Source of the DNA: a virus
Lineage: Duplodnaviria; Caudoviricetes
Strand: one strand, 5' to 3'
DNA: 64,000 bases
Virus record (IMG/VR): IMGVR_UViG_3300044513_003764
Coordinates: 14,451-78,450 of that record
The notes below the pieces were generated by a model. It did no database searches and was not told where the DNA came from. It saw nothing but the letters and a program-made list of their open reading frames with translations. Position 1 is the stretch's first letter. Each line of letters starts with the position of its first letter. Of this stretch, positions 1 to 64,000 are shown piece by piece. A program made the translations under genes and the position numbers.

Positions 1-1
1 A

Positions 2-412
2 TGCTTTACGATCGAGAAGTTCGACTCTGCTCTTAAGGCTGCGAATAGAGCCAGGAACCTCCAGAGGAACCTGAAAAACAAAAGCGAAAGTAAAATCTCG
101 TCGACAACTGTAAAGACGCCTAGCAAAAAAGTTAAAAAGAAAGTAGCTTATACGCCAAAGCTGTATACGCTTGCGGAAACAGAGGCGATGCCCCTCCTTA
201 GATTCCAAGAGGTGTGGGTTATTACCCGTGAAAACCTGTACGTACAGGACTGTCTGGACAAAGAGAATAAAAGATTAGTTCGCTATACCCCGGATAAAGA
301 CAAAGCAAAGTACTACAAGGACCACGAGGAGGCCAAGATGACCATGCGTGTGCTGAAGGGAGTCGTTGGTCCTGGATTCGACCTGAAGAGGTTCTTTGTA
401 GAAAACAACTAA
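2..412 (+). CDS. hypothetical protein, 5'-truncated by window edge
   Basis: The frame of ORF 188..412 is open back to position 2 (CFTIEKFDSALKAANRARN...), so the gene starts upstream of the window. Confidence 0.7.
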   Translation, partial: CFTIEKFDSALKAANRARNLQRNLKNKSESKISSTTVKTPSKKVKKKVAYTPKLYTLAETEAMPLLRFQEVWVITRENLYVQDCLDKENKRLVRYTPDKDKAKYYKDHEEAKMTMRVLKGVVGPGFDLKRFFVENN

Positions 413-445
413 TTCTTTTAGACTCAGAAGAAAGACCTCAGTAGC

Positions 446-664
446 ATGGCCACTCGGTACGCAGGTGATTATTTCGGGATTACCCTCGATGGCACCGAAG
501 ACGCTGACTCGCGTCTCGTCGAACTGTTCCCCACCTTGTCGTCTGCTGCTTTTGATAAAGATCCGAAGCAAACAAACAAAGAACCCAGACTACTGGGTGG
601 GTACAAAGCTGCCCCTGTGTTCGGAGGCTTTAAAACATTCGAGATGAGAAAGAAAGATCAATAA
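446..664 (+). CDS. hypothetical protein
   Basis: 72-aa ORF, co-oriented with its neighbours. Confidence 0.55.
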   Translation: MATRYAGDYFGITLDGTEDADSRLVELFPTLSSAAFDKDPKQTNKEPRLLGGYKAAPVFGGFKTFEMRKKDQ

Positions 665-702
665 AATTCGGTAGACTAGACTCAAAAGAAAGTTCTAAAC
701 AG

Positions 703-1584
703 ATGACTGCCACTCGGTACAAGTTACCTCCTTCGCTTCTGCGGTCGGCAGGGTCCAGGTTTGGCTTTAATCTGGCTGAACTCTTCGGTGACGAAGCCGA
801 GGGAACTGGAACCATGGAAGGTTTCCTGCCCTCCTTCCAGACGAAGACACTCGAAAAAGGTCGCGGTGGTGTCCTGAGCTATAAAGCTCCCAAGATGCCC
901 ACGCGGGAAAGCGTTTTCACTCTGACTCCCGCTCCTCAACAGGTGGCTGCTCCTGCACCGGAACCCACGCCGGAACCGGAACCCACGCCGACGAAACCGC
1001 GTTACGACGTTTCGAACGTTAAGTACAGCACGGACTTCTATGGCGACCTGACCCAGCAAGAAGCAGCTGGTAAAGCAACGCAATTGCTGCACCGTGCTAT
1101 CGGCGCGGAAAATATTAAGAGCCAGGAAGACTTCAACAAACTGTTTTCAGGTTTGTATGAAGACCTTCAAACCGGCAGGGACTACGGTCAAGACGTCAGC
1201 CGCTTCTACGGCGCTGCCCGCGCAGCCGGTTACGAACCTTACTCAAAAGGCGATAAAGGTATCGCTCCGATGAGTCAGGATCTCTCTGCGACCCAGGGTT
1301 ATCAGAGCTTTGTCGAAGGTCTGTACACCACGCCTGAGCAGATGGGTCAGTTCTATGACCCCGCAGACTTTGGTCGTCGGATCCTTGAAGGCAAAGCTTA
1401 CTATCGTCCGGGTGGAGTTCAAACCAACCTCGAACGGATCGGTAACATCGAGAACCGTATTACCGAATTAGGTGAACCGTTCTACGGAAAGAGCCAGCAG
1501 TATAAAGGCGGCTACCGCGCTGGGATCCCCGCAGACGAAAGCGATCCGTTCCGTCAGTACTACGAAACCTTCCTCAAAAGCTGA
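703..1584 (+). CDS. hypothetical protein with P/E/T-rich linker
   Basis: 293-aa ORF containing an APAPEPTPEPEPTP linker; followed by a terminator. Confidence 0.75.
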   Translation: MTATRYKLPPSLLRSAGSRFGFNLAELFGDEAEGTGTMEGFLPSFQTKTLEKGRGGVLSYKAPKMPTRESVFTLTPAPQQVAAPAPEPTPEPEPTPTKPRYDVSNVKYSTDFYGDLTQQEAAGKATQLLHRAIGAENIKSQEDFNKLFSGLYEDLQTGRDYGQDVSRFYGAARAAGYEPYSKGDKGIAPMSQDLSATQGYQSFVEGLYTTPEQMGQFYDPADFGRRILEGKAYYRPGGVQTNLERIGNIENRITELGEPFYGKSQQYKGGYRAGIPADESDPFRQYYETFLKS

Positions 1585-1601
1585 GGATTAAAACTAAAAG
1601 C

Positions 1602-1630
1602 AAAGGCTCCGCGAATGCGGGGCTTTTTTT
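1602..1630 (+). terminator. intrinsic terminator
   Basis: AAGGCTCCGC-GAAT-GCGGGGCTT stem followed by a T run. Confidence 0.8.
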
Positions 1631-1664
1631 ATGTACACTTCAGCCCAAGGGACTAAGACAAGAA

Positions 1665-2192
1665 GTGCATACACAGTACTCCATAACACTAGAGAAAAAT
1701 AAAACTAAGACAGTATTAGCCATAACCGCAAACGATGCTGGCCACGCGCAAGCTCAATCCAGGGACATAGCCAGAGCCCTACGTGCAGACAGGTTCGAAC
1801 TCTTATACGAGGAGGCCAAGGAGACAGGTCTCAGCAGACTGTTTAAAAAACTTGCATACAACGAGTTTGATCACAAGACGTGCGAGCTTTGGGAAGAGGG
1901 CTCCGTCAACGGAGTGCCTGTGACTTACATGCTCAACAACCGCTTCTATGTAAGACCAGTAGTGTTGGACTACTTAGACATAACAAGAGAAGAAGTCGTG
2001 TCTCCCTTGTGCGGAAATAAGATGTGTGTGAATCCATACCACAATAAATACAAAGCAACAAGAGCATCGAAATTAAGTGGCGCAGACATGAATTTGGCGC
2101 TAGCCTTCAGCAGCCAAGGCGTTCCTGTAAAGGAGATCGCCAAGGTCCTCAAAGTACACAGATCAACGATCTACCGAATCCTCAACAAATGA
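1665..2192 (+). CDS. HNH-fold (probably inactive) plus C-terminal HTH DNA-binding protein
   Basis: CELW...CGNKMCVNPYH resembles HNH_3 (HxCDNxxCVNPxH) but lacks the catalytic His; C-terminal GVPVKEIAKVLKVHRSTIYRIL is a Hin-type HTH. Confidence 0.65.
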   Translation: MHTQYSITLEKNKTKTVLAITANDAGHAQAQSRDIARALRADRFELLYEEAKETGLSRLFKKLAYNEFDHKTCELWEEGSVNGVPVTYMLNNRFYVRPVVLDYLDITREEVVSPLCGNKMCVNPYHNKYKATRASKLSGADMNLALAFSSQGVPVKEIAKVLKVHRSTIYRILNK

Positions 2193-2833
2193 ACGTCTTT
2201 GTTCTTGGGTTGCGAGCTTCCAGCGACGCCCTCCTCGAAGAGGAAACCGTTTCACTGACAGCTGAGTCGCTCCCAGCTACCGAAAAGAAAGTTGCCACCA
2301 AGGTCTGCCTCGTTCAAAAGGCAGATCACTACGTCGGCAAACTTCTCAAAGAAGTCCAAGAAGGAGAAACCTTCTTTGCCATTGGACCGACGAAGGCGGA
2401 TCCGGATGGCGTACTGAAGATGCAACCCATGCTGGTTGTCAGGAAGGAAAACTGGGATGACCTTCTCGCGGTCAACCTGTTTGTCGCCACGGGTGGTCTT
2501 GGTCCTAAGACCGAGGAAACTCAACTGGCTGACAACACTGTCACTAACCGTTCGCTTGCTTGGCAAGACGAAAAACAAGAAACAAGCTGGATGAAGCTCA
2601 GCTGCTGGAATGAACTATCCGGACAATTGGCTGAACTTCCCCCAGGAACACCGACAATCGCTGTCGGGCGCGTGAGCACTTCGGAGAAAGAAGAGCGTGT
2701 GTTCCTGAATTACGGGGTGGATAAGATCCTGTATCTCCCTCGTTCGACGCGGTCTGCTCCTAAGAAAGCCGCTGATCCTGAAAAAGGACGTGTTTCAACT
2801 GCTGCTCTCGGTTCTCTCGACTTTTCGCTCTGA
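2189..2833 (+). CDS. ssb: single-stranded DNA-binding protein, tandem OB-fold type
   Basis: ETSWMKLSCWNELSGQLAELPPGTPTIAVGRV matches SSB OB-fold strands; the N-terminal half looks like a second copy; lies in the replication module. Confidence 0.7.
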   Translation: MNVFVLGLRASSDALLEEETVSLTAESLPATEKKVATKVCLVQKADHYVGKLLKEVQEGETFFAIGPTKADPDGVLKMQPMLVVRKENWDDLLAVNLFVATGGLGPKTEETQLADNTVTNRSLAWQDEKQETSWMKLSCWNELSGQLAELPPGTPTIAVGRVSTSEKEERVFLNYGVDKILYLPRSTRSAPKKAADPEKGRVSTAALGSLDFSL

Positions 2834-2839
2834 TTAACC

Positions 2840-3667
2840 ATGGTATTTATTGCTGGCAAATTTTCGGCTGATGAAATCCTCTGTCAGGTCCCGCCGCACA
2901 CGCTCCGTATCGATCTTCAAGCGCGTCGCTGGAAATCCGATAATGATCCTGACGCGGCCATCACTGACTCAAACGACAACGGTATACCCATTGAATTCAT
3001 CCTTCTTGGGTTTACACCGTATTTCGGTAACCTCGGCATGCGGTCGCATGAAGAGTTTATTCGTATTAGTTACATTGGCGTTACACCTTCTCATCGTCTT
3101 CTTCCGCCACGCTGCGTATGTACAAGCATTATTAGTGGCAAGTCGAGTCAGAAGAACTTTATCTCGTACTTCCAAACGCTCTACAACAATCGTATTAACG
3201 TAGGCGAGATCATCACCTCGACTAAGTTTGCGCAGAAATCCTTTAACGAGCGGGATCCGGTCACTGGTGCGGATGGTGCAAAGATCAACTACAACGTCCT
3301 CGAGTTCAAGGATCGCCCAGCTCAAAACGACGATGAGAAAAAACTCATCGAGGATATTGGAGCTTGGCTCGAAAGCGATGGAGGAGAGTTGGTATCAAGT
3401 GCTCTTCGCAGTAGTATCTCCGGTGCGAATCTGGTCGAGCTACCTCTGGGAGAGGACCACGCGGCAATCAAAGAAGCTTTTATTGACGCGAATCCCAAGA
3501 GACTAGAGGGGCAAGCACCTGCTTCGCTTCAATCTCTCCCTCCCTCAGCAGGCGAACCTGGAGCTAAGGCGACCAAAGAACCTCCTGCTGCAAAGAAGGA
3601 GACTACCAGTAAGGAGTTATCGGAAGAGCAAAAAGCAGCTCTTAAAGCTGCCGGTCTCGAGATCTGA
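2840..3667 (+). CDS. hypothetical replication/recombination-module protein
   Basis: 275-aa ORF between ssb and the exonuclease, with a low-complexity charged C-terminal tail. Confidence 0.7.
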   Translation: MVFIAGKFSADEILCQVPPHTLRIDLQARRWKSDNDPDAAITDSNDNGIPIEFILLGFTPYFGNLGMRSHEEFIRISYIGVTPSHRLLPPRCVCTSIISGKSSQKNFISYFQTLYNNRINVGEIITSTKFAQKSFNERDPVTGADGAKINYNVLEFKDRPAQNDDEKKLIEDIGAWLESDGGELVSSALRSSISGANLVELPLGEDHAAIKEAFIDANPKRLEGQAPASLQSLPPSAGEPGAKATKEPPAAKKETTSKELSEEQKAALKAAGLEI

Positions 3668-3690
3668 CGCCTAACGTTCAATCCGCTTCG

Positions 3691-3716
3691 AAGGGTTCCG
3701 AGAGGAGCCCTTTTTT
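3691..3716 (+). terminator. intrinsic terminator between convergent genes
   Basis: AAGGGTTCC-GAGA-GGAGCCCTT stem followed by a T run. Confidence 0.8.
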
Positions 3717-3717
3717 A

Positions 3718-3954
3718 TTACATATCAATCAGATCGCCGAAGCTAGGCAGATCTATGTCGTTCGTGACGCAATAAGTCACAATATTTTCGAGCAGTTTTC
3801 CCCTGATAAGATAGCTTGCGTACATGAGACCTAAGTACTCATCTATCTCTCGCTCACTAAGTTGCTTGACACTGTCCAAAAACACACGGTGTGCGAAGGA
3901 CTGCTCAACTGAAAGATGAGACTTCAACTTATCTAGAACGGTATCCGCTTCCAT
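3718..3954 (-). CDS. nblA: NblA-like phycobilisome degradation protein (paralog 1)
   Basis: LSVEQSFAHRVFLDSVKQLSEREIDEYLGLMYASYLIRGKLL aligns by eye, without gaps, to the NblA pattern LSLEQxFxxRxFxxxVxxMSxxQAxxFLxxLYxQMxxRExxY. Confidence 0.7.
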   Translation of the reverse strand: MEADTVLDKLKSHLSVEQSFAHRVFLDSVKQLSEREIDEYLGLMYASYLIRGKLLENIVTYCVTNDIDLPSFGDLIDM

Positions 3955-4486
3955 GACGTTTTATCAGGTTCCTAAATTTGTTTTCTCCCCGATCGCCAGA
4001 AGCTCTTGGGGTAATGGATCAATTCTACTTCCGTCCGACTTTCAAGGACAGCTTGCAAAGCAAATAGCCGAAGCAGGGATAACCGAAATCGTCACCAACA
4101 GGGAGGAATCCAACCTGCAGGACCCAGAGTGGTGGGAAAAATATAGAGGCACAATCGACTGGGTAATAGCTATAACACAAGGAACACCTCAGTACACTCC
4201 TTGGATTACAGAGTACGGAATCGACATAGCTAAAGAAGGTCTGATCATCCTCGACCGACTGACCTTCCTTGAGCCCACGCGGAATCGTGAAGCGTTTTTA
4301 AATGAGTCCTCGTTAGTAAACATGAAGATTTTGTCGCCGCGCCCTGCATTCCGTGCAGATGGTAAGCAACTAAAAGATTCTGTGACATCAGCGTGGTTTG
4401 TATTTAAACGACCTGGCGCAGCTCGCTGCAGTACGTTCATCGATTTCGAAGTAGGCTGGGCGCATCCAAAAAATCTTCGAAAGTGA
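3953..4486 (+). CDS. degenerate homolog of small phage N6-adenine DNA methyltransferases
   Basis: DWVI...LDRLTFLEPTRNR...RPAF...KDSVTSAWFVF matches the family, but the catalytic TNPPF reads AITQG and the SAM motif is eroded (ILLPSDFQG). Confidence 0.6.
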   Translation: MTFYQVPKFVFSPIARSSWGNGSILLPSDFQGQLAKQIAEAGITEIVTNREESNLQDPEWWEKYRGTIDWVIAITQGTPQYTPWITEYGIDIAKEGLIILDRLTFLEPTRNREAFLNESSLVNMKILSPRPAFRADGKQLKDSVTSAWFVFKRPGAARCSTFIDFEVGWAHPKNLRK

Positions 4487-4797
4487 CCAAGCGTCTCGGT
4501 GCACTCTTAGAGCAGTTAGTGCAACTCCAGATCGAGCAAAATTCTAAGTTAGACAAGATTACAGCGTTACTTGTAGGCCAGCAGTTGCTTACAGAGTGCG
4601 TGGACTACCAAGGACAAGCACGATCACCAGAGGAGTGCGCAGAAATAACTATAGAAGGTTTCTCCGCAGCCTTGTGCTTAATGAGCGAGATCGATCAACG
4701 TAACAGAGAGTATCAATATCAGAAACAGGAATTCTTTATTGATCAGGAGGAAGATGAGGACGACGAAGAAGGAACTGGAATTACAGATTTGTTCTAA
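4483..4797 (+). CDS. hypothetical protein with acidic tail
   Basis: 104-aa ORF, start overlaps the upstream stop (GTGA). Confidence 0.65.
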   Translation: MTKRLGALLEQLVQLQIEQNSKLDKITALLVGQQLLTECVDYQGQARSPEECAEITIEGFSAALCLMSEIDQRNREYQYQKQEFFIDQEEDEDDEEGTGITDLF

Positions 4798-4823
4798 GCT
4801 AGGCAGGAATTGACACGTATCTT

Positions 4824-5603
4824 GTGTCCGATACCCGCGTTACAGTTAACGGCTTAAGGCACTACATTTGCAATGGAGTTCCTGTACCTCTTCCTTCGGT
4901 AACTTCAATCCTTAGTGCCACGCAGACAGAAGAAACGCGTAAAAAACTGGCGCATTGGAATCTGATGAACCCTGGGGTAGCTGATCAGGCTGCCGAAAGA
5001 GGAACTTGGATCCACTCGAGTGTTGAAAACTACCTGCTGGGTTTAAAGGTCGTCCCACCTGAAAGATACAGTCCCTATTGGAACGGTATGCCCGAGCTTC
5101 TAGATGAGCTCGTGAGCGGTGGGCGTGTTCTGTGGTCTGAAAAACCCTTCAACCAACCGCGTTGGTCATCCTATGTAGGAGACGATGGCGTCGGGCGAAT
5201 CCACTACTACGACGAAAAGACCGGATATGGTTACGCCGGGTGCTGTGACCTGATCTATATGAATCAAAATGCTGAAATTATTTTGGCTGACTTCAAGACG
5301 AGCAACGGTCCTTACTCAGCCAGGTTCCCACGCAAAGACGCAAAAGTCGACGAAAAAACGAGGAAGGCTTTAATCTCTGGTGTGTTTAAAACTAAGAAGA
5401 CAAAACTTCAACTAGCAGCGTATAAAGCAGCGGCGGAAGCTTGTTTAGGAATTAAGATTGATAAGACGCAAATTATCGTTACTACAGCTATAGAGGAGTT
5501 CAACACACAGATCTTTACTTTTGGACCAGAAGAAGTCGAGAAAGACGAAGAAAATTGGTTCCAAGTTGTGAGGCAGTACTACGAGGCCAAGGGTTCAAAG
5601 TAG
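4824..5603 (+). CDS. PD-(D/E)xK exonuclease (Cas4/MGME1-like phage exonuclease)
   Basis: LPSVTSIL, RGTWIH, YAGCCDLI, LADFKTS and QLAAY motifs. Confidence 0.85.
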   Translation: MSDTRVTVNGLRHYICNGVPVPLPSVTSILSATQTEETRKKLAHWNLMNPGVADQAAERGTWIHSSVENYLLGLKVVPPERYSPYWNGMPELLDELVSGGRVLWSEKPFNQPRWSSYVGDDGVGRIHYYDEKTGYGYAGCCDLIYMNQNAEIILADFKTSNGPYSARFPRKDAKVDEKTRKALISGVFKTKKTKLQLAAYKAAAEACLGIKIDKTQIIVTTAIEEFNTQIFTFGPEEVEKDEENWFQVVRQYYEAKGSK

Positions 5604-5706
5604 AATCTGCAGACCTCGAAAACGCAGTCTGAGAGGGGCTTCTTCAGCTTCTCTTCAGATTGCTTGATGACATTTCAGGCATACTGGAGGCACCCCGCGA
5701 CACACC

Positions 5707-8496
5707 ATGAAGTTCATCTGCTCTGTAAACGAGGTAGTCGCAAAGCATCTCCATCCTGAGACAGGCAAGATAGCGTCCGGGGGAAACTTCTCTGCCTTTA
5801 ACTCGAACTGGATTGCTTCCGAACTTGAGGCTTCGGAAATTGCAGGTCATGTTGGAGATAGTCATGGTCTCTGCGCTTGGCATCTCATAAACGGGCAGAG
5901 GAACTCCAAAGGCACCGGAGTAATTAAAGCGGGCTTAATTATTGTTGATATAGATAATCAAGCAGATCATAAAGATAAGGAAGGCAATAAAGTACAGAAG
6001 CAAGAATTAACTGTAGAGGAAGCCTTAGAGCTCGATATCTGTAAAAAATATTTAACTGTTGGTTACTACTCTCCTTCAACCACAGAGGCTTGGCCGAGGT
6101 TCAGACTCGTCTTTGGTCTCGAGTCTCCGATCGTAGATCCGAAAACCTACAAGTTTCTCACTCAACAGATCTATAGCCAGATCCCTGGATCCGATGTGCG
6201 GGCTACGACGATCCCAAACCTTTTTTATGGGGCCAAGGACAAGGAGGCAGTCTTTGCCTGCCCAGGCAAATTCATTCCGATCGACAAAGTTCAAGAGGCT
6301 GCAAAGGTCGCTGCGACAATTCCTGACCAGGGCGAAGGTGAAAGTGATGCCGAGGAAACCTTAAATACTCTCTGTGAGGACGCTGACGGTATAGACCTCG
6401 CGAGGCTGGTTTCCAATACTGTCCGTTCTGTCCTCGATGGAGAGGAAGTTGAGGACCGCAGCTCGACTATGGCAGCGGTCTTCAAGGAACTGCTCGGGTG
6501 GGCTAACTGGCTTAGTGAGCGTGAGATCCCTGTGCGCGTGTCACCCTTGACAATTGCGCAGGAAGCATTCTATAACATCTATGCGTACCCTCACGACCTC
6601 GATGGCAAGTTCGGTCGAATCCTCAATTCCATTCGGGATGCCGGTGACCTGCAGCCTGCAATTGCCTTAGCGTCCGACCTCGGAGGTCTTGCCGTTTGGA
6701 AAAAGGTAAAGGTAGTCAACCAGAAGGCCTTCCAGAAGTTTGCTTCCGATTCTGAAAAGGAAGCCCTAGCTGTCGCCAAGAAAGCGCAGCTAAATTCGGT
6801 TCTAGACATCAGCGCTTTCAGCCTCGACACAAATAAACCTGTTGTCGCTACAGCTGACAAAGCAACATCAACATCAACATCAACAACAAAAGAAGATCAG
6901 ATGAACACTCCGTCTACGCCCACGCAGCTCGTCAACCTAGTCAGCAACGCGGGCAACCAAAACCGTCAGTTCTCTGAGAACGACGTCGCAGACATCATCG
7001 TCACTAACCAGGGAGACGACTTCATCTACGACAGCTATCTCGATCAGTTCTACCACTATGACAGCGATGGAGATCTCTGGTACCACCAGGACGAGCAGCA
7101 CATAAAAAGGAGAATTGTTAAAGCTCTGGACTCTTTCGTTGTAGCCGGTGTGCTACCCAAGTACACCGCTTCGACGATTCAAAGCGTCTACCAAATCCTT
7201 AAGGCCAAGCTACTTCGCTCGGCTGATGGTGGTCGGAAAAGCGTGTGGAGTAAATCCAGAGGACTAATTCCTTTTTCCAACGGCGTACTCGACAGCAAAA
7301 CTCTCGAGTTTCACGAAGGAACTCACAAGGATCTTTTTCTCCGCTTCAAGCTTCAGTACAGCTTCCATAAAAAAGCTGACTGTCCTGAGTTCCTATCATG
7401 GATCAAAAACTGCCTTCACCCAGGGCAGGAGCTCCTGATTCGGGCTTTTGCTCGAGCAATCCTCACCGGATACACCTCAGGAGAAAGGTTCTTACACCTT
7501 GTCGGACCAGGCGGGACGGGTAAATCAACGATGCAGCAGCTCTTGGTTGCGCTCGCTGGTTACCACAGCACTCACACCTCAAGCCTGGAGATGATCGAAA
7601 ACAATAAATTTGAGACTTACAACCTGATCGGCAAACGGCTGCTCCTCCTAACAGACGAAAGCAACTACCAGAAGAGGATGGACGTCCTCAAAAAGCTGAC
7701 TTCTGCCTCTGACACACTTCGAGCTGAGAGAAAGTATGGCAAAGAGATCATCAGCTTTAAGCCCGAGTGCTTGGTGTGTATCGCTAGTAATGAACACATC
7801 ACATCAAACGATTCCAGCAGCGGTCTTGAACGGAGGCGACTCACTGTAGTTATGGATCGTGTCGTACCTCCGAGCAGTCGAAAGGAACTGATCTCCGTCT
7901 ACGACGACTGCATCGAAGGTGCGTTTGCGGAAGAGATGTCCGGAATCGTCAGCTGGGCGCTCGACATGGGCTATGACCGCATGAAAGACGTTCTTGCTAA
8001 CCCTACAAAGCACGTACCGTCGCTAAACGCAACGAACATCGAAGCCCTCATGTTTAACAACCAGTTTGTTGCTTGGCTCAACGACTGTTGTCTTTATGCA
8101 CCGAACAGCACGACACCTATCGGCCACGGTGCACGGAAGCCCTCGATCGAAGAGTCAGAGAAAGGACTGTATATAGCTAACGCTTACGGTGCGCTCTACC
8201 CCAGTTACGCCAACTTCTGTAAGTCCTGTGGCTACAAAGCCGCTGCTAAGCACAGGTTTGTCGAGCGGACTAAAGAAGCCGCTACCAACATCCTCAAACT
8301 GCAAGGTGTATCCCTTGTCATGAAAGATGGTATTCCGAGCCTAAAAGGCTTACGTCTCAAAGCTTTTGATCTAAAATCCGATCGAGCTTCAACAGGTCCT
8401 GAGCGTTTACCCTCCCCTGTGGAGTACGCACAAGATCCAACCACCACAAAGTGGGACACCGCTTTCAGTAAACATGACCCTGCGTCTCAACCCTAA
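5707..8496 (+). CDS. primase-helicase (N-terminal primase-like domain, D5/SF3 helicase)
   Basis: Walker A GPGGTGKST, Walker B LLLTDE, SF3 motif C IASN, D5_N-like IPFSNGVLD; N-terminal IIVDID and PRFRLVF primase-polymerase-like motifs. Confidence 0.9.
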   Translation: MKFICSVNEVVAKHLHPETGKIASGGNFSAFNSNWIASELEASEIAGHVGDSHGLCAWHLINGQRNSKGTGVIKAGLIIVDIDNQADHKDKEGNKVQKQELTVEEALELDICKKYLTVGYYSPSTTEAWPRFRLVFGLESPIVDPKTYKFLTQQIYSQIPGSDVRATTIPNLFYGAKDKEAVFACPGKFIPIDKVQEAAKVAATIPDQGEGESDAEETLNTLCEDADGIDLARLVSNTVRSVLDGEEVEDRSSTMAAVFKELLGWANWLSEREIPVRVSPLTIAQEAFYNIYAYPHDLDGKFGRILNSIRDAGDLQPAIALASDLGGLAVWKKVKVVNQKAFQKFASDSEKEALAVAKKAQLNSVLDISAFSLDTNKPVVATADKATSTSTSTTKEDQMNTPSTPTQLVNLVSNAGNQNRQFSENDVADIIVTNQGDDFIYDSYLDQFYHYDSDGDLWYHQDEQHIKRRIVKALDSFVVAGVLPKYTASTIQSVYQILKAKLLRSADGGRKSVWSKSRGLIPFSNGVLDSKTLEFHEGTHKDLFLRFKLQYSFHKKADCPEFLSWIKNCLHPGQELLIRAFARAILTGYTSGERFLHLVGPGGTGKSTMQQLLVALAGYHSTHTSSLEMIENNKFETYNLIGKRLLLLTDESNYQKRMDVLKKLTSASDTLRAERKYGKEIISFKPECLVCIASNEHITSNDSSSGLERRRLTVVMDRVVPPSSRKELISVYDDCIEGAFAEEMSGIVSWALDMGYDRMKDVLANPTKHVPSLNATNIEALMFNNQFVAWLNDCCLYAPNSTTPIGHGARKPSIEESEKGLYIANAYGALYPSYANFCKSCGYKAAAKHRFVERTKEAATNILKLQGVSLVMKDGIPSLKGLRLKAFDLKSDRASTGPERLPSPVEYAQDPTTTKWDTAFSKHDPASQP

Positions 8497-9049
8497 TCTG
8501 ACACTCGCTGTCCTAGGTGCCATTGGCATTGGGACTGCAGTTACTTTCACCGCTCCTCAGCAGTTGGGTACTGCCTTTGCTTTCGGAGGAGGGCTTATCG
8601 GCGGGGCGGGTATCGCCAGGGACCGACACCGCAAATCTCAGGTAAACAAAGACAACGCGCAGAGGGTGACTGGCATATTCAGTGCACTGTATGAGAGCAA
8701 TCGAGGGCTCGTAGACCCACTTCAATTGGCATTAATCGCAGATATCCCTGCGACTCAGGCTCACGGTTTTCTGACCGGGTTGGCTGAAAATATCGGAGGT
8801 CAGAAAATCCCTCATAAAAATGGCAACGGAGTCCTTTTCTCGTTTCCCCACACCAGCAACGCGTTAGACGAGCTGACCGCAAACGCTCAGAACTGGGCGC
8901 AGGCTCAGGTGCAGCAGATGGCGGCAGAGCTCGAGGGTCAGCGCCGAGCGCTCCAATTGGCGCAACTCCAAAACGCTGCTAAGGCCGCGACCCCGGCACC
9001 TCAGCAAGACCCCTGGACTCAAACCGGTCAGATGCCGGGTCAGCTGTGA
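8474..9049 (+). CDS. membrane-anchored hypothetical protein
   Basis: Two N-terminal hydrophobic segments and a Q/A-rich coiled-coil C-terminus; overlaps the primase stop. Confidence 0.7.
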   Translation: MTLRLNPNLTLAVLGAIGIGTAVTFTAPQQLGTAFAFGGGLIGGAGIARDRHRKSQVNKDNAQRVTGIFSALYESNRGLVDPLQLALIADIPATQAHGFLTGLAENIGGQKIPHKNGNGVLFSFPHTSNALDELTANAQNWAQAQVQQMAAELEGQRRALQLAQLQNAAKAATPAPQQDPWTQTGQMPGQL

Positions 9050-9122
9050 TCCCTGTTTGCGTCCATAAGAGCGTAAGTAAGAAGGTAGAGGTTCAGTAAA
9101 AACACAAGGGATGCGAGGAGAG

Positions 9123-9809
9123 TCAACGAAGGAAGTCCCAACCTTTCAAGCTACTCTCCTCGGACTCCTTGATAGCGTCAATAACTGTAGGCACTTGGTG
9201 CGATAGTTCGTAACCAATCGAGCGGGCGATCATGCGGTGCTCGCGTTGGGTCTCCTCTTGACCACGGAGGCCGACATAGTGGATGAAGCTGCGGATGGTC
9301 CCGCTCATGTGAAGTCGGGTAGGCGTGTAAAGAGGGAGAAGATTACGCGCACACTCGCGGGCGACCCCCTTGCTGAGCATGTCGCGATACAAGTCCTTCA
9401 GTTGATTATCGATATCCTCGAGGCGATCCCAAAAGTGCTCGCAGATGTACAGCGGGAGAACGTTTTGACTGCTCTGACGGTTCTTCTCAGCCTGAGCCCT
9501 GATCTCAAACTTCCAGGGAGTTTCAGAGACGTCTAAAGTTTCGATTGGATCGCAATATCTCTGCGAAAGCTCCTGATATACGAAACTTCTATGCCTCAGG
9601 ATCTGTGGCGAGATAGCCCGTGTAGTCGATATCTCGAAAGAAGCACTCGCCTGCTCGAAGACACTCCAGTGTCCGTGCTTAATGCAGTAACTCAGTAGAC
9701 GAGCGTACTCAGCGCGGTTGGGGTCTTTAGTAGAAACCCTCGCGTGCCTCGCAATAGTTTGCTCAGTATCAGGGGTAATCCAATCAAGCTCTGCTGAGTG
9801 CAGCTTCAC
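9123..9809 (-). CDS. thyX: FAD-dependent thymidylate synthase ThyX
   Basis: ThyX signature RHRSFVYQELSQRY; HGHWSVFEQ, GVARECARNLLP and QREHR motifs. Confidence 0.95.
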   Translation of the reverse strand: MKLHSAELDWITPDTEQTIARHARVSTKDPNRAEYARLLSYCIKHGHWSVFEQASASFEISTTRAISPQILRHRSFVYQELSQRYCDPIETLDVSETPWKFEIRAQAEKNRQSSQNVLPLYICEHFWDRLEDIDNQLKDLYRDMLSKGVARECARNLLPLYTPTRLHMSGTIRSFIHYVGLRGQEETQREHRMIARSIGYELSHQVPTVIDAIKESEESSLKGWDFLR

Positions 9810-9950
9810 TTAGCTCTTAGGAAACGTTTGCTGATAACGGAGCCTAGCAGTAATTTCACGAGGGTTCGAGACAATACGCGAAACGTCTAGCGGTCCTAAA
9901 CCGAGACGCATCCCCGCCATCCGCATAGTGTCTGCCTGGGAACTCATCAT
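9810..9950 (-). CDS. small hypothetical protein (46 aa), not in ORF track
   Basis: MMSSQADTMRMAG...QQTFPKS*; fills the gap exactly, ATGA overlap with the upstream gene, abuts thyX. Confidence 0.55.
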   Translation of the reverse strand: MMSSQADTMRMAGMRLGLGPLDVSRIVSNPREITARLRYQQTFPKS

Positions 9951-10465
9951 TTGCGCTCACCTTTGATCGGAAGCTGAAGAGGCATAGAACCAGGAGTCCT
10001 GAAATCATTAGGCAGCAGCGCTGCACCAGGATCAGGGGCGTTAAGGAAGTTTTGCTGGGGAAGCGAAGTCAGAATTTGCATCTGACCACGCAGGTTCGGA
10101 TCGAGGCTGTTGTTTGTATCAACCAAGTACTGAGCCTTAGAAAGGTCAGCTGCACGACCAGGCATTACCAGAGAATCCCGGTGGTTGTAACCCGCTAAGC
10201 CGGTAATCTCACTCGAAGGCATGATGTTGCCTTCCTGGTAGTTGGTAGGACCCACGGCGGAACGAACGTATTCGCCCCGATCACGCTGGTACTGAGACGT
10301 GATGCGGTTGATATTATCGAGAGACTGCGCACGGCGCAGATCGATAGCTTCAGGAGTATTCGTAAAGCGCGCTGGTTCTTCGGTCGCCATCGAACCGAGC
10401 GGTTTTACGCGGGAAGCCATGGGACCAAGTCCGCCGGGCCGCTGTAAGAACTGTTGACCTTCCAT
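9947..10465 (-). CDS. hypothetical protein
   Basis: 172-aa ORF preceded by a TTAGAAT motif. Confidence 0.7.
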   Translation of the reverse strand: MEGQQFLQRPGGLGPMASRVKPLGSMATEEPARFTNTPEAIDLRRAQSLDNINRITSQYQRDRGEYVRSAVGPTNYQEGNIMPSSEITGLAGYNHRDSLVMPGRAADLSKAQYLVDTNNSLDPNLRGQMQILTSLPQQNFLNAPDPGAALLPNDFRTPGSMPLQLPIKGERK

Positions 10466-10474
10466 GATTCGATT

Positions 10475-10714
10475 CTAACTGCGTTTTGGCTGTTTTTCGC
10501 GGTTAGTCTCCTCACTAACTACGCGGAGATTGCTAGGGGAATTATTTTCTGGGTTGAAATCTTTATGATCAACCTCTTTTCCATCTCCTTTGCGAACGCG
10601 ACCATTTCGTTCCATATAACGGCGAGCCTTGTTACGAGCGGCGCGCCGTTTCTTCTGTTCTTCAGTCTTACCGTGTTCCTTATATTCTTTTTTGTAATCT
10701 CTCTGGTAAGCCAC
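10475..10714 (-). CDS. small HNH endonuclease-like protein
   Basis: EVDHKDFNPENNSPSNLRVVSEETNR HNH motif after a basic N-terminus. Confidence 0.75.
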   Translation of the reverse strand: MAYQRDYKKEYKEHGKTEEQKKRRAARNKARRYMERNGRVRKGDGKEVDHKDFNPENNSPSNLRVVSEETNREKQPKRS

Positions 10715-10723
10715 GGGAGTTTT

Positions 10724-10957
10724 TTATGATTCTAAAGCAGTCGCAAATAAGTCAACAACTTTATAACCTCGAGCGGTCACCATATGACGCCCAAACTCTG
10801 CCAGATCGTCTTTGTAACGCTGATAGAGCCCTGTGTAGAGGCCGTCATTACAGCCATAGAACTCATAAAGAGCATCTAAAAAATCAGCCTTAGCTTGCTC
10901 TGAGTCAACGTTCCAATTATCGAGAATCTCTTGATAGTCGAAGTAGACCGCAGCCAT
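10724..10957 (-). CDS. hypothetical protein
   Basis: 77-aa ORF within a minus-strand run. Confidence 0.6.
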   Translation of the reverse strand: MAAVYFDYQEILDNWNVDSEQAKADFLDALYEFYGCNDGLYTGLYQRYKDDLAEFGRHMVTARGYKVVDLFATALES

Positions 10958-11005
10958 GGGAGGAGAGGACAGAGTTAGTCAGCTTAAAACACTCAGGCAA
11001 GTAGC

Positions 11006-12241
11006 TTAAAGAGCTTTAATAAACCAACCAGATTTGTTGCCCTCGACCATCCAGCGAGGTCCCAGGTTCGCCTTCGAGTAAAGCTTGTACTCCCCGTCCT
11101 GGCTCACGTAAGTCCCAGCAACAAGGTCTAGGTCACCCCAAGGGTCGTGCACCCAAAGCTTAGACCTGTCTGCAGTTACACCAACCACACAGATCCAGTG
11201 GCCGCCGCCCGATGGTTTACTAACCGAACCCTTATGAAGGATCCCGATCGGGACGGGAATACCCTTCTCGAGCCGTTCTTCGATTGAACTCCAGTCTCCT
11301 GTAGTCAGAAAACTAGATTCGACGCCGAAGTGGGCTAAAGCTTTGACTTGAACGGAGGAATCCGTAGTGTCGCCAATCTTGAAGACTTCTCGAATGTAAT
11401 CATCGTCATTCTCGATGGCATCGGGGTCGAGCCCAGATAGGAGCATGGCGCAACTGCTGGAGAAGCAGGTGCGGTTAGCGTCCCTATAGTTATCGCGTTG
11501 CGAGTAATAAGGTACAGAAAGCTTTATCTCATTCTTAGTGCTCGGTTCAGAGCTTTCGATGTTTACATCATTGATGATCTTCCAATGATCGGGGAAGAAC
11601 CACCACTCTTTATCGGGCTGGAGCTCAAGAATGACTCTTTGGTGCACCTCACCCGCATACATCCGAATCTCAGTCCACTGCCACGCTGCACCCTTAGGTA
11701 CGAATAATTTTTCCTCAGCAGCCAAGGTGGAAGAATCGACCGGCTTGCGCTTAAGCCAGGTGTCACGCTTAGCGAGGATCGACTTTCCCAAGAGAGGGTG
11801 CTTAATCTTCTCCAAGAATAAGGCTTTTTCGTGCTGGCGTCGGCGGACTAGGCCAGGGACGGGCTGGTCACTACCAGCCTTCACCCATTTAGCGAATTCA
11901 GCCGCGACGATCTTACGGTCTGCGTGACCGTTGAGTAGTCTGAGTAACGTGCTATTAACAAACGCAGTAGGGCCAACATTAAAAACAAAAGACACTAGAG
12001 CATCATATTCATTCTGATTTAACTTCCCATTCACGAAGCTGTTTACGGCTTGCTGAGCGCTCTCAGTGTCTCGCCACAAGAGTTTTTCAGCCTCTTCCTC
12101 AGTAATTCTTAGACCGGGTTTTACATCAGGGCCTGTATGTCCGTAGCCAATCGTGTCGACACCTGCGACACACTTATATGCGGTAAGACGCAGACCCTCA
12201 AACTTTTTGATCAGGTCTAACCCACGTTGAGAGAGGGTCAT
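11006..12241 (-). CDS. endolysin: GH24 lysozyme fused to C39-like peptidase
   Basis: N-terminal LIKKFEGLRLTAY...TIGYGHT (GH24); C-terminal VPYYSQRD...TCFSSSCAM...GGHWICVVG...VHDPWG (C39-like Cys/His/Asp). Confidence 0.88.
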   Translation of the reverse strand: MTLSQRGLDLIKKFEGLRLTAYKCVAGVDTIGYGHTGPDVKPGLRITEEEAEKLLWRDTESAQQAVNSFVNGKLNQNEYDALVSFVFNVGPTAFVNSTLLRLLNGHADRKIVAAEFAKWVKAGSDQPVPGLVRRRQHEKALFLEKIKHPLLGKSILAKRDTWLKRKPVDSSTLAAEEKLFVPKGAAWQWTEIRMYAGEVHQRVILELQPDKEWWFFPDHWKIINDVNIESSEPSTKNEIKLSVPYYSQRDNYRDANRTCFSSSCAMLLSGLDPDAIENDDDYIREVFKIGDTTDSSVQVKALAHFGVESSFLTTGDWSSIEERLEKGIPVPIGILHKGSVSKPSGGGHWICVVGVTADRSKLWVHDPWGDLDLVAGTYVSQDGEYKLYSKANLGPRWMVEGNKSGWFIKAL

Positions 12242-12248
12242 ATATAAA

Positions 12249-12281
12249 GCCCAGCCTCAGATACTTTGACAGAGACTGGGC
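12249..12281 (-). promoter_or_regulatory. hairpin just upstream of the endolysin start
   Basis: Minus strand GCCCAGTCTC-13 nt-GAGGCTGGGC, then TTTATAT-ATG; the GAGG lies in the 3' arm. Confidence 0.55.
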
Positions 12282-12306
12282 AGATTTGAGCTAAATTTTT
12301 TATAAA

Positions 12307-12705
12307 TTAAGCCACTAACATCGTCACGCGATATTCAGAAGCACTGCGATCAGTTCGATGAACATAGACAGTGGCTGTATCGCCAGAAGTGACCGAGAAC
12401 GCCACGCCGCTGCCTTGACGACGGGTCATCTTAGGAGCTTCCGCCGTCCCGTCCTCGACCCCGTCGGAACCAACAACTGTGATACCACTTACCCCGAAGG
12501 CCGCAGCGTCGAGAAGAAAAGTAGCGACACCAGTGCTTCCGTAAGTAACCTCATAAACATCAGAGAGAGGATACTTACCGTCACCTGCGAAAGCCCGATA
12601 GGAATCGACAGTTACGTTCAGACCATCATTAGTACGGATTTGGCCAAACCGGCTGATGCCAGCGGGCGCAGCACCTAACTCACGGTTGAAAGTAGTCTCT
12701 GCCAT
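12307..12705 (-). CDS. hypothetical, probable virion protein
   Basis: Likely start MAETTFNRELG at 12705, downstream of a TTAGAAT motif; beta-rich composition. Confidence 0.65.
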   Translation of the reverse strand: MAETTFNRELGAAPAGISRFGQIRTNDGLNVTVDSYRAFAGDGKYPLSDVYEVTYGSTGVATFLLDAAAFGVSGITVVGSDGVEDGTAEAPKMTRRQGSGVAFSVTSGDTATVYVHRTDRSASEYRVTMLVA

Positions 12706-12743
12706 GGCTAAGGTAAAGGCACTTATTGACCTAATTCTAAGGT

Positions 12744-13064
12744 ATGGCTGATGCAAAAAATTACAACAAACTAAACGCTCTTGTATACGAAACGATTGTG
12801 TTCTTATGTAGGTTTTATCCTCTTAAGAGCAAACCCTGGATTCGGAGGATCCTCGACTATTGCCTCCCCGACTGGTCGGCTTTTCGCGCTGAAGTCGCAA
12901 TGTTAGAGGTGGAAGAGCAGATCAAGAATATCCAGAAAGAGTGGGAGAAAGAGGAAAGAGAAAAACAAGAACCTATTTACACAGAGGAATCCGCCGACGA
13001 CTCTGAGGCACAGCGTTTACTAGGCGGAGAGATGAGACTCCGAGCGCCTTTTAGCGATCCTTAG
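12744..13064 (+). CDS. hypothetical protein
   Basis: 106-aa ORF, acidic coiled-coil C-terminus. Confidence 0.6.
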   Translation: MADAKNYNKLNALVYETIVFLCRFYPLKSKPWIRRILDYCLPDWSAFRAEVAMLEVEEQIKNIQKEWEKEEREKQEPIYTEESADDSEAQRLLGGEMRLRAPFSDP

Positions 13065-13263
13065 AGCTTTTCCAAGCTCGGGCTTTACGACCAGCTCGTT
13101 TGGCAGTCTCAGTATTTGCCACGTGGGTGTTAACTGGCTTACCGCGTGTCGCTTCTTTCTTTTTTTCGTCCGTTGCTCGTCGTTCTTCGGCGGACATCGA
13201 CGCCCAGGCAGCTTTAGGTAAGTACCGTTCAGTGCGTCCTTTCTCGCGTGCTACATCAGCCAT
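13051..13263 (-). CDS. small basic protein (DUF5872-like RYLPKAAW segment)
   Basis: ERYLPKAAWASMSAEERRATDEKKK motif, recalled from phage and giant-virus small basic proteins. Confidence 0.6.
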   Translation of the reverse strand: MADVAREKGRTERYLPKAAWASMSAEERRATDEKKKEATRGKPVNTHVANTETAKRAGRKARAWKSSKDR

Positions 13264-13366
13264 CAGATTCGTCTTCCTCGTATAAAGGGCAAGGTTCTTC
13301 GAAAAGGACAGAGATTCTCATCTCCTTGACGCGTTCATTAAGTTCGTCAAAGTCCTCTTCGCTCAT
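13256..13366 (-). CDS. small acidic protein (36 aa), not in ORF track
   Basis: MSEEDFDELNERVKEMRISVLFEEPCPLYEEDESDG*; overlaps both neighbours by a few nt. Confidence 0.5.
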   Translation of the reverse strand: MSEEDFDELNERVKEMRISVLFEEPCPLYEEDESDG

Positions 13367-13587
13367 TTATTTTTCTCGTACTCTTCGCGAGTTTGCCAGT
13401 CCTCCTTAGACCACTTGCTTAGACGGTTTTTAGAGGACTTTTTACCTTCGTAGCGTCCACCAGCCTCCTTGTAGTACTTGGTGGCGAGCTGCATAGCTCG
13501 TGCGCTGTGTCCACCAAGCTTTTTGCGAGCTTTTGCTTTAGCTCGAGCCCACTTTTCGGGGTCTTTTTTCTTAGCTACCTCAGCCAT
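13363..13587 (-). CDS. small basic protein (DUF5872-like N-terminal segment)
   Basis: SARAMQLATKYYKEAGGRYEG...LSKWSKEDW motif. Confidence 0.65.
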   Translation of the reverse strand: MAEVAKKKDPEKWARAKAKARKKLGGHSARAMQLATKYYKEAGGRYEGKKSSKNRLSKWSKEDWQTREEYEKNK

Positions 13588-13841
13588 TAGTCCCGTCCAC
13601 TGGTGTTACGTTCAAATTTACGCCCCGCTTTACGCTCTTCTTTGTACTTTTTAGCGCGAGTTTTTGCGCGGGTTGCGCGGCTCATCTCGCCACGGCGTTT
13701 GCCTTTGCTTGTAGCTTCTTGGGTACCCTCTCGGAGGTCACCAGACTCCTGGAGAGTCTTGGTAGCGATAGCGTAAGCTGAATCCTTCGAGTAGCCTTTC
13801 TCTTCTAACCGTTTAACGGCATCATCTAAGATTGCGGGCAT
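13587..13841 (-). CDS. small basic hypothetical protein
   Basis: 84 aa, K/R-rich; SAYAIAT motif common in phage small proteins. Confidence 0.6.
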   Translation of the reverse strand: MPAILDDAVKRLEEKGYSKDSAYAIATKTLQESGDLREGTQEATSKGKRRGEMSRATRAKTRAKKYKEERKAGRKFERNTSGRD

Positions 13842-13887
13842 GCCTGTAGAAGCGCTCGTATAATTTTAGTAGATCTAGTACTCAAAC

Positions 13888-14067
13888 ATGATCACCTATC
13901 TGCTTAACAATTGGGCTGAGGTTGCCGGTATTGCCGGTGCCCTCCACCTTCTGGCTCTCGCCATTGTGAATCTCACTCCTACCCCTAAGGATGACGAGAT
14001 TTACGGCAAGTTCTACAAGGTGATCGAGATGATCGCAGGCATCATCAGTAAAACCGCTAAAAAGTAA
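13888..14067 (+). CDS. small membrane protein, possible holin (59 aa), not in ORF track
   Basis: MITYLLNNWAEVAGIAGALHLLALAIVNLTPTPKDDEIYGKFYKVIEMIAGIISKTAKK*; hydrophobic helix plus TPTPKDD. Confidence 0.6.
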   Translation: MITYLLNNWAEVAGIAGALHLLALAIVNLTPTPKDDEIYGKFYKVIEMIAGIISKTAKK

Positions 14068-14433
14068 TTAAGCGGCTATTGCTATAGAGGGAAGTCTGGC
14101 AGGCACCAAAGAGAAAAGATCGGGTTCTCGCTGGTTCACCCAACGAAGAATCCGATCTTCTCTGTCTTTAGTCCAGAAATCTTGAGCTCGGTACCACTCG
14201 AACCAACTCGAGGAGCTCTTCTCAAGGTTACAGGCGCCACAAGCAGCAATAAGGTTCTGCTTAATCGTCGCGCCACCACGGGCTTTTGGAACTACGTGGT
14301 CAAGGGTTGTTGGTTTGGACCGTCCGCAGTAGGCACAACAACCCCAGTCATCTAGGATTTGTCGTCGAAACTGTTTACGGGCGCATCTTTTCTGAAGACA
14401 AGTTAAATCAAATAAAAGATCCCGTTCGCTCAC
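14068..14433 (-). CDS. HNH endonuclease
   Basis: CAYCG...LDHVVPKARGG...NLIAACGACNLEK, an intact zinc-binding HNH motif. Confidence 0.88.
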   Translation of the reverse strand: MSERDLLFDLTCLQKRCARKQFRRQILDDWGCCAYCGRSKPTTLDHVVPKARGGATIKQNLIAACGACNLEKSSSSWFEWYRAQDFWTKDREDRILRWVNQREPDLFSLVPARLPSIAIAA

Positions 14434-14493
14434 AAAAGTGAGTGCGGCTGCATATATTCTAACCGGAGATCTTAGACTTGCTGACCCTTAGAC

Positions 14494-16944
14494 TTAGCGT
14501 GCTCGGGCGTACTTGAAGGGGTTCTCGGCAAATGCTGCCCAGACGTAAGTCCCGCCATTTGTATTCATTTCATTTGATGTGCTTCTAGCCTTAAATCCGT
14601 TAGATAGAAAATCAGCTACTGCACTACTGCTTTCTAGAGCAGCGGTATTTGGATATAACTGACCGTCGACAACATTGTAGGTATCACGCGCACTATCTAG
14701 AATCATCCAAAAAGCGGTGCTGTCTGTTCTTTTGGTCATTATCCATCTCGGTCTAAACCCGGTATAAACAAACGTGCCGTCTGCGCTGCCGTTGCCGGTG
14801 TGGCTGCCGAAGGCGCTGTAGCCCTTAACTGGGGCGAAGCAGTAAGCAACCATTTTTTTACCGCTGCCATTTGTTGCTCCGTGGGCACCAACACTAAAGA
14901 CACTTGAAGTGGGCGAGGTGCTGTTCCAGTAAAGGGAAGCCGGTGTAGACGAGTTGTCTAAATTAAGAAATAACGTATTAGCATTGCCAGTTGTTTTTGT
15001 ATAAACACCCCACTCAGTCACTTGATCTCTGTTTTTGACAATGATCAACTCGGGAACAGCTCCCAAGCCGTGGCCAACTGTTGAGGCAGTCAGAGTTCCC
15101 GTCCAGCTAACAATCGAGAATCCCGCCGAGGGGTTGGCGCGGACGGTGCTGGTGATGCTGCCGTCGGTGTTCGGCGCGCTTGATGTACCCGCGTCCCAGT
15201 TCCAGGCGACGTATGTTTCAGGGGAAGCATTATATCTAGGATCTAAGTTTAGAGTAAAACCTGTACTCAAAAAGGATGTCAGACCATTAGATTCGGTTGC
15301 TTCAGCAGCATCAGAGTCTGTCGCAAGTTTTACTGTTGCGCCCCTAACCTGATCGATAAGCCTATGCCCATAGGTGTTAGATCGGGATTTAATCCACACG
15401 AAGTCGGGTTCAAAATTTAGACCGACTACATTCTGAACACCACTGTTACCTGAATAGGTCAGCACGTCGAAGACCGTACTGCCTTTCGTGATCAGCGACG
15501 TGTCGAAGTTGGCGGTGCAGAGTGCCTTGAAGCCGCTGGGGGCGCTGTGTTCGAAGGTGCGTTGGCCGAAGTTGGCTATAGCACTTACAGTTCCGCCCGA
15601 TGTCCCGTTGCTGAGAGCAGGTGACCAGACTGAAAAGCTGGAAGGTAAGTTAATCGCCCCCTGCGAGACACCATCTTTGTAGAAAGTAATCGTTTTAGTG
15701 CCAGAATCCAAATCGAGTGCGGCACCAATAACCGCCCCAGTACTAGCAGCTGCGCCGTAACCGGTACTTGCACCGTCTACATATTTTGAACCGTTACCGA
15801 GATAATACCCAACAGCTCCACCGCCGAAAAGAGATATGGTGCTCTGAGCAACAGAAGCGTCTATGATCCCAACGCCTAAAGCATTTGAGTTTGAAAAACC
15901 GTTATGAGTAACTTCCCAGTACCATTTTCCTGATGATTGTGCAAATGTGCCAGTAATACTGTTTCCTGATCCCGCAGCTAGTGTTACATCAAGATTGCCA
16001 TTAGAGACTGTATTAGAACCACGCTGACGTAGCGGATTCCAAGTGCAATAGTTACCAGATAACTCACCGCCATATCCAGTGTCGGTTGTAGTTCCATCAG
16101 TAATATAATCAGCAAGACTATCATTACCTGCGCCAGGAGTTACACTAATGTTGTTGCTATCGTAGTAATTTCCGTTGCCACTGCTATCCGCACCTATCCC
16201 AACGTTTGAGCCACTGGTCGTGCTGCTGTTATCTGAAAAGTCAAGGTAATAGCCATTGGTTCCGTATGTCACACCAGTGACAGTGATCGGATTCCACACG
16301 CCAGTGGTAACGTCAGTCGCACCGAAACTGCTCGGAGTTAAAACTTGACCATCGAGGAAATGCACCTCTGCTAGCAAAAAATCTCCATGAAAACGAGTGC
16401 CATAAGGATCATTTAGTTCAGCGCCAATCGCAGCCTTCCCTACATCGTTAATACTTAACTCATAGTTAAGGGTTGGCCATCCGGGAGAAGCGGTTACGGT
16501 AAGAGTCTGAAGTACACCATTAACCCAGATCTTGACCCGATTGCTATCAGTTGCTTGCGTTGTGTCAACAGCAAGAACGACGTGATACCACGCCGATGGA
16601 TCTCTAAAAACAGCTTGTGTCCCAACCGAACCAGCGCTATCAACCTTAAAAACTAGAGTGTCTGCAGTCCCAAGGGCGTTTGAGGCATTATCAGGAAAAC
16701 ATAAATACGCACCCTGATCTGTTCCAGTGCTACCAGAGAAAAGATTGTAAGGAAAAGCGCCGAGCTTCCCCCTTTTTAACCAGCAAGAAAACGTGAATTT
16801 CCTTGTATCACCTTTTGTTGTGACTGTACGGGTTAAAGAAGCGCTGTCGGCTGAGTTGAACCGTAGCGAATAATTTTCAGCAACGGAAGGGCCAGCAGCG
16901 GCAGAAGTTAGAAGTAGAGAATTGGACCCACCAGGAACCGACAT
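14494..16944 (-). CDS. tail fibre / receptor-binding protein 1 (LamG-like plus SPRY-like domains)
   Basis: YSLRFNSAD, TFSCWLKR, FRDPSAWYHVV (concanavalin A/LamG-like); SSGKWYWEV...IGAALDLD (SPRY-like); paralog of 18796..22908. Confidence 0.8.
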   Translation of the reverse strand: MSVPGGSNSLLLTSAAAGPSVAENYSLRFNSADSASLTRTVTTKGDTRKFTFSCWLKRGKLGAFPYNLFSGSTGTDQGAYLCFPDNASNALGTADTLVFKVDSAGSVGTQAVFRDPSAWYHVVLAVDTTQATDSNRVKIWVNGVLQTLTVTASPGWPTLNYELSINDVGKAAIGAELNDPYGTRFHGDFLLAEVHFLDGQVLTPSSFGATDVTTGVWNPITVTGVTYGTNGYYLDFSDNSSTTSGSNVGIGADSSGNGNYYDSNNISVTPGAGNDSLADYITDGTTTDTGYGGELSGNYCTWNPLRQRGSNTVSNGNLDVTLAAGSGNSITGTFAQSSGKWYWEVTHNGFSNSNALGVGIIDASVAQSTISLFGGGAVGYYLGNGSKYVDGASTGYGAAASTGAVIGAALDLDSGTKTITFYKDGVSQGAINLPSSFSVWSPALSNGTSGGTVSAIANFGQRTFEHSAPSGFKALCTANFDTSLITKGSTVFDVLTYSGNSGVQNVVGLNFEPDFVWIKSRSNTYGHRLIDQVRGATVKLATDSDAAEATESNGLTSFLSTGFTLNLDPRYNASPETYVAWNWDAGTSSAPNTDGSITSTVRANPSAGFSIVSWTGTLTASTVGHGLGAVPELIIVKNRDQVTEWGVYTKTTGNANTLFLNLDNSSTPASLYWNSTSPTSSVFSVGAHGATNGSGKKMVAYCFAPVKGYSAFGSHTGNGSADGTFVYTGFRPRWIMTKRTDSTAFWMILDSARDTYNVVDGQLYPNTAALESSSAVADFLSNGFKARSTSNEMNTNGGTYVWAAFAENPFKYARAR

Positions 16945-16953
16945 CGCTTAACC

Positions 16954-17676
16954 TCAAACTCCAGAAACGGCTGCAATCAGATTGCCAACAATAGTGGAAG
17001 TACTGGCTGCGTAATAAGCGAGCAAATCAGTCCCGCTCGGGGTCACTGTAAGAGTAGGAGCAGCTCCATTGGAGAAGGACCAGCCGCCGCTATAAGAAAG
17101 TAAACGAGTGCCAGTGCCGTCTTGACGGATATAAATAGCACCGCTCTGACCGCCGCTTGGAGACACGCTGGGTGCAAGGGTCGAGTCACCCTGGAGGGTG
17201 ATGTCGAAGTTATTATTGGCGGAGAAGTCGAGAAGGATTACGCCAGAGCTTACGGTCGAAGAAACAACTCCGTAAGACTGAGAGTCGACCACGAGAGTTC
17301 CGCTGACAATATCGCCAGCTTTAGAGACCTTCGACGTTAGGTCAGTAAGAGCCGCACTACCAGATGCAAGAGCGGTGGAAGCATCGACAAGGGCTGCGTT
17401 ACCGGAAGCGAGGGCAGTAGCAGCAGAGGCAAGAGCAGCATTACCGGAAGCCTGGGCGGAACCGTCAATCGCCAGGGCATCGTCGGCGAAGATCAGGCCG
17501 CTGGCAGCAGGTGCAATCGATGCGTTGATGGTTACCGTGCCGCCGGTAAGGTCGCCGCCGCCGTCTAAACCACTGCCAGCAGCCAGAGTTCCGGCTGTTG
17601 CGCCGACAACGGTATCGCCGACCGGAAGTTCGGAAGTAACTCCACTAACTACAACTAACGGTCGACGTGTTGCCAT
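16954..17676 (-). CDS. fibre-proximal adaptor-like protein with ASGNAAL repeats
   Basis: ASGNAAL coiled-coil repeats; C-terminal LDFS...QDGTGTRLLSY domain; paralog of 22912..23580. Confidence 0.7.
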   Translation of the reverse strand: MATRRPLVVVSGVTSELPVGDTVVGATAGTLAAGSGLDGGGDLTGGTVTINASIAPAASGLIFADDALAIDGSAQASGNAALASAATALASGNAALVDASTALASGSAALTDLTSKVSKAGDIVSGTLVVDSQSYGVVSSTVSSGVILLDFSANNNFDITLQGDSTLAPSVSPSGGQSGAIYIRQDGTGTRLLSYSGGWSFSNGAAPTLTVTPSGTDLLAYYAASTSTIVGNLIAAVSGV

Positions 17677-17705
17677 GGCTTTTCCCTCGTTATTTAAGTA
17701 TAACC

Positions 17706-18209
17706 TCAGTCGTAGAGGATGACGGGAGGTTCGATCTCGACCTGTAGCTCAGTATTACTTAAGGCTTGGCCAATATTGACCAAAGCCGCGTAACCACTGG
17801 CTGCAGTAACGGTACCGGAAGCAGTACTAAAAGCAGTTAACTGCCCGTCGTACTGAGACAAGTAGTAGTACTGACCGGGAACGAGCTCGGTAGCAGCAGT
17901 GATGTTTGCTGCACCAATAACCGCAGTGTCATCGAGGATGACAGCAACGGTGGACGAGGTAGAAGCAGCTGCGGCAGTAATACCGATAGCGTTGTACTGA
18001 GTGGATGCCACGCCGCTTGCTGCTGAGGCAGGAAGGACGTAGGTTCCACTGACGTAAACGACCTCACCCTGGATCAGGTTGGCTCCAGCGGTGAAATCTT
18101 GAGTGGTCGCAGGCGACGTAGAGACACCGGCACCATTGACGAGCCAGACCTGCTGACCCGCCGGGGTGAAATCAGTGTACTGTCGGTTGAAAATACCGCG
18201 TGTCGTCAT
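17706..18209 (-). CDS. virion structural protein (DUF2190/cement-like)
   Basis: AGANLIQGEVVYV...AIGI...IGQALS pattern; paralog of 23583..24059. Confidence 0.55.
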   Translation of the reverse strand: MTTRGIFNRQYTDFTPAGQQVWLVNGAGVSTSPATTQDFTAGANLIQGEVVYVSGTYVLPASAASGVASTQYNAIGITAAAASTSSTVAVILDDTAVIGAANITAATELVPGQYYYLSQYDGQLTAFSTASGTVTAASGYAALVNIGQALSNTELQVEIEPPVILYD

Positions 18210-18214
18210 AGCGA

Positions 18215-18724
18215 TCAGACTCCACTAGGGTCAACACCGCTCGGTTCGACGTATTGGGGCCAATAGTTGTAGTCAGAGGGAGCACCGCCGGAAGGGGTGA
18301 TGTAAGTGACGTAATCAGCCAGTCCGGGAGTATCGGTGGTCAGGGACAGCATGGTCACCTTGCCTTCGCAGGCGTAACGGATGTCCTGACGCCAAGCCTT
18401 AAGGCCGCTGGGTACCACGGTGCCGTTGTCGGCCTCACGAATGACCATCCAGTCAGTCGGAGCCAGAAAGCCATTTGCCGCTTGACGCGTCGTGTCGGTC
18501 CACTGGGTGACCAGCTGACCATGATCCTTAGGGATCAACGTACCGCTAGCTGTATATCCCCAGTAAAAACGTTGGTCGTAGGAGGGAGGGTCCGGAACCC
18601 AAGTAATACCAATGGCTTCACGAGCTGCGGTTGAAGATAACCTCAGCCAATTAGCAGGATAAAGGGTACCGTTTGCCTCAAACGGCCTATCGAGGGCTAA
18701 CGGTTTTCCGTTTAAGACAAACAT
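18215..18724 (-). CDS. tail fibre assembly-like protein
   Basis: YPANWL, DQRFYW, FLAPTDWMVIRE and WRQDIR motifs; directly after fibre 2. Confidence 0.6.
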   Translation of the reverse strand: MFVLNGKPLALDRPFEANGTLYPANWLRLSSTAAREAIGITWVPDPPSYDQRFYWGYTASGTLIPKDHGQLVTQWTDTTRQAANGFLAPTDWMVIREADNGTVVPSGLKAWRQDIRYACEGKVTMLSLTTDTPGLADYVTYITPSGGAPSDYNYWPQYVEPSGVDPSGV

Positions 18725-18795
18725 CGCCGCGCGGATTTTTTTAAATTCTAACCGTTAAGTCGACGGTAGAGCAAATGCCGACTTTATTAGTTTCT

Positions 18796-21700
18796 CTATC
18801 GCGCACGGGTGTACTTGAAGGGGTTTTCGGCGAAAGCTGCCCACACATAAGTAGTGTTGGCAAAGTTACTAGATTGAAACGCATTACGTATTTTAAATCC
18901 GTTTGATACAAAGTCGCCGAACGCGGCGTTCGCATCCTCATCCTGTGTGTTAGGTCGTAGATAGTCACCTACGACATTGTAAGGATTCCGTTGGGCATCA
19001 AGAATGATCCAATCAGTTGTATCAGTAGAGGCTTTGAATAGCAGCCACCGTGGTCTGAAACCTGTAGACAGGAACGGTCCATCTGAAGACCCGGTCCCAA
19101 CGTATGAGCCAAAAGCGCTAAAACCATCGACTGGGGCGAAACAAAGGGCCAAACAATTACCAATGACCTGGCCGTTCGTGCCAACAGTAAACACGTCTGG
19201 TGTTGGCTCCGTATTATTCCATCTATCTATACTCTGATTTGCAATATTATTTCGTTGCAGAATTAAATACGAAGTAGCAGTTAGGCTCTCATGGTAAACC
19301 ATCCAGGAAAGCGCACTGTCTCTATTTTTTACAATTATCAGGGCTGGTTTGGCTCCGAGACCGTGAGCTACAGTCACATTACCTGTTGACCCTCCGTCAT
19401 AAGTAACGACGGAGCACCCGGCACTGACGTTAGCTCTCACAGTAGATGCAACAGTCCCCGCTCCTGGCGTAACACCAGGCGTATAAGTGGTGTTAGACGA
19501 CCCAACATTCCAAATCCAGCCGACATAGGTGCCGCCGGATTGATTAGTTTCGAGACCAGAACCTGAAAGATTAAAACCTGTAGAGGTCGTAGATGTAATA
19601 ACGCTAGTTGTATCCTCTGAAAGTGCTTGGTTCGGATAAAGGGTTTTAGTTGCCGACGTACCAAACCCACGGAGAGCGTCGTAGAGGACATGATCTGCGA
19701 GAGGTAAGTTTCGTCTCTTAATCCAAAGAAGACTCGGATCGAACCCTGTTCCAGGTAAGGTTATTGTCTGAGCACTTCCTGTTCCCGAATAGGTGACGAC
19801 ATCCATAGCGGTGGATGAGTTTTTAATCAAAGGCTCGACGAGGTTGGCGGTGCAGAGTGCTTTGAAGCCTTCGGGGGCGGCGTGGGCGAAGGGGCGTTGG
19901 CCGAAGTTTAAGTTTGCAGTGCTATATGCACCGCCTCCGAGCTCACCAACCTCAGGCGAATAAAGTCCGGCAGACATACCAGAAAATGCTACGCCTTGGC
20001 TTGATCCATTCCTGTAAAAGGTTATCGAGAGATTCTGTAAATCAAGAGCAACACCAATTACATCGCCGCTGACCCAAGTATCTCCATACGAACTAGTGAT
20101 GTTGTTATTCATCTTAAGTCCATTATTTCGGTAGATATAACTAGCAGAACTTTGGCCAGGGATGCCAACTGTTCGTCCCACACCTAGAGCTCCCCAGTCA
20201 GATCCAACTACATTGGAAAAAGTCGCCTCCCAGTACCATTTACCAGAAGAAACAAAGAAAGTTGAAAGCGCGCCCGATGCTACGCTTGCGCTGCCTACTA
20301 AGGTGAGATTGCCGTTGGATATTGTTGTTTGATTGTTGGCCAGCGGGTTGAGCGTGCAATAGTTCCCGCTGATTTGACCGCCCAACCCGGTGTCACCGCT
20401 AGAAGCACCGGATGTGGGGTGATCTGTGAGGGTATCAGTGTTCCCATTAGAAACATATGTGTTAGGACCAACCACGTACTTGCCTACACCACCGAGCCAG
20501 GTATTAGCTACTTCAGTTAGTTTGATCGTATTTGTGGTCGAATCAACCTCAAACACGTTACCTGTACCAGCCGCCTTGGTTACTTCAGCAGTTTGAGTAC
20601 TGCTGGTATCCCATGACCCGCCTGTACCGCTCAGTAAGAGCTGATTAGCGCTAGGTGCGCTTCCAAGAACAGTACCATTAGGAATCAGATCAGCGTCTTT
20701 AAGAATCTGACCGTTTACACGGATTGCGTGCCAACGCGGGAAATTACTACTGCCACCGTAAAACTCTCGAACCTGAATGCTAGTTAGGTTGCCACTAAAT
20801 GGAAGGAGAGCTGTTACGTCGTTCCATCCAGCTCCGGTATTGGTAACCCAACCTGATCCATTGACAGAAACTTCGCTGCTGGTATTACCTACCTCCAAAT
20901 ACACTTCTAAACGTTGAACGTTTGAAATTGAAGTGTTATGCGTAATAATGTTTGTAGTATTACTACCGAACAGTGTTGCATAACCACTTGTGCTGCCGTT
21001 ATACAAGCTGGTAGGGTTAGTAACAGTAGCAGATGAGCCTCCAGAGGTTCCGGTAAGATTAGAGCTATAGGTAGGACCGGCAGAAGCGTTGTCCTGGTAG
21101 ATAGTATCTCCTGCAGCAAAACTTGAAAGGTTAGTAGAACCAGTCAGATCTAGCTTGGTGTCACCCCTTACAGCCTTAACGCCATCAATGTAATAGCCTG
21201 ACACATATTGATTAGCATTAGCAGCATAAGCATCTACAAGACCTAACAAAGTAGGAGTAGAAAAGGTGTGCGTTACTAGCCACGCTGAACCTGCCCATCC
21301 ACTAATTGGCTTTAGGACCGCAGTAGCTGTTGAGCTTACGTTAACTCCGTTAACATTTAACCTGCTTCCATCAACATTCCAACCGCTGCTATTATTGGAC
21401 ATGGTGGCCCAGACACCAATGCTAGTGACATACAGGCCCAAACTTGTAAAGTCTGCAGATGCAGTCGAGAGACCTGGACTCCAAGGCGGAACACTGTTGT
21501 ATTCAGGTCTAAAAGCGTTAGCAATTGTGTTGAGATTGCCAGTGAAAGTGGCATCGTTCTGATAATCTAGGCGCGTAAAACCAGAGATAGTATCTGAAGA
21601 TAGTGTCGTACCGCTATCTTGTGAAACAGCGTCAGAAGGGTAAATCTTACTAAGATCTTGATCTGAAGCTAACGTAAGGACGGTCTTAGCAGGAAGAATA

Positions 21701-22908
21701 GTCCAGTCGTTTGCGGCAACGTTTTGACCAGGATTCGCGTAAGCGTAGTATTGATAAGCGGTTGTTGAGGTTATTCTCCTACCTCTGTTTGTCTCGTAAG
21801 CAATAAAGTTCCAAGTGGCCCCACCATTATTTGATCCGTATAAAACGGCTGCCTGAGCACTAATAAGTGATGGGTATCCAATGGTTACTGCACTAGCAGT
21901 ATCTAACTCAAAATAAAGCCACGCGTCAGATCCCCAGTTAATAACTGAAGGATCGGAAGGGTTAAACGTTGAACCTACATTAATAACCTGATCGCCCATA
22001 TTAATGGCCGATGCCCAGCTATTATTTGGCGCACCAGCGTTAGATCCGCCGCCTCTACGGTTTTTAAAGGTAGAAACCGCCTGGGATTCAATAGTAACTG
22101 TGCTAATAGTATCTGTGTTAGCAGCAGTAACACCTAAAGGCGTAAAGTTTACCGCATCGAAATTATTACCCTGTCCACTACTATCGTAACCAAGAGACTC
22201 AATGGAACCTGTGTTACTGAAGGTAAGACGATAGCCGTTAGTGCCGTAGGTCAAACCAGAAAGGTCCGAGAGCGGATTCCATACGCCAGTGGTGGGGTCA
22301 AACTCACCGAAGTCGGTGGGGGCTAGCGCTTGACCGTCGATGAAGTTGATGTCGGCTAGGTAAGCGGATAAATAGACTCCCCGAAAAGTACCGTAAGTGC
22401 CAATGCCGTGTTCAACAGTCGTATTGATTAAGCTGTTAAGACTCGGAGACGGGTTTGTCCTTGTGCTGAATTGGTCTACTTCTACACCGTTAATGTAAAT
22501 ACGATGCCTAGAATCTGCAGTACCGTTGCTGGAGTCCCAGACAACAACCATGTGCGCCCAGGCTGACGGATCTCGAAAACCTTGGTCCGTAATCAAACGA
22601 GCTGTATAGGATCCACTTTGAATCTGAGCAAAATCAAGCGTATTGCCACTTAGATAACGTAAAAACTGACCATTAGTCGCTCCCGCGTCTAAGTAACCAA
22701 ACAAAATCTCGTTGACATCTAGCTTGGATTTCTTTACCCAAAAGCTAAGTGTCCACGTATTAAGGTCACCCTCATTTGCCGGGAAACGGCTAAGGTACGC
22801 GCTATCAGCTGCGTTAAACCGCAGCGATTTTTTGATTTCGGAGCCACCGCCGCCAGCAGCAGCTCCAGCAGCGCCAAAAAAGGGAGCCGACGCAGAACCT
22901 AATGCCAT
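18796..22908 (-). CDS. tail fibre / receptor-binding protein 2 (LamG-like, large central insert, SPRY-like)
   Basis: Same N- and C-terminal domains as fibre 1 (ends YVWAAFAENPFKYTRAR) plus about 550 aa of extra central sequence. Confidence 0.8.
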   Translation of the reverse strand: MALGSASAPFFGAAGAAAGGGGSEIKKSLRFNAADSAYLSRFPANEGDLNTWTLSFWVKKSKLDVNEILFGYLDAGATNGQFLRYLSGNTLDFAQIQSGSYTARLITDQGFRDPSAWAHMVVVWDSSNGTADSRHRIYINGVEVDQFSTRTNPSPSLNSLINTTVEHGIGTYGTFRGVYLSAYLADINFIDGQALAPTDFGEFDPTTGVWNPLSDLSGLTYGTNGYRLTFSNTGSIESLGYDSSGQGNNFDAVNFTPLGVTAANTDTISTVTIESQAVSTFKNRRGGGSNAGAPNNSWASAINMGDQVINVGSTFNPSDPSVINWGSDAWLYFELDTASAVTIGYPSLISAQAAVLYGSNNGGATWNFIAYETNRGRRITSTTAYQYYAYANPGQNVAANDWTILPAKTVLTLASDQDLSKIYPSDAVSQDSGTTLSSDTISGFTRLDYQNDATFTGNLNTIANAFRPEYNSVPPWSPGLSTASADFTSLGLYVTSIGVWATMSNNSSGWNVDGSRLNVNGVNVSSTATAVLKPISGWAGSAWLVTHTFSTPTLLGLVDAYAANANQYVSGYYIDGVKAVRGDTKLDLTGSTNLSSFAAGDTIYQDNASAGPTYSSNLTGTSGGSSATVTNPTSLYNGSTSGYATLFGSNTTNIITHNTSISNVQRLEVYLEVGNTSSEVSVNGSGWVTNTGAGWNDVTALLPFSGNLTSIQVREFYGGSSNFPRWHAIRVNGQILKDADLIPNGTVLGSAPSANQLLLSGTGGSWDTSSTQTAEVTKAAGTGNVFEVDSTTNTIKLTEVANTWLGGVGKYVVGPNTYVSNGNTDTLTDHPTSGASSGDTGLGGQISGNYCTLNPLANNQTTISNGNLTLVGSASVASGALSTFFVSSGKWYWEATFSNVVGSDWGALGVGRTVGIPGQSSASYIYRNNGLKMNNNITSSYGDTWVSGDVIGVALDLQNLSITFYRNGSSQGVAFSGMSAGLYSPEVGELGGGAYSTANLNFGQRPFAHAAPEGFKALCTANLVEPLIKNSSTAMDVVTYSGTGSAQTITLPGTGFDPSLLWIKRRNLPLADHVLYDALRGFGTSATKTLYPNQALSEDTTSVITSTTSTGFNLSGSGLETNQSGGTYVGWIWNVGSSNTTYTPGVTPGAGTVASTVRANVSAGCSVVTYDGGSTGNVTVAHGLGAKPALIIVKNRDSALSWMVYHESLTATSYLILQRNNIANQSIDRWNNTEPTPDVFTVGTNGQVIGNCLALCFAPVDGFSAFGSYVGTGSSDGPFLSTGFRPRWLLFKASTDTTDWIILDAQRNPYNVVGDYLRPNTQDEDANAAFGDFVSNGFKIRNAFQSSNFANTTYVWAAFAENPFKYTRAR

Positions 22909-22911
22909 CTA

Positions 22912-23580
22912 TCAAACTCCCTGGAAGTTTGCGGTAAGAATAGCTAAGAAGCCTGAAGAGGATGCACAATAATAAGTAAGTGCATCGGTAGATCCAGCAG
23001 CGGTCGAAAGGGTAGGCGCCGAACCGCCAGTAAACTGCCAACCACCGCTGTAACTGAGTAATCGACTGCCTGTACCGTCTTGGCGAACAACGATCTGGCC
23101 AGTCTGGCCGCCACTGGCGCTGGTAGGAGCCGCCAGAGTGTTGTTAGCGTCGTTAAGGGTGATATCGAAGTTATTACCGCTGCCGAAATCGAGGAAGATG
23201 ACGCCAGAGACAGTCGAGGTCGAGATCGTACCGATCGACTGAGACTGAACGGTTACGGGACCCGAGATAGGGCCACCGGTCTTGTCATACTTACCGCTAA
23301 GGTCAGTTAAAGCTGCGTTACCAGAAGCTTGAGCGGTAGCAGCATCGACAAGAGCAGCGTTACCGGAAGCGAGGGCGGCAGAGGCTTCAACTAAAGCTGC
23401 GTTACCGGAAGCTAAAGCTTCGTGCGCGAGCTCGCCGCTAGCAGAAGCAGCATAACGAACATCGAGTACGCCAACGTCAACACGCTTATTTAGTGTCCCG
23501 GAGGCTTGAATTACAGGGAAGTAGTCGCCACTGGCCAGCGTTGTAATCGCTGAAAATTGCGATATTTTTTGGCTGGCCAT
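22912..23580 (-). CDS. fibre-proximal adaptor-like protein with ASGNAAL repeats
   Basis: KISQFSAIT N-terminus, three ASGNAAL repeats, QDGTGSRLLSY domain. Confidence 0.7.
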   Translation of the reverse strand: MASQKISQFSAITTLASGDYFPVIQASGTLNKRVDVGVLDVRYAASASGELAHEALASGNAALVEASAALASGNAALVDAATAQASGNAALTDLSGKYDKTGGPISGPVTVQSQSIGTISTSTVSGVIFLDFGSGNNFDITLNDANNTLAAPTSASGGQTGQIVVRQDGTGSRLLSYSGGWQFTGGSAPTLSTAAGSTDALTYYCASSSGFLAILTANFQGV

Positions 23581-23582
23581 CG

Positions 23583-24059
23583 TTACGCAGTCTCTAAATC
23601 AATTGTAGACCCATCCTCCTGAAGCATAGCATCTAGGATTGCTCCGACGCTCGACTCCAACAAGAAGACAGACGTTGGGTTAGTAACAAAGAGCGGTCTA
23701 GAGGTTTCAACCTCAAGTTTTGTCGAGGTAATCGCTCGACCGACAATAGAAAGGTAGGCACCCTCGTAAGCAGTAAGGGCCAAGCCCGACGCCCACGCGG
23801 AATAATCAACGTTTACCCCAGAAGCTAGTAGGGATAGATATCTATACTCACCAGGGTTATATCCACTGCCTCCGCTGTAAATAGCATCAGCATTAACTCG
23901 AATTAAAGCGCCTGCAGATCCTGCATCAAGAGCGACGCCGACAACAGACGCTGTATCAAGCTCGAGAGCGTTCGCTTTAAAAAGTAGACCAGAGGAGTTG
24001 AGGGCTACCGCATCCCCAGCTGAGATTGATTCTCCCGCCTTAAAAGAATTAATAGCCAT
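23583..24059 (-). CDS. virion structural protein (DUF2190/cement-like)
   Basis: FKAGESISAGDAVAL...VVGVALD...IVGRAI pattern. Confidence 0.55.
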   Translation of the reverse strand: MAINSFKAGESISAGDAVALNSSGLLFKANALELDTASVVGVALDAGSAGALIRVNADAIYSGGSGYNPGEYRYLSLLASGVNVDYSAWASGLALTAYEGAYLSIVGRAITSTKLEVETSRPLFVTNPTSVFLLESSVGAILDAMLQEDGSTIDLETA

Positions 24060-24083
24060 CTCGACCTACTAGATCAATTAAGT

Positions 24084-24206
24084 CTAACCTTTTCCTTGGC
24101 CACGGGATTTTTTACGTCCGTGACTGGGAAGGCTGTGACGCCCTTGACCCTGACGGGTCTTCTTGGGCTTGGACTCGATCTGCTGAACGTTCTTGGGTTT
24201 CGACAT
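24084..24206 (-). CDS. small basic protein (40 aa), not in ORF track
   Basis: MSKPKNVQQIESKPKKTRQGQGRHSLPSHGRKKSRGQGKG*; KKTRQG...RGQG type recalled from cyanophages. Confidence 0.6.
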   Translation of the reverse strand: MSKPKNVQQIESKPKKTRQGQGRHSLPSHGRKKSRGQGKG

Positions 24207-24922
24207 TAGTCGACGTTGTTAACGGTCAGGATGATACTCGGAATGTCGGGGTGTGCTGGGACTGCGTGCCCGCTCGCAGCAAGAGCGACAACATCTAAGT
24301 CCTCAGAGTGCCAATAGAGTTCTGCAAACTCGTTAGTGTCCATAGAAAGCAAGAAGTTCCACGCGGCAACATTACGGTCCGAGGATCCCTCGACAACGAT
24401 AGTAGTCGCGCTCCAAGGCACACCTACACCGTTCTTGCTCAACCAAATATCTACGTCTTCCTTATTAGCACTACTCTTCTCTAGTTGTGCGGAAAACTGG
24501 ATGTTGTACACGCCAGAGTTAGCGACCTGGATCATCGATCCCGACACGACCGCAACGCCACGGGAATCAACAGTGGTGTTGTACGTGAATGCGTTACCGG
24601 AGGCTGCTGAAGGGTTTGTCTGTGTCGTAGTGTCAAAAGCGTTTAAGAAATACCGCTGTGTCGCTGGTGTCCCAGCAGCGCCGCTAGGACCAACAGCACC
24701 GCTAGGTCCAACAGCACCGCTAGGTCCGATAGCGCCGCTAGGTCCAATAGCACCACTGGGTCCGGTAGGACCAGGAATGCCGTTGTTGATCAGAACAAGA
24801 GTACCGTCGTCCCTAGTCGTATATAAGTAACCAGACGGAGTATCGAGTACGAGCTCCCCAACGGCGGGATCACCCGTAACTACGCCAGATGCAGTTCGCT
24901 TGAGACGCTGATAGTTAGCCAT
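24206..24922 (-). CDS. collagen-like tail/appendage protein
   Basis: N-terminal RLKR...GELVLDT (Mtd_N-like), Gly-X-Y repeats, C-terminal beta-sandwich (GVYNIQFSAQL). Confidence 0.75.
   Translation of the reverse strand: MANYQRLKRTASGVVTGDPAVGELVLDTPSGYLYTTRDDGTLVLINNGIPGPTGPSGAIGPSGAIGPSGAVGPSGAVGPSGAAGTPATQRYFLNAFDTTTQTNPSAASGNAFTYNTTVDSRGVAVVSGSMIQVANSGVYNIQFSAQLEKSSANKEDVDIWLSKNGVGVPWSATTIVVEGSSDRNVAAWNFLLSMDTNEFAELYWHSEDLDVVALAASGHAVPAHPDIPSIILTVNNVD
24665..24781 (-). repeat. 18-nt tandem repeat encoding (GPSGAI/V)x5 collagen helix
   Basis: CGCTAGGTCC/CGCTAGGACC units at 18-nt period; in-frame Gly-X-Y. Confidence 0.9.
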
Positions 24923-25827
24923 CAGTAAACACCTCCGTCAATGTCGATATCCACCCAGGATGAGCCATCCCAGACCTTGAGACGGTTAGTAGAGGTATCG
25001 AACCAACCAGCACCCTGAGTACTCGTCGCAGCAGGTGCCGCAGGTCCGTAAGCAAAGCTTCGAGAAGGTCCGGTCTCGTACCAGCCCGAAGTGGTTGCGT
25101 CGTATACGAACAACGAACCCATGAGGGTGTTGAACCAGATCGAACCGTCGCGAGGAGGTGCATTCTCGCCGGTACCCGAAGGAGCGATCTCCGACTTAAG
25201 TGCGATAGCTTCTGCGTTCGTCTGATACCACGCAGGCAACTCAATACCGTTACCCGAGGCGTACACAAACAGTCGACCTTCGTTGGTGTCAAACCAGAGG
25301 TCGCCCGCAGAGTAGTTTGTGCCGGGTGCACCAGAAACGGTTACAGAAGCACCGCCGCCACCGCCACCAGCAGAGGTTCCGCTGATGAGCGCGAGAGAAC
25401 CGCTGTAGTTGACGGAAACAGAGCCCTCACCCTCTGCATACAGGTTGAACTTAGTACCGCCGTCAGATAAGTAGATACCGGAACCAGCGGTATAGAGAAT
25501 CCCGGAAGCGGACGTAACAGTCGCGTTTATGACTGTGTAGCTACCGGAAGCGCTGAAGTAGATACCACTTCCAGCTGCGATATCTGCACCTCCGCCTCCA
25601 GCAGATATCCCGCTAATACTCGTATTTAAATCTTCGAGAGCCCTTACTACACCTTCGAAATTCCAGGGATACCCGTAAGGGCAACGAGAGTAGCTTGTAG
25701 TTCCCACGCCGCTTACGGTTGCAATCAGTTCTTCGATAACGGTGACGATACCTTCGAAGCTCTCAGAGTGCAGAGCCCGAGGAAACGTGCCGTGAGTTGG
25801 ACAAGGAGGCGAATTGATTTCAGGCAT
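24922..25827 (-). CDS. virion structural / tail-associated protein
   Basis: Repeated GDLWFDT, GSIWFNT and GWFDT...LKVWDG motifs typical of phage tail proteins; Gly tracts. Confidence 0.7.
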   Translation of the reverse strand: MPEINSPPCPTHGTFPRALHSESFEGIVTVIEELIATVSGVGTTSYSRCPYGYPWNFEGVVRALEDLNTSISGISAGGGGADIAAGSGIYFSASGSYTVINATVTSASGILYTAGSGIYLSDGGTKFNLYAEGEGSVSVNYSGSLALISGTSAGGGGGGASVTVSGAPGTNYSAGDLWFDTNEGRLFVYASGNGIELPAWYQTNAEAIALKSEIAPSGTGENAPPRDGSIWFNTLMGSLFVYDATTSGWYETGPSRSFAYGPAAPAATSTQGAGWFDTSTNRLKVWDGSSWVDIDIDGGVY

Positions 25828-25924
25828 TAAAATACAAACCCCTCCGTATCCCCTACTTTAGCGGATGCTACGCAAGAAATAAATTCTACAGATACAACGA
25901 AAGTTGTACCGGGAGAGCTAGGGG

Positions 25925-26083
25925 TTAGTTAACGGAAGTTTCAAGGAAGATAAGCTCGCCATCCCGCTCATGGAAAGCGAGTTCTTCAGCAAGTTTCCAA
26001 GCAGGTACACCAAGCGTAGAAGCTCTTCGACGCAGGGCTTCCCAAGAGAGCTCTCGAGGCGGCTTTAGCGCTGTCTCAGACAT
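25925..26083 (-). CDS. small hypothetical protein (52 aa), not in ORF track
   Basis: MSETALKPPRELSWEALRRRASTLGVPAWKLAEELAF...*. Confidence 0.5.
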   Translation of the reverse strand: MSETALKPPRELSWEALRRRASTLGVPAWKLAEELAFHERDGELIFLETSVN

Positions 26084-26525
26084 AGACCCTTGAAGAGTTC
26101 TTTAAAGTTTACCAAATTATGTGGAGTACAGTAACCCCACGGGGTCGTCTAAAAAAATTCCTCTTAAAAAAAATCCCCTGAAGTCGGGTTTGACGCTTAA
26201 TTGACCATCGAATAGAACTATTTAACTTATCTAAATTCGAGTGCTTTAATTATATACAAATAGTCTTAGTGGAAATAACCGACCAAATTTCCGACCAAAG
26301 GGAACTTTTAAAGGACCTTGACTCGCGAGCAAATGACGGTCAGAGTCCTATTAGAAAGAAGATAATTTTTACTGAACTTTTGAGCTTACCCCTCACTGCA
26401 TGCGCACCATGCTCTCCATGAGCCTCCCTCGCTTAAACGGTCACGTCTCAGTAAGACTTAGACTGAGTTCAATACACATGGACGTTTCTGGGGCTACTTA
26501 CTTGCTAGGATCCTCATAGAGACGC
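26084..26525. other. AT-rich non-coding divergence region (candidate origin, genome end or control region)
   Basis: About 440 bp without a convincing ORF; transcription diverges here; A tracts and a CCGACCAAA direct repeat at 26279 and 26291. Confidence 0.5.
26190..26218 (+). promoter_or_regulatory. sigma70-like promoter candidate
   Basis: TTGACG-17 nt-TAGAAC. Confidence 0.4.
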
Positions 26526-27230
26526 ATGGTTCTCATGGCTTTTGATCCGCGTGCACTGGCTCTCTTAGGTCTGCTTGACCTGAGCACATCAACGACAGGC
26601 TCTATGCCTCCCACGGGGATTCCCGAGGCGGTAGAGCACCGAGACCACTGGCAGGTCGAACACTTCAAGGACGTAGCGGTCTGGCGTTGCCGCTGCGCTC
26701 GCTCGCAGCCGATCGTCGTACCTCAGTCTCTAATGGGACGAGTCAGGCTCCCTAACGACCTGATCCGTGCTTGTGAGCTCTGCCGCGCCGAGCTCGAGAG
26801 CGCTCGAGGCAAGAGCGGCCTTCTACGCGCCTGGCTCGAACGAAACCGTGCTTGCATCGACAAGGACAGCTGCCTGCTTCTCCCGGACGATCTCGGCTTC
26901 TGCAGGGACAAGGACCGCCAGGCCTCGATCAGCACCCGTCGTTTCATTTACGAAAGGTTCCATAAGACACAATTAAGATCAGATGACTACGTGAAGACCA
27001 GCTGCAACGATGCTGACTGTATAAACCCTCACCATTTATGCCTGACCTCCGCCCCCGCCCAGAAGATTACGAAACGGATGCGCTTGATCATCCATCAGCT
27101 CAGCCGAGCTGGAGTTTCAGTCCAAACCACCCGGCAGCTCTTGCGCGAGAAATACTCAGTCGAACTTTCCGAGAGATCGATCAGACGCGTACTTACAGAA
27201 AACGAGCCGCAGCTAAGCTCGCTCACTTAG
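26526..27230 (+). CDS. homing-endonuclease-derived protein (degenerate HNH) with C-terminal HTH
   Basis: WRCRC...ACELC zinc motif; RRFIYERF...TSCNDADCINPHHL lacks the catalytic His; HTH-like C-terminus ...VELSERSIRRVL. Confidence 0.6.
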   Translation: MVLMAFDPRALALLGLLDLSTSTTGSMPPTGIPEAVEHRDHWQVEHFKDVAVWRCRCARSQPIVVPQSLMGRVRLPNDLIRACELCRAELESARGKSGLLRAWLERNRACIDKDSCLLLPDDLGFCRDKDRQASISTRRFIYERFHKTQLRSDDYVKTSCNDADCINPHHLCLTSAPAQKITKRMRLIIHQLSRAGVSVQTTRQLLREKYSVELSERSIRRVLTENEPQLSSLT

Positions 27231-27442
27231 TTTATGAGTTACAGTGCCTTCAACCTGCTGAGATCAGCGATGTCGCTGAAGCTCTAGGTCAATCACTCAA
27301 CACCACGCGGTCACAGCTCGATCAGCTACGCCGACTTGATCTTGTCGTCAGAACTCGGTTCGAGCAGCATGCACTTTATTGTTTAAATGGCCATCACCAC
27401 TTACTTATCTCCGAGATACTCCGAACGCTCGAGTACGTCTGA
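27038..27442 (+). CDS. winged-helix (ArsR-like) DNA-binding protein; start uncertain
   Basis: PAEISDVAEALGQSLNTTRSQLDQLRRLDLVVRTRFEQHALYCL wHTH pattern; the only ATG lies 193 nt inside the upstream gene. Confidence 0.6.
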   Translation: MPDLRPRPEDYETDALDHPSAQPSWSFSPNHPAALAREILSRTFREIDQTRTYRKRAAAKLAHLVYELQCLQPAEISDVAEALGQSLNTTRSQLDQLRRLDLVVRTRFEQHALYCLNGHHHLLISEILRTLEYV

Positions 27443-27485
27443 GTACCACCCAGAGCCTAAGAAGAGCCTCTGGAAAGCGGAGAAT

Positions 27486-27854
27486 ATGATCGACAACCTT
27501 CCTCCTTGGATCTACTCGTCCCACGAGGAACCAAAGTCGGTCCAAGAGTGCCGAGCTCGGATCAGCTCTCTCGAGTTCACTATTCGGGATATCGACCTTC
27601 AGTTCGAGATTCGGGAACTTGAACTCCGCACGGGGAACTCACGCCACAACTCGGCTTTTGACTTTGAGAAATGGCGTATCGGTGCGCTCCGCGCTAAGCA
27701 GACGCACTTCTACGTTCTGAATGCACTGACTTACTGGTTGATCCTGAATACCGCTGAGGAAGCTGATCTTAAAAAGAAATTCACAAGACTCACTCAGCTC
27801 CTAATCGAAGATCCTAAAGATTTTGTTCAACAAGCTGAAGCACTCCTAGACTGA
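27486..27854 (+). CDS. hypothetical coiled-coil protein
   Basis: Likely start MIDNLPPW at 27486, in frame with ORF 27387..27854. Confidence 0.65.
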   Translation: MIDNLPPWIYSSHEEPKSVQECRARISSLEFTIRDIDLQFEIRELELRTGNSRHNSAFDFEKWRIGALRAKQTHFYVLNALTYWLILNTAEEADLKKKFTRLTQLLIEDPKDFVQQAEALLD

Positions 27855-27891
27855 TTGTGTCAGTTGTGTAAGAACGGCCACGGCTGACTCA

Positions 27892-27975
27892 GAGGGTTCG
27901 GGTAGGCTTTTCGTCGTTTCGCCCCCGAGGTAACTCATCCTGACTGCCAAGCGCTTGGTGGTCGAGGGAGCCCTC
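27892..27975 (+). ncRNA. candidate structured RNA or 5' leader
   Basis: Outer 8-bp stem GAGGGTTC/GAGCCCTC enclosing a GAG-GTAA-CTC hairpin and a GACTGCCAA-GCGC-TTGGTGGTC hairpin. Confidence 0.35.
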
Positions 27976-27986
27976 ATGCAAATCAA

Positions 27987-28313
27987 ATGGACACCAGCAT
28001 CAGAGAAACCAAAGAGATCCTCAAGGCTCTCCAGAGCATTGATGTCTCGCTCCAACTCCTAGCCAGCGCTCAAGGAGAGCGGCGGAGGACCACGGCTTTC
28101 GTGTCTAAGAAGGTCATCACGCAGCGTCTAAACATCCCTGCTGTTGCCTTGGACAAACTCATTCACCAAGGGATTGCCTCTAGAGGCGCATCAGGTCTGG
28201 TGGAGGGTAAACACTACTGCAAATTAGATCCATCAGATAACAACAGCGCTAAATTCCTATACGATGCACAGGCGATCATCGACTCTGCCTGGGAGGGTTT
28301 CAAGAATGTCTGA
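27987..28313 (+). CDS. putative excisionase/MerR-like HTH protein
   Basis: FVSKKVITQRLNIPAVALDKLI...LVEGKHY...FLYD pattern. Confidence 0.5.
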   Translation: MDTSIRETKEILKALQSIDVSLQLLASAQGERRRTTAFVSKKVITQRLNIPAVALDKLIHQGIASRGASGLVEGKHYCKLDPSDNNSAKFLYDAQAIIDSAWEGFKNV

Positions 28314-28725
28314 TCTGTCCGGTAGAGCTAAGCAGCTCATCAAGACCCTCTTTGGTGGCAACGAAACCGAGAACATGATCGCGGCGGGTGTCGCCCGGAC
28401 GATCATCGCTGACATCACACGGCTTTACTTCGAGAACCGAGCTGCTCTCGGTAAAGGGATTCTGGTCTTCAATCCCACCGATCCGGAGAAGAGCAAATAC
28501 CTCACCGTCACTGATCTCGAAAGTGACCTCGCTGTTGCTCAGGAGATGTGTCACGAGGAGGCGAGCGAGATGTTCCAGAAGATTATTAAGTTCATCGAAA
28601 AAGAAAGCGAAGCTGATCTGGCACTCGTAGCTCTGATCGATGGAGGCGGTGTCGCGCTCCACATCCTCGACGCCAAAGAAGCGAACACCCGGATCGATGA
28701 GTTCAAAAACGGACTTATCTATTAA
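28306..28725 (+). CDS. hypothetical protein
   Basis: Likely start MSDLSGR at 28306, overlapping the upstream stop. Confidence 0.65.
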   Translation: MSDLSGRAKQLIKTLFGGNETENMIAAGVARTIIADITRLYFENRAALGKGILVFNPTDPEKSKYLTVTDLESDLAVAQEMCHEEASEMFQKIIKFIEKESEADLALVALIDGGGVALHILDAKEANTRIDEFKNGLIY

Positions 28726-29287
28726 GGACTTTGTTTCCCCTCCGGAGATTATCGCCACGGCTGCGGCTCTCTTTGAAGGGGAAATAGATCTAGATCCTGC
28801 TTCTAGCGAACACGCGAATACAATCGTTCAAGCGAACCGGTACTTCACTCGCGAAAACAACGGTTTATTCCAGGACTGGCGAGCGAAGAACATTTATCTG
28901 TTTCCACCTAGAGAAATCCTTTACAAATCTCAGCAACCTGAAAACAAACTTCTCTACGAGAAGAAACACCAGTTCAAAAAGTCAGCACAACGAGTGTGGC
29001 TTGAGGAGGCACGTCGCAAGTGGTTAAGGCAAGAGTTCGACCAGGGGCTGATCTTTATTACATCTACCGAGGTAGCTCTGCTGTCCACGCAACGAATCGG
29101 ATTTGACTACCCAATGTGCGTACTGAAGGAAAAGCCGAAATTACTCGTCGACGAAGCTGGCCTACCAAAAATTAGACACACTAAAGCTCTGGGCTTTCTT
29201 TTCTATCTGCCGCCTACTGAGGCCTACCAAACTGGGGTGCAGAACTTCTATAACTTGTGTAGTACTCTGGGACGGGTGTATATCTGA
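28697..29287 (+). CDS. degenerate phage Dam-family (PF05869-like) adenine methyltransferase homolog
   Basis: DFVSPPEII...IDLDPASSEHAN...YFTRENNGLFQDW matches the family; catalytic NPPY reads FPPR. Confidence 0.65.
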   Translation: MSSKTDLSIKDFVSPPEIIATAAALFEGEIDLDPASSEHANTIVQANRYFTRENNGLFQDWRAKNIYLFPPREILYKSQQPENKLLYEKKHQFKKSAQRVWLEEARRKWLRQEFDQGLIFITSTEVALLSTQRIGFDYPMCVLKEKPKLLVDEAGLPKIRHTKALGFLFYLPPTEAYQTGVQNFYNLCSTLGRVYI

Positions 29288-29540
29288 TCGGGTCAGCGGT
29301 ATCCCAGGATTCATCAGGACCGTAGTTGTCCCTTTCGCCGAAACCAACGCCAACAGGCTCAGAAGAACTTAGTTTTCTGCGTGCCTCGCGGTCTTGCCTC
29401 CGACTACGTTCTCTCTCAGCGGTTTGGAACAGCTCACCGGCAAACCTAAATCCACGGGTTGTTTTTTCTAGGTGAGAAAAACGCCGCGCACCAAAACTCT
29501 CCGCACGACGTTCTGAACCGGTTGGAGCAATGTTCGCCAT
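29214..29540 (-). CDS. hypothetical protein
   Basis: 108-aa ORF at the end of the minus-strand virion operon; convergent overlap with the MTase-like gene. Confidence 0.55.
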   Translation of the reverse strand: MANIAPTGSERRAESFGARRFSHLEKTTRGFRFAGELFQTAERERSRRQDREARRKLSSSEPVGVGFGERDNYGPDESWDTADPIRYTPVPEYYTSYRSSAPQFGRPQ

Positions 29541-30295
29541 CAGATGTTGTAGGACATCAGGCGCTGTACATCAGGGCTGCTGCTGAGAGTAGAGGTGTAT
29601 GCAGCTAAGGTGTCGCCACCGCCCCTGATCAGTTTTTGAGTCTGAGGGTCGGCGTAGCTGTACTGCTCCCGATAAGCAGGGCCGAGAGTCATCACACTCT
29701 TGATCGCCTCAGGATCAATAGGGGCGACAGCATCGGGTGCTTTAAATGCACGCTCATAATCAGGGCTGCGCATCAAGCTGTACTGCTTGGTTATGTCCTG
29801 AATTCGTCCGCCGAGACGGTCGTACGGCTCGTCAATACGAGGATCAACATTCAGGTCTTCGCGAGCCTGAATGTAGATTTTATCCATCGTGTCGCTGAAG
29901 TCTTTGTAGTACTCACCACGCGCTTCCTCAGTAGGTAGACCAGTCAGGTCCCCGAGACGGTCGTACACCTCACGAATCTGACCGAGAGTCTCTCCCATCC
30001 ACTCCTTAATAGTATCGATCGACTGTTGCTGGGTTCCGCCTTGAGCAGTGGTGAACATATCCCCGATGCCACCTGCAACGCGTGACAGCCCCGGAATCGC
30101 GTTGGCGATTGTTCCTAAAACTCCGCCGCCTCTAGCACTTGTGAAGGAAGGACCCGTCCCAAAAGTCCCGGCAGTATCGACACCAAAACCGCCGCCCCAG
30201 CTAGAGCCGCCGCCCCAGTTGGTGGTGGGGAGTGATCCACCCGGCAGACTCGCAGGGGTCACACCTGCATAACTAGGGATTTCGTAGAGAGCCAT
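29540..30295 (-). CDS. hypothetical, probable internal virion protein
   Basis: Gly-rich N-terminus, helical C-terminus; operon context. Confidence 0.65.
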   Translation of the reverse strand: MALYEIPSYAGVTPASLPGGSLPTTNWGGGSSWGGGFGVDTAGTFGTGPSFTSARGGGVLGTIANAIPGLSRVAGGIGDMFTTAQGGTQQQSIDTIKEWMGETLGQIREVYDRLGDLTGLPTEEARGEYYKDFSDTMDKIYIQAREDLNVDPRIDEPYDRLGGRIQDITKQYSLMRSPDYERAFKAPDAVAPIDPEAIKSVMTLGPAYREQYSYADPQTQKLIRGGGDTLAAYTSTLSSSPDVQRLMSYNI

Positions 30296-30325
30296 TTACA
30301 GGGACCGTCCTTTTCTAATACTAAA

Positions 30326-31189
30326 TCAAACTAAGCTGCTAGGGCTTTTAAAAGCCTTCATGGCGGATAAGGAAGCCTCCATCATCCCCCGCTTTGTTCT
30401 TTCAACGTTGCTAAGGAACTCCTCAACGCCCTTTCTTTTTTGCTGCTCAAGAGCTTCAGCCCTTTTAGCGGCGTCTCGTTCTGCTAGTAGTTCCTTTAGG
30501 TCACTCTTACTCACGTAATCCTTAGGCTCCTCAGCTTTCGGTGCTTCTGCTTTATCACCTTTACTTTTCCCTAAGACAGCATCAGCTAAGACCTTGCCCA
30601 AAGCCTCTCCGAGATATTCGTAAGCCTTGTCCTGCTCTTGAGTCCCAGCAGTATCCGTCTGCGCGCCGGGAGCCACGGCGACTTCTGCAGTTTCTTCGGG
30701 ACGACTGATATCGCCATGACCAACTCGGAAGACAACCTGACCGCTCGGGTCAGTAGCCTCTGAGAAGTATCCGTAACCCTCTCCTGTCGAGCGGCGTACC
30801 TTACCTCCCGCCACGCCGGGAATATAAATTGAAGCGCCCTCTACAGCACCAGGCTCGAAACGGGACTTGCCTTTGAACGGAGCGTAAAAGTCAACCGACT
30901 GCCAACCTGGGTGAGAACTGTGGCTATGAGCGGCTGCCGCTTTGTTTAGAAGGTCGACCTTATCGGAGAGATCTAAGGAAGGGTTCCAGCGTGCGCCTGC
31001 TACAGAAGGGTTAGAGAACTCAATCTCTCTACCGATGGACTGATATTGTCGTGCGAGGCTATCCAGAGCTTGGACTTTCTGCGCAATAGGAAGCGACTCA
31101 AGTAACTTGAGGTCAATATGGTAATCAGTCGAACCGCCAATTTTTGCACTAGGACCCGTGTAGCCGGACCTAATAGGTGTAAATGACAC
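30326..31189 (-). CDS. M23-peptidase-like protein, apparently circularly permuted
   Basis: SVDFYAP...GGKV...GYGY...RVGHG follows the M23 core; the TG..STxxHxx motif is at the N-terminus (YTGPSAKIGGSTDYHIDL). Confidence 0.55.
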   Translation of the reverse strand: MSFTPIRSGYTGPSAKIGGSTDYHIDLKLLESLPIAQKVQALDSLARQYQSIGREIEFSNPSVAGARWNPSLDLSDKVDLLNKAAAAHSHSSHPGWQSVDFYAPFKGKSRFEPGAVEGASIYIPGVAGGKVRRSTGEGYGYFSEATDPSGQVVFRVGHGDISRPEETAEVAVAPGAQTDTAGTQEQDKAYEYLGEALGKVLADAVLGKSKGDKAEAPKAEEPKDYVSKSDLKELLAERDAAKRAEALEQQKRKGVEEFLSNVERTKRGMMEASLSAMKAFKSPSSLV

Positions 31190-31200
31190 GACGACCTTAT

Positions 31201-32019
31201 TTAAACCAGTGGATCAATTCTAAACGTAGACTGCACAGCCTCCATCAAGTCGGCCATCCGAGATTTAGCCTTATCAGACTCAGAGATAAACTGCAGAACT
31301 CTCTGAGCCTCCTGGTCACGAACAGCGTTATTACTCTTATCCTCAGAAAGAAGACTTAGTAGTTCTTCGCGGGTGATTGGTTCGTCAATCTCCTCGGCTC
31401 TAGCTGCAGTCGGAAGTGGAGGGGCCTCGAGCTTAGATCGATCGCCTAGACGTTTTAGGAACGAATCCAAGAAACCGCCGATGCGGCGCACTACATCTAC
31501 ATCGGCTTCTTTCGCGGGCGCCTGATAGCGAGGTGCTTGATTCTTGTTGCTACCGGAAAAAGAAATCAGTTCTTTAGCACTCTTAACGGGCTGACCGTAT
31601 GCGCTCTTACCCTCCAGGGTGGGGACCGAAGCCCACTCTCCAGATAATCGAGCAAGTGTAGTTGGGGTAATCGGGTCTCGATCGGGGTCAACACCACGCT
31701 GACGTATCAGCTCGAGTGCACCGAGATCCTGCGATAAGGGGCTGAAATCTGGGAGACCGAGCTTCCGTTGGACACTTTCCCAGGTTTGGGGCATGAACTG
31801 ATACGCACCCGCAGCTGCACTTGCGTATCCGCCACTCTTAACAACCTGATTTGGATGCCGACTCAGGTCGGCGATAGGTTTGTAGCCAAACGTAATAGCG
31901 TAACGAGGACCACTTCCGCCCCAGGTACCCTCAGCGAAAGATAAAGTATCGAGCCAACGACGTGCGTTAGGGCTTATTTTCGCGCCGTCACTCATCCTCG
32001 AGTTCTTCGAATATACCAA
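31201..32019 (-). CDS. lambda-R-type lysozyme / lytic transglycosylase (GH104), probably virion-associated
   Basis: LDTLSFAEGT, SAAAGAYQFMPQTW, DFSPLSQDLGA and EWASVP motifs. Confidence 0.88.
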   Translation of the reverse strand: MVYSKNSRMSDGAKISPNARRWLDTLSFAEGTWGGSGPRYAITFGYKPIADLSRHPNQVVKSGGYASAAAGAYQFMPQTWESVQRKLGLPDFSPLSQDLGALELIRQRGVDPDRDPITPTTLARLSGEWASVPTLEGKSAYGQPVKSAKELISFSGSNKNQAPRYQAPAKEADVDVVRRIGGFLDSFLKRLGDRSKLEAPPLPTAARAEEIDEPITREELLSLLSEDKSNNAVRDQEAQRVLQFISESDKAKSRMADLMEAVQSTFRIDPLV

Positions 32020-32221
32020 TATTAGTATCTATAACCACGCCGATTTCGCTCATAACCGATTTGTAGGCGCGCTCTCGGCAGACAAAACGGAAAATTGTTT
32101 TCCAAAGAAACTGGTCCCGCTCCTCTCCTTTAAGGGAATGAGCTTCGTTTTTAAGACGAGTAAGGGTGAAGTCGTCCTCCAGCGTTAGGCCGACTTTGAT
32201 CTGATCATGATCCTTGGCCAC
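31988..32221 (-). CDS. nblA: NblA-like phycobilisome degradation protein (paralog 2)
   Basis: LTLEDDFTLTRLKNEAHSLKGEERDQFLWKTIFRFVCRERAYKSVM aligns by eye, without gaps, to NblA (L.LE..F...FL.......RE..Y). Confidence 0.7.
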   Translation of the reverse strand: MAKDHDQIKVGLTLEDDFTLTRLKNEAHSLKGEERDQFLWKTIFRFVCRERAYKSVMSEIGVVIDTNIGIFEELEDE

Positions 32222-32274
32222 GATCGAAACCCCTTCTTATACCAGTTTACACGCAAAAATTAAGAATTGTGTGC

Positions 32275-32523
32275 TTACCATGACTTACATGCCCAATAAC
32301 GAGGCTTCAGCTTGCTTCCGGGGTTATCGCAGTTGTGACGAGCCCGGAAACTTTCGCGCCGTTCGGGTATGTGCTTCTTGATCGTCATGTTTGGATCACC
32401 GAATCTCACGAGACGCACCTCGTCACCTTCTTTTGCTGCCACAGCGAACTTTTTACCGCCATCCGAGTCCCGGCGGGGCTGGTTGTATCCTTTAAACACC
32501 TCACCAGCGATGCGGATCGACAT
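32275..32523 (-). CDS. small basic conserved phage protein
   Basis: VRFGDPNM...RRESFRARHNC...YWACKSW motif, widespread in phages. Confidence 0.7.
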   Translation of the reverse strand: MSIRIAGEVFKGYNQPRRDSDGGKKFAVAAKEGDEVRLVRFGDPNMTIKKHIPERRESFRARHNCDNPGSKLKPRYWACKSW

Positions 32524-32651
32524 CGTGTTGCATTCGTCTTGCAGTTAGTCTAGGAGATCTAAAACGAAAGAAATCCTAAAAACGAAATTCACCTAATCAC
32601 TTCTAAAGAATTCCTGCTACTCTCTAAGCGTCCTCCACATTCACCTCAAGG

Positions 32652-32918
32652 TTGCCAATGGAGACTGCACGGCTCCTGACCATCGCTCAGACCGCAGAGC
32701 TGCTTAACTGCTCTGCAGGTTTTGTGCGCAAGCGTATTGCTCTGACCGAATCCAACCAGCCTGGTGGTTGGCCTAAGGGTATCTTCGTAAATCTTCAGCC
32801 CAACGGCGCTAAGTCTCTTTATCGCATCAACCAAGATGCACTTCAGGATTATCTGAAAGGTGAAGCTGCAGGCTCCAATGAAGCTAAAGTAGAAGAAGCA
32901 TCTGCTTGCGCTGTCTGA
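32652..32918 (+). CDS. excisionase-like HTH DNA-binding protein
   Basis: LLTIAQTAELLNCSAGFVRKRI...LYRINQDALQDYL (HTH_17-like). Confidence 0.7.
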   Translation: MPMETARLLTIAQTAELLNCSAGFVRKRIALTESNQPGGWPKGIFVNLQPNGAKSLYRINQDALQDYLKGEAAGSNEAKVEEASACAV

Positions 32919-32927
32919 TAACGGGCC

Positions 32928-33470
32928 ATGGCTTCTTCCTCTCTCGCTGATATCTTCCAGAGCGCTGCTCAGGCACCGACTCAAGAAATCGTGACTGAAG
33001 AAGTCATTGTTACGAAGGAGGCCACCCCGGACAACCTTGTTTTCCGGATGGTCTCCTTTGCTTCTTATCTCTACCAACTGAATACCCAAGCGCATTTGCT
33101 GCACCTAAATGTCGAGTGCAGCAACTTCCTGGCTATCCACGAGTTCCTTAAGGCTCAGTACGAGCAGCACATCGCTGACTTCGATGTAGTTGCCGAGCTA
33201 GTACGCAGCATGGACTATCTGATGCCCATGTGTCAGTGCGGTCTTATGGACGCCTATAAAAAATTCCCTGCCGTCAAGACCTACGACGCGAAAGAAGGGT
33301 TGACGCTTTACACCAAGAATCTCGAGGCAGGCGGGATGCTTGCTAAAGACCTTGTAGACGCAGCTCGGGAAACCGGTGCGCCCGATGTGGAGAACCACGC
33401 TGCTACGATCTGCGGCAACATGTTCAAGTCAGCTTGGATGCTGAAGGCTACTCTCCGGACCTCTATGTGA
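32928..33470 (+). CDS. dps: Dps family ferritin-like protein
   Basis: HLLHLNVECSNFLAIHEFLKAQYEQHIADFDVVAELVR matches Dps HWNVxGxxFxxLH...D.xAER ferroxidase motifs. Confidence 0.8.
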   Translation: MASSSLADIFQSAAQAPTQEIVTEEVIVTKEATPDNLVFRMVSFASYLYQLNTQAHLLHLNVECSNFLAIHEFLKAQYEQHIADFDVVAELVRSMDYLMPMCQCGLMDAYKKFPAVKTYDAKEGLTLYTKNLEAGGMLAKDLVDAARETGAPDVENHAATICGNMFKSAWMLKATLRTSM

Positions 33471-34020
33471 GGATCCAGCCTCCATTAGCTGAGACATAGA
33501 GACCACTAGGAGCCACATTCAAGTAGACAAGCCCTCCGCTATACGCCACTGGGAGGGCGTCTACGATGGCGATACCTGAGGCCACCTCAGCAAAGTAAGC
33601 GCCTGACGCAGCCAAGGCTCCTGAAGCAACAATGGCAGAGTTGGCAACCGTTGCAGTGTCAGCTGAACCTGCAGTAGTGGCTGAGTTCGCCGTGGTGGCC
33701 GTATCAGCAAAAGCAGCGCCAACCTTCTGCCACGCGGAACCTGTCCATACCCGAAGGTAGTAGTTAGACGTGGATGAGTCTGTCCATAACTCACCGACAG
33801 AGTTCCCAGTTGAACCAACGGGAGTCGAGTTGGGAGCTGTCGTAGCGTAGTGACTTGGACCGATCTTGCGGATAGAACCTGCAGAATCTTTGAAGTACAG
33901 ACCTGGGTCAGCGCCACCAAAACTCAGAGCAGCCTCACCCGCCTGAACTGTGGCCGTATTTGGTCTGTCAGAAGAGTTACCTGTTCTTTTTAAGAGCAGA
34001 ATTACTGGTGTTGACGCCAT
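33463..34020 (-). CDS. tail-associated protein (Mtd_N-like N-terminus)
   Basis: LLKR...GEAAL...LYFKDSAG; GELWTD...LRVWTGSAW motifs. Confidence 0.65.
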   Translation of the reverse strand: MASTPVILLLKRTGNSSDRPNTATVQAGEAALSFGGADPGLYFKDSAGSIRKIGPSHYATTAPNSTPVGSTGNSVGELWTDSSTSNYYLRVWTGSAWQKVGAAFADTATTANSATTAGSADTATVANSAIVASGALAASGAYFAEVASGIAIVDALPVAYSGGLVYLNVAPSGLYVSANGGWILT

Positions 34021-34022
34021 CC

Positions 34023-35564
34023 TTAGTACGTACCTCCATTAATCAGTGAAGGATAAGACGGATAAGGTATCAAGACGCCGTTAGCGTACTGACCTCCGTC
34101 ATAGATCAGGCTAGCCCCGCTAATAAGAACACCATTAGCGTACGTGCCCCCATCTAACTTAGGAGTCACGTCGGGATCTGGCGGTGCAAACGGATCATAT
34201 TGCTCAATCGTAAACATCTCGAATCCACTAGCCGTCATCGGCGTAGTAGTACCCGAAGCCAACGTGTCGAAGTTCAGCGTTTTCACCATCGTTGGGTGCA
34301 TATCCGGGTACATCATGTGCACCGGCACCGTGTTCTGAGAAGGTGAATACTTCTCCCACCACCGAAGGTGTTTCTGGCGTTTATCGAATGTTGTCTGCTT
34401 AACTAGGTTGATCTCAAACTCTTCCCGGTACCGATCATCCATCGGTTCGTCGGTTGGCTGAGATAACCAAGCCTGAGGGAACATGTCTGAACCGAATCGA
34501 TTCTGCATGTCCCAGAAAGAAGCATAAATATGTTTACACCAGCGAGGAGCAAAATAGATAAGATTAGGATCTGAATAGACTTTATTTCCGTCTGTGTAAG
34601 TAGGTAGGTTTAAAAGTTTTTTGACATACAGGAAACCAAAGTCTCTCGTAAAGCCGGGATAGTCCCTTGAGTCCGACTCACGCGAAGATAAGTAGTCCTC
34701 ACCCGCGTCATATAAACCGGGTTTCAGGTCTTGAGGCAGAGTGTAAGGATACCGGCGTTTGAGGCTGTATTTATAGAGATTAAAGTCTTCCCTTGCGAGG
34801 TAGTCGGGACAGTTGCATCCAAACCGCATCTCCGTGGTGAAATAGTCGCCCACGGTCGGTAGGGATGCTGGTGCCTGAAGTGTTTCGTTATTGATGACCG
34901 ACCAACTGTTATCAGTGTCCAGAGAAATGAAGATGCTGTTAAAGATCGGAGCAAAGGAGGGCTCAATCGGTGTAGTGCCGTTACCTACGCCGATGACGAC
35001 ATAGTTGTTGTAAGTGGTTTTCTCTGTACCATCAGAAGCAAAGCGGTCCGAGAGAATCTCGCCAGTAAAAAAGGAAATGGGAGGGCCGAAATTACTCGAA
35101 AGCTCGATGGCATAGACCGTACCCGAAGTCTGAGTAACTGACTTGATCGAGTAGCCGAAATCGAGGAAGTTAAAGGAGTCCCGAGGACGAATGGCCACCA
35201 TTCGCATGGCCATGTCCTGGTTCATCGAGGGGTACATGTAGCAGACGCCTGGAAGCGCTGCTCCGACGCCCACGGTTCCTGTAGTCCAGTACCTGAAAGA
35301 GTAATTAAGACCTACATACGCCTGATTGGCGTACATATAAAGCTCATATCCCCTTCTCCAACGCGTCCACATAGACGCGTAGTTGTAATCAAAGAGGATA
35401 CTGAAGTCTTTTAGGTTGAAATCCGGGCGAAACTTACGTTTAAAGGGTACAGAGTGAGATAACTGGTGAGCCGAGCTACAACCCTCAAAACTTTTAAAGG
35501 CGAACTTAGACTTCTTCGGCTGGTGGCCGCCCCAGCTGAAGTCATCGCCGCCTCTTTTTGGCAT
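34023..35564 (-). CDS. hypothetical virion-module protein with split SWIM-like zinc motif
   Basis: FGCNCPDY and WCKHIYA about 90 aa apart; C-terminal DGGTY/DGGQY/NGGTY repeats. Confidence 0.65.
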   Translation of the reverse strand: MPKRGGDDFSWGGHQPKKSKFAFKSFEGCSSAHQLSHSVPFKRKFRPDFNLKDFSILFDYNYASMWTRWRRGYELYMYANQAYVGLNYSFRYWTTGTVGVGAALPGVCYMYPSMNQDMAMRMVAIRPRDSFNFLDFGYSIKSVTQTSGTVYAIELSSNFGPPISFFTGEILSDRFASDGTEKTTYNNYVVIGVGNGTTPIEPSFAPIFNSIFISLDTDNSWSVINNETLQAPASLPTVGDYFTTEMRFGCNCPDYLAREDFNLYKYSLKRRYPYTLPQDLKPGLYDAGEDYLSSRESDSRDYPGFTRDFGFLYVKKLLNLPTYTDGNKVYSDPNLIYFAPRWCKHIYASFWDMQNRFGSDMFPQAWLSQPTDEPMDDRYREEFEINLVKQTTFDKRQKHLRWWEKYSPSQNTVPVHMMYPDMHPTMVKTLNFDTLASGTTTPMTASGFEMFTIEQYDPFAPPDPDVTPKLDGGTYANGVLISGASLIYDGGQYANGVLIPYPSYPSLINGGTY

Positions 35565-35570
35565 TTGAGC

Positions 35571-36128
35571 TTAGTAGAACCCGCCTTGAGCCCAAATAGT
35601 CACGCCAGAAGCACTCAAACCGCCTGAAACAGCGGCAGGACCGTCTCCGAGATAACCAAGGCAGAGGATATAGCCCTTTTCGAGGTAGAGAGCTTCCGAT
35701 TTACCGATTTCAATGGGGCGAACAAGGTTCGTATCGCCCGTTTGAGGGGTCGGGGCCACAGTTGCGGGGAGCTCAACCCGGTGGATCAGGCCTTCGGTAT
35801 CGCCAGAAAGACCGATTTCAAACTTTCCGACCATCAAGGAGGCGGAAGTTGAAGGAGCGGACTGGTTAGGAGCGTAGACGTACACCCCAAAGGCTGCGCT
35901 GCGGACACCGCCGTCATTGGGATAACCTTCGTTGGGGACAACAAAGATATCTTCGACAAGGGCACCGTCCTCAGAGGGGATATCGCCCACACGGACAAGC
36001 TGGATCAGGTTTCCAAACTCAGGATTGCTCGAGTCGGAGACCAGAGGAGACCCACTATTGACCTTTGCGCCCCTAAGAAAGGGACGGTCAACCATCAGGG
36101 GTTGCTTGTTGGTGCTAGTGGAGGCCAT
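35571..36128 (-). CDS. probable virion structural protein
   Basis: MASTSTNKQPLMVDRPF N-terminus; beta-rich; operon context. Confidence 0.65.
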   Translation of the reverse strand: MASTSTNKQPLMVDRPFLRGAKVNSGSPLVSDSSNPEFGNLIQLVRVGDIPSEDGALVEDIFVVPNEGYPNDGGVRSAAFGVYVYAPNQSAPSTSASLMVGKFEIGLSGDTEGLIHRVELPATVAPTPQTGDTNLVRPIEIGKSEALYLEKGYILCLGYLGDGPAAVSGGLSASGVTIWAQGGFY

Positions 36129-36163
36129 CGGTGCAGCTCAGCGAGTAAGGAGAACAGATCTAA

Positions 36164-36607
36164 CTACTTAGAGGAAGTAGTGCGAAAGTCAGGGATGGCT
36201 TCCGTCTGCAGAAACACGTCGGGACTAGTGAAGATCTTGGTCAAGATCTCTGGAGAAATCTTAAGCAGGAAATCAGAACCCGCGTTGGACGTGGTGTCGA
36301 CCGGAGTTTCGACCTCTTCGCTCAGTCCACCAGTTACTGCTTTTTCTTCACGTTTCTTTTGCTCCTCAAGACGCCTCGCAATCATGGCGTCAATATATCG
36401 ACCAAAGTTCTGCCCAGCCATGTTCGGGCGATTAAGGGGAGTGTTGTAGCGAGGAGGCAGCCCTTTTACTTGCCGAAAAATGTCAGCCGAACCTTCGACA
36501 ATGGTGGCGAGATCATTTAGCCACTGAGGTCCCCCAGAATTCCCCGCAGGGGTGGTACCCATGCTGATCCCTGGAATACCACCTTGACCGTAGTTCAAAC
36601 CAGCCAT
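36164..36607 (-). CDS. hypothetical protein
   Basis: 147-aa ORF in the virion operon. Confidence 0.6.
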   Translation of the reverse strand: MAGLNYGQGGIPGISMGTTPAGNSGGPQWLNDLATIVEGSADIFRQVKGLPPRYNTPLNRPNMAGQNFGRYIDAMIARRLEEQKKREEKAVTGGLSEEVETPVDTTSNAGSDFLLKISPEILTKIFTSPDVFLQTEAIPDFRTTSSK

Positions 36608-36636
36608 TGATTACACTCCGATAGGTTTAGTTTAAA

Positions 36637-38397
36637 TCAATAACGGCTGTACATCCCGATGTTTTGAGCAGCCTGACGAACCATATCCTGCGTACGCTGA
36701 AGGTAAGGCTTCTCTTGGCGAGCAGTAGCAGCGGCAAGATCAAAATTGCCCTGGGTAGGAGCAACAGCAGCGCGACCAACAGCTTCAGCATTGCCGATAG
36801 CGTTTGCTTGGTTATCTGAACCAAGAGACGTATCAATAGCAGAGGTGGTTATCGACTCAGCACTTTGTTGACTAGCTGCGGGATTTGCGAGTGCGCGGCG
36901 CTGGAGTTCGTAGGCCAGAGCAGGGTTAGCCTCCGCCCATTTGCCAAGGTTGGCTTGCATCTGAGCATCACGGCCAGTAGAGGCTGCGTACTGAGCAAGA
37001 GCTTCCCGGACCACAGGTTGTTTTGCGTATGCCTCGCGAGCTGCAAAGTACTCGGCAGGAGAGGAGTACTTTTCAGGGCTCAGAGGAGCGACCATACGAT
37101 CCAGCGCAGCAGCAGCTGGGTCAGCCTGAGAGAGTGCAGCAATAGCAGCGCTACGCTGATCACCCGTGGTTGCGATGGTGTTAGGGGAGGAAGGCACTGC
37201 ACCAGCGGAAGAACCGATAGCACCTAAAGGAGCTCCGGTCTCATCCCGGAACAAAACGCGAGCCTGTTGGGCTGCGGGAGCCTCAGGAGTTACAGGAGGG
37301 GTGCCGAGTCCAGGTGCCTCTGCGGTGGTAGGGACATTACCAACAGCTGCACTGCCTTCCTCACCACGGTCGCGTAAGGCCAAACCGGCTCCGAGCCCGC
37401 CTGCGGCAGTCAGTCCCCCCAATGCCGCCATGACGCGGGGGTCCGTCAGACCAGAAAGATCAAAGGTCCGAGCTCCCGAAGCCGCATTACGCAATTCCTG
37501 AGCGATAGCAAATGCGCGATCGGCGACGACATCCACAGGGGCAGGACCGGCATCGGCACCAAAGGCGGCGCGGATACCGCGACTCATTTCGGGGGTCTGC
37601 TGACGACCCATGCGAACGAAACGCTCTAAGGTTTCAGGCGGAAGTTGACGGAGAAGTTCAGGATCAATCCGATACTCACCAGTGAACATATCGGGGAGTC
37701 CCTTACCTAAGAAAAGGTTGCGACCCTGTTCACCGACATTGACTGGCGCTTCAATATCAACTGCTCGTGCGCCACCAGAGGCAATCGTTTCTAAATTGCG
37801 CTCGGTAGCAAAGGGTGCTCCACTGTAAGGTTGACCGCCGAGCTTGGTACCCGGTTGACGAATAGCGCCTTTAGACGTGGTGTACTCAGTGAGTGCCTCG
37901 GCCCCGGCACGCTGACGAATAGGCAGTTTGTCTCCGAGCTCCTCAGCAACACGAGTAGCAGCAGGCGCGGGCATCGAGGGAGTAATCAGATCCTCGGTAA
38001 AACGAACAGAGGGGCGTGGCGCCTGAGGCGCCTCCATGCGAGGAGCCAACTCTCCGCCACGAGAGCGAGGACCTTGATAAGACTGAGGGAGAAAACCAGT
38101 AGGCCTGCTACCAGCCGGAAATTCGGGAGCACCTTCCCAAGCAGGTTTAGGTGCTTGGCCTGGAATCTTAGTAGGAACGTCGAGAGTACCTAAGAGACCT
38201 TGGTTCATACCCCTCTGCGAAACAACAGAGGGAAAAGCGGTAAGTTCGTCTACAAGACCTGCCTGTTGAGCTGCTCGGCGTCCGGTTTGCTGGATTTGAC
38301 CGCCCATCATCTCAATCATGGGAGCTAACCCACCCAAGAGACGCTTGGCCATCGCGGGATCCTGGACGGCTTTAAGGACTAAATTGAGCGCACCCAT
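36637..38397 (-). CDS. large A/P/G-rich probable internal virion (ejection) protein
   Basis: 586 aa, low complexity, one hydrophobic segment (MAALGGLTAAGGLGAGLAL). Confidence 0.65.
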   Translation of the reverse strand: MGALNLVLKAVQDPAMAKRLLGGLAPMIEMMGGQIQQTGRRAAQQAGLVDELTAFPSVVSQRGMNQGLLGTLDVPTKIPGQAPKPAWEGAPEFPAGSRPTGFLPQSYQGPRSRGGELAPRMEAPQAPRPSVRFTEDLITPSMPAPAATRVAEELGDKLPIRQRAGAEALTEYTTSKGAIRQPGTKLGGQPYSGAPFATERNLETIASGGARAVDIEAPVNVGEQGRNLFLGKGLPDMFTGEYRIDPELLRQLPPETLERFVRMGRQQTPEMSRGIRAAFGADAGPAPVDVVADRAFAIAQELRNAASGARTFDLSGLTDPRVMAALGGLTAAGGLGAGLALRDRGEEGSAAVGNVPTTAEAPGLGTPPVTPEAPAAQQARVLFRDETGAPLGAIGSSAGAVPSSPNTIATTGDQRSAAIAALSQADPAAAALDRMVAPLSPEKYSSPAEYFAAREAYAKQPVVREALAQYAASTGRDAQMQANLGKWAEANPALAYELQRRALANPAASQQSAESITTSAIDTSLGSDNQANAIGNAEAVGRAAVAPTQGNFDLAAATARQEKPYLQRTQDMVRQAAQNIGMYSRY

Positions 38398-38429
38398 TAC
38401 CGCTAAAGCTTTAAGTCAATAGTGCTAGT

Positions 38430-39050
38430 TTAACGCCAATTTGCGTAGAAGTAGAGCCTGTCAGAACGTGAAACATCAGGCGGTCCAGGAATTGCTTGAA
38501 TAAATTCACCGCCACTTCGCTCAAACCGGTAGCGCGATGCCACGGGATCCCGGTAGTTGGGGACATAAAGCATCTGAGCAAGACGATCACACTCATAGAG
38601 GTAGTTCTCGCGCCAGACTCTCGTAACCTCTCGCTTGTCCTGAATCGAGATAGAACGTGAAACGTCACCAAGAATCGTTTCTTGACGACTCGTGGCGCGA
38701 CCTTGAGCGAGTTCAGTTAAACGCTCAGCCTCTTCGCAGCGTTCAATCTGTTGAACAATTTTGTCGTAATAAAACTCACTAGGAATACTGTTGCAAGCCT
38801 CAAGCAGACGCGCATAATCGCCTGCGGGGACAGTTGCGATGTTATAAGCGAGGTGATACGCGACGCGGCTGAAGTTAAAGTCGTCTAGCGCGTAACCGAA
38901 AACCTGAGCGGGATTACGCGTTAGCTGATTAACAGCGGCGTATATAACCTCGCGTTTAGCAGCGTCAGTGGTCGTGGGCTGAAAAACTACACCGTTTTGA
39001 GCTAGATACGACTGAATCTGCTCAAGTTCGTTAGGAGTTAATTGCGCCAC
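38430..39050 (-). CDS. hypothetical, possible head-tail connector
   Basis: 206-aa helical ORF downstream of the capsid genes. Confidence 0.6.
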   Translation of the reverse strand: MAQLTPNELEQIQSYLAQNGVVFQPTTTDAAKREVIYAAVNQLTRNPAQVFGYALDDFNFSRVAYHLAYNIATVPAGDYARLLEACNSIPSEFYYDKIVQQIERCEEAERLTELAQGRATSRQETILGDVSRSISIQDKREVTRVWRENYLYECDRLAQMLYVPNYRDPVASRYRFERSGGEFIQAIPGPPDVSRSDRLYFYANWR

Positions 39051-39071
39051 GACCTAGTTACTTATGTCTTT

Positions 39072-39530
39072 CTATTCTACGTATACAGAACCCGTAGCAA
39101 AAACTTCGTCCCAATCGACTCGTTTGATCGACGAGAGCTGATCGAGCTTGGTGAAGCGCTCACCGGGAAGAGACTGACGGAGTTCGATGATCTCTTTGGC
39201 GGTCTTAAGGCCAACTCCCGGCAGACACTGAGTAAGACCCTCTGCAGTCAGGTTATTGAGGTTGATCCGATTGTCGATAGGAGGCAGAGGCTTGATGACG
39301 ACAGGTGTTTCTGGCTCATCCTTCTTAAAATTCCTCCGACCACGGCGGACTGACACGGAATTGCTGGTCGCCTTAGGCTCCGTATCTTCCTGGAAGACGT
39401 CAACCTGATCCTTATGGGCAAAAAAGACCTTCCCGGTGGTGTTAGACCGCACCATCAAGTACTCACCGTCATCGTGGGTGGAAATCACGTCGATTTTGAC
39501 GCCACTTGGCTTATAGACTTTGGTGGACAT
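39072..39530 (-). CDS. helix-hairpin-helix (ComEA-like) domain protein
   Basis: RINLNNLTAEGLTQCLPGVGLKTAKEIIELR...FTKLDQL, HHH_3 pattern. Confidence 0.8.
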   Translation of the reverse strand: MSTKVYKPSGVKIDVISTHDDGEYLMVRSNTTGKVFFAHKDQVDVFQEDTEPKATSNSVSVRRGRRNFKKDEPETPVVIKPLPPIDNRINLNNLTAEGLTQCLPGVGLKTAKEIIELRQSLPGERFTKLDQLSSIKRVDWDEVFATGSVYVE

Positions 39531-39573
39531 CTGAAAAAGTCAGTATGTGAGCAGTACTTTAAGCCAAATTAGC

Positions 39574-39837
39574 TTATTCCTCGCGCATACGCTTCAGGTC
39601 CCGGTCAAAATTGTTCAAAAACTCCGCTCGTTTCTCCCAAGTGTCGCCTCCGATCTGACCTTTTTTGGGATTTATGCACTGCGGGTCGTTAGTTCGGTTG
39701 CAAACGAGCCCCGCAAGGTCTAATTCGTTTCCTTTAGAGCCGGTTTTCCAGTGGTGGACTCCGTTTAGCCAAGTTGCGCCGCAACGAGGACACTCTTTAC
39801 GTTCTAACTTGAGATCCGAAAGCTCCCGTTCGTCCAT
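39574..39837 (-). CDS. Cys-rich cyanophage hypothetical protein
   Basis: CPRCGATWLNG.H.W.TG...DLAGLVCN...CINP...GDTWEKR motif. Confidence 0.7.
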   Translation of the reverse strand: MDERELSDLKLERKECPRCGATWLNGVHHWKTGSKGNELDLAGLVCNRTNDPQCINPKKGQIGGDTWEKRAEFLNNFDRDLKRMREE

Positions 39838-39925
39838 AACAGACTAAAAATACGGTGTGCCATATATACTTTGGCACTTAAATGCTTCTTATGTGTTAAA
39901 AATTTCTGTAAGAACACAAAAACAG

Positions 39926-39990
39926 AAAAAAAGCCCAAGGACCTCTCCTTGAGCTATCCCCCTCGTTTAATCGGAGCGTCTCCACGCCCA
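39926..39990 (-). ncRNA. candidate two-hairpin small RNA (about 65 nt)
   Basis: GGGCGT-GGAG-ACGCTC hairpin, linker CGATTAAACGAGGGGGATA, terminator GCTCAAGGA-GAGG-TCCTTGGGC-T7; own promoter upstream; no credible ORF. Confidence 0.55.
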
Positions 39991-39995
39991 AATAA

Positions 39996-40023
39996 AGGCT
40001 AGGACGGGAAACGAGCTTGTCAA
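39996..40023 (-). promoter_or_regulatory. sigma70-type promoter for the candidate sRNA
   Basis: TTGACA-16 nt-TAGCCT, immediately downstream of the capsid-operon terminator. Confidence 0.55.
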
Positions 40024-40028
40024 CCAAG

Positions 40029-40052
40029 AAAAAACCCCTCCCGAAGGAGGGG
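40029..40052 (-). terminator. intrinsic terminator (UUCG loop) ending the capsid transcript
   Basis: CCCCTCC-TTCG-GGAGGGG-TTTTTT. Confidence 0.9.
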
Positions 40053-40078
40053 CACCGTGGTTTCGCGAGGAAACTCTA

Positions 40079-40948
40079 TCAGGCAGGAGAGGTCGAGGTG
40101 TAGATCTGAGACTCGATGACACCATCGGGCTGCAGAGCGACGTCCTGACGCTCGGGGGGCTCGTCGGGAACGATCCAGCAAACTTCGCAGATAGCGAGTG
40201 CTTTGTCTTCGCCGGAGAGCTTGCCAGCGGCGGCACGAGGATCGTACACACCAGAACCCTGGAAGATACCAGAGGCGGCTTGGCTGCTGGAAGCGAACAG
40301 TTTCCACTGAGTCTCGGCACCCAGGGCAGACAGGCTGCTGGAGTCGATGATGTTGGTGGAAGCGGTGCTGCCGTTAGCAATGCGGCTGGTGGCGCCGGTA
40401 ACAGAGGTACCGAACTGACCAGACACAACAGTGCCGTCGACTTTCAGACCTTGGCCCACAGCGGGGATCAGGGTCAGGGTGGGGGTGGCGGAACCACCGG
40501 CAACGCCGGAGCTCACCAGATCACCACCGTCAACACGCAGAGAAGCGCGATACACGTAAGCACCGGCAGGAGCCTTGATGCCGTCGGTGATATCGGCCCG
40601 GACATCCTTGTGGAAGTCGGGGGAAGGAACGATAACCTCGCCGTTCAGGAAAGGTTGCTCGGCGCTGTTCTGACCCGAGCCATAAGGACGGGTGTAGTAG
40701 GACAGCTGGTTGGTGGAACCCAGAGCTTGGAAGCTCAGGTCCACATAACCGACGGCCTGCTGGGCAATCCAGCCGGGACGGAAGACCACGCCCACGGGGC
40801 CACCAACGGGCTGGTTGGTGTAGCTCGTCTGAACGCCATTGGCGTTCTCGAACTGCATGGTTTTTTCTTCGTGCCAGTAACGAAGAACGTTGGTGTAGTT
40901 GCCAGGATAAATCTTGGCAACGTGCAACTGGTTAGAGTTGATCGCCAT
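40079..40948 (-). CDS. abundant virion structural protein (minor capsid, decoration or tube)
   Basis: Directly after the MCP, with the same strong C-ending codon bias; followed by a terminator. Confidence 0.7.
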   Translation of the reverse strand: MAINSNQLHVAKIYPGNYTNVLRYWHEEKTMQFENANGVQTSYTNQPVGGPVGVVFRPGWIAQQAVGYVDLSFQALGSTNQLSYYTRPYGSGQNSAEQPFLNGEVIVPSPDFHKDVRADITDGIKAPAGAYVYRASLRVDGGDLVSSGVAGGSATPTLTLIPAVGQGLKVDGTVVSGQFGTSVTGATSRIANGSTASTNIIDSSSLSALGAETQWKLFASSSQAASGIFQGSGVYDPRAAAGKLSGEDKALAICEVCWIVPDEPPERQDVALQPDGVIESQIYTSTSPA

Positions 40949-40962
40949 TGTTAGTTACCTCC

Positions 40963-42078
40963 TCAAGCGTCGAAAGAGTAACCAACGGTGACGAAGTCAG
41001 CGTTCAGAAGTTCGAAACCTGCGTACAGGCTCCAAATCATCATGATGAAACGGCTGAAGTCGTCGTTGTTGTTCAGGAGAACCTGAGCATTGTTGCCACC
41101 GATGCCAACGCCGGTCGACTGAGGACCGAAGAAGATACCAACTGCTGCGTTGTAGTCAGAGGTGGTGCCACCGATGGTTGCGCTTTGGGTTTGGGTAGGC
41201 ATGTTGGTGCTTTCGAAGAAGCGCACGCCTTCAAACACGAAGCCGGTGGGCATAATCGGTTCGCCAGCCACGAAGGTGGCTTGACCGAAGCCCTGACCCA
41301 TGTACAGCGCAGCGTTGGGCTGCATGCCGGACATGAGGGGATTGATTTGACCGTTGCCAGGATAACGAGCAACTTCACGGAAGTCGCTGTTCTGACGCAG
41401 GTGCATCAGGAAGGTGGGATCGCAAACGCAGCGATAGAAACCATCCTGGAAGGTAGGAGTGTTCCGCTTGCGCAGGCTCTTCACCACGCGCAGGAGGTCA
41501 TCCTTAACGTCGAACTTAGCTTGCTCGGCGTTGGTGTAGGTCAGGGCGCCGGTTGCCAGATCGCCGGGGAAGTAGTAACCACCCTGGGAATCGGAAGCTT
41601 GGCCCTTAGAAACGGCTTTCAGGAGTTCGTTGATGAACACCCGATCACGCCACCGACGGTAGTCATCCAGCAGAGTCAGGCTGCCGATGGACTGGTGGAA
41701 GGTGGTGAGGTTGCCGGTATCCAGCAGGAGACGCTGAGCAGTGATCAGGGTCTCACGAGCAATCTTGAAGGTGCTCGGCTGGGTGGGATCGGACGGATCA
41801 GCAGGACCGGTGTACTCCTTAAGAGTCACCAGGACCTTGTCCTTGACGATATTGCGGCTGTTAGCAGTACCGATGGTCTGCTCAGCAGTACGTTCGCGAG
41901 ATTCTTTGGAGCCGGGGTTACCGAAGAAGCGGTAACGGTCGAGCTGCACAGTCTGGCCGGGTTGCTTCGAGAAATCGTGAACAACCACAGGCTCCGCAGC
42001 CATCTCAACGATGTATGCGGGGTGCGGACGGTACAGTTCGGCACCAAGAATCTTCGGAAAATCATTATCGATGAACAT
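40963..42078 (-). CDS. major capsid protein (N4-gp56-like, HK97 fold)
   Basis: DFSKQPGQTVQLDRY, VTLKEY, G.FEGVRFFESTN motifs; position after portal and scaffold; highly biased codons. Confidence 0.85.
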   Translation of the reverse strand: MFIDNDFPKILGAELYRPHPAYIVEMAAEPVVVHDFSKQPGQTVQLDRYRFFGNPGSKESRERTAEQTIGTANSRNIVKDKVLVTLKEYTGPADPSDPTQPSTFKIARETLITAQRLLLDTGNLTTFHQSIGSLTLLDDYRRWRDRVFINELLKAVSKGQASDSQGGYYFPGDLATGALTYTNAEQAKFDVKDDLLRVVKSLRKRNTPTFQDGFYRCVCDPTFLMHLRQNSDFREVARYPGNGQINPLMSGMQPNAALYMGQGFGQATFVAGEPIMPTGFVFEGVRFFESTNMPTQTQSATIGGTTSDYNAAVGIFFGPQSTGVGIGGNNAQVLLNNNDDFSRFIMMIWSLYAGFELLNADFVTVGYSFDA

Positions 42079-42162
42079 CGATAAGATCCAGAAGAAACTA
42101 CAAAGGTAAGTTTAGGGCAGTTAAGTCGCTATAAGAGCAGAATAGTGTCGCAATCTTAGAGG

Positions 42163-42960
42163 TTAAATTTTAGTGCCGGGGCTAAAAGTTCTCACCATAT
42201 TGCGTACACCTTCACCAAGCACACCATATGTTGAACCGTAATTTGGAACGTAACGCGTGGACTTACCTCGATAACTAAAACGCGTTACCGAACTCATCTG
42301 CCCAGGCGCGGTGCTTCGAACTGCTTCTGCGTATGTGCGGCAGTAAGCAGGGTAGTTGTACTCCCACGCTGCTCTGGATCCGCTTGTGTCGTTAGTCGGG
42401 TTAGTGAGCATCGGTGTTCTGACCCGCTCAAACGATCCCGGACCCCCTGTGATGCCTCCTTCTGTACTCGTATTGTTTGAAGGAGTTTGAAACGGTGAGT
42501 AGTTCTGATTGTCAGGAACAGAGGCTCCGTACCACGTATAAGCGCCAAAATCCCTCAAACCCGGTTGAGGGCCTAGTGCGGTTTGAACGTTGCTGTTAGC
42601 AGTGTGGTACAGACCCTGAGCACGGAAGCCCAGGTAACTATCTAACAAGCCCGACGCGTGTGGATTTACGTTGTTGTAATCAGTCCAGTAGCCAGAAAGT
42701 GCTGCCGGAACAGATCTCCACTCCGTATTTAAATATCCACTACTGTTTGGAGGACCAACTGGGATATTCCCGAAGTCAGCACCTTCAAGATTCACGCCCA
42801 CCCAAGTTTGCTGTACTCCACTCGGATACACATATCCGCTGGAAACAACTACATAGGTGTTACGAATATCTAAGTCGTCACCAGTTCGCTGAGGACCTGA
42901 CTGAACGGGGTGATACAGGTTTTTATCGTATTTCCAATTAGTTAGAGGCGTGTAGACCAT
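42163..42960 (-). CDS. hypothetical virion-module protein
   Basis: 265 aa, Y/G/T/N-rich; upstream of the MCP. Confidence 0.65.
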   Translation of the reverse strand: MVYTPLTNWKYDKNLYHPVQSGPQRTGDDLDIRNTYVVVSSGYVYPSGVQQTWVGVNLEGADFGNIPVGPPNSSGYLNTEWRSVPAALSGYWTDYNNVNPHASGLLDSYLGFRAQGLYHTANSNVQTALGPQPGLRDFGAYTWYGASVPDNQNYSPFQTPSNNTSTEGGITGGPGSFERVRTPMLTNPTNDTSGSRAAWEYNYPAYCRTYAEAVRSTAPGQMSSVTRFSYRGKSTRYVPNYGSTYGVLGEGVRNMVRTFSPGTKI

Positions 42961-43020
42961 CGTGTCACTCCCGATAAATTTATTTTAATGCCCTAAAATT
43001 TTTAGAGATATAAGAGGCCG

Positions 43021-43383
43021 ATGCAGTTACCTTCTGGAGAGGCCTTTTCGGTGTTCCTAGAGGACCCAGAGATATGTATAGCGTCCTCGTCGGGATCAAT
43101 AACTGACGTACTTGTGCATCCACAGAGGGTAAAACGTTTTATACCTTATCTAGTTAAAACGATACTTGCCGGTTACTTGCTGGCCACGTTCGTGAGCCCA
43201 GCAGTAGCTGAAAAATTTAAGCTCACAAAAAAAGAGGCATTAGCTGCCTCCTTTATCTGCGGATATGCAGGAGTAAGAATGCTCAACAGCTTAGAAAAGC
43301 TGGCTGAGGAAGAAATAAAGAAAAGAATTTCGTCCAGGGGTCAGTCGATGACCACGGACTCGTCAAACGAAGACGTGTCCTGA
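43021..43383 (+). CDS. membrane protein, possible holin
   Basis: Hydrophobic segments ILAGYLLATFVSP and ALAASFICGYAG, charged C-terminus. Confidence 0.5.
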   Translation: MQLPSGEAFSVFLEDPEICIASSSGSITDVLVHPQRVKRFIPYLVKTILAGYLLATFVSPAVAEKFKLTKKEALAASFICGYAGVRMLNSLEKLAEEEIKKRISSRGQSMTTDSSNEDVS

Positions 43384-43481
43384 GCAGCGGGGGCGGGCTC
43401 ACTGGTCTGCTGGGGAGCAGGCTCTTGAGCTTTGGGCGCCTCGAGGGGAGGCTTGCGACGAAGTTCACCTAGAGCGCGCAT
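43341..43481 (-). CDS. small hypothetical protein (46 aa), not in ORF track
   Basis: MRALGELRRKPPLEAPKAQEPAPQQ...SVVID*. Confidence 0.4.
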   Translation of the reverse strand: MRALGELRRKPPLEAPKAQEPAPQQTSEPAPAAQDTSSFDESVVID

Positions 43482-43513
43482 AATCCTTAAGTTGCTTCTA
43501 AAAGACTAGCAAT

Positions 43514-43536
43514 AAAAAACCCTCCCGAAGGAGGGT
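43514..43536 (-). terminator. intrinsic terminator (UUCG loop) after the scaffold gene
   Basis: ACCCTCC-TTCG-GGAGGGT-TTTTT. Confidence 0.9.
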
Positions 43537-43562
43537 CGGAGCGATATTCCGGTGAAAGTCTA

Positions 43563-44489
43563 TCAGGCAGCGTCCATGAACAGGAGCTTGTTGCGCAGGG
43601 CCTCAGGACCCATGTTGCTGAGGTAGCGCCAAGCGTTCTCGGGGCTACGGTTCATGACGTCGCTGAATTGCTCCCACTGGTTCTGGGGATTCACGCTCTG
43701 CTGAGAACCACCTGCGTTAGCGGGGGGAGCAGGCATGTCGTAGCTCTGCTGGTAAGCCTGTTGCTGAGGAGAAGCAGCAGGTCCGTCGATATCCACGGGG
43801 ACAACCTCGGTGAAGAAGCGATCGGTGTAGTCAGCCAGGGTGTCGGGGTTGGTCAGGATGGTCTGCATGGCGTTGTGACGGCCAGACAGATCATCCATCG
43901 CACCTGCTTGCTGGATCAGCATGTCCTCGAGGGCGCATGCGTACTGATTCAGAATGCCAGGGGCTTCGACACCGAAGTGCTCAACGACGGCGCGAGTTGC
44001 GTCGCTGATTGCCGGAGCGGCGCTCGTCCGGGCCGTAGAAGCCTGAGAGGAAGCCTGGGTCTGTGAGGCGTTGGTAGACGAGATCTGCGCTTCCTGGGGC
44101 GCCTGGTAAGCCCAGGGTTGGGCCTGTAAATTCTGATTGATCTGTTGCGTACCCTGCAGACCAGTTGTCTGGGAGGGATACTGTGGTTCCTGGCTGAGGG
44201 ATTGAGAGTTGACCTGGGACAGCACCCGCTCCAGGGAACCCATTGCTGCTTCCCAAGGGTTGCTCGGGGAGGAGACGGACGTTGACGGGCTGTACTGGTT
44301 GCTGATAGAAGGGTCCGTAGCCGGTGCCACCTGCGACGGCGGTTGGGCTGTAGGTACCGAAGCTACCGCCGGGGTAGCTGTTTGCGCCACCCATTGCGGG
44401 AAGGCGGTCGAGCCCTGGTCCGAGGTTACCGCCGGGGCTGCCGCCGGGGAGACCGGGCTCGGGGTCGAAGCTTGGATCTGCTGGCTCAT
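43563..44489 (-). CDS. putative capsid scaffolding protein
   Basis: Between portal and MCP; Q/S/P/A-rich N-terminal half, helical C-terminal half; biased codons. Confidence 0.65.
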   Translation of the reverse strand: MSQQIQASTPSPVSPAAAPAVTSDQGSTAFPQWVAQTATPAVASVPTAQPPSQVAPATDPSISNQYSPSTSVSSPSNPWEAAMGSLERVLSQVNSQSLSQEPQYPSQTTGLQGTQQINQNLQAQPWAYQAPQEAQISSTNASQTQASSQASTARTSAAPAISDATRAVVEHFGVEAPGILNQYACALEDMLIQQAGAMDDLSGRHNAMQTILTNPDTLADYTDRFFTEVVPVDIDGPAASPQQQAYQQSYDMPAPPANAGGSQQSVNPQNQWEQFSDVMNRSPENAWRYLSNMGPEALRNKLLFMDAA

Positions 44490-46218
44490 AGCTACCCGAG
44501 TAGGTTAATTCTTCCGCTAGGTGGTCAAACGTCCTATAAAGGAGCGGAGTGATATTCAGTCTAGGATCTGCCGCAAGCGGTTGGTTAGGCGCAAGCGGAT
44601 GCGGAGACTGCAACATCTGGGATAATAATACCAGAAATTGTTGCATCGCAGATTGAGTTTGTTGGATCATGCGGAAGGGGAAACCCTTCAGCATTTCCGC
44701 TATCTCAGAATCAGTTTTGTCGGGGAAAAGGTATTTCATGGCCTCTAGGCTGTCTACACCTAGTTCCTGCATGTTGCGGACGACCATGGACTTTTGAAGA
44801 ACGTCATAAGACGTATCTTCATAAACATCACCCTGATACCGATAAGAAACTTCGCGGTCACCATCCTCTGGGAGACCGACAACACCACGAGGTACTTTGT
44901 TTTCTGCGACGGCTTTCTTGATTGCCTCGTCAAGTTTGGTCTCGAATTTCAGTACCGAAATCTGGTACTTCTCGAGTGACTCCGGAGTCTCCTCTTTAGG
45001 GGGTTTGGGTTCTTTCATGCCGGAAGCCAGCAGGAAAGATTCGCGGAAGATCTGCTCCTGGTGGTAGATCATCATCTCCAGGAGACGATTAAATCCGTAG
45101 ATCAGGAAGCTTTTGTTTTTCCGAAGAGCCGTGGCTTGAGCACGACCCATCAGACCCTTGATCTCCGTTGCGGTGGCACCGGCAGAGATCGAAATCTCGT
45201 CGACACCACCCAGAGCGGTACGAATCTCCTCCCGAAGGAGAAGCGTGTACCGGTTCATATCCCCGTTCACGGGGTCAGGAGTCATGTAACCGACTCGGTC
45301 AGAAGGTTCAACGTTCGCGATGATTCGCGGCACGCGGAGACCAGAGCCCATACCAGCGCCAAAGGGCTCACTAACTCGCGTCGACGGACTGTCGGCGCCA
45401 GCAAAACCGCTTTGACTACTAATAGTTGGCCTAAAGGTGCTCTGACTATCGTTCGCTTCGACCAGATCACTACGAGGACGGGAACTGATCAGAGTCGGGT
45501 TGCCAAAGAACTCAATATTTTTGGCAATGTTACGAGTCAGCTGATCATGAAGCACGATCTGCTCCATGAACGGGTCAAACTCACCTTCTCCTTCGGTACC
45601 GCTAGCGTTCGGTTTGTTTAAAACCTCAACCGCAGGGACAAAACCAAGGGTATTAGGGCGTTTCTTGGCAGGACTTAAGATCGCGCCGGGCTCGAGATCG
45701 AAACTGAGTTCAGTGTCGGTCTCAACTTCAGTGATTTCCTCAGCAGTAATAGAAAGGCGGACGTAGCGCTTGTTCTGTCCGTAGCTATTACTAGGTAAAC
45801 CTAAGTTTGCGTTCTTTACCTTATAGCTATAGATGATAATTACTTCTTCAACTTCACCGTTTAGGTCGTGGTAGACGCGATACTGGTTTTTATTGAAGAA
45901 ATAAATCTGGTACTTGAGTTTCGGGTCAGGGCGAAAGTAAAAAAGCCCACAGCCGTCGATCAGGAAGTTGCGGATAATCGAAGGGAATCGAATATCCAGC
46001 CGGTTCAGCTTGATTACATCCTCTAGGAAACGCGTACGGCTCCTATAGGTGTCTTGCTCACAGTAGAAAGTGAGACCCTTCTTCATCATGAGAAGGGTCA
46101 TCTGCTGTAAGTGGCTCAGCACAACCATCGTTGCCGATTGGTTGCTCCGATCCTGAGTGCGCGAAGCTTCCAGAATCTCGTTGAACCTTGTTCTGCTTTC
46201 AGTCGAGGCGGAAGGCAT
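43981..46218 (-). CDS. portal protein with long G/P-rich C-terminal extension
   Basis: Size and position between TerL and MCP; LGFVPAVEV, FFGNPTL, ALGGVDE...ATEIK portal-like motifs. Confidence 0.8.
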   Translation of the reverse strand: MPSASTESRTRFNEILEASRTQDRSNQSATMVVLSHLQQMTLLMMKKGLTFYCEQDTYRSRTRFLEDVIKLNRLDIRFPSIIRNFLIDGCGLFYFRPDPKLKYQIYFFNKNQYRVYHDLNGEVEEVIIIYSYKVKNANLGLPSNSYGQNKRYVRLSITAEEITEVETDTELSFDLEPGAILSPAKKRPNTLGFVPAVEVLNKPNASGTEGEGEFDPFMEQIVLHDQLTRNIAKNIEFFGNPTLISSRPRSDLVEANDSQSTFRPTISSQSGFAGADSPSTRVSEPFGAGMGSGLRVPRIIANVEPSDRVGYMTPDPVNGDMNRYTLLLREEIRTALGGVDEISISAGATATEIKGLMGRAQATALRKNKSFLIYGFNRLLEMMIYHQEQIFRESFLLASGMKEPKPPKEETPESLEKYQISVLKFETKLDEAIKKAVAENKVPRGVVGLPEDGDREVSYRYQGDVYEDTSYDVLQKSMVVRNMQELGVDSLEAMKYLFPDKTDSEIAEMLKGFPFRMIQQTQSAMQQFLVLLSQMLQSPHPLAPNQPLAADPRLNITPLLYRTFDHLAEELTYSGSYEPADPSFDPEPGLPGGSPGGNLGPGLDRLPAMGGANSYPGGSFGTYSPTAVAGGTGYGPFYQQPVQPVNVRLLPEQPLGSSNGFPGAGAVPGQLSIPQPGTTVSLPDNWSAGYATDQSEFTGPTLGLPGAPGSADLVYQRLTDPGFLSGFYGPDERRSGNQRRNSRRR

Positions 46219-46250
46219 TCACTGCTGCGGGCTAAAAACCCGAAATAAGA

Positions 46251-46409
46251 TTACTTAGAAGACTTCATCTCTTTGTGCTTACGGGCTTTATCCCGAGCAC
46301 GGGTGCGCTTTTCAGAGTCGCCGCGAAGTTCCTCACCGCTAGGAGCTTTGGTTTCTTCCTGCTTTTCTTTAAAACGCGCTAAGACTTCAGCGGGCATTTT
46401 ATCGGACAT
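46251..46409 (-). CDS. small charged protein (52 aa), not in ORF track
   Basis: MSDKMPAEVLARFKEKQ...ARKHKEMKSSK*. Confidence 0.55.
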   Translation of the reverse strand: MSDKMPAEVLARFKEKQEETKAPSGEELRGDSEKRTRARDKARKHKEMKSSK

Positions 46410-47214
46410 CGGGCAACAGATAATTCCTTACTCTTTCCAGTTTAACCAGTTCTTTCGGGAGATTTTCAACGGGATACGAAGTCAGCAAATGATCCTCCCG
46501 ACCAAGCATGTCGGTATTGCCTTCTTCAGGCTCAAACTCATCACACAACTTCTGTACCTCGGGACGGTCCCAGATGTAATACTCGGCAATCGACCTGAGC
46601 TTCAGCTTGCGCTTATCGGAGTCGCCCATCCAAGAGAAGTGCCAGCCCGCGTCGCGATCACCGAAATAACGGTTTGCTTGTGTGGCGCGCATAGAGGACA
46701 AAGTCCCAAAATCTTTTAGTTGTCCCACGGTGCTGACGACTCCACATCGCCAGTCAAAAAGCTCGCCTTCAGGCGAAACGAGCTGACGATCCGCACGACC
46801 ATAGTGCATAGACATGCTTAATCGGACAACATTTTCCTTCTCTTCCTCAACGACCCTTAGGAGCTCCTGAAACTTATCTGGGTTAGCGATCTCGTCGCAG
46901 TCCGAACAGATAAAAACTGTGTCGTCAGGCATCATGTGTAGCCCGACTCCCAGAGCGTCGCGTTGACCACGCTCACGAATCCAAGGGTCAGGAGCTTCCT
47001 CGGCAGAAGGCAGCTCCACATGCAGAACCTGAATCTTCTCTTCGGGGAGACCAAGCTCTCTAATGGTCTCTAAGCACGTGAATTCTTTCTCCTCACCTCT
47101 ATGCGTACGGTTAGCGTCCGTAATCAGAAAACCATCTACAGAGTCCTCAAGCGTACGAATCCGCAGTTCGAGGATCTCTCGCTCATTGAAGTAGGGGAAG
47201 CAATCTATGAGCAC
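46399..47214 (-). CDS. glycosyltransferase, GT17-like (beta-1,4-GlcNAc transferase family)
   Basis: DCFPYFNEREILELRI, RERGQRD, SDCDEI (DxD) and AGWHFSWMG motifs. Confidence 0.8.
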   Translation of the reverse strand: MLIDCFPYFNEREILELRIRTLEDSVDGFLITDANRTHRGEEKEFTCLETIRELGLPEEKIQVLHVELPSAEEAPDPWIRERGQRDALGVGLHMMPDDTVFICSDCDEIANPDKFQELLRVVEEEKENVVRLSMSMHYGRADRQLVSPEGELFDWRCGVVSTVGQLKDFGTLSSMRATQANRYFGDRDAGWHFSWMGDSDKRKLKLRSIAEYYIWDRPEVQKLCDEFEPEEGNTDMLGREDHLLTSYPVENLPKELVKLERVRNYLLPDVR

Positions 47215-47245
47215 GCGAACCAGAAAACTCTGGCAGCATACTAAC

Positions 47246-47539
47246 TCAGTTTTTAGAGTTTAAGTACTGGCTCACCCGGCGCTTAGCTCGCGCCAAAATA
47301 TTCCCACTGTTGTCACCCATATCGTCAGGAGTACCGTTGGGTACACCGTCAGAATACTCAGTAGGAGGAATTGGCGCTTGAGGCGTCGGTTCGCCGATAA
47401 GGCTTGCCGCCTCCTCCTCTTGTGTATCCGCAAAAGCCTCATCTGAAAAGAGGTCTGATCGACGTTGCTGCTCAGATGCAGCAATCTGTTTGCGATACGC
47501 CTCCGAGAAATCAGTGGCGGCATTTAAATAAGGGTTCAT
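47246..47539 (-). CDS. hypothetical protein
   Basis: 97-aa ORF. Confidence 0.6.
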   Translation of the reverse strand: MNPYLNAATDFSEAYRKQIAASEQQRRSDLFSDEAFADTQEEEAASLIGEPTPQAPIPPTEYSDGVPNGTPDDMGDNSGNILARAKRRVSQYLNSKN

Positions 47540-47811
47540 CAGAAGAGAACGTTCGCTGAGGTGATCGTCCCACCACTAATCGCAGTGCAGGCCAGATTAA
47601 CCAAGGACGGCGCCGTGGCCGTAAACTGCAAATACTGTCCCGGACTATCAGAAAGCTCTAGATAGACAGTGCTACTAGAGGAAGCATTCAGGTAAAGCCC
47701 CCGACAAGTGGGGAACCTAGCCTCGCCATCAGAAGGCTGCCAGGAAAGTCCGCTTCCGTAAGGGAGCACCGAAGTCTGTCCAAAGACAGAACCAAAAGCG
47801 CGAATATCCAT
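47539..47811 (-). CDS. hypothetical, probable small virion protein
   Basis: 90 aa, beta-rich (CRGLYL...YLELSD). Confidence 0.6.
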   Translation of the reverse strand: MDIRAFGSVFGQTSVLPYGSGLSWQPSDGEARFPTCRGLYLNASSSSTVYLELSDSPGQYLQFTATAPSLVNLACTAISGGTITSANVLF

Positions 47812-47834
47812 AGTAAAAGAGCTCCAAACTAAGT

Positions 47835-48125
47835 TTAACTCTCCTCCTCAGAAATTTCGATTAATTTCTGCAGATACCACGCGCATTTCTTTAGGTCTTC
47901 GACACCATTTTTAAATTCGGTACGCCAAAGGTATTTCAGGCAGGCTCCCCGACAGTAAGAACGTAAGCCCTCCTTACCTAAGGCAGACTCAAGCGCATCA
48001 ATACACTCAATGGAACCCTGCGTGTAGTGTGCAGGATGATCTACAGGATCACTAAAGAGCATAGGTTTGCTGGGTGAAAGGTCGTCGATCTCATTAAACA
48101 AGAATCTATCTTCCTCGAAGAGCAT
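47835..48125 (-). CDS. DUF3310 family protein
   Basis: DPVDHPAHYTQGSIECID...KYLWR..KNGVEDLKKCAWYL. Confidence 0.85.
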   Translation of the reverse strand: MLFEEDRFLFNEIDDLSPSKPMLFSDPVDHPAHYTQGSIECIDALESALGKEGLRSYCRGACLKYLWRTEFKNGVEDLKKCAWYLQKLIEISEEES

Positions 48126-49030
48126 CAGGTAACAAAAATCTCAGAGATGTCTAGCAGATTGTCTGTTTTCGTGCTGAGCTCTTCGCTGTACTTCGTATCG
48201 AGATGCTCCAGGAGTCCGCAAGGAGCGATCTGCACAGTGCCGTTCGAGCTTACGAGCGGAACCACCCTGCGATGTTCCTGTCCCGAACGAAGGTTTTCAA
48301 AAATTGTCCCCATCGAGCTTCGATCGGCAATTGGCCAGCATCTGTGCTTAGTTAACTCGTAGCTCTCCAATGGATCAAAACTCTTTGAATTGACGTAGTC
48401 TTCTGCCATCTGCTGATCCAGAATCATCAGCCCGGCATAAGGATTACCTAAAGAGGCAAAACCTATAAATTCCGAAGACGGAGTTAAGTAAGTCTCGACT
48501 GTGTAAGGTCGATCACCCCAAACCGAAGGAGTCGGATTATTTAAGTTCCACCTACGGTAGTTATCAAACGGGACGTACTTTTCGTTAAACGACTCGAAAC
48601 GGCAGAAACCTGGCTCGAGGTTTAAAGGTTTTAAGCGATCCTTCCAACTAAACCAATAGAAGAAATTCTCACTCGTCAGGAGCATGTCGTTCTCGCTATA
48701 GAGGTAGAAGTCATACGCCCTCGCTTCCACGGCTAACTTCAAGAGCTCCTTATGACTCCAAGTGAGCGAGAATCCTTTGTATTCCTCGGGAGCAATAACA
48801 ACGTCAATAACTAATCTCTTTACGTTACTAAGTATTAAGTTAAGTAAAGTGTCTTTGTCCTCTCTGTGCTCATAGTCAATAAATATAAACACCTCTTTAG
48901 TTCCAGGCAGCTCCTCGTAGCCACGAAGAACCTCGAGCAGGGGGTCAAACCGAGCCAGAGGGTTGTGCGCCGTGATGGCGATAAAATACTTGGAGGAGTA
49001 TAGAGAAGCGTTAGAACAAGTCATTATCAA
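48125..49030 (-). CDS. putative GT-A fold glycosyltransferase-like protein
   Basis: YDFYLYSENDMLL (DxD-like END after a beta strand) and NPYAGLMIL; overlaps the terL stop. Confidence 0.5.
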   Translation of the reverse strand: MIMTCSNASLYSSKYFIAITAHNPLARFDPLLEVLRGYEELPGTKEVFIFIDYEHREDKDTLLNLILSNVKRLVIDVVIAPEEYKGFSLTWSHKELLKLAVEARAYDFYLYSENDMLLTSENFFYWFSWKDRLKPLNLEPGFCRFESFNEKYVPFDNYRRWNLNNPTPSVWGDRPYTVETYLTPSSEFIGFASLGNPYAGLMILDQQMAEDYVNSKSFDPLESYELTKHRCWPIADRSSMGTIFENLRSGQEHRRVVPLVSSNGTVQIAPCGLLEHLDTKYSEELSTKTDNLLDISEIFVT

Positions 49031-50550
49031 TACTCCATTTCGAAGTTACCTCGCCGCTGTAGGTAGGTAACCACCCAGGTGTAAGCATCGAGAAGGTCGT
49101 CGTGAGAGGTTGCACCAATATTGATCAGTTGATCAAAAAGAGCATCGAACTTTCGGAACCGGTTAAAGACCACCTTTTTATTCTCTAACAACCCGAGAGT
49201 ACCTCTGAATCGAGCGATCTTGTCGCCACGGAAACCTTTCGCCTCGTGGATGTGGATGTTGCCAAGACCCCGTTCACTGAGGAGGATACGTCTAAGGTCA
49301 GCAGCGAGTGAAGCCTGGTAAGCAACCGACTCAACGACCAAAGTACATGTGGAGTAAGTGGGGAAGTACTCGCCCTCACTGTTCTCCTGAAGAATGCCCC
49401 ACTCCACGAGCATCTTGCAGAGAAGATCTATCTTCTCCAAGTTGCCAATCGAACGAACTTGATGCGCATCAATAACGTAGTACTTGTCCTTTAACCTCCC
49501 AGCAAGTACAAACGCTGTGTAGTCTGAGGTTTCGTTTTTACTCGCGGAGAGGTCGATACCAACAGCGAGGCTATCGAACTCAGTTACGACGTCACCCTTA
49601 ATCAAAAGATCTGGAGAGAGAACCAGATCAGATGTCATCACAGGTTGCTGCTGGTACTGGAAGGCAAAAGCAACTGGATCTAGCTCTTTCTGACCTTGTA
49701 AATAGTCAACACTCCACTGCTCAGGCCAATAGCTTTCTGGTTCTCCCTTATCGTCATAAGTCAAAGCTTCTTGAGTGACCTGCTTCCAGCCTTTCTGCGG
49801 AACAAACATCGTCTTGTGGATGTCAAGCGGATGGAATCGAGTACCCAAGCAAATAGCTCGCCCGCCCTCAAAAATAATCGGAGCAATAACGGAGCTCCAG
49901 TTGTTGTTCATCTCCTCCCTAATAGTCGGGTTTTTAATGTCCGTACTTGATTTAATAGGGTCATCGACGATAACGAGGTGCGCACGTTTTGAGGTGATAG
50001 AACCCCTCAGACCAGCAGCACGGAGAGTAAATTCCTCGTCGCCCACACGGCTGATGCCCGCATAGTCGAAATCGATACTCCAGCCGATATCCGACTGCAT
50101 GCCTGAACGCAACTGAACCTTCGGGAAGATCTTCTTGTACGTGGAGGAGTCAATAATCTGCTTAATGATTCGACTTTTCGGGATGGCAGTAGCGATGTTG
50201 TACGAGCAGTAGATGATCTGAAGGGGGAGACCTGCGGTCGTATGGCGCCCGATAATCCAGGCGGTAAACATGTTGAGAACCGTGGATTTGGCGCTACCCC
50301 GAGGAGCGAGGATATCCAGGTTGGGACCAGCAATATCTATAAGGTATCGATTGCTCTCCCCGGTCACTAAGTGTTGATGCCACTCCAGCATATGCTTTGC
50401 TGGGGCTTTATCCATAACAGTACAGAAGGTAGAGAAGTCATCTGCTGCCCTGGTAAATATAGAACTTAACTCCGGTGCCTCAGAGTCTACAGCTTTTGCT
50501 GCACGCAGCTTAAGAGCACGTCGATAAGCAAATGACTCTCTACTCGGCAT
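49027..50550 (-). CDS. terL: terminase large subunit
   Basis: Walker A APRGSAKST, Walker B VIVDDP, coupling LGTRFH, nuclease VGIDLS...HDDLLDA. Confidence 0.93.
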   Translation of the reverse strand: MPSRESFAYRRALKLRAAKAVDSEAPELSSIFTRAADDFSTFCTVMDKAPAKHMLEWHQHLVTGESNRYLIDIAGPNLDILAPRGSAKSTVLNMFTAWIIGRHTTAGLPLQIIYCSYNIATAIPKSRIIKQIIDSSTYKKIFPKVQLRSGMQSDIGWSIDFDYAGISRVGDEEFTLRAAGLRGSITSKRAHLVIVDDPIKSSTDIKNPTIREEMNNNWSSVIAPIIFEGGRAICLGTRFHPLDIHKTMFVPQKGWKQVTQEALTYDDKGEPESYWPEQWSVDYLQGQKELDPVAFAFQYQQQPVMTSDLVLSPDLLIKGDVVTEFDSLAVGIDLSASKNETSDYTAFVLAGRLKDKYYVIDAHQVRSIGNLEKIDLLCKMLVEWGILQENSEGEYFPTYSTCTLVVESVAYQASLAADLRRILLSERGLGNIHIHEAKGFRGDKIARFRGTLGLLENKKVVFNRFRKFDALFDQLINIGATSHDDLLDAYTWVVTYLQRRGNFEMEY

Positions 50551-50598
50551 GTCCTTTTAAAAGATGTCTGTATACTAATAGCCAGATTCTACCTTTAA

Positions 50599-51771
50599 AT
50601 GGCAAAGATTCTCTGGTACGGAGACATTCTTTCGAACACAGGGTTCGCTAGAGTCACACATAGTATTCTTGAGCACCTAGCAAAAGATAATGAAGTAGTC
50701 GCGTTTGGTATCAACTACGCTGGAGATCCTCATAATCTCCCATTTAAGGTCTACCCCGCTGCAGCTAATAACCCGTCTGATCGCTTTGGTATAGGCCGAT
50801 TACCACAGGTCGTCGAAGCTGAAGATCCAGACTTCATCATCTGCCTGAATGACATCTGGGTGGTCAACCAAGTCTGGGAAAGGATTCACCTCCTTCAGTC
50901 CACGCTTGGATTTAAATTCATCGCCTACTTCCCGATCGATTCGGAGTGGTATATCGAGAGCCACCTTCGCTATGTGAAGGACTGGGATTTCGCGATCACC
51001 TTCACGATCGAGCAGGCTCAAAGGCTCATGAAGCACGGCATCACCCCCAAGTTGATGGGTGTGGTGCCTCACGGCATCGATACCTCTAAGTTCTTCGCCA
51101 TGGAGCGCGATGAGGCTCGCAGGCAACTGAAGCTGCCTTTAGATAAGTTCATCGTTCTCAACGCAAACCGAAACCAGCCGCGCAAACGAATCGACTTGAC
51201 CATCAAGGCGTTTGTCGAGTTCGCTAAAGACAAACCAGATACGATGCTGTATCTCCATATGAGCGAGAAGGACCTCGGTTGGGACGTCCGCGCTCTGTTT
51301 GAGACGGAGATGAAGCGGAATGGTCTTAAGTCGGATCAACGACTGATCATGACCTCCAACAACATCAACTACGTCAACGCTCCCCCTGACGAGCTGCTCA
51401 ATAAGATCTACAACGCTTGCGATGTCGGTATCAATACGGCAAACGGAGAAGGCTGGGGTCTCGTTCCTTTCGAGCACGCCTCCTGTAAGCGAGCTCAGGT
51501 CTTACCTGACCACACGTCCTGCGCCGACATCTGGAAAAACAAAGCGCCTCTCGCCCGAGTTGCCTCTTGGATTTACGACAAAGATCTTGGTGTGGAGCGG
51601 GGAATCGTAGACACAGGACACATGGCAGAGCTACTGACTGAGCTCTACGAGGACGAGACCTACAGAAATCAAGTTGCTGAGTCCTGCTTTGAGGTCACGC
51701 AGAATCCGTCCTACAGGTGGGACCGAATCGCCGAAGGTTTCCAACGCGCCATGGAGGAGCTGAGCAAGTGA
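50599..51771 (+). CDS. glycosyltransferase family 4 (GT-B)
   Basis: NTGFARV, ANRNQPRKRID, DVGINTANGEGWGLVPFEHA motifs. Confidence 0.88.
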   Translation: MAKILWYGDILSNTGFARVTHSILEHLAKDNEVVAFGINYAGDPHNLPFKVYPAAANNPSDRFGIGRLPQVVEAEDPDFIICLNDIWVVNQVWERIHLLQSTLGFKFIAYFPIDSEWYIESHLRYVKDWDFAITFTIEQAQRLMKHGITPKLMGVVPHGIDTSKFFAMERDEARRQLKLPLDKFIVLNANRNQPRKRIDLTIKAFVEFAKDKPDTMLYLHMSEKDLGWDVRALFETEMKRNGLKSDQRLIMTSNNINYVNAPPDELLNKIYNACDVGINTANGEGWGLVPFEHASCKRAQVLPDHTSCADIWKNKAPLARVASWIYDKDLGVERGIVDTGHMAELLTELYEDETYRNQVAESCFEVTQNPSYRWDRIAEGFQRAMEELSK

Positions 51772-52853
51772 GTCTGCAATTCCACCGATATCGGACTTAT
51801 CACGACAGAGCAGTTCGTAAAGTCCACCTCCCTTCAAGCAAAGGTTTTCCCTCCGTATACCTCCAAGCGCAGGAGATTGGTGGGGAGTTCGTGCGAATAA
51901 CTGATGGTCTGCCTCCCACGGCTGTCGCTAACTTCAGTCCTTGCGTACTTAAGCACCATGGATCGACACTGATTGCGTGGCGATCACAACCAGAACCTTT
52001 TGTGTTCCGGCACGACATGAAGTACTTCTACTACAACAACACGCCAACCGACATTTACGTAGGAGAGCTGCTTAGGGACGACACGATTGTCGCTCCGAGG
52101 AAACTAAGGGCAGGTAAGCATCGCCTCAGCTACGAGGACCCTCGCCTTTTCCTGTCGCCCGACGACAAGCTCCACTGCCAGTTCATCACAAGTAGCTACG
52201 CCAGTAAGTGGGATAGCTCGAAGCACAAACTGGTTAAGAGCCCCAAGGTCTGCACAGGATTGATTGACGAGTGGGGTCAGCTCGTCGACTGCTTCTTCCC
52301 TCCTCTAGGACGGAACCTTCAGGACGGAGCAGCGGAGAAAAACTGGTGTTTCTACTCCAAAGGAGACGAACTAAAACTCCTTTACTCCACGGCTCCGATC
52401 GTCATCAAGACTCCTGGCCAGGAAGACAAGGTAATCGACTCGTCCTGTTTGAAGGAAGTTACAGGCAACCACCCGACTTTTAACTCAACCGCACCTGTGC
52501 AGATTGGGGACGAGTGGCTTGTTTTCTACCACTTCAAGTACATGGTGCACGAGCTCGATAAGAGACCGTACCTCATGTATGCGCTTAGCGCCTACACACT
52601 CGATGAAGACCAGACGAAGATCGTCCGCATGATGAAGGAGCCTCTCTTCGTAGGTTCGACTAACGATGATTTAATCACCTGGACGGATGCAGTTGGAAAC
52701 GACATCTCGCATCAACCAGCTTGCATCCTTCCCTTTGGTTGCTTCATCGAGGATGAAGAGGAGCTCGTTATGTCACTCGGCGTAAACGACTCCTTCATGG
52801 GCATCTTTAGAACGCCAGTACTAAACGTGCTAAGTTTGATGCAACGTGTTTAA
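51768..52853 (+). CDS. beta-propeller glycosidase/phosphorylase-like protein (GH130/GH43-like)
   Basis: NFSPC...YEDPRLF...EKNWCFY motifs; GTG start overlaps the GT4 stop. Confidence 0.6.
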   Translation: MSLQFHRYRTYHDRAVRKVHLPSSKGFPSVYLQAQEIGGEFVRITDGLPPTAVANFSPCVLKHHGSTLIAWRSQPEPFVFRHDMKYFYYNNTPTDIYVGELLRDDTIVAPRKLRAGKHRLSYEDPRLFLSPDDKLHCQFITSSYASKWDSSKHKLVKSPKVCTGLIDEWGQLVDCFFPPLGRNLQDGAAEKNWCFYSKGDELKLLYSTAPIVIKTPGQEDKVIDSSCLKEVTGNHPTFNSTAPVQIGDEWLVFYHFKYMVHELDKRPYLMYALSAYTLDEDQTKIVRMMKEPLFVGSTNDDLITWTDAVGNDISHQPACILPFGCFIEDEEELVMSLGVNDSFMGIFRTPVLNVLSLMQRV

Positions 52854-52895
52854 TCTAGAAGCCAAGGGAGTTCGCTCTCATTAAACACGTCGGTG

Positions 52896-52918
52896 GGGAG
52901 CTTACAGGCTCCCTTTTT
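52896..52918 (+). terminator. intrinsic terminator
   Basis: GGGAGC-TTACAG-GCTCCC-TTTTT. Confidence 0.75.
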
Positions 52919-53448
52919 TATGTCTTCTCTTCGCGTTCAATCACTGACCACACAATCAATGACGCTTCTTCGAGAAGCGCGCTCATTGTGGGCTGGTCCT
53001 CAAAGCTATTAACAAGCTCTCGAAGACAGCGATCAGCACCCGCTAAGAGAAGCCCGCGTCGATCAAGACCATCGGTCAGCTGACGCACTGCTTGAATATG
53101 GGATCTAAGTTCCTTCTGCAGAACAGCGATCTTGGTTGCTGCAGTTGCGTGGTCTAACATCCCGGTCAGCGTCATTTGTCTGACGTTGCCAAGATCCATT
53201 TTCAACGCATCAATCTCGATCAACAGATCTTTTCTTAGATCTGCTTTCGGGTAGCGCTCCTGGATAAACGCAGTTAAGTCAGAAATAGAGCCTTCGTACC
53301 CAGGTTTCAAGAAGCGAGCAAAGAGAAACGCTTCTATATCACTTGTAGAGTTTTTAGCGTAATACGTAAACGCATCACGCTGGGACTTGCTGAGCGAATC
53401 CAGCCACGAAGCAACCGTGGTGGAATCTCCGACTTTGGATTGGATCAT
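52918..53448 (-). CDS. hypothetical helical protein (possible small terminase)
   Basis: 176-aa helical ORF, same strand as and upstream of terL; function by position only. Confidence 0.55.
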   Translation of the reverse strand: MIQSKVGDSTTVASWLDSLSKSQRDAFTYYAKNSTSDIEAFLFARFLKPGYEGSISDLTAFIQERYPKADLRKDLLIEIDALKMDLGNVRQMTLTGMLDHATAATKIAVLQKELRSHIQAVRQLTDGLDRRGLLLAGADRCLRELVNSFEDQPTMSALLEEASLIVWSVIEREEKT

Positions 53449-54185
53449 GCAAAGAAACGCGTACCAGCCAGAGCTTGGCTAGCACCATAGCGCTTCATAG
53501 CAAGTTGAGCTTTAGTTTGCCCTTGAATATTCGCAAGGTCACTGAGAGTTTTGGCTTGCTGAAGTTTTAAGCCACTCTCAAGTGCTTGAGCACCAAGGGC
53601 GAGACTACCCTCGGTCTTAGCTCGAGTGCTGAAGACGTCAGCCAGAGTATCGGCTTGCTTCTGAGCCACGGCGGAACGCGTAGCTTCCTGCAGTTGCCTC
53701 AACCCAAGATTGGTGCTTGCCAGGGTTCGAGCGAGTTCGTTCTCACCAGCCAAGGATGCAGAACCTGCTTGACCCAAAAACTGAGGACCAGCTAATTCAG
53801 TAGCAGTCCGTGCGTTAGCTAGGTTCTTAAGAGTATCGATACCAGCACCAGCTGCCCCCGTAGTGACAGCAGCTTGGGACGTTGTTGCTTTCTCAGCTCG
53901 ATTCAGGGCTTCTTTAAGGATACCCAGCTGAGAGTTAGCGATCGTCGAACCCTCGAGACCAAGTGCTCCGCCAAGAGAACCCTGAAGAATCGCAAGACCG
54001 TTAATAGCAGCGGTCAGCGGATTGTTCATGGCAGCTGCAAGAGCGCCATACTGAGAAAAGTAATCCGAACCACTACCGCCGCCACCAGAGGATGAACCTC
54101 CGCCCCCTCCCGTAAAAGAGCTGATTAAAGATCCAATACCGCCTGCTGCGGTTCCAACTGCCGCTAGTGCCGGAAGAAAACCCAT
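53445..54185 (-). CDS. G/A/S-rich probable internal virion (pilot-like) protein
   Basis: Hydrophobic, Gly-rich N-terminus; Ala-rich helical body. Confidence 0.65.
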   Translation of the reverse strand: MGFLPALAAVGTAAGGIGSLISSFTGGGGGSSSGGGGSGSDYFSQYGALAAAMNNPLTAAINGLAILQGSLGGALGLEGSTIANSQLGILKEALNRAEKATTSQAAVTTGAAGAGIDTLKNLANARTATELAGPQFLGQAGSASLAGENELARTLASTNLGLRQLQEATRSAVAQKQADTLADVFSTRAKTEGSLALGAQALESGLKLQQAKTLSDLANIQGQTKAQLAMKRYGASQALAGTRFFA

Positions 54186-54187
54186 GA

Positions 54188-54841
54188 TCAGTACAGCGCT
54201 TTAACGGGGGAGAAGCCAGCGGCACCAGTCCGAGAACTAGCTGCCATACCCGCAAGAACATTGGGGTTCGGCATGCCGAGCGTGGCGCTCAGATTCATCA
54301 TGCCCACGGCCAGTTGCGTATCGCGATCAATCTGCTTCTGGGTGATAGCGGACCAAGCGTTGATGGTTTCCTTTTCAACAGCCCTCTGAGTCAGCTCGCG
54401 GGTCTGCTCCATCGCTGCTTGGTTAGCAGCTCGAACTTGACGCTCGTAAAGAGCAGCGTCAATATCAGCCCTTTGCTGAAGGATCTTCGGGTCAATCGAC
54501 TGCTGGAGCAGCTGCTGAAGAATCTTTAAAGTCTGCTCCTGAGCTCCGAAGGTGCCGCTTTGAGCTTGTCCTCGTTGCTGTTGACCAGCTTGCTCGGCTT
54601 CTTGAGTGCGCCGCTGGGCTTCAGCAGCCCTCTCCTCCATTTCCTTGGCCCTCTGATCCTGTTCCTTGGCCAGCTTTTCGGCTTCTGTAGTAACTGGAGG
54701 TTGGGCTTGCTGCCCAGCCATTTTCTGGGCTAACCGATTAATTTCACCAGGAGCCTCAAAAGGCTTGGTCAGCCTTCCAAGAATCTGGGGAAGAGCTTGA
54801 AGTGCCCGTCCTTCTGCAGTATCAAAAAATGAAGTCGACAT
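54188..54841 (-). CDS. Q/A-rich probable internal virion protein
   Basis: Coiled-coil composition; operon context. Confidence 0.65.
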   Translation of the reverse strand: MSTSFFDTAEGRALQALPQILGRLTKPFEAPGEINRLAQKMAGQQAQPPVTTEAEKLAKEQDQRAKEMEERAAEAQRRTQEAEQAGQQQRGQAQSGTFGAQEQTLKILQQLLQQSIDPKILQQRADIDAALYERQVRAANQAAMEQTRELTQRAVEKETINAWSAITQKQIDRDTQLAVGMMNLSATLGMPNPNVLAGMAASSRTGAAGFSPVKALY

Positions 54842-54846
54842 CTTCT

Positions 54847-55377
54847 TTATTTCCCTGTCCCAATTGTACTAAGAGATCCTTGGAAATCAGGGCGCGCCAG
54901 ATAGTTACGCAGGAATTCTTGAGCTGCGCCACCGGTTGCCACCGCTTGAGTCCCCGCCATCTGAGCAAGAGCGGGAATAATCTGTGCTGAGGCGTTGATT
55001 TCTGCCATAGCCCGCTCGCGCTCACCTAGTTCTTGAGCCATCGCACGCTGGCGATTCACATCCTCCTCGATTCGCTCACGCACATCGATCTGAGGTAGAT
55101 CGACAATCCCCAGAGTCGCCAGTCGGAGAATGGCTCGGTTTAAGTTCTCCTTGCCGTAAACCCGCTCGAGGTTTGCCAGCTCACTGGGTCCAACTAAATA
55201 TTTACCCCCTTGTGCAACCGCAGGAGGTGCTTCACCTAAGCGACCAATACCGGACGAGGCACGGGTTAATACCTCACCGCCGACATTACCGAGAAGTTCA
55301 GCTAAAGCAGCTCTAATAAAAGAACCACCTCCAGCAGCAGCGGCAGGAGCGGCAGCGGCAGCAACAGCAGGAGCCAT
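54847..55377 (-). CDS. probable internal virion protein
   Basis: Ala/Gly-rich, 176 aa. Confidence 0.6.
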   Translation of the reverse strand: MAPAVAAAAAPAAAAGGGSFIRAALAELLGNVGGEVLTRASSGIGRLGEAPPAVAQGGKYLVGPSELANLERVYGKENLNRAILRLATLGIVDLPQIDVRERIEEDVNRQRAMAQELGERERAMAEINASAQIIPALAQMAGTQAVATGGAAQEFLRNYLARPDFQGSLSTIGTGK

Positions 55378-55379
55378 AG

Positions 55380-55619
55380 TTAAGAAAGACCCGGTTTGTC
55401 GAAACTAGTGCCTGACGGCGGCTTCTTTATTGATTGTAGTTCATTAGGCATTGATTGTACGCCTAACTGCATACCCTTCTGATCCACAGAGGGCAGTGCT
55501 GATGTCTGTGGAAAGTTGGATTCGATGTACATCTTCAGAAACGAAGTTGTTTCTAAAGAAGGAGCTAACTGACGAACATCGCGTTCGCGTAGCTGTTGTG
55601 CACGAACGTTGTGTCTCAT
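55380..55619 (-). CDS. hypothetical protein
   Basis: 79-aa ORF abutting both neighbours. Confidence 0.5.
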   Translation of the reverse strand: MRHNVRAQQLRERDVRQLAPSLETTSFLKMYIESNFPQTSALPSVDQKGMQLGVQSMPNELQSIKKPPSGTSFDKPGLS

Positions 55620-56116
55620 CAGCTCAGATACTGGAAGTTCTCAGAGGGAGCGATATTGTTCGAGGCCGGAGCATTCAGCATCGAGTAGTTAGAACCCAGG
55701 TTGGGTGTGTCGTACTGAGCAGGACGCTGAGCCGAAAGCATATCCATGTGCTCGTCTTGCTGATCAGCGAGCTGTTGCAGCAGCTGCACAACAAGAGCGA
55801 ATTCTTCGGGCTCTAACTCTGCGATCAGAGAAAGCAAATACTCGTCATTAGGGTTATCATCAGTAACCCGCATGCGCTGCTCAAGCTGAGTGCGCTGCAT
55901 GGGGTTGTTGTTGTCGGGATAACCATTAAGTGAATGGGTTGCCCCGGTGTACATACCCTCATCCGCCTCGTGCCCAGGCATCGGGGGCAGGGCAGTAGCA
56001 AAACGACGAACAATTGCAGCAGTCGCAGGGGTTGCTGCTGCCATCTCTGCGGGAGTCGTAGGAACAGGCAGTCCCAGAATCCGAGCAGCTAGTTCGTAAT
56101 CGGCTTTAGAGAACAC
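55619..56116 (-). CDS. hypothetical protein
   Basis: 165-aa ORF. Confidence 0.65.
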   Translation of the reverse strand: MFSKADYELAARILGLPVPTTPAEMAAATPATAAIVRRFATALPPMPGHEADEGMYTGATHSLNGYPDNNNPMQRTQLEQRMRVTDDNPNDEYLLSLIAELEPEEFALVVQLLQQLADQQDEHMDMLSAQRPAQYDTPNLGSNYSMLNAPASNNIAPSENFQYLS

Positions 56117-56378
56117 CAGAAACCACCACGGCTGATTTATCTATATTACCGCGTATCTCGAGAATATCGCCTGGCGTACAGTCGAGCGTGATGCACAGCT
56201 TCTCTAGTACGTCTGGAGAAGGAATATAGTTAGAGTCAGAGTATATCTTGCGCGTCGTGGTAGGCGATAAGGAAGCTAATTTACTTAAGGCGAACGACGA
56301 TAGCTCGCGACGATCCAGGAGATCCTTAAGAGTATTCAGCAATCGTCCGCTAGACGTATGTGAAGAATAGAAAGGCAT
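56106..56378 (-). CDS. Cro/C1-type (XRE, HTH_26-like) transcriptional regulator
   Basis: LKDLLDRRELSSFALSKLASLSPTTTRKIY...LEKLCITLDCTPGDIL. Confidence 0.85.
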   Translation of the reverse strand: MPFYSSHTSSGRLLNTLKDLLDRRELSSFALSKLASLSPTTTRKIYSDSNYIPSPDVLEKLCITLDCTPGDILEIRGNIDKSAVVVSGVL

Positions 56379-56404
56379 TCCCCTGTAACCCCGAAGTAGC
56401 TAGC

Positions 56405-57091
56405 TTAAGCGAATTTAAAACCTTCAGAAATATCAACTAAACCAGAGCCGCTGAAGTGACCAAACGAAGTTAGATCAAGCTTGGGACTCTGTATCCGACG
56501 CCAGTTCATAACTTCCGACTCAAAACGGATGTCATCTAAAAATAACCAACGGTTCTTCTTGGAGAAGGTGACCGTAGACAAAAGGCTTAAGAACTTCTCC
56601 TCAAACTTACCGTCCTTAGGTCCATCACACATGATAAAGGTAGACTCAATAAACCTGTCCCTGTGAGCCTCAAAGATTTCAGGCTCCTGTAGGTTATCTG
56701 TGAACTGAGTCAGTCGACCTCCCTCTGAGACAAAGTCATCCGGTGTTAGGTAGGTAGTTTCGAACTGGTGCCAAGGAAGAACATCAAACGTATCGACCAC
56801 AGCCTCAAACGCGTAATCGAGCATCACACGGGTCCCTGTGCCGTAGTGAGTACCAACATCGACAATCTTCACCTGCCCTTCGTCATCAACAAGGTGTGTC
56901 AAAAGACCAGCTAACAGCCGGTAATGATCACCGGGGAAGCAGTTAGCAAAGGGGTTATCAATAGAAAGCCTCAGCTTCGAGGCAGTCGATAAAGCCCTGA
57001 GGACATAGTCAAACTTAGAGAATGACTGTGTAGCAGGATCGTCGTCTACTGAAAGGATTGCCGAAGGGAAAGCCTGACGTACAGAGACCAT
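56405..57091 (-). CDS. class I SAM-dependent methyltransferase (Methyltransf_24-like)
   Basis: IVDVGTHYGTG motif I; MCDGPKD and FLDDI motifs. Confidence 0.75.
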   Translation of the reverse strand: MVSVRQAFPSAILSVDDDPATQSFSKFDYVLRALSTASKLRLSIDNPFANCFPGDHYRLLAGLLTHLVDDEGQVKIVDVGTHYGTGTRVMLDYAFEAVVDTFDVLPWHQFETTYLTPDDFVSEGGRLTQFTDNLQEPEIFEAHRDRFIESTFIMCDGPKDGKFEEKFLSLLSTVTFSKKNRWLFLDDIRFESEVMNWRRIQSPKLDLTSFGHFSGSGLVDISEGFKFA

Positions 57092-57121
57092 AACGACCTA
57101 ACAAGTGGAAGCATAGTAACA

Positions 57122-57892
57122 CTAAAAACCTAGATTCTTATGACGACAGAACTCCAGGTCCCAGGTAGTAAAGCTGTTGGGAAGCTCAGGGATATTAAAA
57201 GGAGTTTTGTAAGTCTCTCCTTCAACGTGGGCTTGCCACGCTTCGCTCCACTTAGCGTGTAGGTATCTCTTATTCATTTCGTGCGCTACGTGAACAGCAT
57301 TCTGCAGGCGAGGTTCGGAACGCCAGGTCTGAGACCCGTCGGAATAATCCTTTTTGGTTCCGTGGTAGTACCCGTGCTCCAGGCTTAAAACGCGCTTGAC
57401 GTCGTCGTGAATAAAGCGCATCCCATAATCCATATCCTCGCAATAGCCGGGGTAGAGATTCTCATCAAACAACCCGTACTTCTGGACCATCCAATCTTTA
57501 AGTAGGAAGATATCCCAGCCGCCGCCAGAACCGTGCACGATACCAACTTCTTCGTCTTCTGCTTTTGAGCTCATCTCTCCGAGAAAACCCGGCTCAAACA
57601 TCACGTCGTGGTTTGAGATCACCCAGTAGGGTGCCTTCATAAAGCTTTTGATTATCAGGTTCCACGCTCCGGAGCACCCGATATTGGCTGGCATGTGGGT
57701 TACATGCACCTTCCGCACAAAGGGATTTACAAGGCTTTTAACAGCTTCCACCTCCTCAGTAATCTGACCCCTACCGTTGTTATTGAAAACAACAAAATTA
57801 TCTACAGGGTAATCAATGCTCATGAAGAGCCTGTGTAACCAATAGGGATTATTAACAATCGCCGTACCAATTACAGGGATGGGTTTTGACAT
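57122..57892 (-). CDS. glycosyltransferase family 2-like protein
   Basis: NIGCSGAWN, ISNHDVMF and GLFDENLYPGYCEDMDY motifs. Confidence 0.8.
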   Translation of the reverse strand: MSKPIPVIGTAIVNNPYWLHRLFMSIDYPVDNFVVFNNNGRGQITEEVEAVKSLVNPFVRKVHVTHMPANIGCSGAWNLIIKSFMKAPYWVISNHDVMFEPGFLGEMSSKAEDEEVGIVHGSGGGWDIFLLKDWMVQKYGLFDENLYPGYCEDMDYGMRFIHDDVKRVLSLEHGYYHGTKKDYSDGSQTWRSEPRLQNAVHVAHEMNKRYLHAKWSEAWQAHVEGETYKTPFNIPELPNSFTTWDLEFCRHKNLGF

Positions 57893-57926
57893 CGCCCTAC
57901 TGATTTATGTCAGCATAGTAGCAAAC

Positions 57927-58322
57927 TTAAGCTTTTGAGTACTGCGTACAACCGATCGCGTCGACAGTCTCAGCTTCGGGGTAATCGAAAGAGCATCCGA
58001 ACTTAGTCTTATGAGCACACGTAGTACAAGGAAGATCCGTATCTTCTGGCTTGACATAGGTTTGCGTACGCTCCAGTGAATTCTTAATGTGCTTAAGAGC
58101 TATACGAAGTTCTTTAAGCTCCTGATAAGCCTCATTACTAATTTCGAACCGCGTCTCCCTGTAGAAACATTTTTCGCAAGTGTGTCTCCTCCGAGTACCT
58201 TCTGGGACTTTTCTAGATTCAAGGACCACAAAAGCGGGTTCACTGCAACAGGGACACTTAGCCTTGTTGGTACGAAGACCGCGAATTTGATCGACTGTGT
58301 GGGGTTTAAGTTGAGCTGCCAT
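57927..58322 (-). CDS. NrdR-like zinc-ribbon protein without ATP cone
   Basis: CPCC...VLESR...TRRRHTCEKCFYRETRFE matches the NrdR N-terminus; an extra CxxC...C...C cluster replaces the ATP cone. Confidence 0.65.
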   Translation of the reverse strand: MAAQLKPHTVDQIRGLRTNKAKCPCCSEPAFVVLESRKVPEGTRRRHTCEKCFYRETRFEISNEAYQELKELRIALKHIKNSLERTQTYVKPEDTDLPCTTCAHKTKFGCSFDYPEAETVDAIGCTQYSKA

Positions 58323-58336
58323 TTACATAAAAAAAG

Positions 58337-58409
58337 TACCCGAGGTGGGATTCGAACCCACGCTGGAGCGATTTTAAGTCGCTTGTCTCTTCCGCTGGAC
58401 TACTCGGGC
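58337..58409 (-). tRNA. trnL: tRNA-Leu(TAA), intronless, short variable loop, CCA not encoded
   Basis: GCCCGAG/CTCGGGT acceptor stem, AGCGA-CTTAAAA-TCGCT anticodon arm, GTGGG-TTCGAAT-CCCAC T arm, discriminator A. Confidence 0.9.
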
Positions 58410-58425
58410 CAGCGGTGACAGCATA

Positions 58426-58704
58426 CTAGCTTTCTTCGGGTTCTACGGAGTCTTCCGCGAACTTGTAGTAATCCTCATTTTCCACAAAGGATGAGACTCG
58501 GGAGTCTTTGTTTTCAGGGTGAGCCCAGGTGTCATCAAACGGAAGAGGCTCTGTTCCGTACTCAAAAGTATCGTAGTCGTCTTCGTTGCGTGGATCTTCT
58601 ATAAACGCATAGTGTGTCGTCTCCTCTTCAATAAACCCTTGGAGCTCCTTGATCGCTAGCTCAAGAAGCTCGTCGTCCGAGAGATTCTTATCGGAAGAGG
58701 ACAC
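58426..58704 (-). CDS. acidic hypothetical protein
   Basis: 92 aa; DYDTFEYGTEPLP motif. Confidence 0.6.
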   Translation of the reverse strand: MSSSDKNLSDDELLELAIKELQGFIEEETTHYAFIEDPRNEDDYDTFEYGTEPLPFDDTWAHPENKDSRVSSFVENEDYYKFAEDSVEPEES

Positions 58705-58737
58705 CGAGGCTCGGGGTTGGCTTTGCCTACCGTAGGT

Positions 58738-59022
58738 CTAATTCTGAAGCCTTGCAAGCTGTTTGCAAACTGCTGTACGAGGCTCACCGTATAAACGCAG
58801 GCTGTTGAGCTGACACTCCTTAGCCCACTGTTCCTCTCGGCGCATTTCGACGGCTGCGGGATTAACGGTGAAGAACGCGACCCAGAGCAAGATAAAAAGG
58901 AAAGGTGTCCCAAACCAGACAGCAAGCTTGGTAAGAGAGTTAACGCCCGCATAGACGGCAACTGCTTGCACTGCGTGCTTGGAGTCCAGGTTGATGTTGG
59001 TGTTGTTAGTCATGTAGGTCAC
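58738..59022 (-). CDS. membrane hypothetical protein
   Basis: Hydrophobic segment LAVWFGTPFLFILLWVAFFTV; directly behind a near-consensus promoter. Confidence 0.6.
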   Translation of the reverse strand: MTYMTNNTNINLDSKHAVQAVAVYAGVNSLTKLAVWFGTPFLFILLWVAFFTVNPAAVEMRREEQWAKECQLNSLRLYGEPRTAVCKQLARLQN

Positions 59023-59036
59023 CTTGTGACATGCAC

Positions 59037-59065
59037 ATCATACACAGCACACCTAAGCGTGTCAA
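59037..59065 (-). promoter_or_regulatory. near-consensus sigma70 promoter
   Basis: TTGACA-17 nt-TATGAT. Confidence 0.75.
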
Positions 59066-59105
59066 GAAAATACTGCTACCATGCTGAGAGCTTACAGAAC
59101 TTCAG

Positions 59106-59822
59106 ATGACCACAGCTTCTAAGCCTTCATTCAAAGAGCTTATGAGCCAGATGAAGCAGGATGCTCCCACAGTGGCTCCTACTGTCGCAATCCAAGGTAA
59201 TAAGAAAAAGCTTGACGAGCGGTATGACCTTAATCAGTCCTGGTACGACGCTCTGCTTAACACCGACATGGTGCTTTGCTCGAGGGACGAAGCTAAAGAT
59301 CTCCGTCTAGACCCGGAAGCTAAGAGGCAGATTGTCGAGATCGGAGTATACGAGGGCGCCTCTTCGGCTTTCTGGTCTGATTTCTATATGAATCACCTGG
59401 AATCGCGTCTGATTTCGATCGATCCTTTCACCGGAAGCTCAGAACACCACGAAAAACCGGAAAACTACCCCGAACTGGAGCGCATCGAGCTTACTGCTCG
59501 TGGAAATATCGCTAAATCCGACAACGCAGCCAAGATCGAGATCCTTAAAGGTTGCAGCTGGGACGTTTTCCCTGAGCTGAATCGGCGTTTTGGCTCCGAA
59601 CCGTGGATTGACCTCCTGTACATCGACGGCGCACACGATCCAACCTCTGTAGCACGTGATACTACGCTCTATGTGCCGATGGTCAAGTCTGGGGGCGTTG
59701 TAATCTTTGATGATTACGGTCACCCTGATGTTAAAAGGGGTGTCGATGGCGCCTTGACGGCGTTCGCGTCCATGGAATTGGCTATCTTTACCGGATGGCA
59801 ACTCGCCTGCAAAGTCAAATGA
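59106..59822 (+). CDS. class I SAM-dependent methyltransferase (Methyltransf_24-like)
   Basis: IVEIGVYEGASS, ISIDPF, LLYIDGAH, GGVVIFDDY motifs. Confidence 0.85.
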   Translation: MTTASKPSFKELMSQMKQDAPTVAPTVAIQGNKKKLDERYDLNQSWYDALLNTDMVLCSRDEAKDLRLDPEAKRQIVEIGVYEGASSAFWSDFYMNHLESRLISIDPFTGSSEHHEKPENYPELERIELTARGNIAKSDNAAKIEILKGCSWDVFPELNRRFGSEPWIDLLYIDGAHDPTSVARDTTLYVPMVKSGGVVIFDDYGHPDVKRGVDGALTAFASMELAIFTGWQLACKVK

Positions 59823-60055
59823 ACAATTTCCAACTCCTCAAGAAGCTCGACAAGGCTCACTCCATCTGTGAGCCATGCGGCGAGGAGTTCGGAGACCCCT
59901 CTGGCAAACCATATGTACTGAAACAAGGTGTTTGCGATGTCTGCGGTGACCACACGCTTGTATCTGACACGAGTAACTGGGGTCACCTAAGACGAGGACG
60001 CGCTAAAAGCGTCAAAAAAATCACAAGCAAAGTCTTCGAAGAGCCTCAAACCTAA
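59819..60055 (+). CDS. small zinc-finger-like protein
   Basis: CEPCG...CDVCG; ATGA overlap with the upstream gene. Confidence 0.6.
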   Translation: MNNFQLLKKLDKAHSICEPCGEEFGDPSGKPYVLKQGVCDVCGDHTLVSDTSNWGHLRRGRAKSVKKITSKVFEEPQT

Positions 60056-60250
60056 ATGGCTGACGTCAAACGAATCTGCGCCAACTGTCTTTATTTCGAT
60101 TTAGTAAAAGTCGGAGAACACAACGCTTATGGTCTCTGCAGGCGCCACGCTCCCTTCGCTCGGGAGAAGCAAGGACCAGATCCAGCCAAAGCACAGTGGC
60201 CTCGTGTCACCGCTCATCTTGACTGGTGTGGAGAATTTGAGCTCCGTTGA
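60056..60250 (+). CDS. Cys-rich small phage protein
   Basis: CANCLYF...CRRHAP...WP.V...DWCGEF motif. Confidence 0.7.
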   Translation: MADVKRICANCLYFDLVKVGEHNAYGLCRRHAPFAREKQGPDPAKAQWPRVTAHLDWCGEFELR

Positions 60251-60368
60251 GGCATGAAACACGCCTTTCTAGCGCTTTTCCACAGAGATTATTTCCCTAA
60301 TAGCTTGCAAGGACGTCGTTTTTTATTACTGCCCTTTGCCCTTAGTCTTCTACAGCTTGCATTCTGGC

Positions 60369-60536
60369 TCATTTTTTTACACCCCACCCCTCGGGCTTCG
60401 TCCAACGCGTCAACTGAATCTTTCTCTCATCCACGAGATGCCAGCTGCTCACATACGACTGCTCACCCCAAGCAGCCCTAACTAGGATGCTGTACGAGTC
60501 TTGTGGGATAACTTCGAAATCTTCCTCGTCAAACAT
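60369..60536 (-). CDS. small hypothetical protein
   Basis: Likely start MFDEEDF at 60536; YVSSWHLV motif. Confidence 0.55.
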   Translation of the reverse strand: MFDEEDFEVIPQDSYSILVRAAWGEQSYVSSWHLVDERKIQLTRWTKPEGWGVKK

Positions 60537-60777
60537 CGTCGATACGATCCTCAGGAAATAACACCTTGTACACAAAGTTAATCTGAGCTGCTCTATCTAC
60601 ATGTTCGTTATAGGCTGCAATGATTGTACCCTTAATAATACTAGGCAAACGATTGATCATCCGATCATCGTCCAGGTACTCATACAGACAATCCTTTAGC
60701 CTATCTTCAGCTTGCTTCTCGTAAGTATTCTGGATCATTTGCTCGTACCCCGGAAAAGGAAGTGGTTGATCAGTCAA
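60529..60777 (-). CDS. hypothetical protein
   Basis: 82-aa ORF; EDRLKDCLYEYLDD motif. Confidence 0.6.
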   Translation of the reverse strand: MTDQPLPFPGYEQMIQNTYEKQAEDRLKDCLYEYLDDDRMINRLPSIIKGTIIAAYNEHVDRAAQINFVYKVLFPEDRIDDV

Positions 60778-60813
60778 AACTACTCCTACCGCAGTGCGAG
60801 CTTAAACTCTAAA

Positions 60814-60981
60814 TCACCAATGACGAATAACGCCAGCGATGATGAAACAATTGGTCACGAGGTACGACACGAAAATGAACGTTCGTACCCACGCAACTCG
60901 ATCTGAAACAACGTCACAATCGGACGCTTTTGGTCCAAGAGCATTCGCCCAAATGTGAAATGCTCTGCGCCGCCGTCGCAT
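60814..60981 (-). CDS. small cyanophage membrane protein (55 aa), not in ORF track
   Basis: IWANALGPKAS...SDRVAWVRTFIFVSYLVTNCFIIAGVIRHW*, a family recalled from cyanomyoviruses. Confidence 0.7.
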   Translation of the reverse strand: MRRRRRAFHIWANALGPKASDCDVVSDRVAWVRTFIFVSYLVTNCFIIAGVIRHW

Positions 60982-61175
60982 CAGTCAATGTGCAGTTCGC
61001 CGTTCTCGTCCCACGAGAGGCTGTGCATTAAATGATAAGGGGGCTGCTTTAAATTCGAGGTATTACTTCCCCGATTTATAGCTTTAGGAGTAGCCATCGC
61101 GATCAGTTTGCCGAGCTGCTCGTGGATGCGATTCACATTGCCATTTGAAACAAACACCGTCGTGTTGCGAGTCAA
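60981..61175 (-). CDS. hypothetical protein
   Basis: 64-aa ORF abutting the next gene. Confidence 0.5.
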   Translation of the reverse strand: MTRNTTVFVSNGNVNRIHEQLGKLIAMATPKAINRGSNTSNLKQPPYHLMHSLSWDENGELHID

Positions 61176-61335
61176 ACAACTCTAGGAAGCCTTGCGACGC
61201 AAGAGATCTAACGTAACGAAACCTTTCGTATTTCTAAGGAAGTAGCTTTTTACAGAGGCAAAGAACGAGCCAACAAATTAGCCAGTAACTAACTGAAAAG
61301 TAAACCAGAGCAGCCAGTGAAACCTCTGAGTCCAC

Positions 61336-61656
61336 TTAAACTCCTTTAAGCTTGCCAAGCATACGGGCGCGTTCAACACCTTCGCGGATTCCTGGTAAAT
61401 TAATCAGTTCCCTAAGTGCAGCTTCCTCAGCTTCAGAACGAGGACCGACGTTCGTATTTGCTTCCTCAAGAGTCAAAGGACCATAAACCTGAGCAAGCTC
61501 GGGGCTAGCGATGAACATATCTAAAAAAGCCTGAGCTTTACGCCCAGCATCATCGATTCCTGCTTCAAACTCAGCAGTGGAAGGAGGAACCATCGACTGA
61601 GGGATTTCTCCGATCATTCCATACTTCATATACTCGTTCTCAGGAGCAAAAGACAT
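61336..61656 (-). CDS. hypothetical protein
   Basis: 106-aa ORF. Confidence 0.6.
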   Translation of the reverse strand: MSFAPENEYMKYGMIGEIPQSMVPPSTAEFEAGIDDAGRKAQAFLDMFIASPELAQVYGPLTLEEANTNVGPRSEAEEAALRELINLPGIREGVERARMLGKLKGV

Positions 61657-61782
61657 TTTGCTGTACGCCAGAAATCCTCAACCAATTATAAATCGGCCAC
61701 GGGGGGTTAAGAGATCAATTGCTGTTCTCCTAACCTTGTGGGCGATGGGGAGCACATTAATGCTCTTTACCGGAGCACTCAG

Positions 61783-62736
61783 TTATTTAAAGGAATCTGT
61801 TTCGTACTCAGGTAACAAACCCCGACGATAAGCTTCGCGATAAGCAAGCCCAGGGTTAGCTTCCACCCAGCTCATAAAGCTTTCTGGGGTCATGCCGCGC
61901 ATCTCACCGGATTCCCACAGGCGACGTTGCAGTTCACCGCCTTGCGCCATTTCTGACCCGCGCATGTGAGCCTCGACGTAGAAACGAGCAAGGTCGTTTT
62001 CTTGGGTGCGCTCCTCAGGGGAGGGCGTGGAAGTCGGAGGCACCTTAACGGAAACAGGAGGACGACGCTCTTCAACGGGGCGATCTTGAGGAGGAGCAGG
62101 AGGAACAGATCCGTTTTCTTGAGAAACACCAGCTTGAGTCCTCTGCCAAAAAGGCTTCAAGTCTCGATCGAGTCCTTGCGTAGCTTCCTGGGATGCACGG
62201 ATAGCTTCGAACATACGAATATCTGGTTCGAAACCTGGGCCAGTTAGACCTCGAGTCCGGTACTCATTAAAGATACGCAGCGTCTCAGGGTCAGTCAGAT
62301 CGATATCTCGAGCGTCGACAGACTTAAGATCCCGAGTCAACGCATCTGCCCCGGCGGCACCAAGGACACCCCCGACTACGGTTCCAGGAGGACCAAAGAT
62401 ACTCCCCACGCCTGCTCCAAGAACACCGCCGAGTTCACTAGCTCCTAAATTGACGGCAACCTGCTCAGGACTCCTTCCTTCCTGAAGCTGAAGACTTGCG
62501 TCAAGAGCATTAAGAGCAGTGCCAACAATCGGAAGAGCTACCTTAGGAATATTGGGGCGCTTAAAAATACCCGCCATCCTCGGTGGTGGCGTACCCTTAC
62601 CTAAATTCCTAAGTTGTTGAGCGGAGGCAGCTGCATCACGAGCTGCTTGAGCCTTACTACTCGGTAGACCAAGCGTTTCCCAATTAAAAATAGGGCTAAC
62701 ACCGACTGGCGCTTGAAACGGACGAGGAGTCGGCAT
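61783..62736 (-). CDS. hypothetical, probable virion protein with Gly-rich hydrophobic segment
   Basis: LGGVLGAGVGSIFGPPGTVVGGVLGAAG glycine-zipper-like segment. Confidence 0.65.
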   Translation of the reverse strand: MPTPRPFQAPVGVSPIFNWETLGLPSSKAQAARDAAASAQQLRNLGKGTPPPRMAGIFKRPNIPKVALPIVGTALNALDASLQLQEGRSPEQVAVNLGASELGGVLGAGVGSIFGPPGTVVGGVLGAAGADALTRDLKSVDARDIDLTDPETLRIFNEYRTRGLTGPGFEPDIRMFEAIRASQEATQGLDRDLKPFWQRTQAGVSQENGSVPPAPPQDRPVEERRPPVSVKVPPTSTPSPEERTQENDLARFYVEAHMRGSEMAQGGELQRRLWESGEMRGMTPESFMSWVEANPGLAYREAYRRGLLPEYETDSFK

Positions 62737-62944
62737 TTATAAAGACATCTAGAGCTGTTTGACCAGTCTAAGGCAGCTAAGTAGGGATTAACCAGCTGAT
62801 GTAGCTCAAAACTACGACGACAAAGCCCATCAACGCCGTGTAAGAACCAAAAAAGTCCACGGATGCGTTTTTGAACGACGAATAAAGCTTAGAAGGTGTA
62901 GCCAGAAGGCTACGGTTGCCTAAAACACAGAAAATTAACCCAAA

Positions 62945-63259
62945 TCATTCCGCGCCACGGAACCATTTGCGTTTTTCAGAGAACCATTCAGCCAAAGTCG
63001 TCGGATCTTGGGGACCCACAAGGTGGTTAGTGGGATCAGGATCGCCCAAATCCATTTTTTGCATAAAATCGTCCAGACTACCCTCCTGTACATCACCGTT
63101 AATCGCGGAACGTCGCGCCTTACGGAGCATCGCCTCGACTGAGTGGTTAACTTTTGCCAGTTTCTGAATCCACTCCATGTCTTTGAACTGGACTTCAGCG
63201 CCGCTCGCAATCCTCTCGCAAATAAATTCACACCGTTGACGCGTATTTGTCGACAGCAT
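62945..63259 (-). CDS. conserved cyanophage hypothetical protein
   Basis: MLST..R.R.EFIC..IA.G.EV...DM.W.QKLAK.N...DDFM..M.LGDPDP.NH family recalled from cyanomyoviruses. Confidence 0.7.
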   Translation of the reverse strand: MLSTNTRQRCEFICERIASGAEVQFKDMEWIQKLAKVNHSVEAMLRKARRSAINGDVQEGSLDDFMQKMDLGDPDPTNHLVGPQDPTTLAEWFSEKRKWFRGAE

Positions 63260-63326
63260 ATAGCGAGAGCTAGTAATACTAGCCTAATGCAGTTAAAAAG
63301 GTTTAGGTAACTACTTAATTAACGCC

Positions 63327-63488
63327 TTAAAAGACAGAAGGACCCGTCTGATTTAAAGCAGGGCGGTATTCGATGCCTCGGTAGCAGAGCCACAGCGTTG
63401 CGCGGTGGACGAGGGACCACCACTTAAGGTAGTCAGCGTGGTGCTTTTCACGGTTGTAAGTAGCACCGCGATACACAATAGTAGTCAT
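63327..63488 (-). CDS. DUF4278-like small protein (53 aa), not in ORF track
   Basis: MTTIVYRGATY...LCYRGIEY; two YRG.xY motifs define the family. Confidence 0.7.
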   Translation of the reverse strand: MTTIVYRGATYNREKHHADYLKWWSLVHRATLWLCYRGIEYRPALNQTGPSVF

Positions 63489-63599
63489 AATGAGCTGTAT
63501 GCATATAAATAGTATAAATCGCTACGATTAGAACCGCTAGGGAAGATCTGGAGTTTTGTTTAAAAGGTCCTAGATTAAAGAGTACTCTGATTTCGCCCC

Positions 63600-63797
63600 G
63601 TGGCACGGGAGTGGAACACGCCTTTGCGTGCGCCTTGGAACGGCACGATTAAAACGGCACTCGACACGATAGATAAACACAACCAGCACTACTTCGACAG
63701 CAGCGACACGCGGCATTTAATCGCGGCAGACCTGCTTCGAACCTACGTGGTTTTTCTAAAGGACCTGATTAAAGACATAGAGAGAAAAGTTGAATAA
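63600..63797 (+). CDS. conserved cyanophage hypothetical protein
   Basis: REWNTP.R.PWN...ID.H...HL..A..LR.YV..LK motif. Confidence 0.7.
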   Translation: MAREWNTPLRAPWNGTIKTALDTIDKHNQHYFDSSDTRHLIAADLLRTYVVFLKDLIKDIERKVE

Positions 63798-63845
63798 CCG
63801 TATTACCAATAAAACATCTAAGGCTTGCACCCACGCGGCGAATTT

Positions 63846-63998
63846 TTAACGACACCGCCCGCTCTCAAGACGGTCACGAAGTCGGTGCAGTTCAGCTTGA
63901 AGCACAGTAATTGCACTATCTTGCTTCACATCGTCTGGAAGAGCACCCATCTCGCCGCGTGGTCACAAGATCCTGAACTCCGTATTCTGCTCTACATT
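63846..63998 (-). pseudogene. partial gene (5' end outside window) with an in-frame TGA at a probable conserved Trp
   Basis: NVEQNTEFRIL*PRGEMGALPDDVKQD...; the recalled family motif is EFRIxWPRGExGxLP; TGA at 63965-63963. Confidence 0.45.
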
Positions 63999-64000
63999 CA

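Follow-up and report, generated by a model that had tools for sequence, protein, structure and literature searches.

A lineage-core glycan enzyme set and Ser-Gly-rich fibre proteins as two separate features of a predicted cyanophage genome

The window, that is, the whole 64,000-nucleotide stretch of DNA analysed here, makes up most of the 78-kb genome of an uncultured phage. Because this phage encodes NblA and is kin to S-EIV1 (KJ410740), a Synechococcus phage that is its nearest cultured relative, its gene content identifies it as a marine or estuarine cyanophage. The likeness to S-EIV1 covers, besides the terminase and portal proteins (Table 1), the GT4 glycosyltransferase (40% identity) and several head and tail genes. 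We examined a set of sugar- and methyl-transferring enzymes, most of them in or around the head genes, and a module of fibre proteins rich in the dipeptide Ser-Gly (SG). The original prediction, made from the sequence alone, had joined the two by proposing that the phage builds a methylated glycan on SG serines of its virion proteins.

Table 1. Genes of the window that bear on the glycan enzymes and the Ser-Gly-rich proteins (SG, Ser-Gly; GS, Gly-Ser).
Feature	Position	Strand	Evidence and counts
Second SPRY + DUF7483 virion protein	14494..16944	-	12 SG, 12 GS
Paralogue of 22912..23580	16954..17676	-	13 SG, 3 GS; 51% identity (alignment A2)
Small fibre-module protein	17706..18209	-	4 SG, 0 GS
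Small fibre-module protein	18215..18724	-	5 SG, 0 GS; C-terminal end EPSGVDPSGV; weak tail-fibre-assembly PHROG match
Giant SPRY + DUF7483 virion protein	18796..22908	-	25 SG, 27 GS
Tail-fibre protein	22912..23580	-	13 SG, 4 GS; N-terminal anchor, ASGNAAL 14-residue helical repeats, conserved C-terminal domain
Small fibre-module protein	23583..24059	-	5 SG
Collagen-like fibre protein	24206..24922	-	11 SG, 2 GS; PF01391 E 2e-5; tail-fibre PHROGs
SG-rich fibre-module protein	24922..25827	-	12 SG, 8 GS; WFDT...L.VY repeats
Minor tail protein	33463..34020	-	phrog_356 2e-18; 5 SG, all in C-terminal ~55 aa
Portal protein	43981..46218	-	42% identity to S-EIV1 portal-position protein; downstream end of terL-portal operon
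GT17-like glycosyltransferase	46399..47214	-	PF04724 E 9e-14; DxD motif in SDCDE
DUF3310 protein	47835..48125	-	PF11753 E 8e-17; start codon overlaps GT-A gene end by 1 nt
Orphan GT-A-fold glycosyltransferase	48125..49030	-	AlphaFold2 pLDDT 89.5; Foldseek E 3e-6; VIA Z 10-11 to many GT-A families
Large terminase (terL)	49027..50550	-	PF17289; 52% identity to S-EIV1 terL
GT4 (GT-B) glycosyltransferase, chlorovirus B736L type	50599..51771	+	PF00534 over curated cut-off; phrog_2170 5e-48
GH130-like beta-propeller protein	51768..52853	+	PF04041 sub-threshold (18.9 bits); homologues match
Class I SAM O-methyltransferase-like	56405..57091	-	atlas features 0.96-0.98; structure TM 0.65-0.89
GT2-like glycosyltransferase ('galactosyl transferase' PHROG)	57122..57892	-	phrog_29879 1e-24; PF00535 23.1 bits, just below cut-off
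Methyltransf_24 SAM methyltransferase	59106..59822	+	PF13578 E 1e-19

The phage encodes a multi-enzyme glycan toolkit, probably a methylating one, and the predicted identities (GT17-like, GT-A, GT4 and GT2-like glycosyltransferases, a glycosidase-like gene and two SAM methyltransferases) proved right by Pfam, PHROG and structure matches. Environmental homologues of the GT17-like protein number over 300, and every one lies on a phage-size contig. No Pfam match was found for the GT-A-fold enzyme, in which E113-N-D115 is invariant. For the GT4 enzyme the sole PDB relative is B736L (3oy2; E 1.7e-19, full length), and its weak NCBIfam neighbours include lipopolysaccharide (LPS) and exopolysaccharide (EPS) transferases. 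Homologues of the GH130-like protein match PF04041 in 11 of 17 cases (best E 4e-9), and reading the sequence confirmed the GTG at 51768 as the true start of its gene. The protein at 56405..57091, which has no Pfam match, looks like an O-methyltransferase by protein-atlas features and structure search, the matches being Methyltransf_3/24 and rhamnosyl-O-methyltransferase clusters. We found no transmembrane segment or signal peptide in the seven enzymes checked, and no nucleotide-sugar synthesis genes were recognised in the window's genome.

Two of the glycosyltransferase genes lie between portal and terL, as predicted. Judged from the gene layout, translational coupling joins these two (GT17-like and GT-A) to the terL-portal operon: the terL stop overlaps the GT-A gene by 4 nt, the GT-A and DUF3310 genes overlap by 1 nt, and the first terminator-like hairpin is met only past the gene following portal (43537..43518). 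With part of the toolkit inside this operon, late expression and a virion-related role would be reasonable. The GT4 stop and the GH130 start overlap in GTGA. This pair adjoins terL but is encoded on the other strand and has a terminator-like hairpin of its own 3' of the GH130-like gene (52895..52914), so its position is no sign of co-transcription with terL. The late co-expression predicted from proximity to terL is thus reasonable for the GT17-like and GT-A genes but does not follow for the GT4/GH130 pair. The order portal-GT17-...-GT-A-terL-GT4-GH130 is preserved in most of 80 related loci, among which GT17 is present in all 80, portal in 78 and GT-A in 71, with median identities of 85% for GT17, 86% for portal and 91% for terL; all four near-complete relatives carry GT17, GT-A, GT2 and GH130. 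By these comparisons the enzyme set is lineage core, conserved like portal and terminase. The methyltransferase next to GT2 is Methyltransf_3/24-like in the window and FkbM-type instead in three relatives, and one relative additionally encodes RmlD of the dTDP-rhamnose pathway.

When we recounted the dipeptides, the SG numbers given in the original prediction were reproduced exactly for each protein, including the major capsid protein, which has 1. Pooled over the seven fibre-module proteins, SG occurs 63 times against 20-24 expected (20.4 in one calculation), alongside 20 GS and a depleted TG (10), an excess of about threefold over chance that is specific to residue order. Shuffling whole proteins gave z=10.5 for SG and shuffling inside 12-residue blocks z=9.7, and the comparison of SG with GS gave a binomial p=2e-6; the predicted strong excess of SG over GS therefore holds, for the fibre-module proteins only (z<2 in all other gene classes of the genome). 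After tandem repeats were collapsed and a single member of each paralogous pair retained, 40 SG against 17 GS remained (p=0.003). The protein at 23583..24059 is probably a paralogue of 17706..18209, judging from its place in a duplicated module. Eighteen different hexamers (codon pairs) spell SG in these proteins, and therefore the excess is not a DNA motif. It is retained in relatives at 44-61% identity, with a per-site retention of 0.41-1.0 among 17 homologues of 24922..25827; homologues of the minor tail protein 33463..34020 (n=10) have an SG/expected ratio of 2.3. Control phage fibres lack the excess. The C-terminal domain of 22912..23580 is common to fibres of S2B, CRP-811, PSS2, S-CBS2 and SS120-1, and fibres of other phages that share this domain show no SG excess.

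These properties (the size and order specificity of the excess, the depletion of TG, the confinement to fibre-module proteins, the conservation and the homologous domains lacking it) are on the side of an [A/P/V]-S-G acceptor sequon, at which the phage glycosyltransferases would O-glycosylate fibre serines. However, S-EIV1 is equally SG-rich: five of its virion proteins show a threefold excess (SG 56, expected 20, GS 15), and by profile searches it has no GT17, GT-A, GT2 or GH130, four of the five glycan-active genes, though the GT4 is still shared. A link between the excess and the glycosyltransferase set is thus not supported. S-EIV1 also differs in its fibre genes, which share no homology with those of the window and use [ST]-G beta-repeats. 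This comparison leaves a narrower form of the sequon, in which the B736L-type GT4 would initiate, the other glycosyltransferases extend and the methyltransferases cap; the initiator would have to be the GT4, since it is the sole glycosyltransferase common to all the SG-rich cyanophages examined (the window phage, S-EIV1 and S-CBS4), each with SG-rich small distal-tail proteins. CAZy family GT4 also contains the GtfA enzymes, which are Ser-O-GlcNAc transferases of serine-rich adhesins, although we know of no bacterial or phage protein glycosyltransferase with an SG sequon.

The sites themselves argue against an acceptor role. Two structural repeats, the 14-residue helical ASGNAAL unit and the GPS triplet of collagen, account for about a quarter of them. 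In the collagen-like protein, 5 of 11 SG fall within GPSGA[IV] triplet pairs (the stretch is GPSGAI/GPSGAV x5), bearing out the predicted GPSG character of the repeat; the ASGNAAL repeats, which vary from 2 to 7 copies among homologues, are predicted to be helical, and the AlphaFold2 model of 22912..23580 has a helix at residues 45-95. Several sites would therefore lie inside a helix or a collagen triple helix. Serine is better conserved within SG (0.74-0.91) than elsewhere (0.16-0.54), and where it is replaced in relatives we find T 47, N 37, A 30, G 29 and D 22 times; Thr, the commonest single change, would suit a sequon, but N, D, G and A jointly outnumber it, and the set as a whole fits ST/Asx turns and helix caps rather than a hydroxyl-only acceptor. 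In both giant SPRY + DUF7483 proteins, whose exposure is hardly in doubt, there is no asymmetry between SG and GS, and the main fibres of S-CBS4 have no excess either. Milder SG>GS biases occur in structural proteins of lambda and P-SSP7, with no glycosyltransferase seen annotated in the whole P-SSP7 record or in the left arm of lambda, the part examined. The analogy with the Ser-Gly sequon of eukaryotic proteoglycans, drawn in the original prediction, extends to the dipeptide only: that xylosylation sequon needs acidic flanks and a Golgi GT14 xylosyltransferase, whereas here A/P/V precede the dipeptide and V/N/T/A follow it, and the window has no GT14-like enzyme. On the S-EIV1 excess, the repeats, the replacements, the symmetry of the giant fibres and the flanks, SG serines as acceptor sites are not supported; we regard SG as an acceptor motif as decidedly unlikely, and O-glycosylation of these serines by the phage's own enzymes as quite unlikely.

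We favour reading the SG excess as an idiom of fibre structure conserved in this phage group rather than as a glycosylation sequon. The idiom would come in three forms: coiled-coil 14-mers of ASGNAAL, collagen triplets of GPS, and turns of the ST type preceding Gly. Against a purely structural origin, the same C-terminal domain occurs in fibres lacking the excess, so the fold alone does not force SG; Ser to Thr is the commonest single change; the GT4 accompanies SG richness in all three cyanophages; and the fibre model (pLDDT 45) is too poor for placing most SG sites. Two separate, real features are present, a lineage-core glycan toolkit and a Ser-Gly excess in the fibre module, and the evidence does not support joining them as a sugar-attachment system. 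Of the proposed methylated glycan on SG serines, the multi-enzyme and probably methylating toolkit stands, together with a precedent in mycobacteriophage Corndog discussed below; the serines as its acceptors do not.

What the toolkit acts on can be weighed separately. Cyanophage glycosyltransferases are usually discussed as host-surface remodelling agents, and GT2, GT4 and GT-A enzymes with FkbM or Methyltransf_24 methyltransferases are typical constituents of O-antigen and EPS clusters. The enzymes might thus modify host envelope glycans (LPS O-chain, exopolysaccharide or S-layer glycan), with SG unrelated, and so mask receptors to block superinfection or keep progeny from sticking to cell debris. 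The LPS/EPS transferases among the best, though weak, NCBIfam neighbours of the GT4, the RmlD of one relative and the position of the S-EIV1 GT4 near the primase gene, outside the structural module, point this way. However, no flippase, polymerase, Gtr-type membrane component or transmembrane segment was found, and two glycosyltransferases coupled to terL in a packaging operon and conserved like portal would be unusual for host-surface modifiers; we consider this reading somewhat unlikely. The GT4/GH130 pair, a self-contained cassette with its own terminator, also suggests auxiliary metabolic genes for the synthesis or remodelling of a soluble or storage glycan, for instance a mannoside or osmolyte-type glycoside: the GH130 family consists of mannoside phosphorylases, and the GT4 is weakly similar to sucrose-phosphate synthase and MshA-type enzymes. 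Four glycosyltransferases and two methyltransferases are too many for a simple metabolite, though, and the location inside the packaging operon also speaks against this improbable role. Glycosylation of hypermodified DNA bases to evade restriction, described as common for phage glycosyltransferases (PMC12619734, citing Pyle 2024), would agree with the DUF3310 protein and a ThyX homologue, but we found no ThyA-type dNMP hydroxymethylase, no glycosyltransferase of the T4 alpha/beta-glucosyltransferase type and no Tet/JBP match (the control genomes of that search were also unmatched). The sole recognised DNA-modification gene is a Dam-like methyltransferase, and we judge this function highly improbable.

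We propose, tentatively and with a probability of about 0.4, that the toolkit builds a short, partly O-methylated glycan that is placed on one or more virion proteins; the likeness to the head-module cassettes of Corndog and S-CBS4 makes virion glycosylation plausible. Soluble enzymes would contribute from three places: the GT17-like and orphan GT-A enzymes of the terL-portal operon, the inverted cassette of B736L-type GT4 and GH130-like propeller, and the GT2-like enzyme paired with a SAM O-methyltransferase, the second methyltransferase standing apart. The glycan would be added late in infection, and its sugars may be of the mannose or rhamnose type. Weighing against a virion acceptor, protein O-glycosylation is not known from the GT17, GT2 or GH130 families, the genome has no recognised gene for making nucleotide sugars, the strand that carries the GT4/GH130 cassette and the 59106 methyltransferase is not that of the head genes, and the S-EIV1 GT4 lies by the primase gene.

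Several known systems resemble this arrangement in part. Mycobacteriophage virion glycosylation cassettes were reportedly described by Freeman et al. in 2023. According to PMC11600133, PMC12363180 and PMC12619734, such cassettes belong to Corndog (gp35-38), Che8 and Myrna, the Corndog architecture is an experimentally proven precedent for virion glycosylation, and the known acceptors are the C-termini of capsid and tail tube proteins, not fibre SG motifs. As in the window, soluble phage glycosyltransferases and an O-methyltransferase sit inside a head morphogenesis module: in the structural gene block of Corndog the methyltransferase gp35 and the glycosyltransferases gp36-38 are encoded ahead of (upstream of) the major head protein gene, where the window has two glycosyltransferases between terL and portal. 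The window differs in its families (GT17, orphan GT-A, B736L-type GT4, GH130-like), with no detectable sequence similarity to the proven mycobacteriophage enzymes, which also counts against a virion acceptor, and in its spread over three transcription units and its cyanobacterial host. Chloroviruses (PBCV-1 A064R/A061L; NY-2A B736L, PDB 3OY2) encode cytoplasmic glycosyltransferases and sugar methyltransferases that produce a methylated glycan on a virion protein, and B736L, the only solved relative of the window GT4, binds GDP-mannose (PMC9614988). There the host is eukaryotic and an N-linkage joins the glycans to the major capsid protein, whereas the major capsid protein of the window, with its single SG, shows no sign of being a target. 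The Synechococcus siphovirus S-CBS4 has no GT17, GT-A or GH130 genes in its annotation at record positions 1-52000, and its virion module, with a tape measure protein, is unrelated to that of the window; the function of its cassette is putative. Nevertheless, S-CBS4 gp014 is a GT4 43% identical to that at 50599, gp015 is a 'galactosyl transferase' homologous to 57122 (25% identity, E 8e-10) and the SAM methyltransferase gp016 adjoins them, the three genes, dispersed in the window, being contiguous there in a head-module cassette just after portal (portal-gp013-GT4-GalT-SAM-MT); a few small distal-tail proteins of S-CBS4 are SG-rich.

The original prediction held that this phage builds a methylated glycan on the serines of Ser-Gly (SG) dipeptides in its exposed virion proteins. 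One part of it was supported, namely a conserved and probably methylating glycan toolkit in the head module, and the other part, the link between that toolkit and SG serines, was not. The observations behind it were confirmed. The GT17-like protein matches PF04724 (E 9e-14, 51.8 bits against a curated cut-off of 26) and carries a DxD motif (D105-C-D107, within SDCDE); the PF04724 match recurs in its homologues with one exception among the 120 listed of 300 found. For the GT-A protein, family searches returned no Pfam or CAZy family and a profile search of PDB sequences gave nothing useful. Its AlphaFold model (pLDDT 89.5) has a GT-A Rossmann-like fold (Foldseek E about 1e-6), in which an invariant E113-N-D115 occupies the position of the acidic, metal-binding DxD, and VIA gave Z values of 10-11 over ~200 residues to LH3, ppGalNAc-T, SpsA and TarS, all tied. 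Since these ties run across many GT-A families, with the collagen glycosyltransferases (GTs) LH3 and COLGALT1 among them, a specific family was rejected, and the collagen-GT top matches carry no specificity for this protein. The GT4 matches PF00534 (Glycos_transf_1; 36.7 bits, cut-off 26.4), and its sole solved relative is chlorovirus NY-2A B736L (3oy2_A, E 1.7e-19, residues 14-378 on 14-380); chlorovirus B736L binds GDP-mannose (PMC9614988). The GT2-like protein has a Pfam match just below threshold and matches phrog_29879 at 1e-24. The window copy of the GH130-like protein scores 18.9 bits against a PF04041 curated cut-off of 26, and 11 of its 17 homologues match PF04041 at E <= 0.01 (best E 4e-9); a profile search of PDB sequences found nothing for this family. 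The 59106 methyltransferase matches PF13578 (Methyltransf_24; 71.9 bits, E 1e-19), and the O-methyltransferase likeness of the 56405 protein comes from protein-atlas features and structure only. Both are read as class I SAM methyltransferases and putative sugar O-methyltransferases, and the 56405 gene lies next to the GT2-like gene. No transmembrane segment or signal peptide was found in any of the seven enzymes.

Genes and signals discussed in the text, by position in the window
Feature	Position	Strand	Remark
NblA-like gene, first	3781-3915		E 1e-7
Lysozyme/Peptidase_C39_2 fusion	11006-12241		411 aa
Fibre-region duplication	14494-24059
SPRY+DUF7483 giant, copy 2	14494		816 aa
Fibre, copy 2	16954	minus	240 aa
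Small protein, copy 2	17706		167 aa
SPRY+DUF7483 giant, copy 1	18796		1370 aa
Fibre, copy 1	22912	minus	222 aa
Small protein, copy 1	23583		158 aa
Collagen-like fibre protein	24206	minus
Small fibre-module proteins	16954..25827	minus	seven proteins
Dam-like methyltransferase	28640-29287		PF05869, E 9e-7
NblA-like gene, second	32051-32188		E 4.5e-5
SG-rich protein	42163-42960		265 aa; between MCP and portal genes
Terminator-like hairpin	43537..43518		after gene 43563..44489
Gene beyond portal	43563..44489	minus
GT17-like	46399	minus
GT-A	48125..49030	minus
GT4	50599	plus
GH130-like	51768	plus	GTG start
Terminator-like hairpin	52895..52914		closes GT4/GH130 cassette
terS-position protein	52918-53448		176 aa
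Methyltransferase	56405..57091
GT2-like	57122	minus
Sigma-70-like promoter match	59065..59037	minus	TTGACA-17 nt-TATGAT, 11/12
Methyltransferase	59106

Along the minus strand, terL is followed by GT-A, DUF3310, two small ORFs, GT17, portal and a further gene; terL and GT-A overlap by 4 nt, and GT-A and DUF3310 by 1 nt. An inverted cassette on the plus strand, made up of GT4 and the GH130-like gene, separates terL from the gene at the terS position, and the start of the GH130-like gene overlaps the GT4 stop. The terS-position protein has 40% identity in Synechococcus phage S-EIV1, the closest isolate (amino acid identities: terL 52%, portal 42%, GT4 40%), and a weak sub-threshold match to minor capsid protein P4 of the Phycodnaviridae (PF25661, E 7e-4). 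The pair of GT2 and methyltransferase lies upstream of the terL-portal genes, on the same strand as GT17 and GT-A; a promoter match heads the block that contains this pair. We found that the portal-to-GH130 block is syntenic in most of 80 related loci, over which GT17 has a median identity of 85%, beside 86% for portal and 91% for terL; the fibre proteins reach only 41-61%. Moreover, GT17, GT-A, GT2 and GH130 occur in four out of four near-complete relatives. Near GT2 the window encodes a Methyltransf_3/24-type methyltransferase, and three relatives (G001, G002 and G004) encode an FkbM-type one, which lies within ~0.7 kb of their GT2-like gene. The adjacency of GT and methyltransferase is thus kept despite a swap of methyltransferase family, which points to an O-methylated sugar as the product, and the conserved toolkit in the head module probably yields a methylated glycan. 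In one of these relatives, a cluster of GT2, FkbM methyltransferase and RmlD (dTDP-4-dehydrorhamnose reductase, of dTDP-rhamnose synthesis; G002 C1:35727-38597) hints at a glycan containing methyl-rhamnose.

Because of the translational coupling to terL, conservation as strong as that of core genes and the solubility of all seven enzymes, we consider glycosylation of virion proteins to be their single most likely role, with a probability of about 0.4. The main rival, in which the enzymes remodel glycans of the host envelope, seems to us rather doubtful. Glycosylation of phage DNA is unlikely, since it would call for a DNA GT together with a source of 5-hydroxymethylpyrimidine, either a ThyA-type hydroxymethylase or Tet/JBP, and the ThyA-type enzyme (PF00303) is absent from the genome in a search whose controls did match; a Tet/JBP search (PF12851) found no match in the genome, and its controls also matched nowhere. 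To our knowledge, virion self-glycosylation in tailed phages has been demonstrated in mycobacteriophages only. Comparable cassettes occupy the head modules of two other phages. In mycobacteriophage Corndog, one methyltransferase and three GTs lie upstream of the gene for the major head protein, within the structural gene block, and two papers citing Freeman 2023 report that they glycosylate capsid and tail tube (PMC11600133; PMC12363180). The window shares the Corndog/Che8-type placement, in which GTs, sometimes accompanied by an O-methyltransferase, lie within or beside the head or structural operon, as its GT17 and GT-A genes lie between terL and portal. None of the seven window enzymes had a BLASTP match to Corndog gp34-39 below E 0.1, and therefore any kinship with the Corndog system would be functional and architectural only. 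S-CBS4 (NC_016766), a Synechococcus siphovirus unrelated to the window phage, shows the order portal-gp013-GT4-GalT-SAM-MT (9161-12282), in which GT4 and GalT ('galactosyl transferase') are homologous to the window GT4 and GT2-like proteins. S-CBS4 has been isolated and its host strain is named, so that it looks good as an experimental proxy.

Every SG count in the original prediction was reproduced. The seven small fibre-module proteins contain 63 SG against 20.4 expected, 20 Gly-Ser (GS), and 10 Thr-Gly against 16 expected; no other dipeptide in them comes close to SG in over-representation. Composition and low complexity were rejected as sources of the excess, given that it persists in shuffles of whole proteins (z = 10.5) and within 12-residue blocks (z = 9.7) and that GS is at expectation. 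A DNA motif or codon-pair effect was also rejected, because 18 different hexamers encode SG; the signal therefore lies at the protein and not the DNA level. The sites share the context [A/P/V]-S-G-[V/N/T/A] and are not all independent, owing to a tandem-duplicated module, 14-residue repeats and collagen units. The duplicated module, each copy of which comprises a small protein, a fibre and a giant, may represent two alternative receptor-binding sets. The 14-residue ASGNAAL repeats occur in both of these fibres, and five GPSGA[IV] collagen units in the 24206 protein. With repeats and paralogues collapsed, the ratio of SG to GS is 40:17 (p=0.003). Homologues of five independent fibre families likewise have SG at 2.1-3.7 and GS at 0.4-1.4 times expectation, and the remaining gene classes, including both giant SPRY/DUF7483 virion proteins, stay at z<2. 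An SG-rich protein whose gene lies between those for MCP and portal has 7 SG against 2.8 expected, with ratios to expectation of 2.4 for SG and 1.1 for GS across its family (37 homologues). Depletion of SG in non-virion proteins, a would-be sign of a promiscuous enzyme, was not seen. The strong form of the idea that SG excess is a generic property of phage fibres was rejected, as it is absent in T7 gp17, lambda stf/J and P-SSP7 fibres, and likewise in five fibres from other phages with the same C-terminal domain as the 22912 fibre; lambda and P-SSP7 structural proteins show a mild bias of SG over GS.

The proposal that SG serines are GT acceptors failed in the sole comparison with and without the enzymes. 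S-EIV1 has no GT17, GT-A, GT2 or GH130 by protein and profile searches, and its complement consists of GT4 and a sub-threshold Methyltransf_24-like ORF only. Five of its virion proteins, largely [ST]-G beta-repeats, nevertheless keep the excess (56 SG against 20.3 expected; 15 GS). In six of eight window families, conservation of serine is 0.74-0.91 within SG and 0.16-0.54 elsewhere. Where an SG serine is replaced, the residues are T (47), N (37), A (30), G (29) and D (22), a set that suits ST/Asx turns and helix caps better than it does a hydroxyl acceptor. In addition, the ASGNAAL repeats are predicted to be helical, and their copy number, which varies from about 2 to 7 in the alignment of 22912 homologues, points to a putative coiled-coil shaft that has lengthened and shortened; the AlphaFold2 model of this fibre is poor (pLDDT 45) apart from helix 45-95. 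The S-EIV1 comparison, the conservation and replacement of serine and the helical repeats together lead us to favour a structural role for the SG excess. Nor does a Ser-Gly sequon of the eukaryotic proteoglycan type, cited in the original prediction, agree with the data: acidic flanks are absent (A/P/V before, V/N/T/A after), and there is no GT14 xylosyltransferase among the annotated genes.

Glycosylation directed to SG survives only in a narrow form, which builds on the GT4 in common with S-EIV1 and on Thr as the commonest single replacement. This B736L-type GT4 is the sole glycosyltransferase common to the window phage, S-EIV1 and S-CBS4, and it would act as a cytoplasmic protein O-glycosyltransferase, perhaps a mannosyltransferase, on assembling tail-fibre proteins. 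That GT4 starts a glycan on the [A/P/V]-Ser-Gly turns of the fibres, which GT17, GT-A, GT2 and GH130 would extend and the methyltransferases cap, strikes us as quite improbable. If true, the fibres of an abundant marine cyanophage group would bear a methylated glycan coat placed by a sequon. A methylated glycan coat on the particles of this lineage, if there is one, could affect adsorption, host range, stickiness, grazing and decay at sea, and it would link phage and chlorovirus glycan machinery via the B736L-type GT4. The negative result matters too, in that a striking dipeptide excess in fibres can outlast most of the enzymes suspected of using it, which calls for caution with readings that combine a sequon with a GT.

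The window covers bases 14451-78450 of one virus record of 78,450 bp (completeness about 97%), and megablast against deposited phages found no match for it. IMG/VR holds hundreds of related contigs, and environmental homologues of the GT17 gene alone number in the hundreds, indicating the abundance of the lineage in aquatic metagenomes. With its two NblA-like genes (PF04485) and its kinship to S-EIV1, the genome fits an uncultured marine cyanophage lineage that has NblA and S-EIV1 as closest relative (bioRxiv 10.1101/325100). The second of these genes sits within the structural region. S-EIV1 also encodes a homologue of the Dam-like N6-adenine DNA methyltransferase, and one of its hypothetical proteins is partly homologous to the window fusion of a phage lysozyme domain with Peptidase_C39_2.
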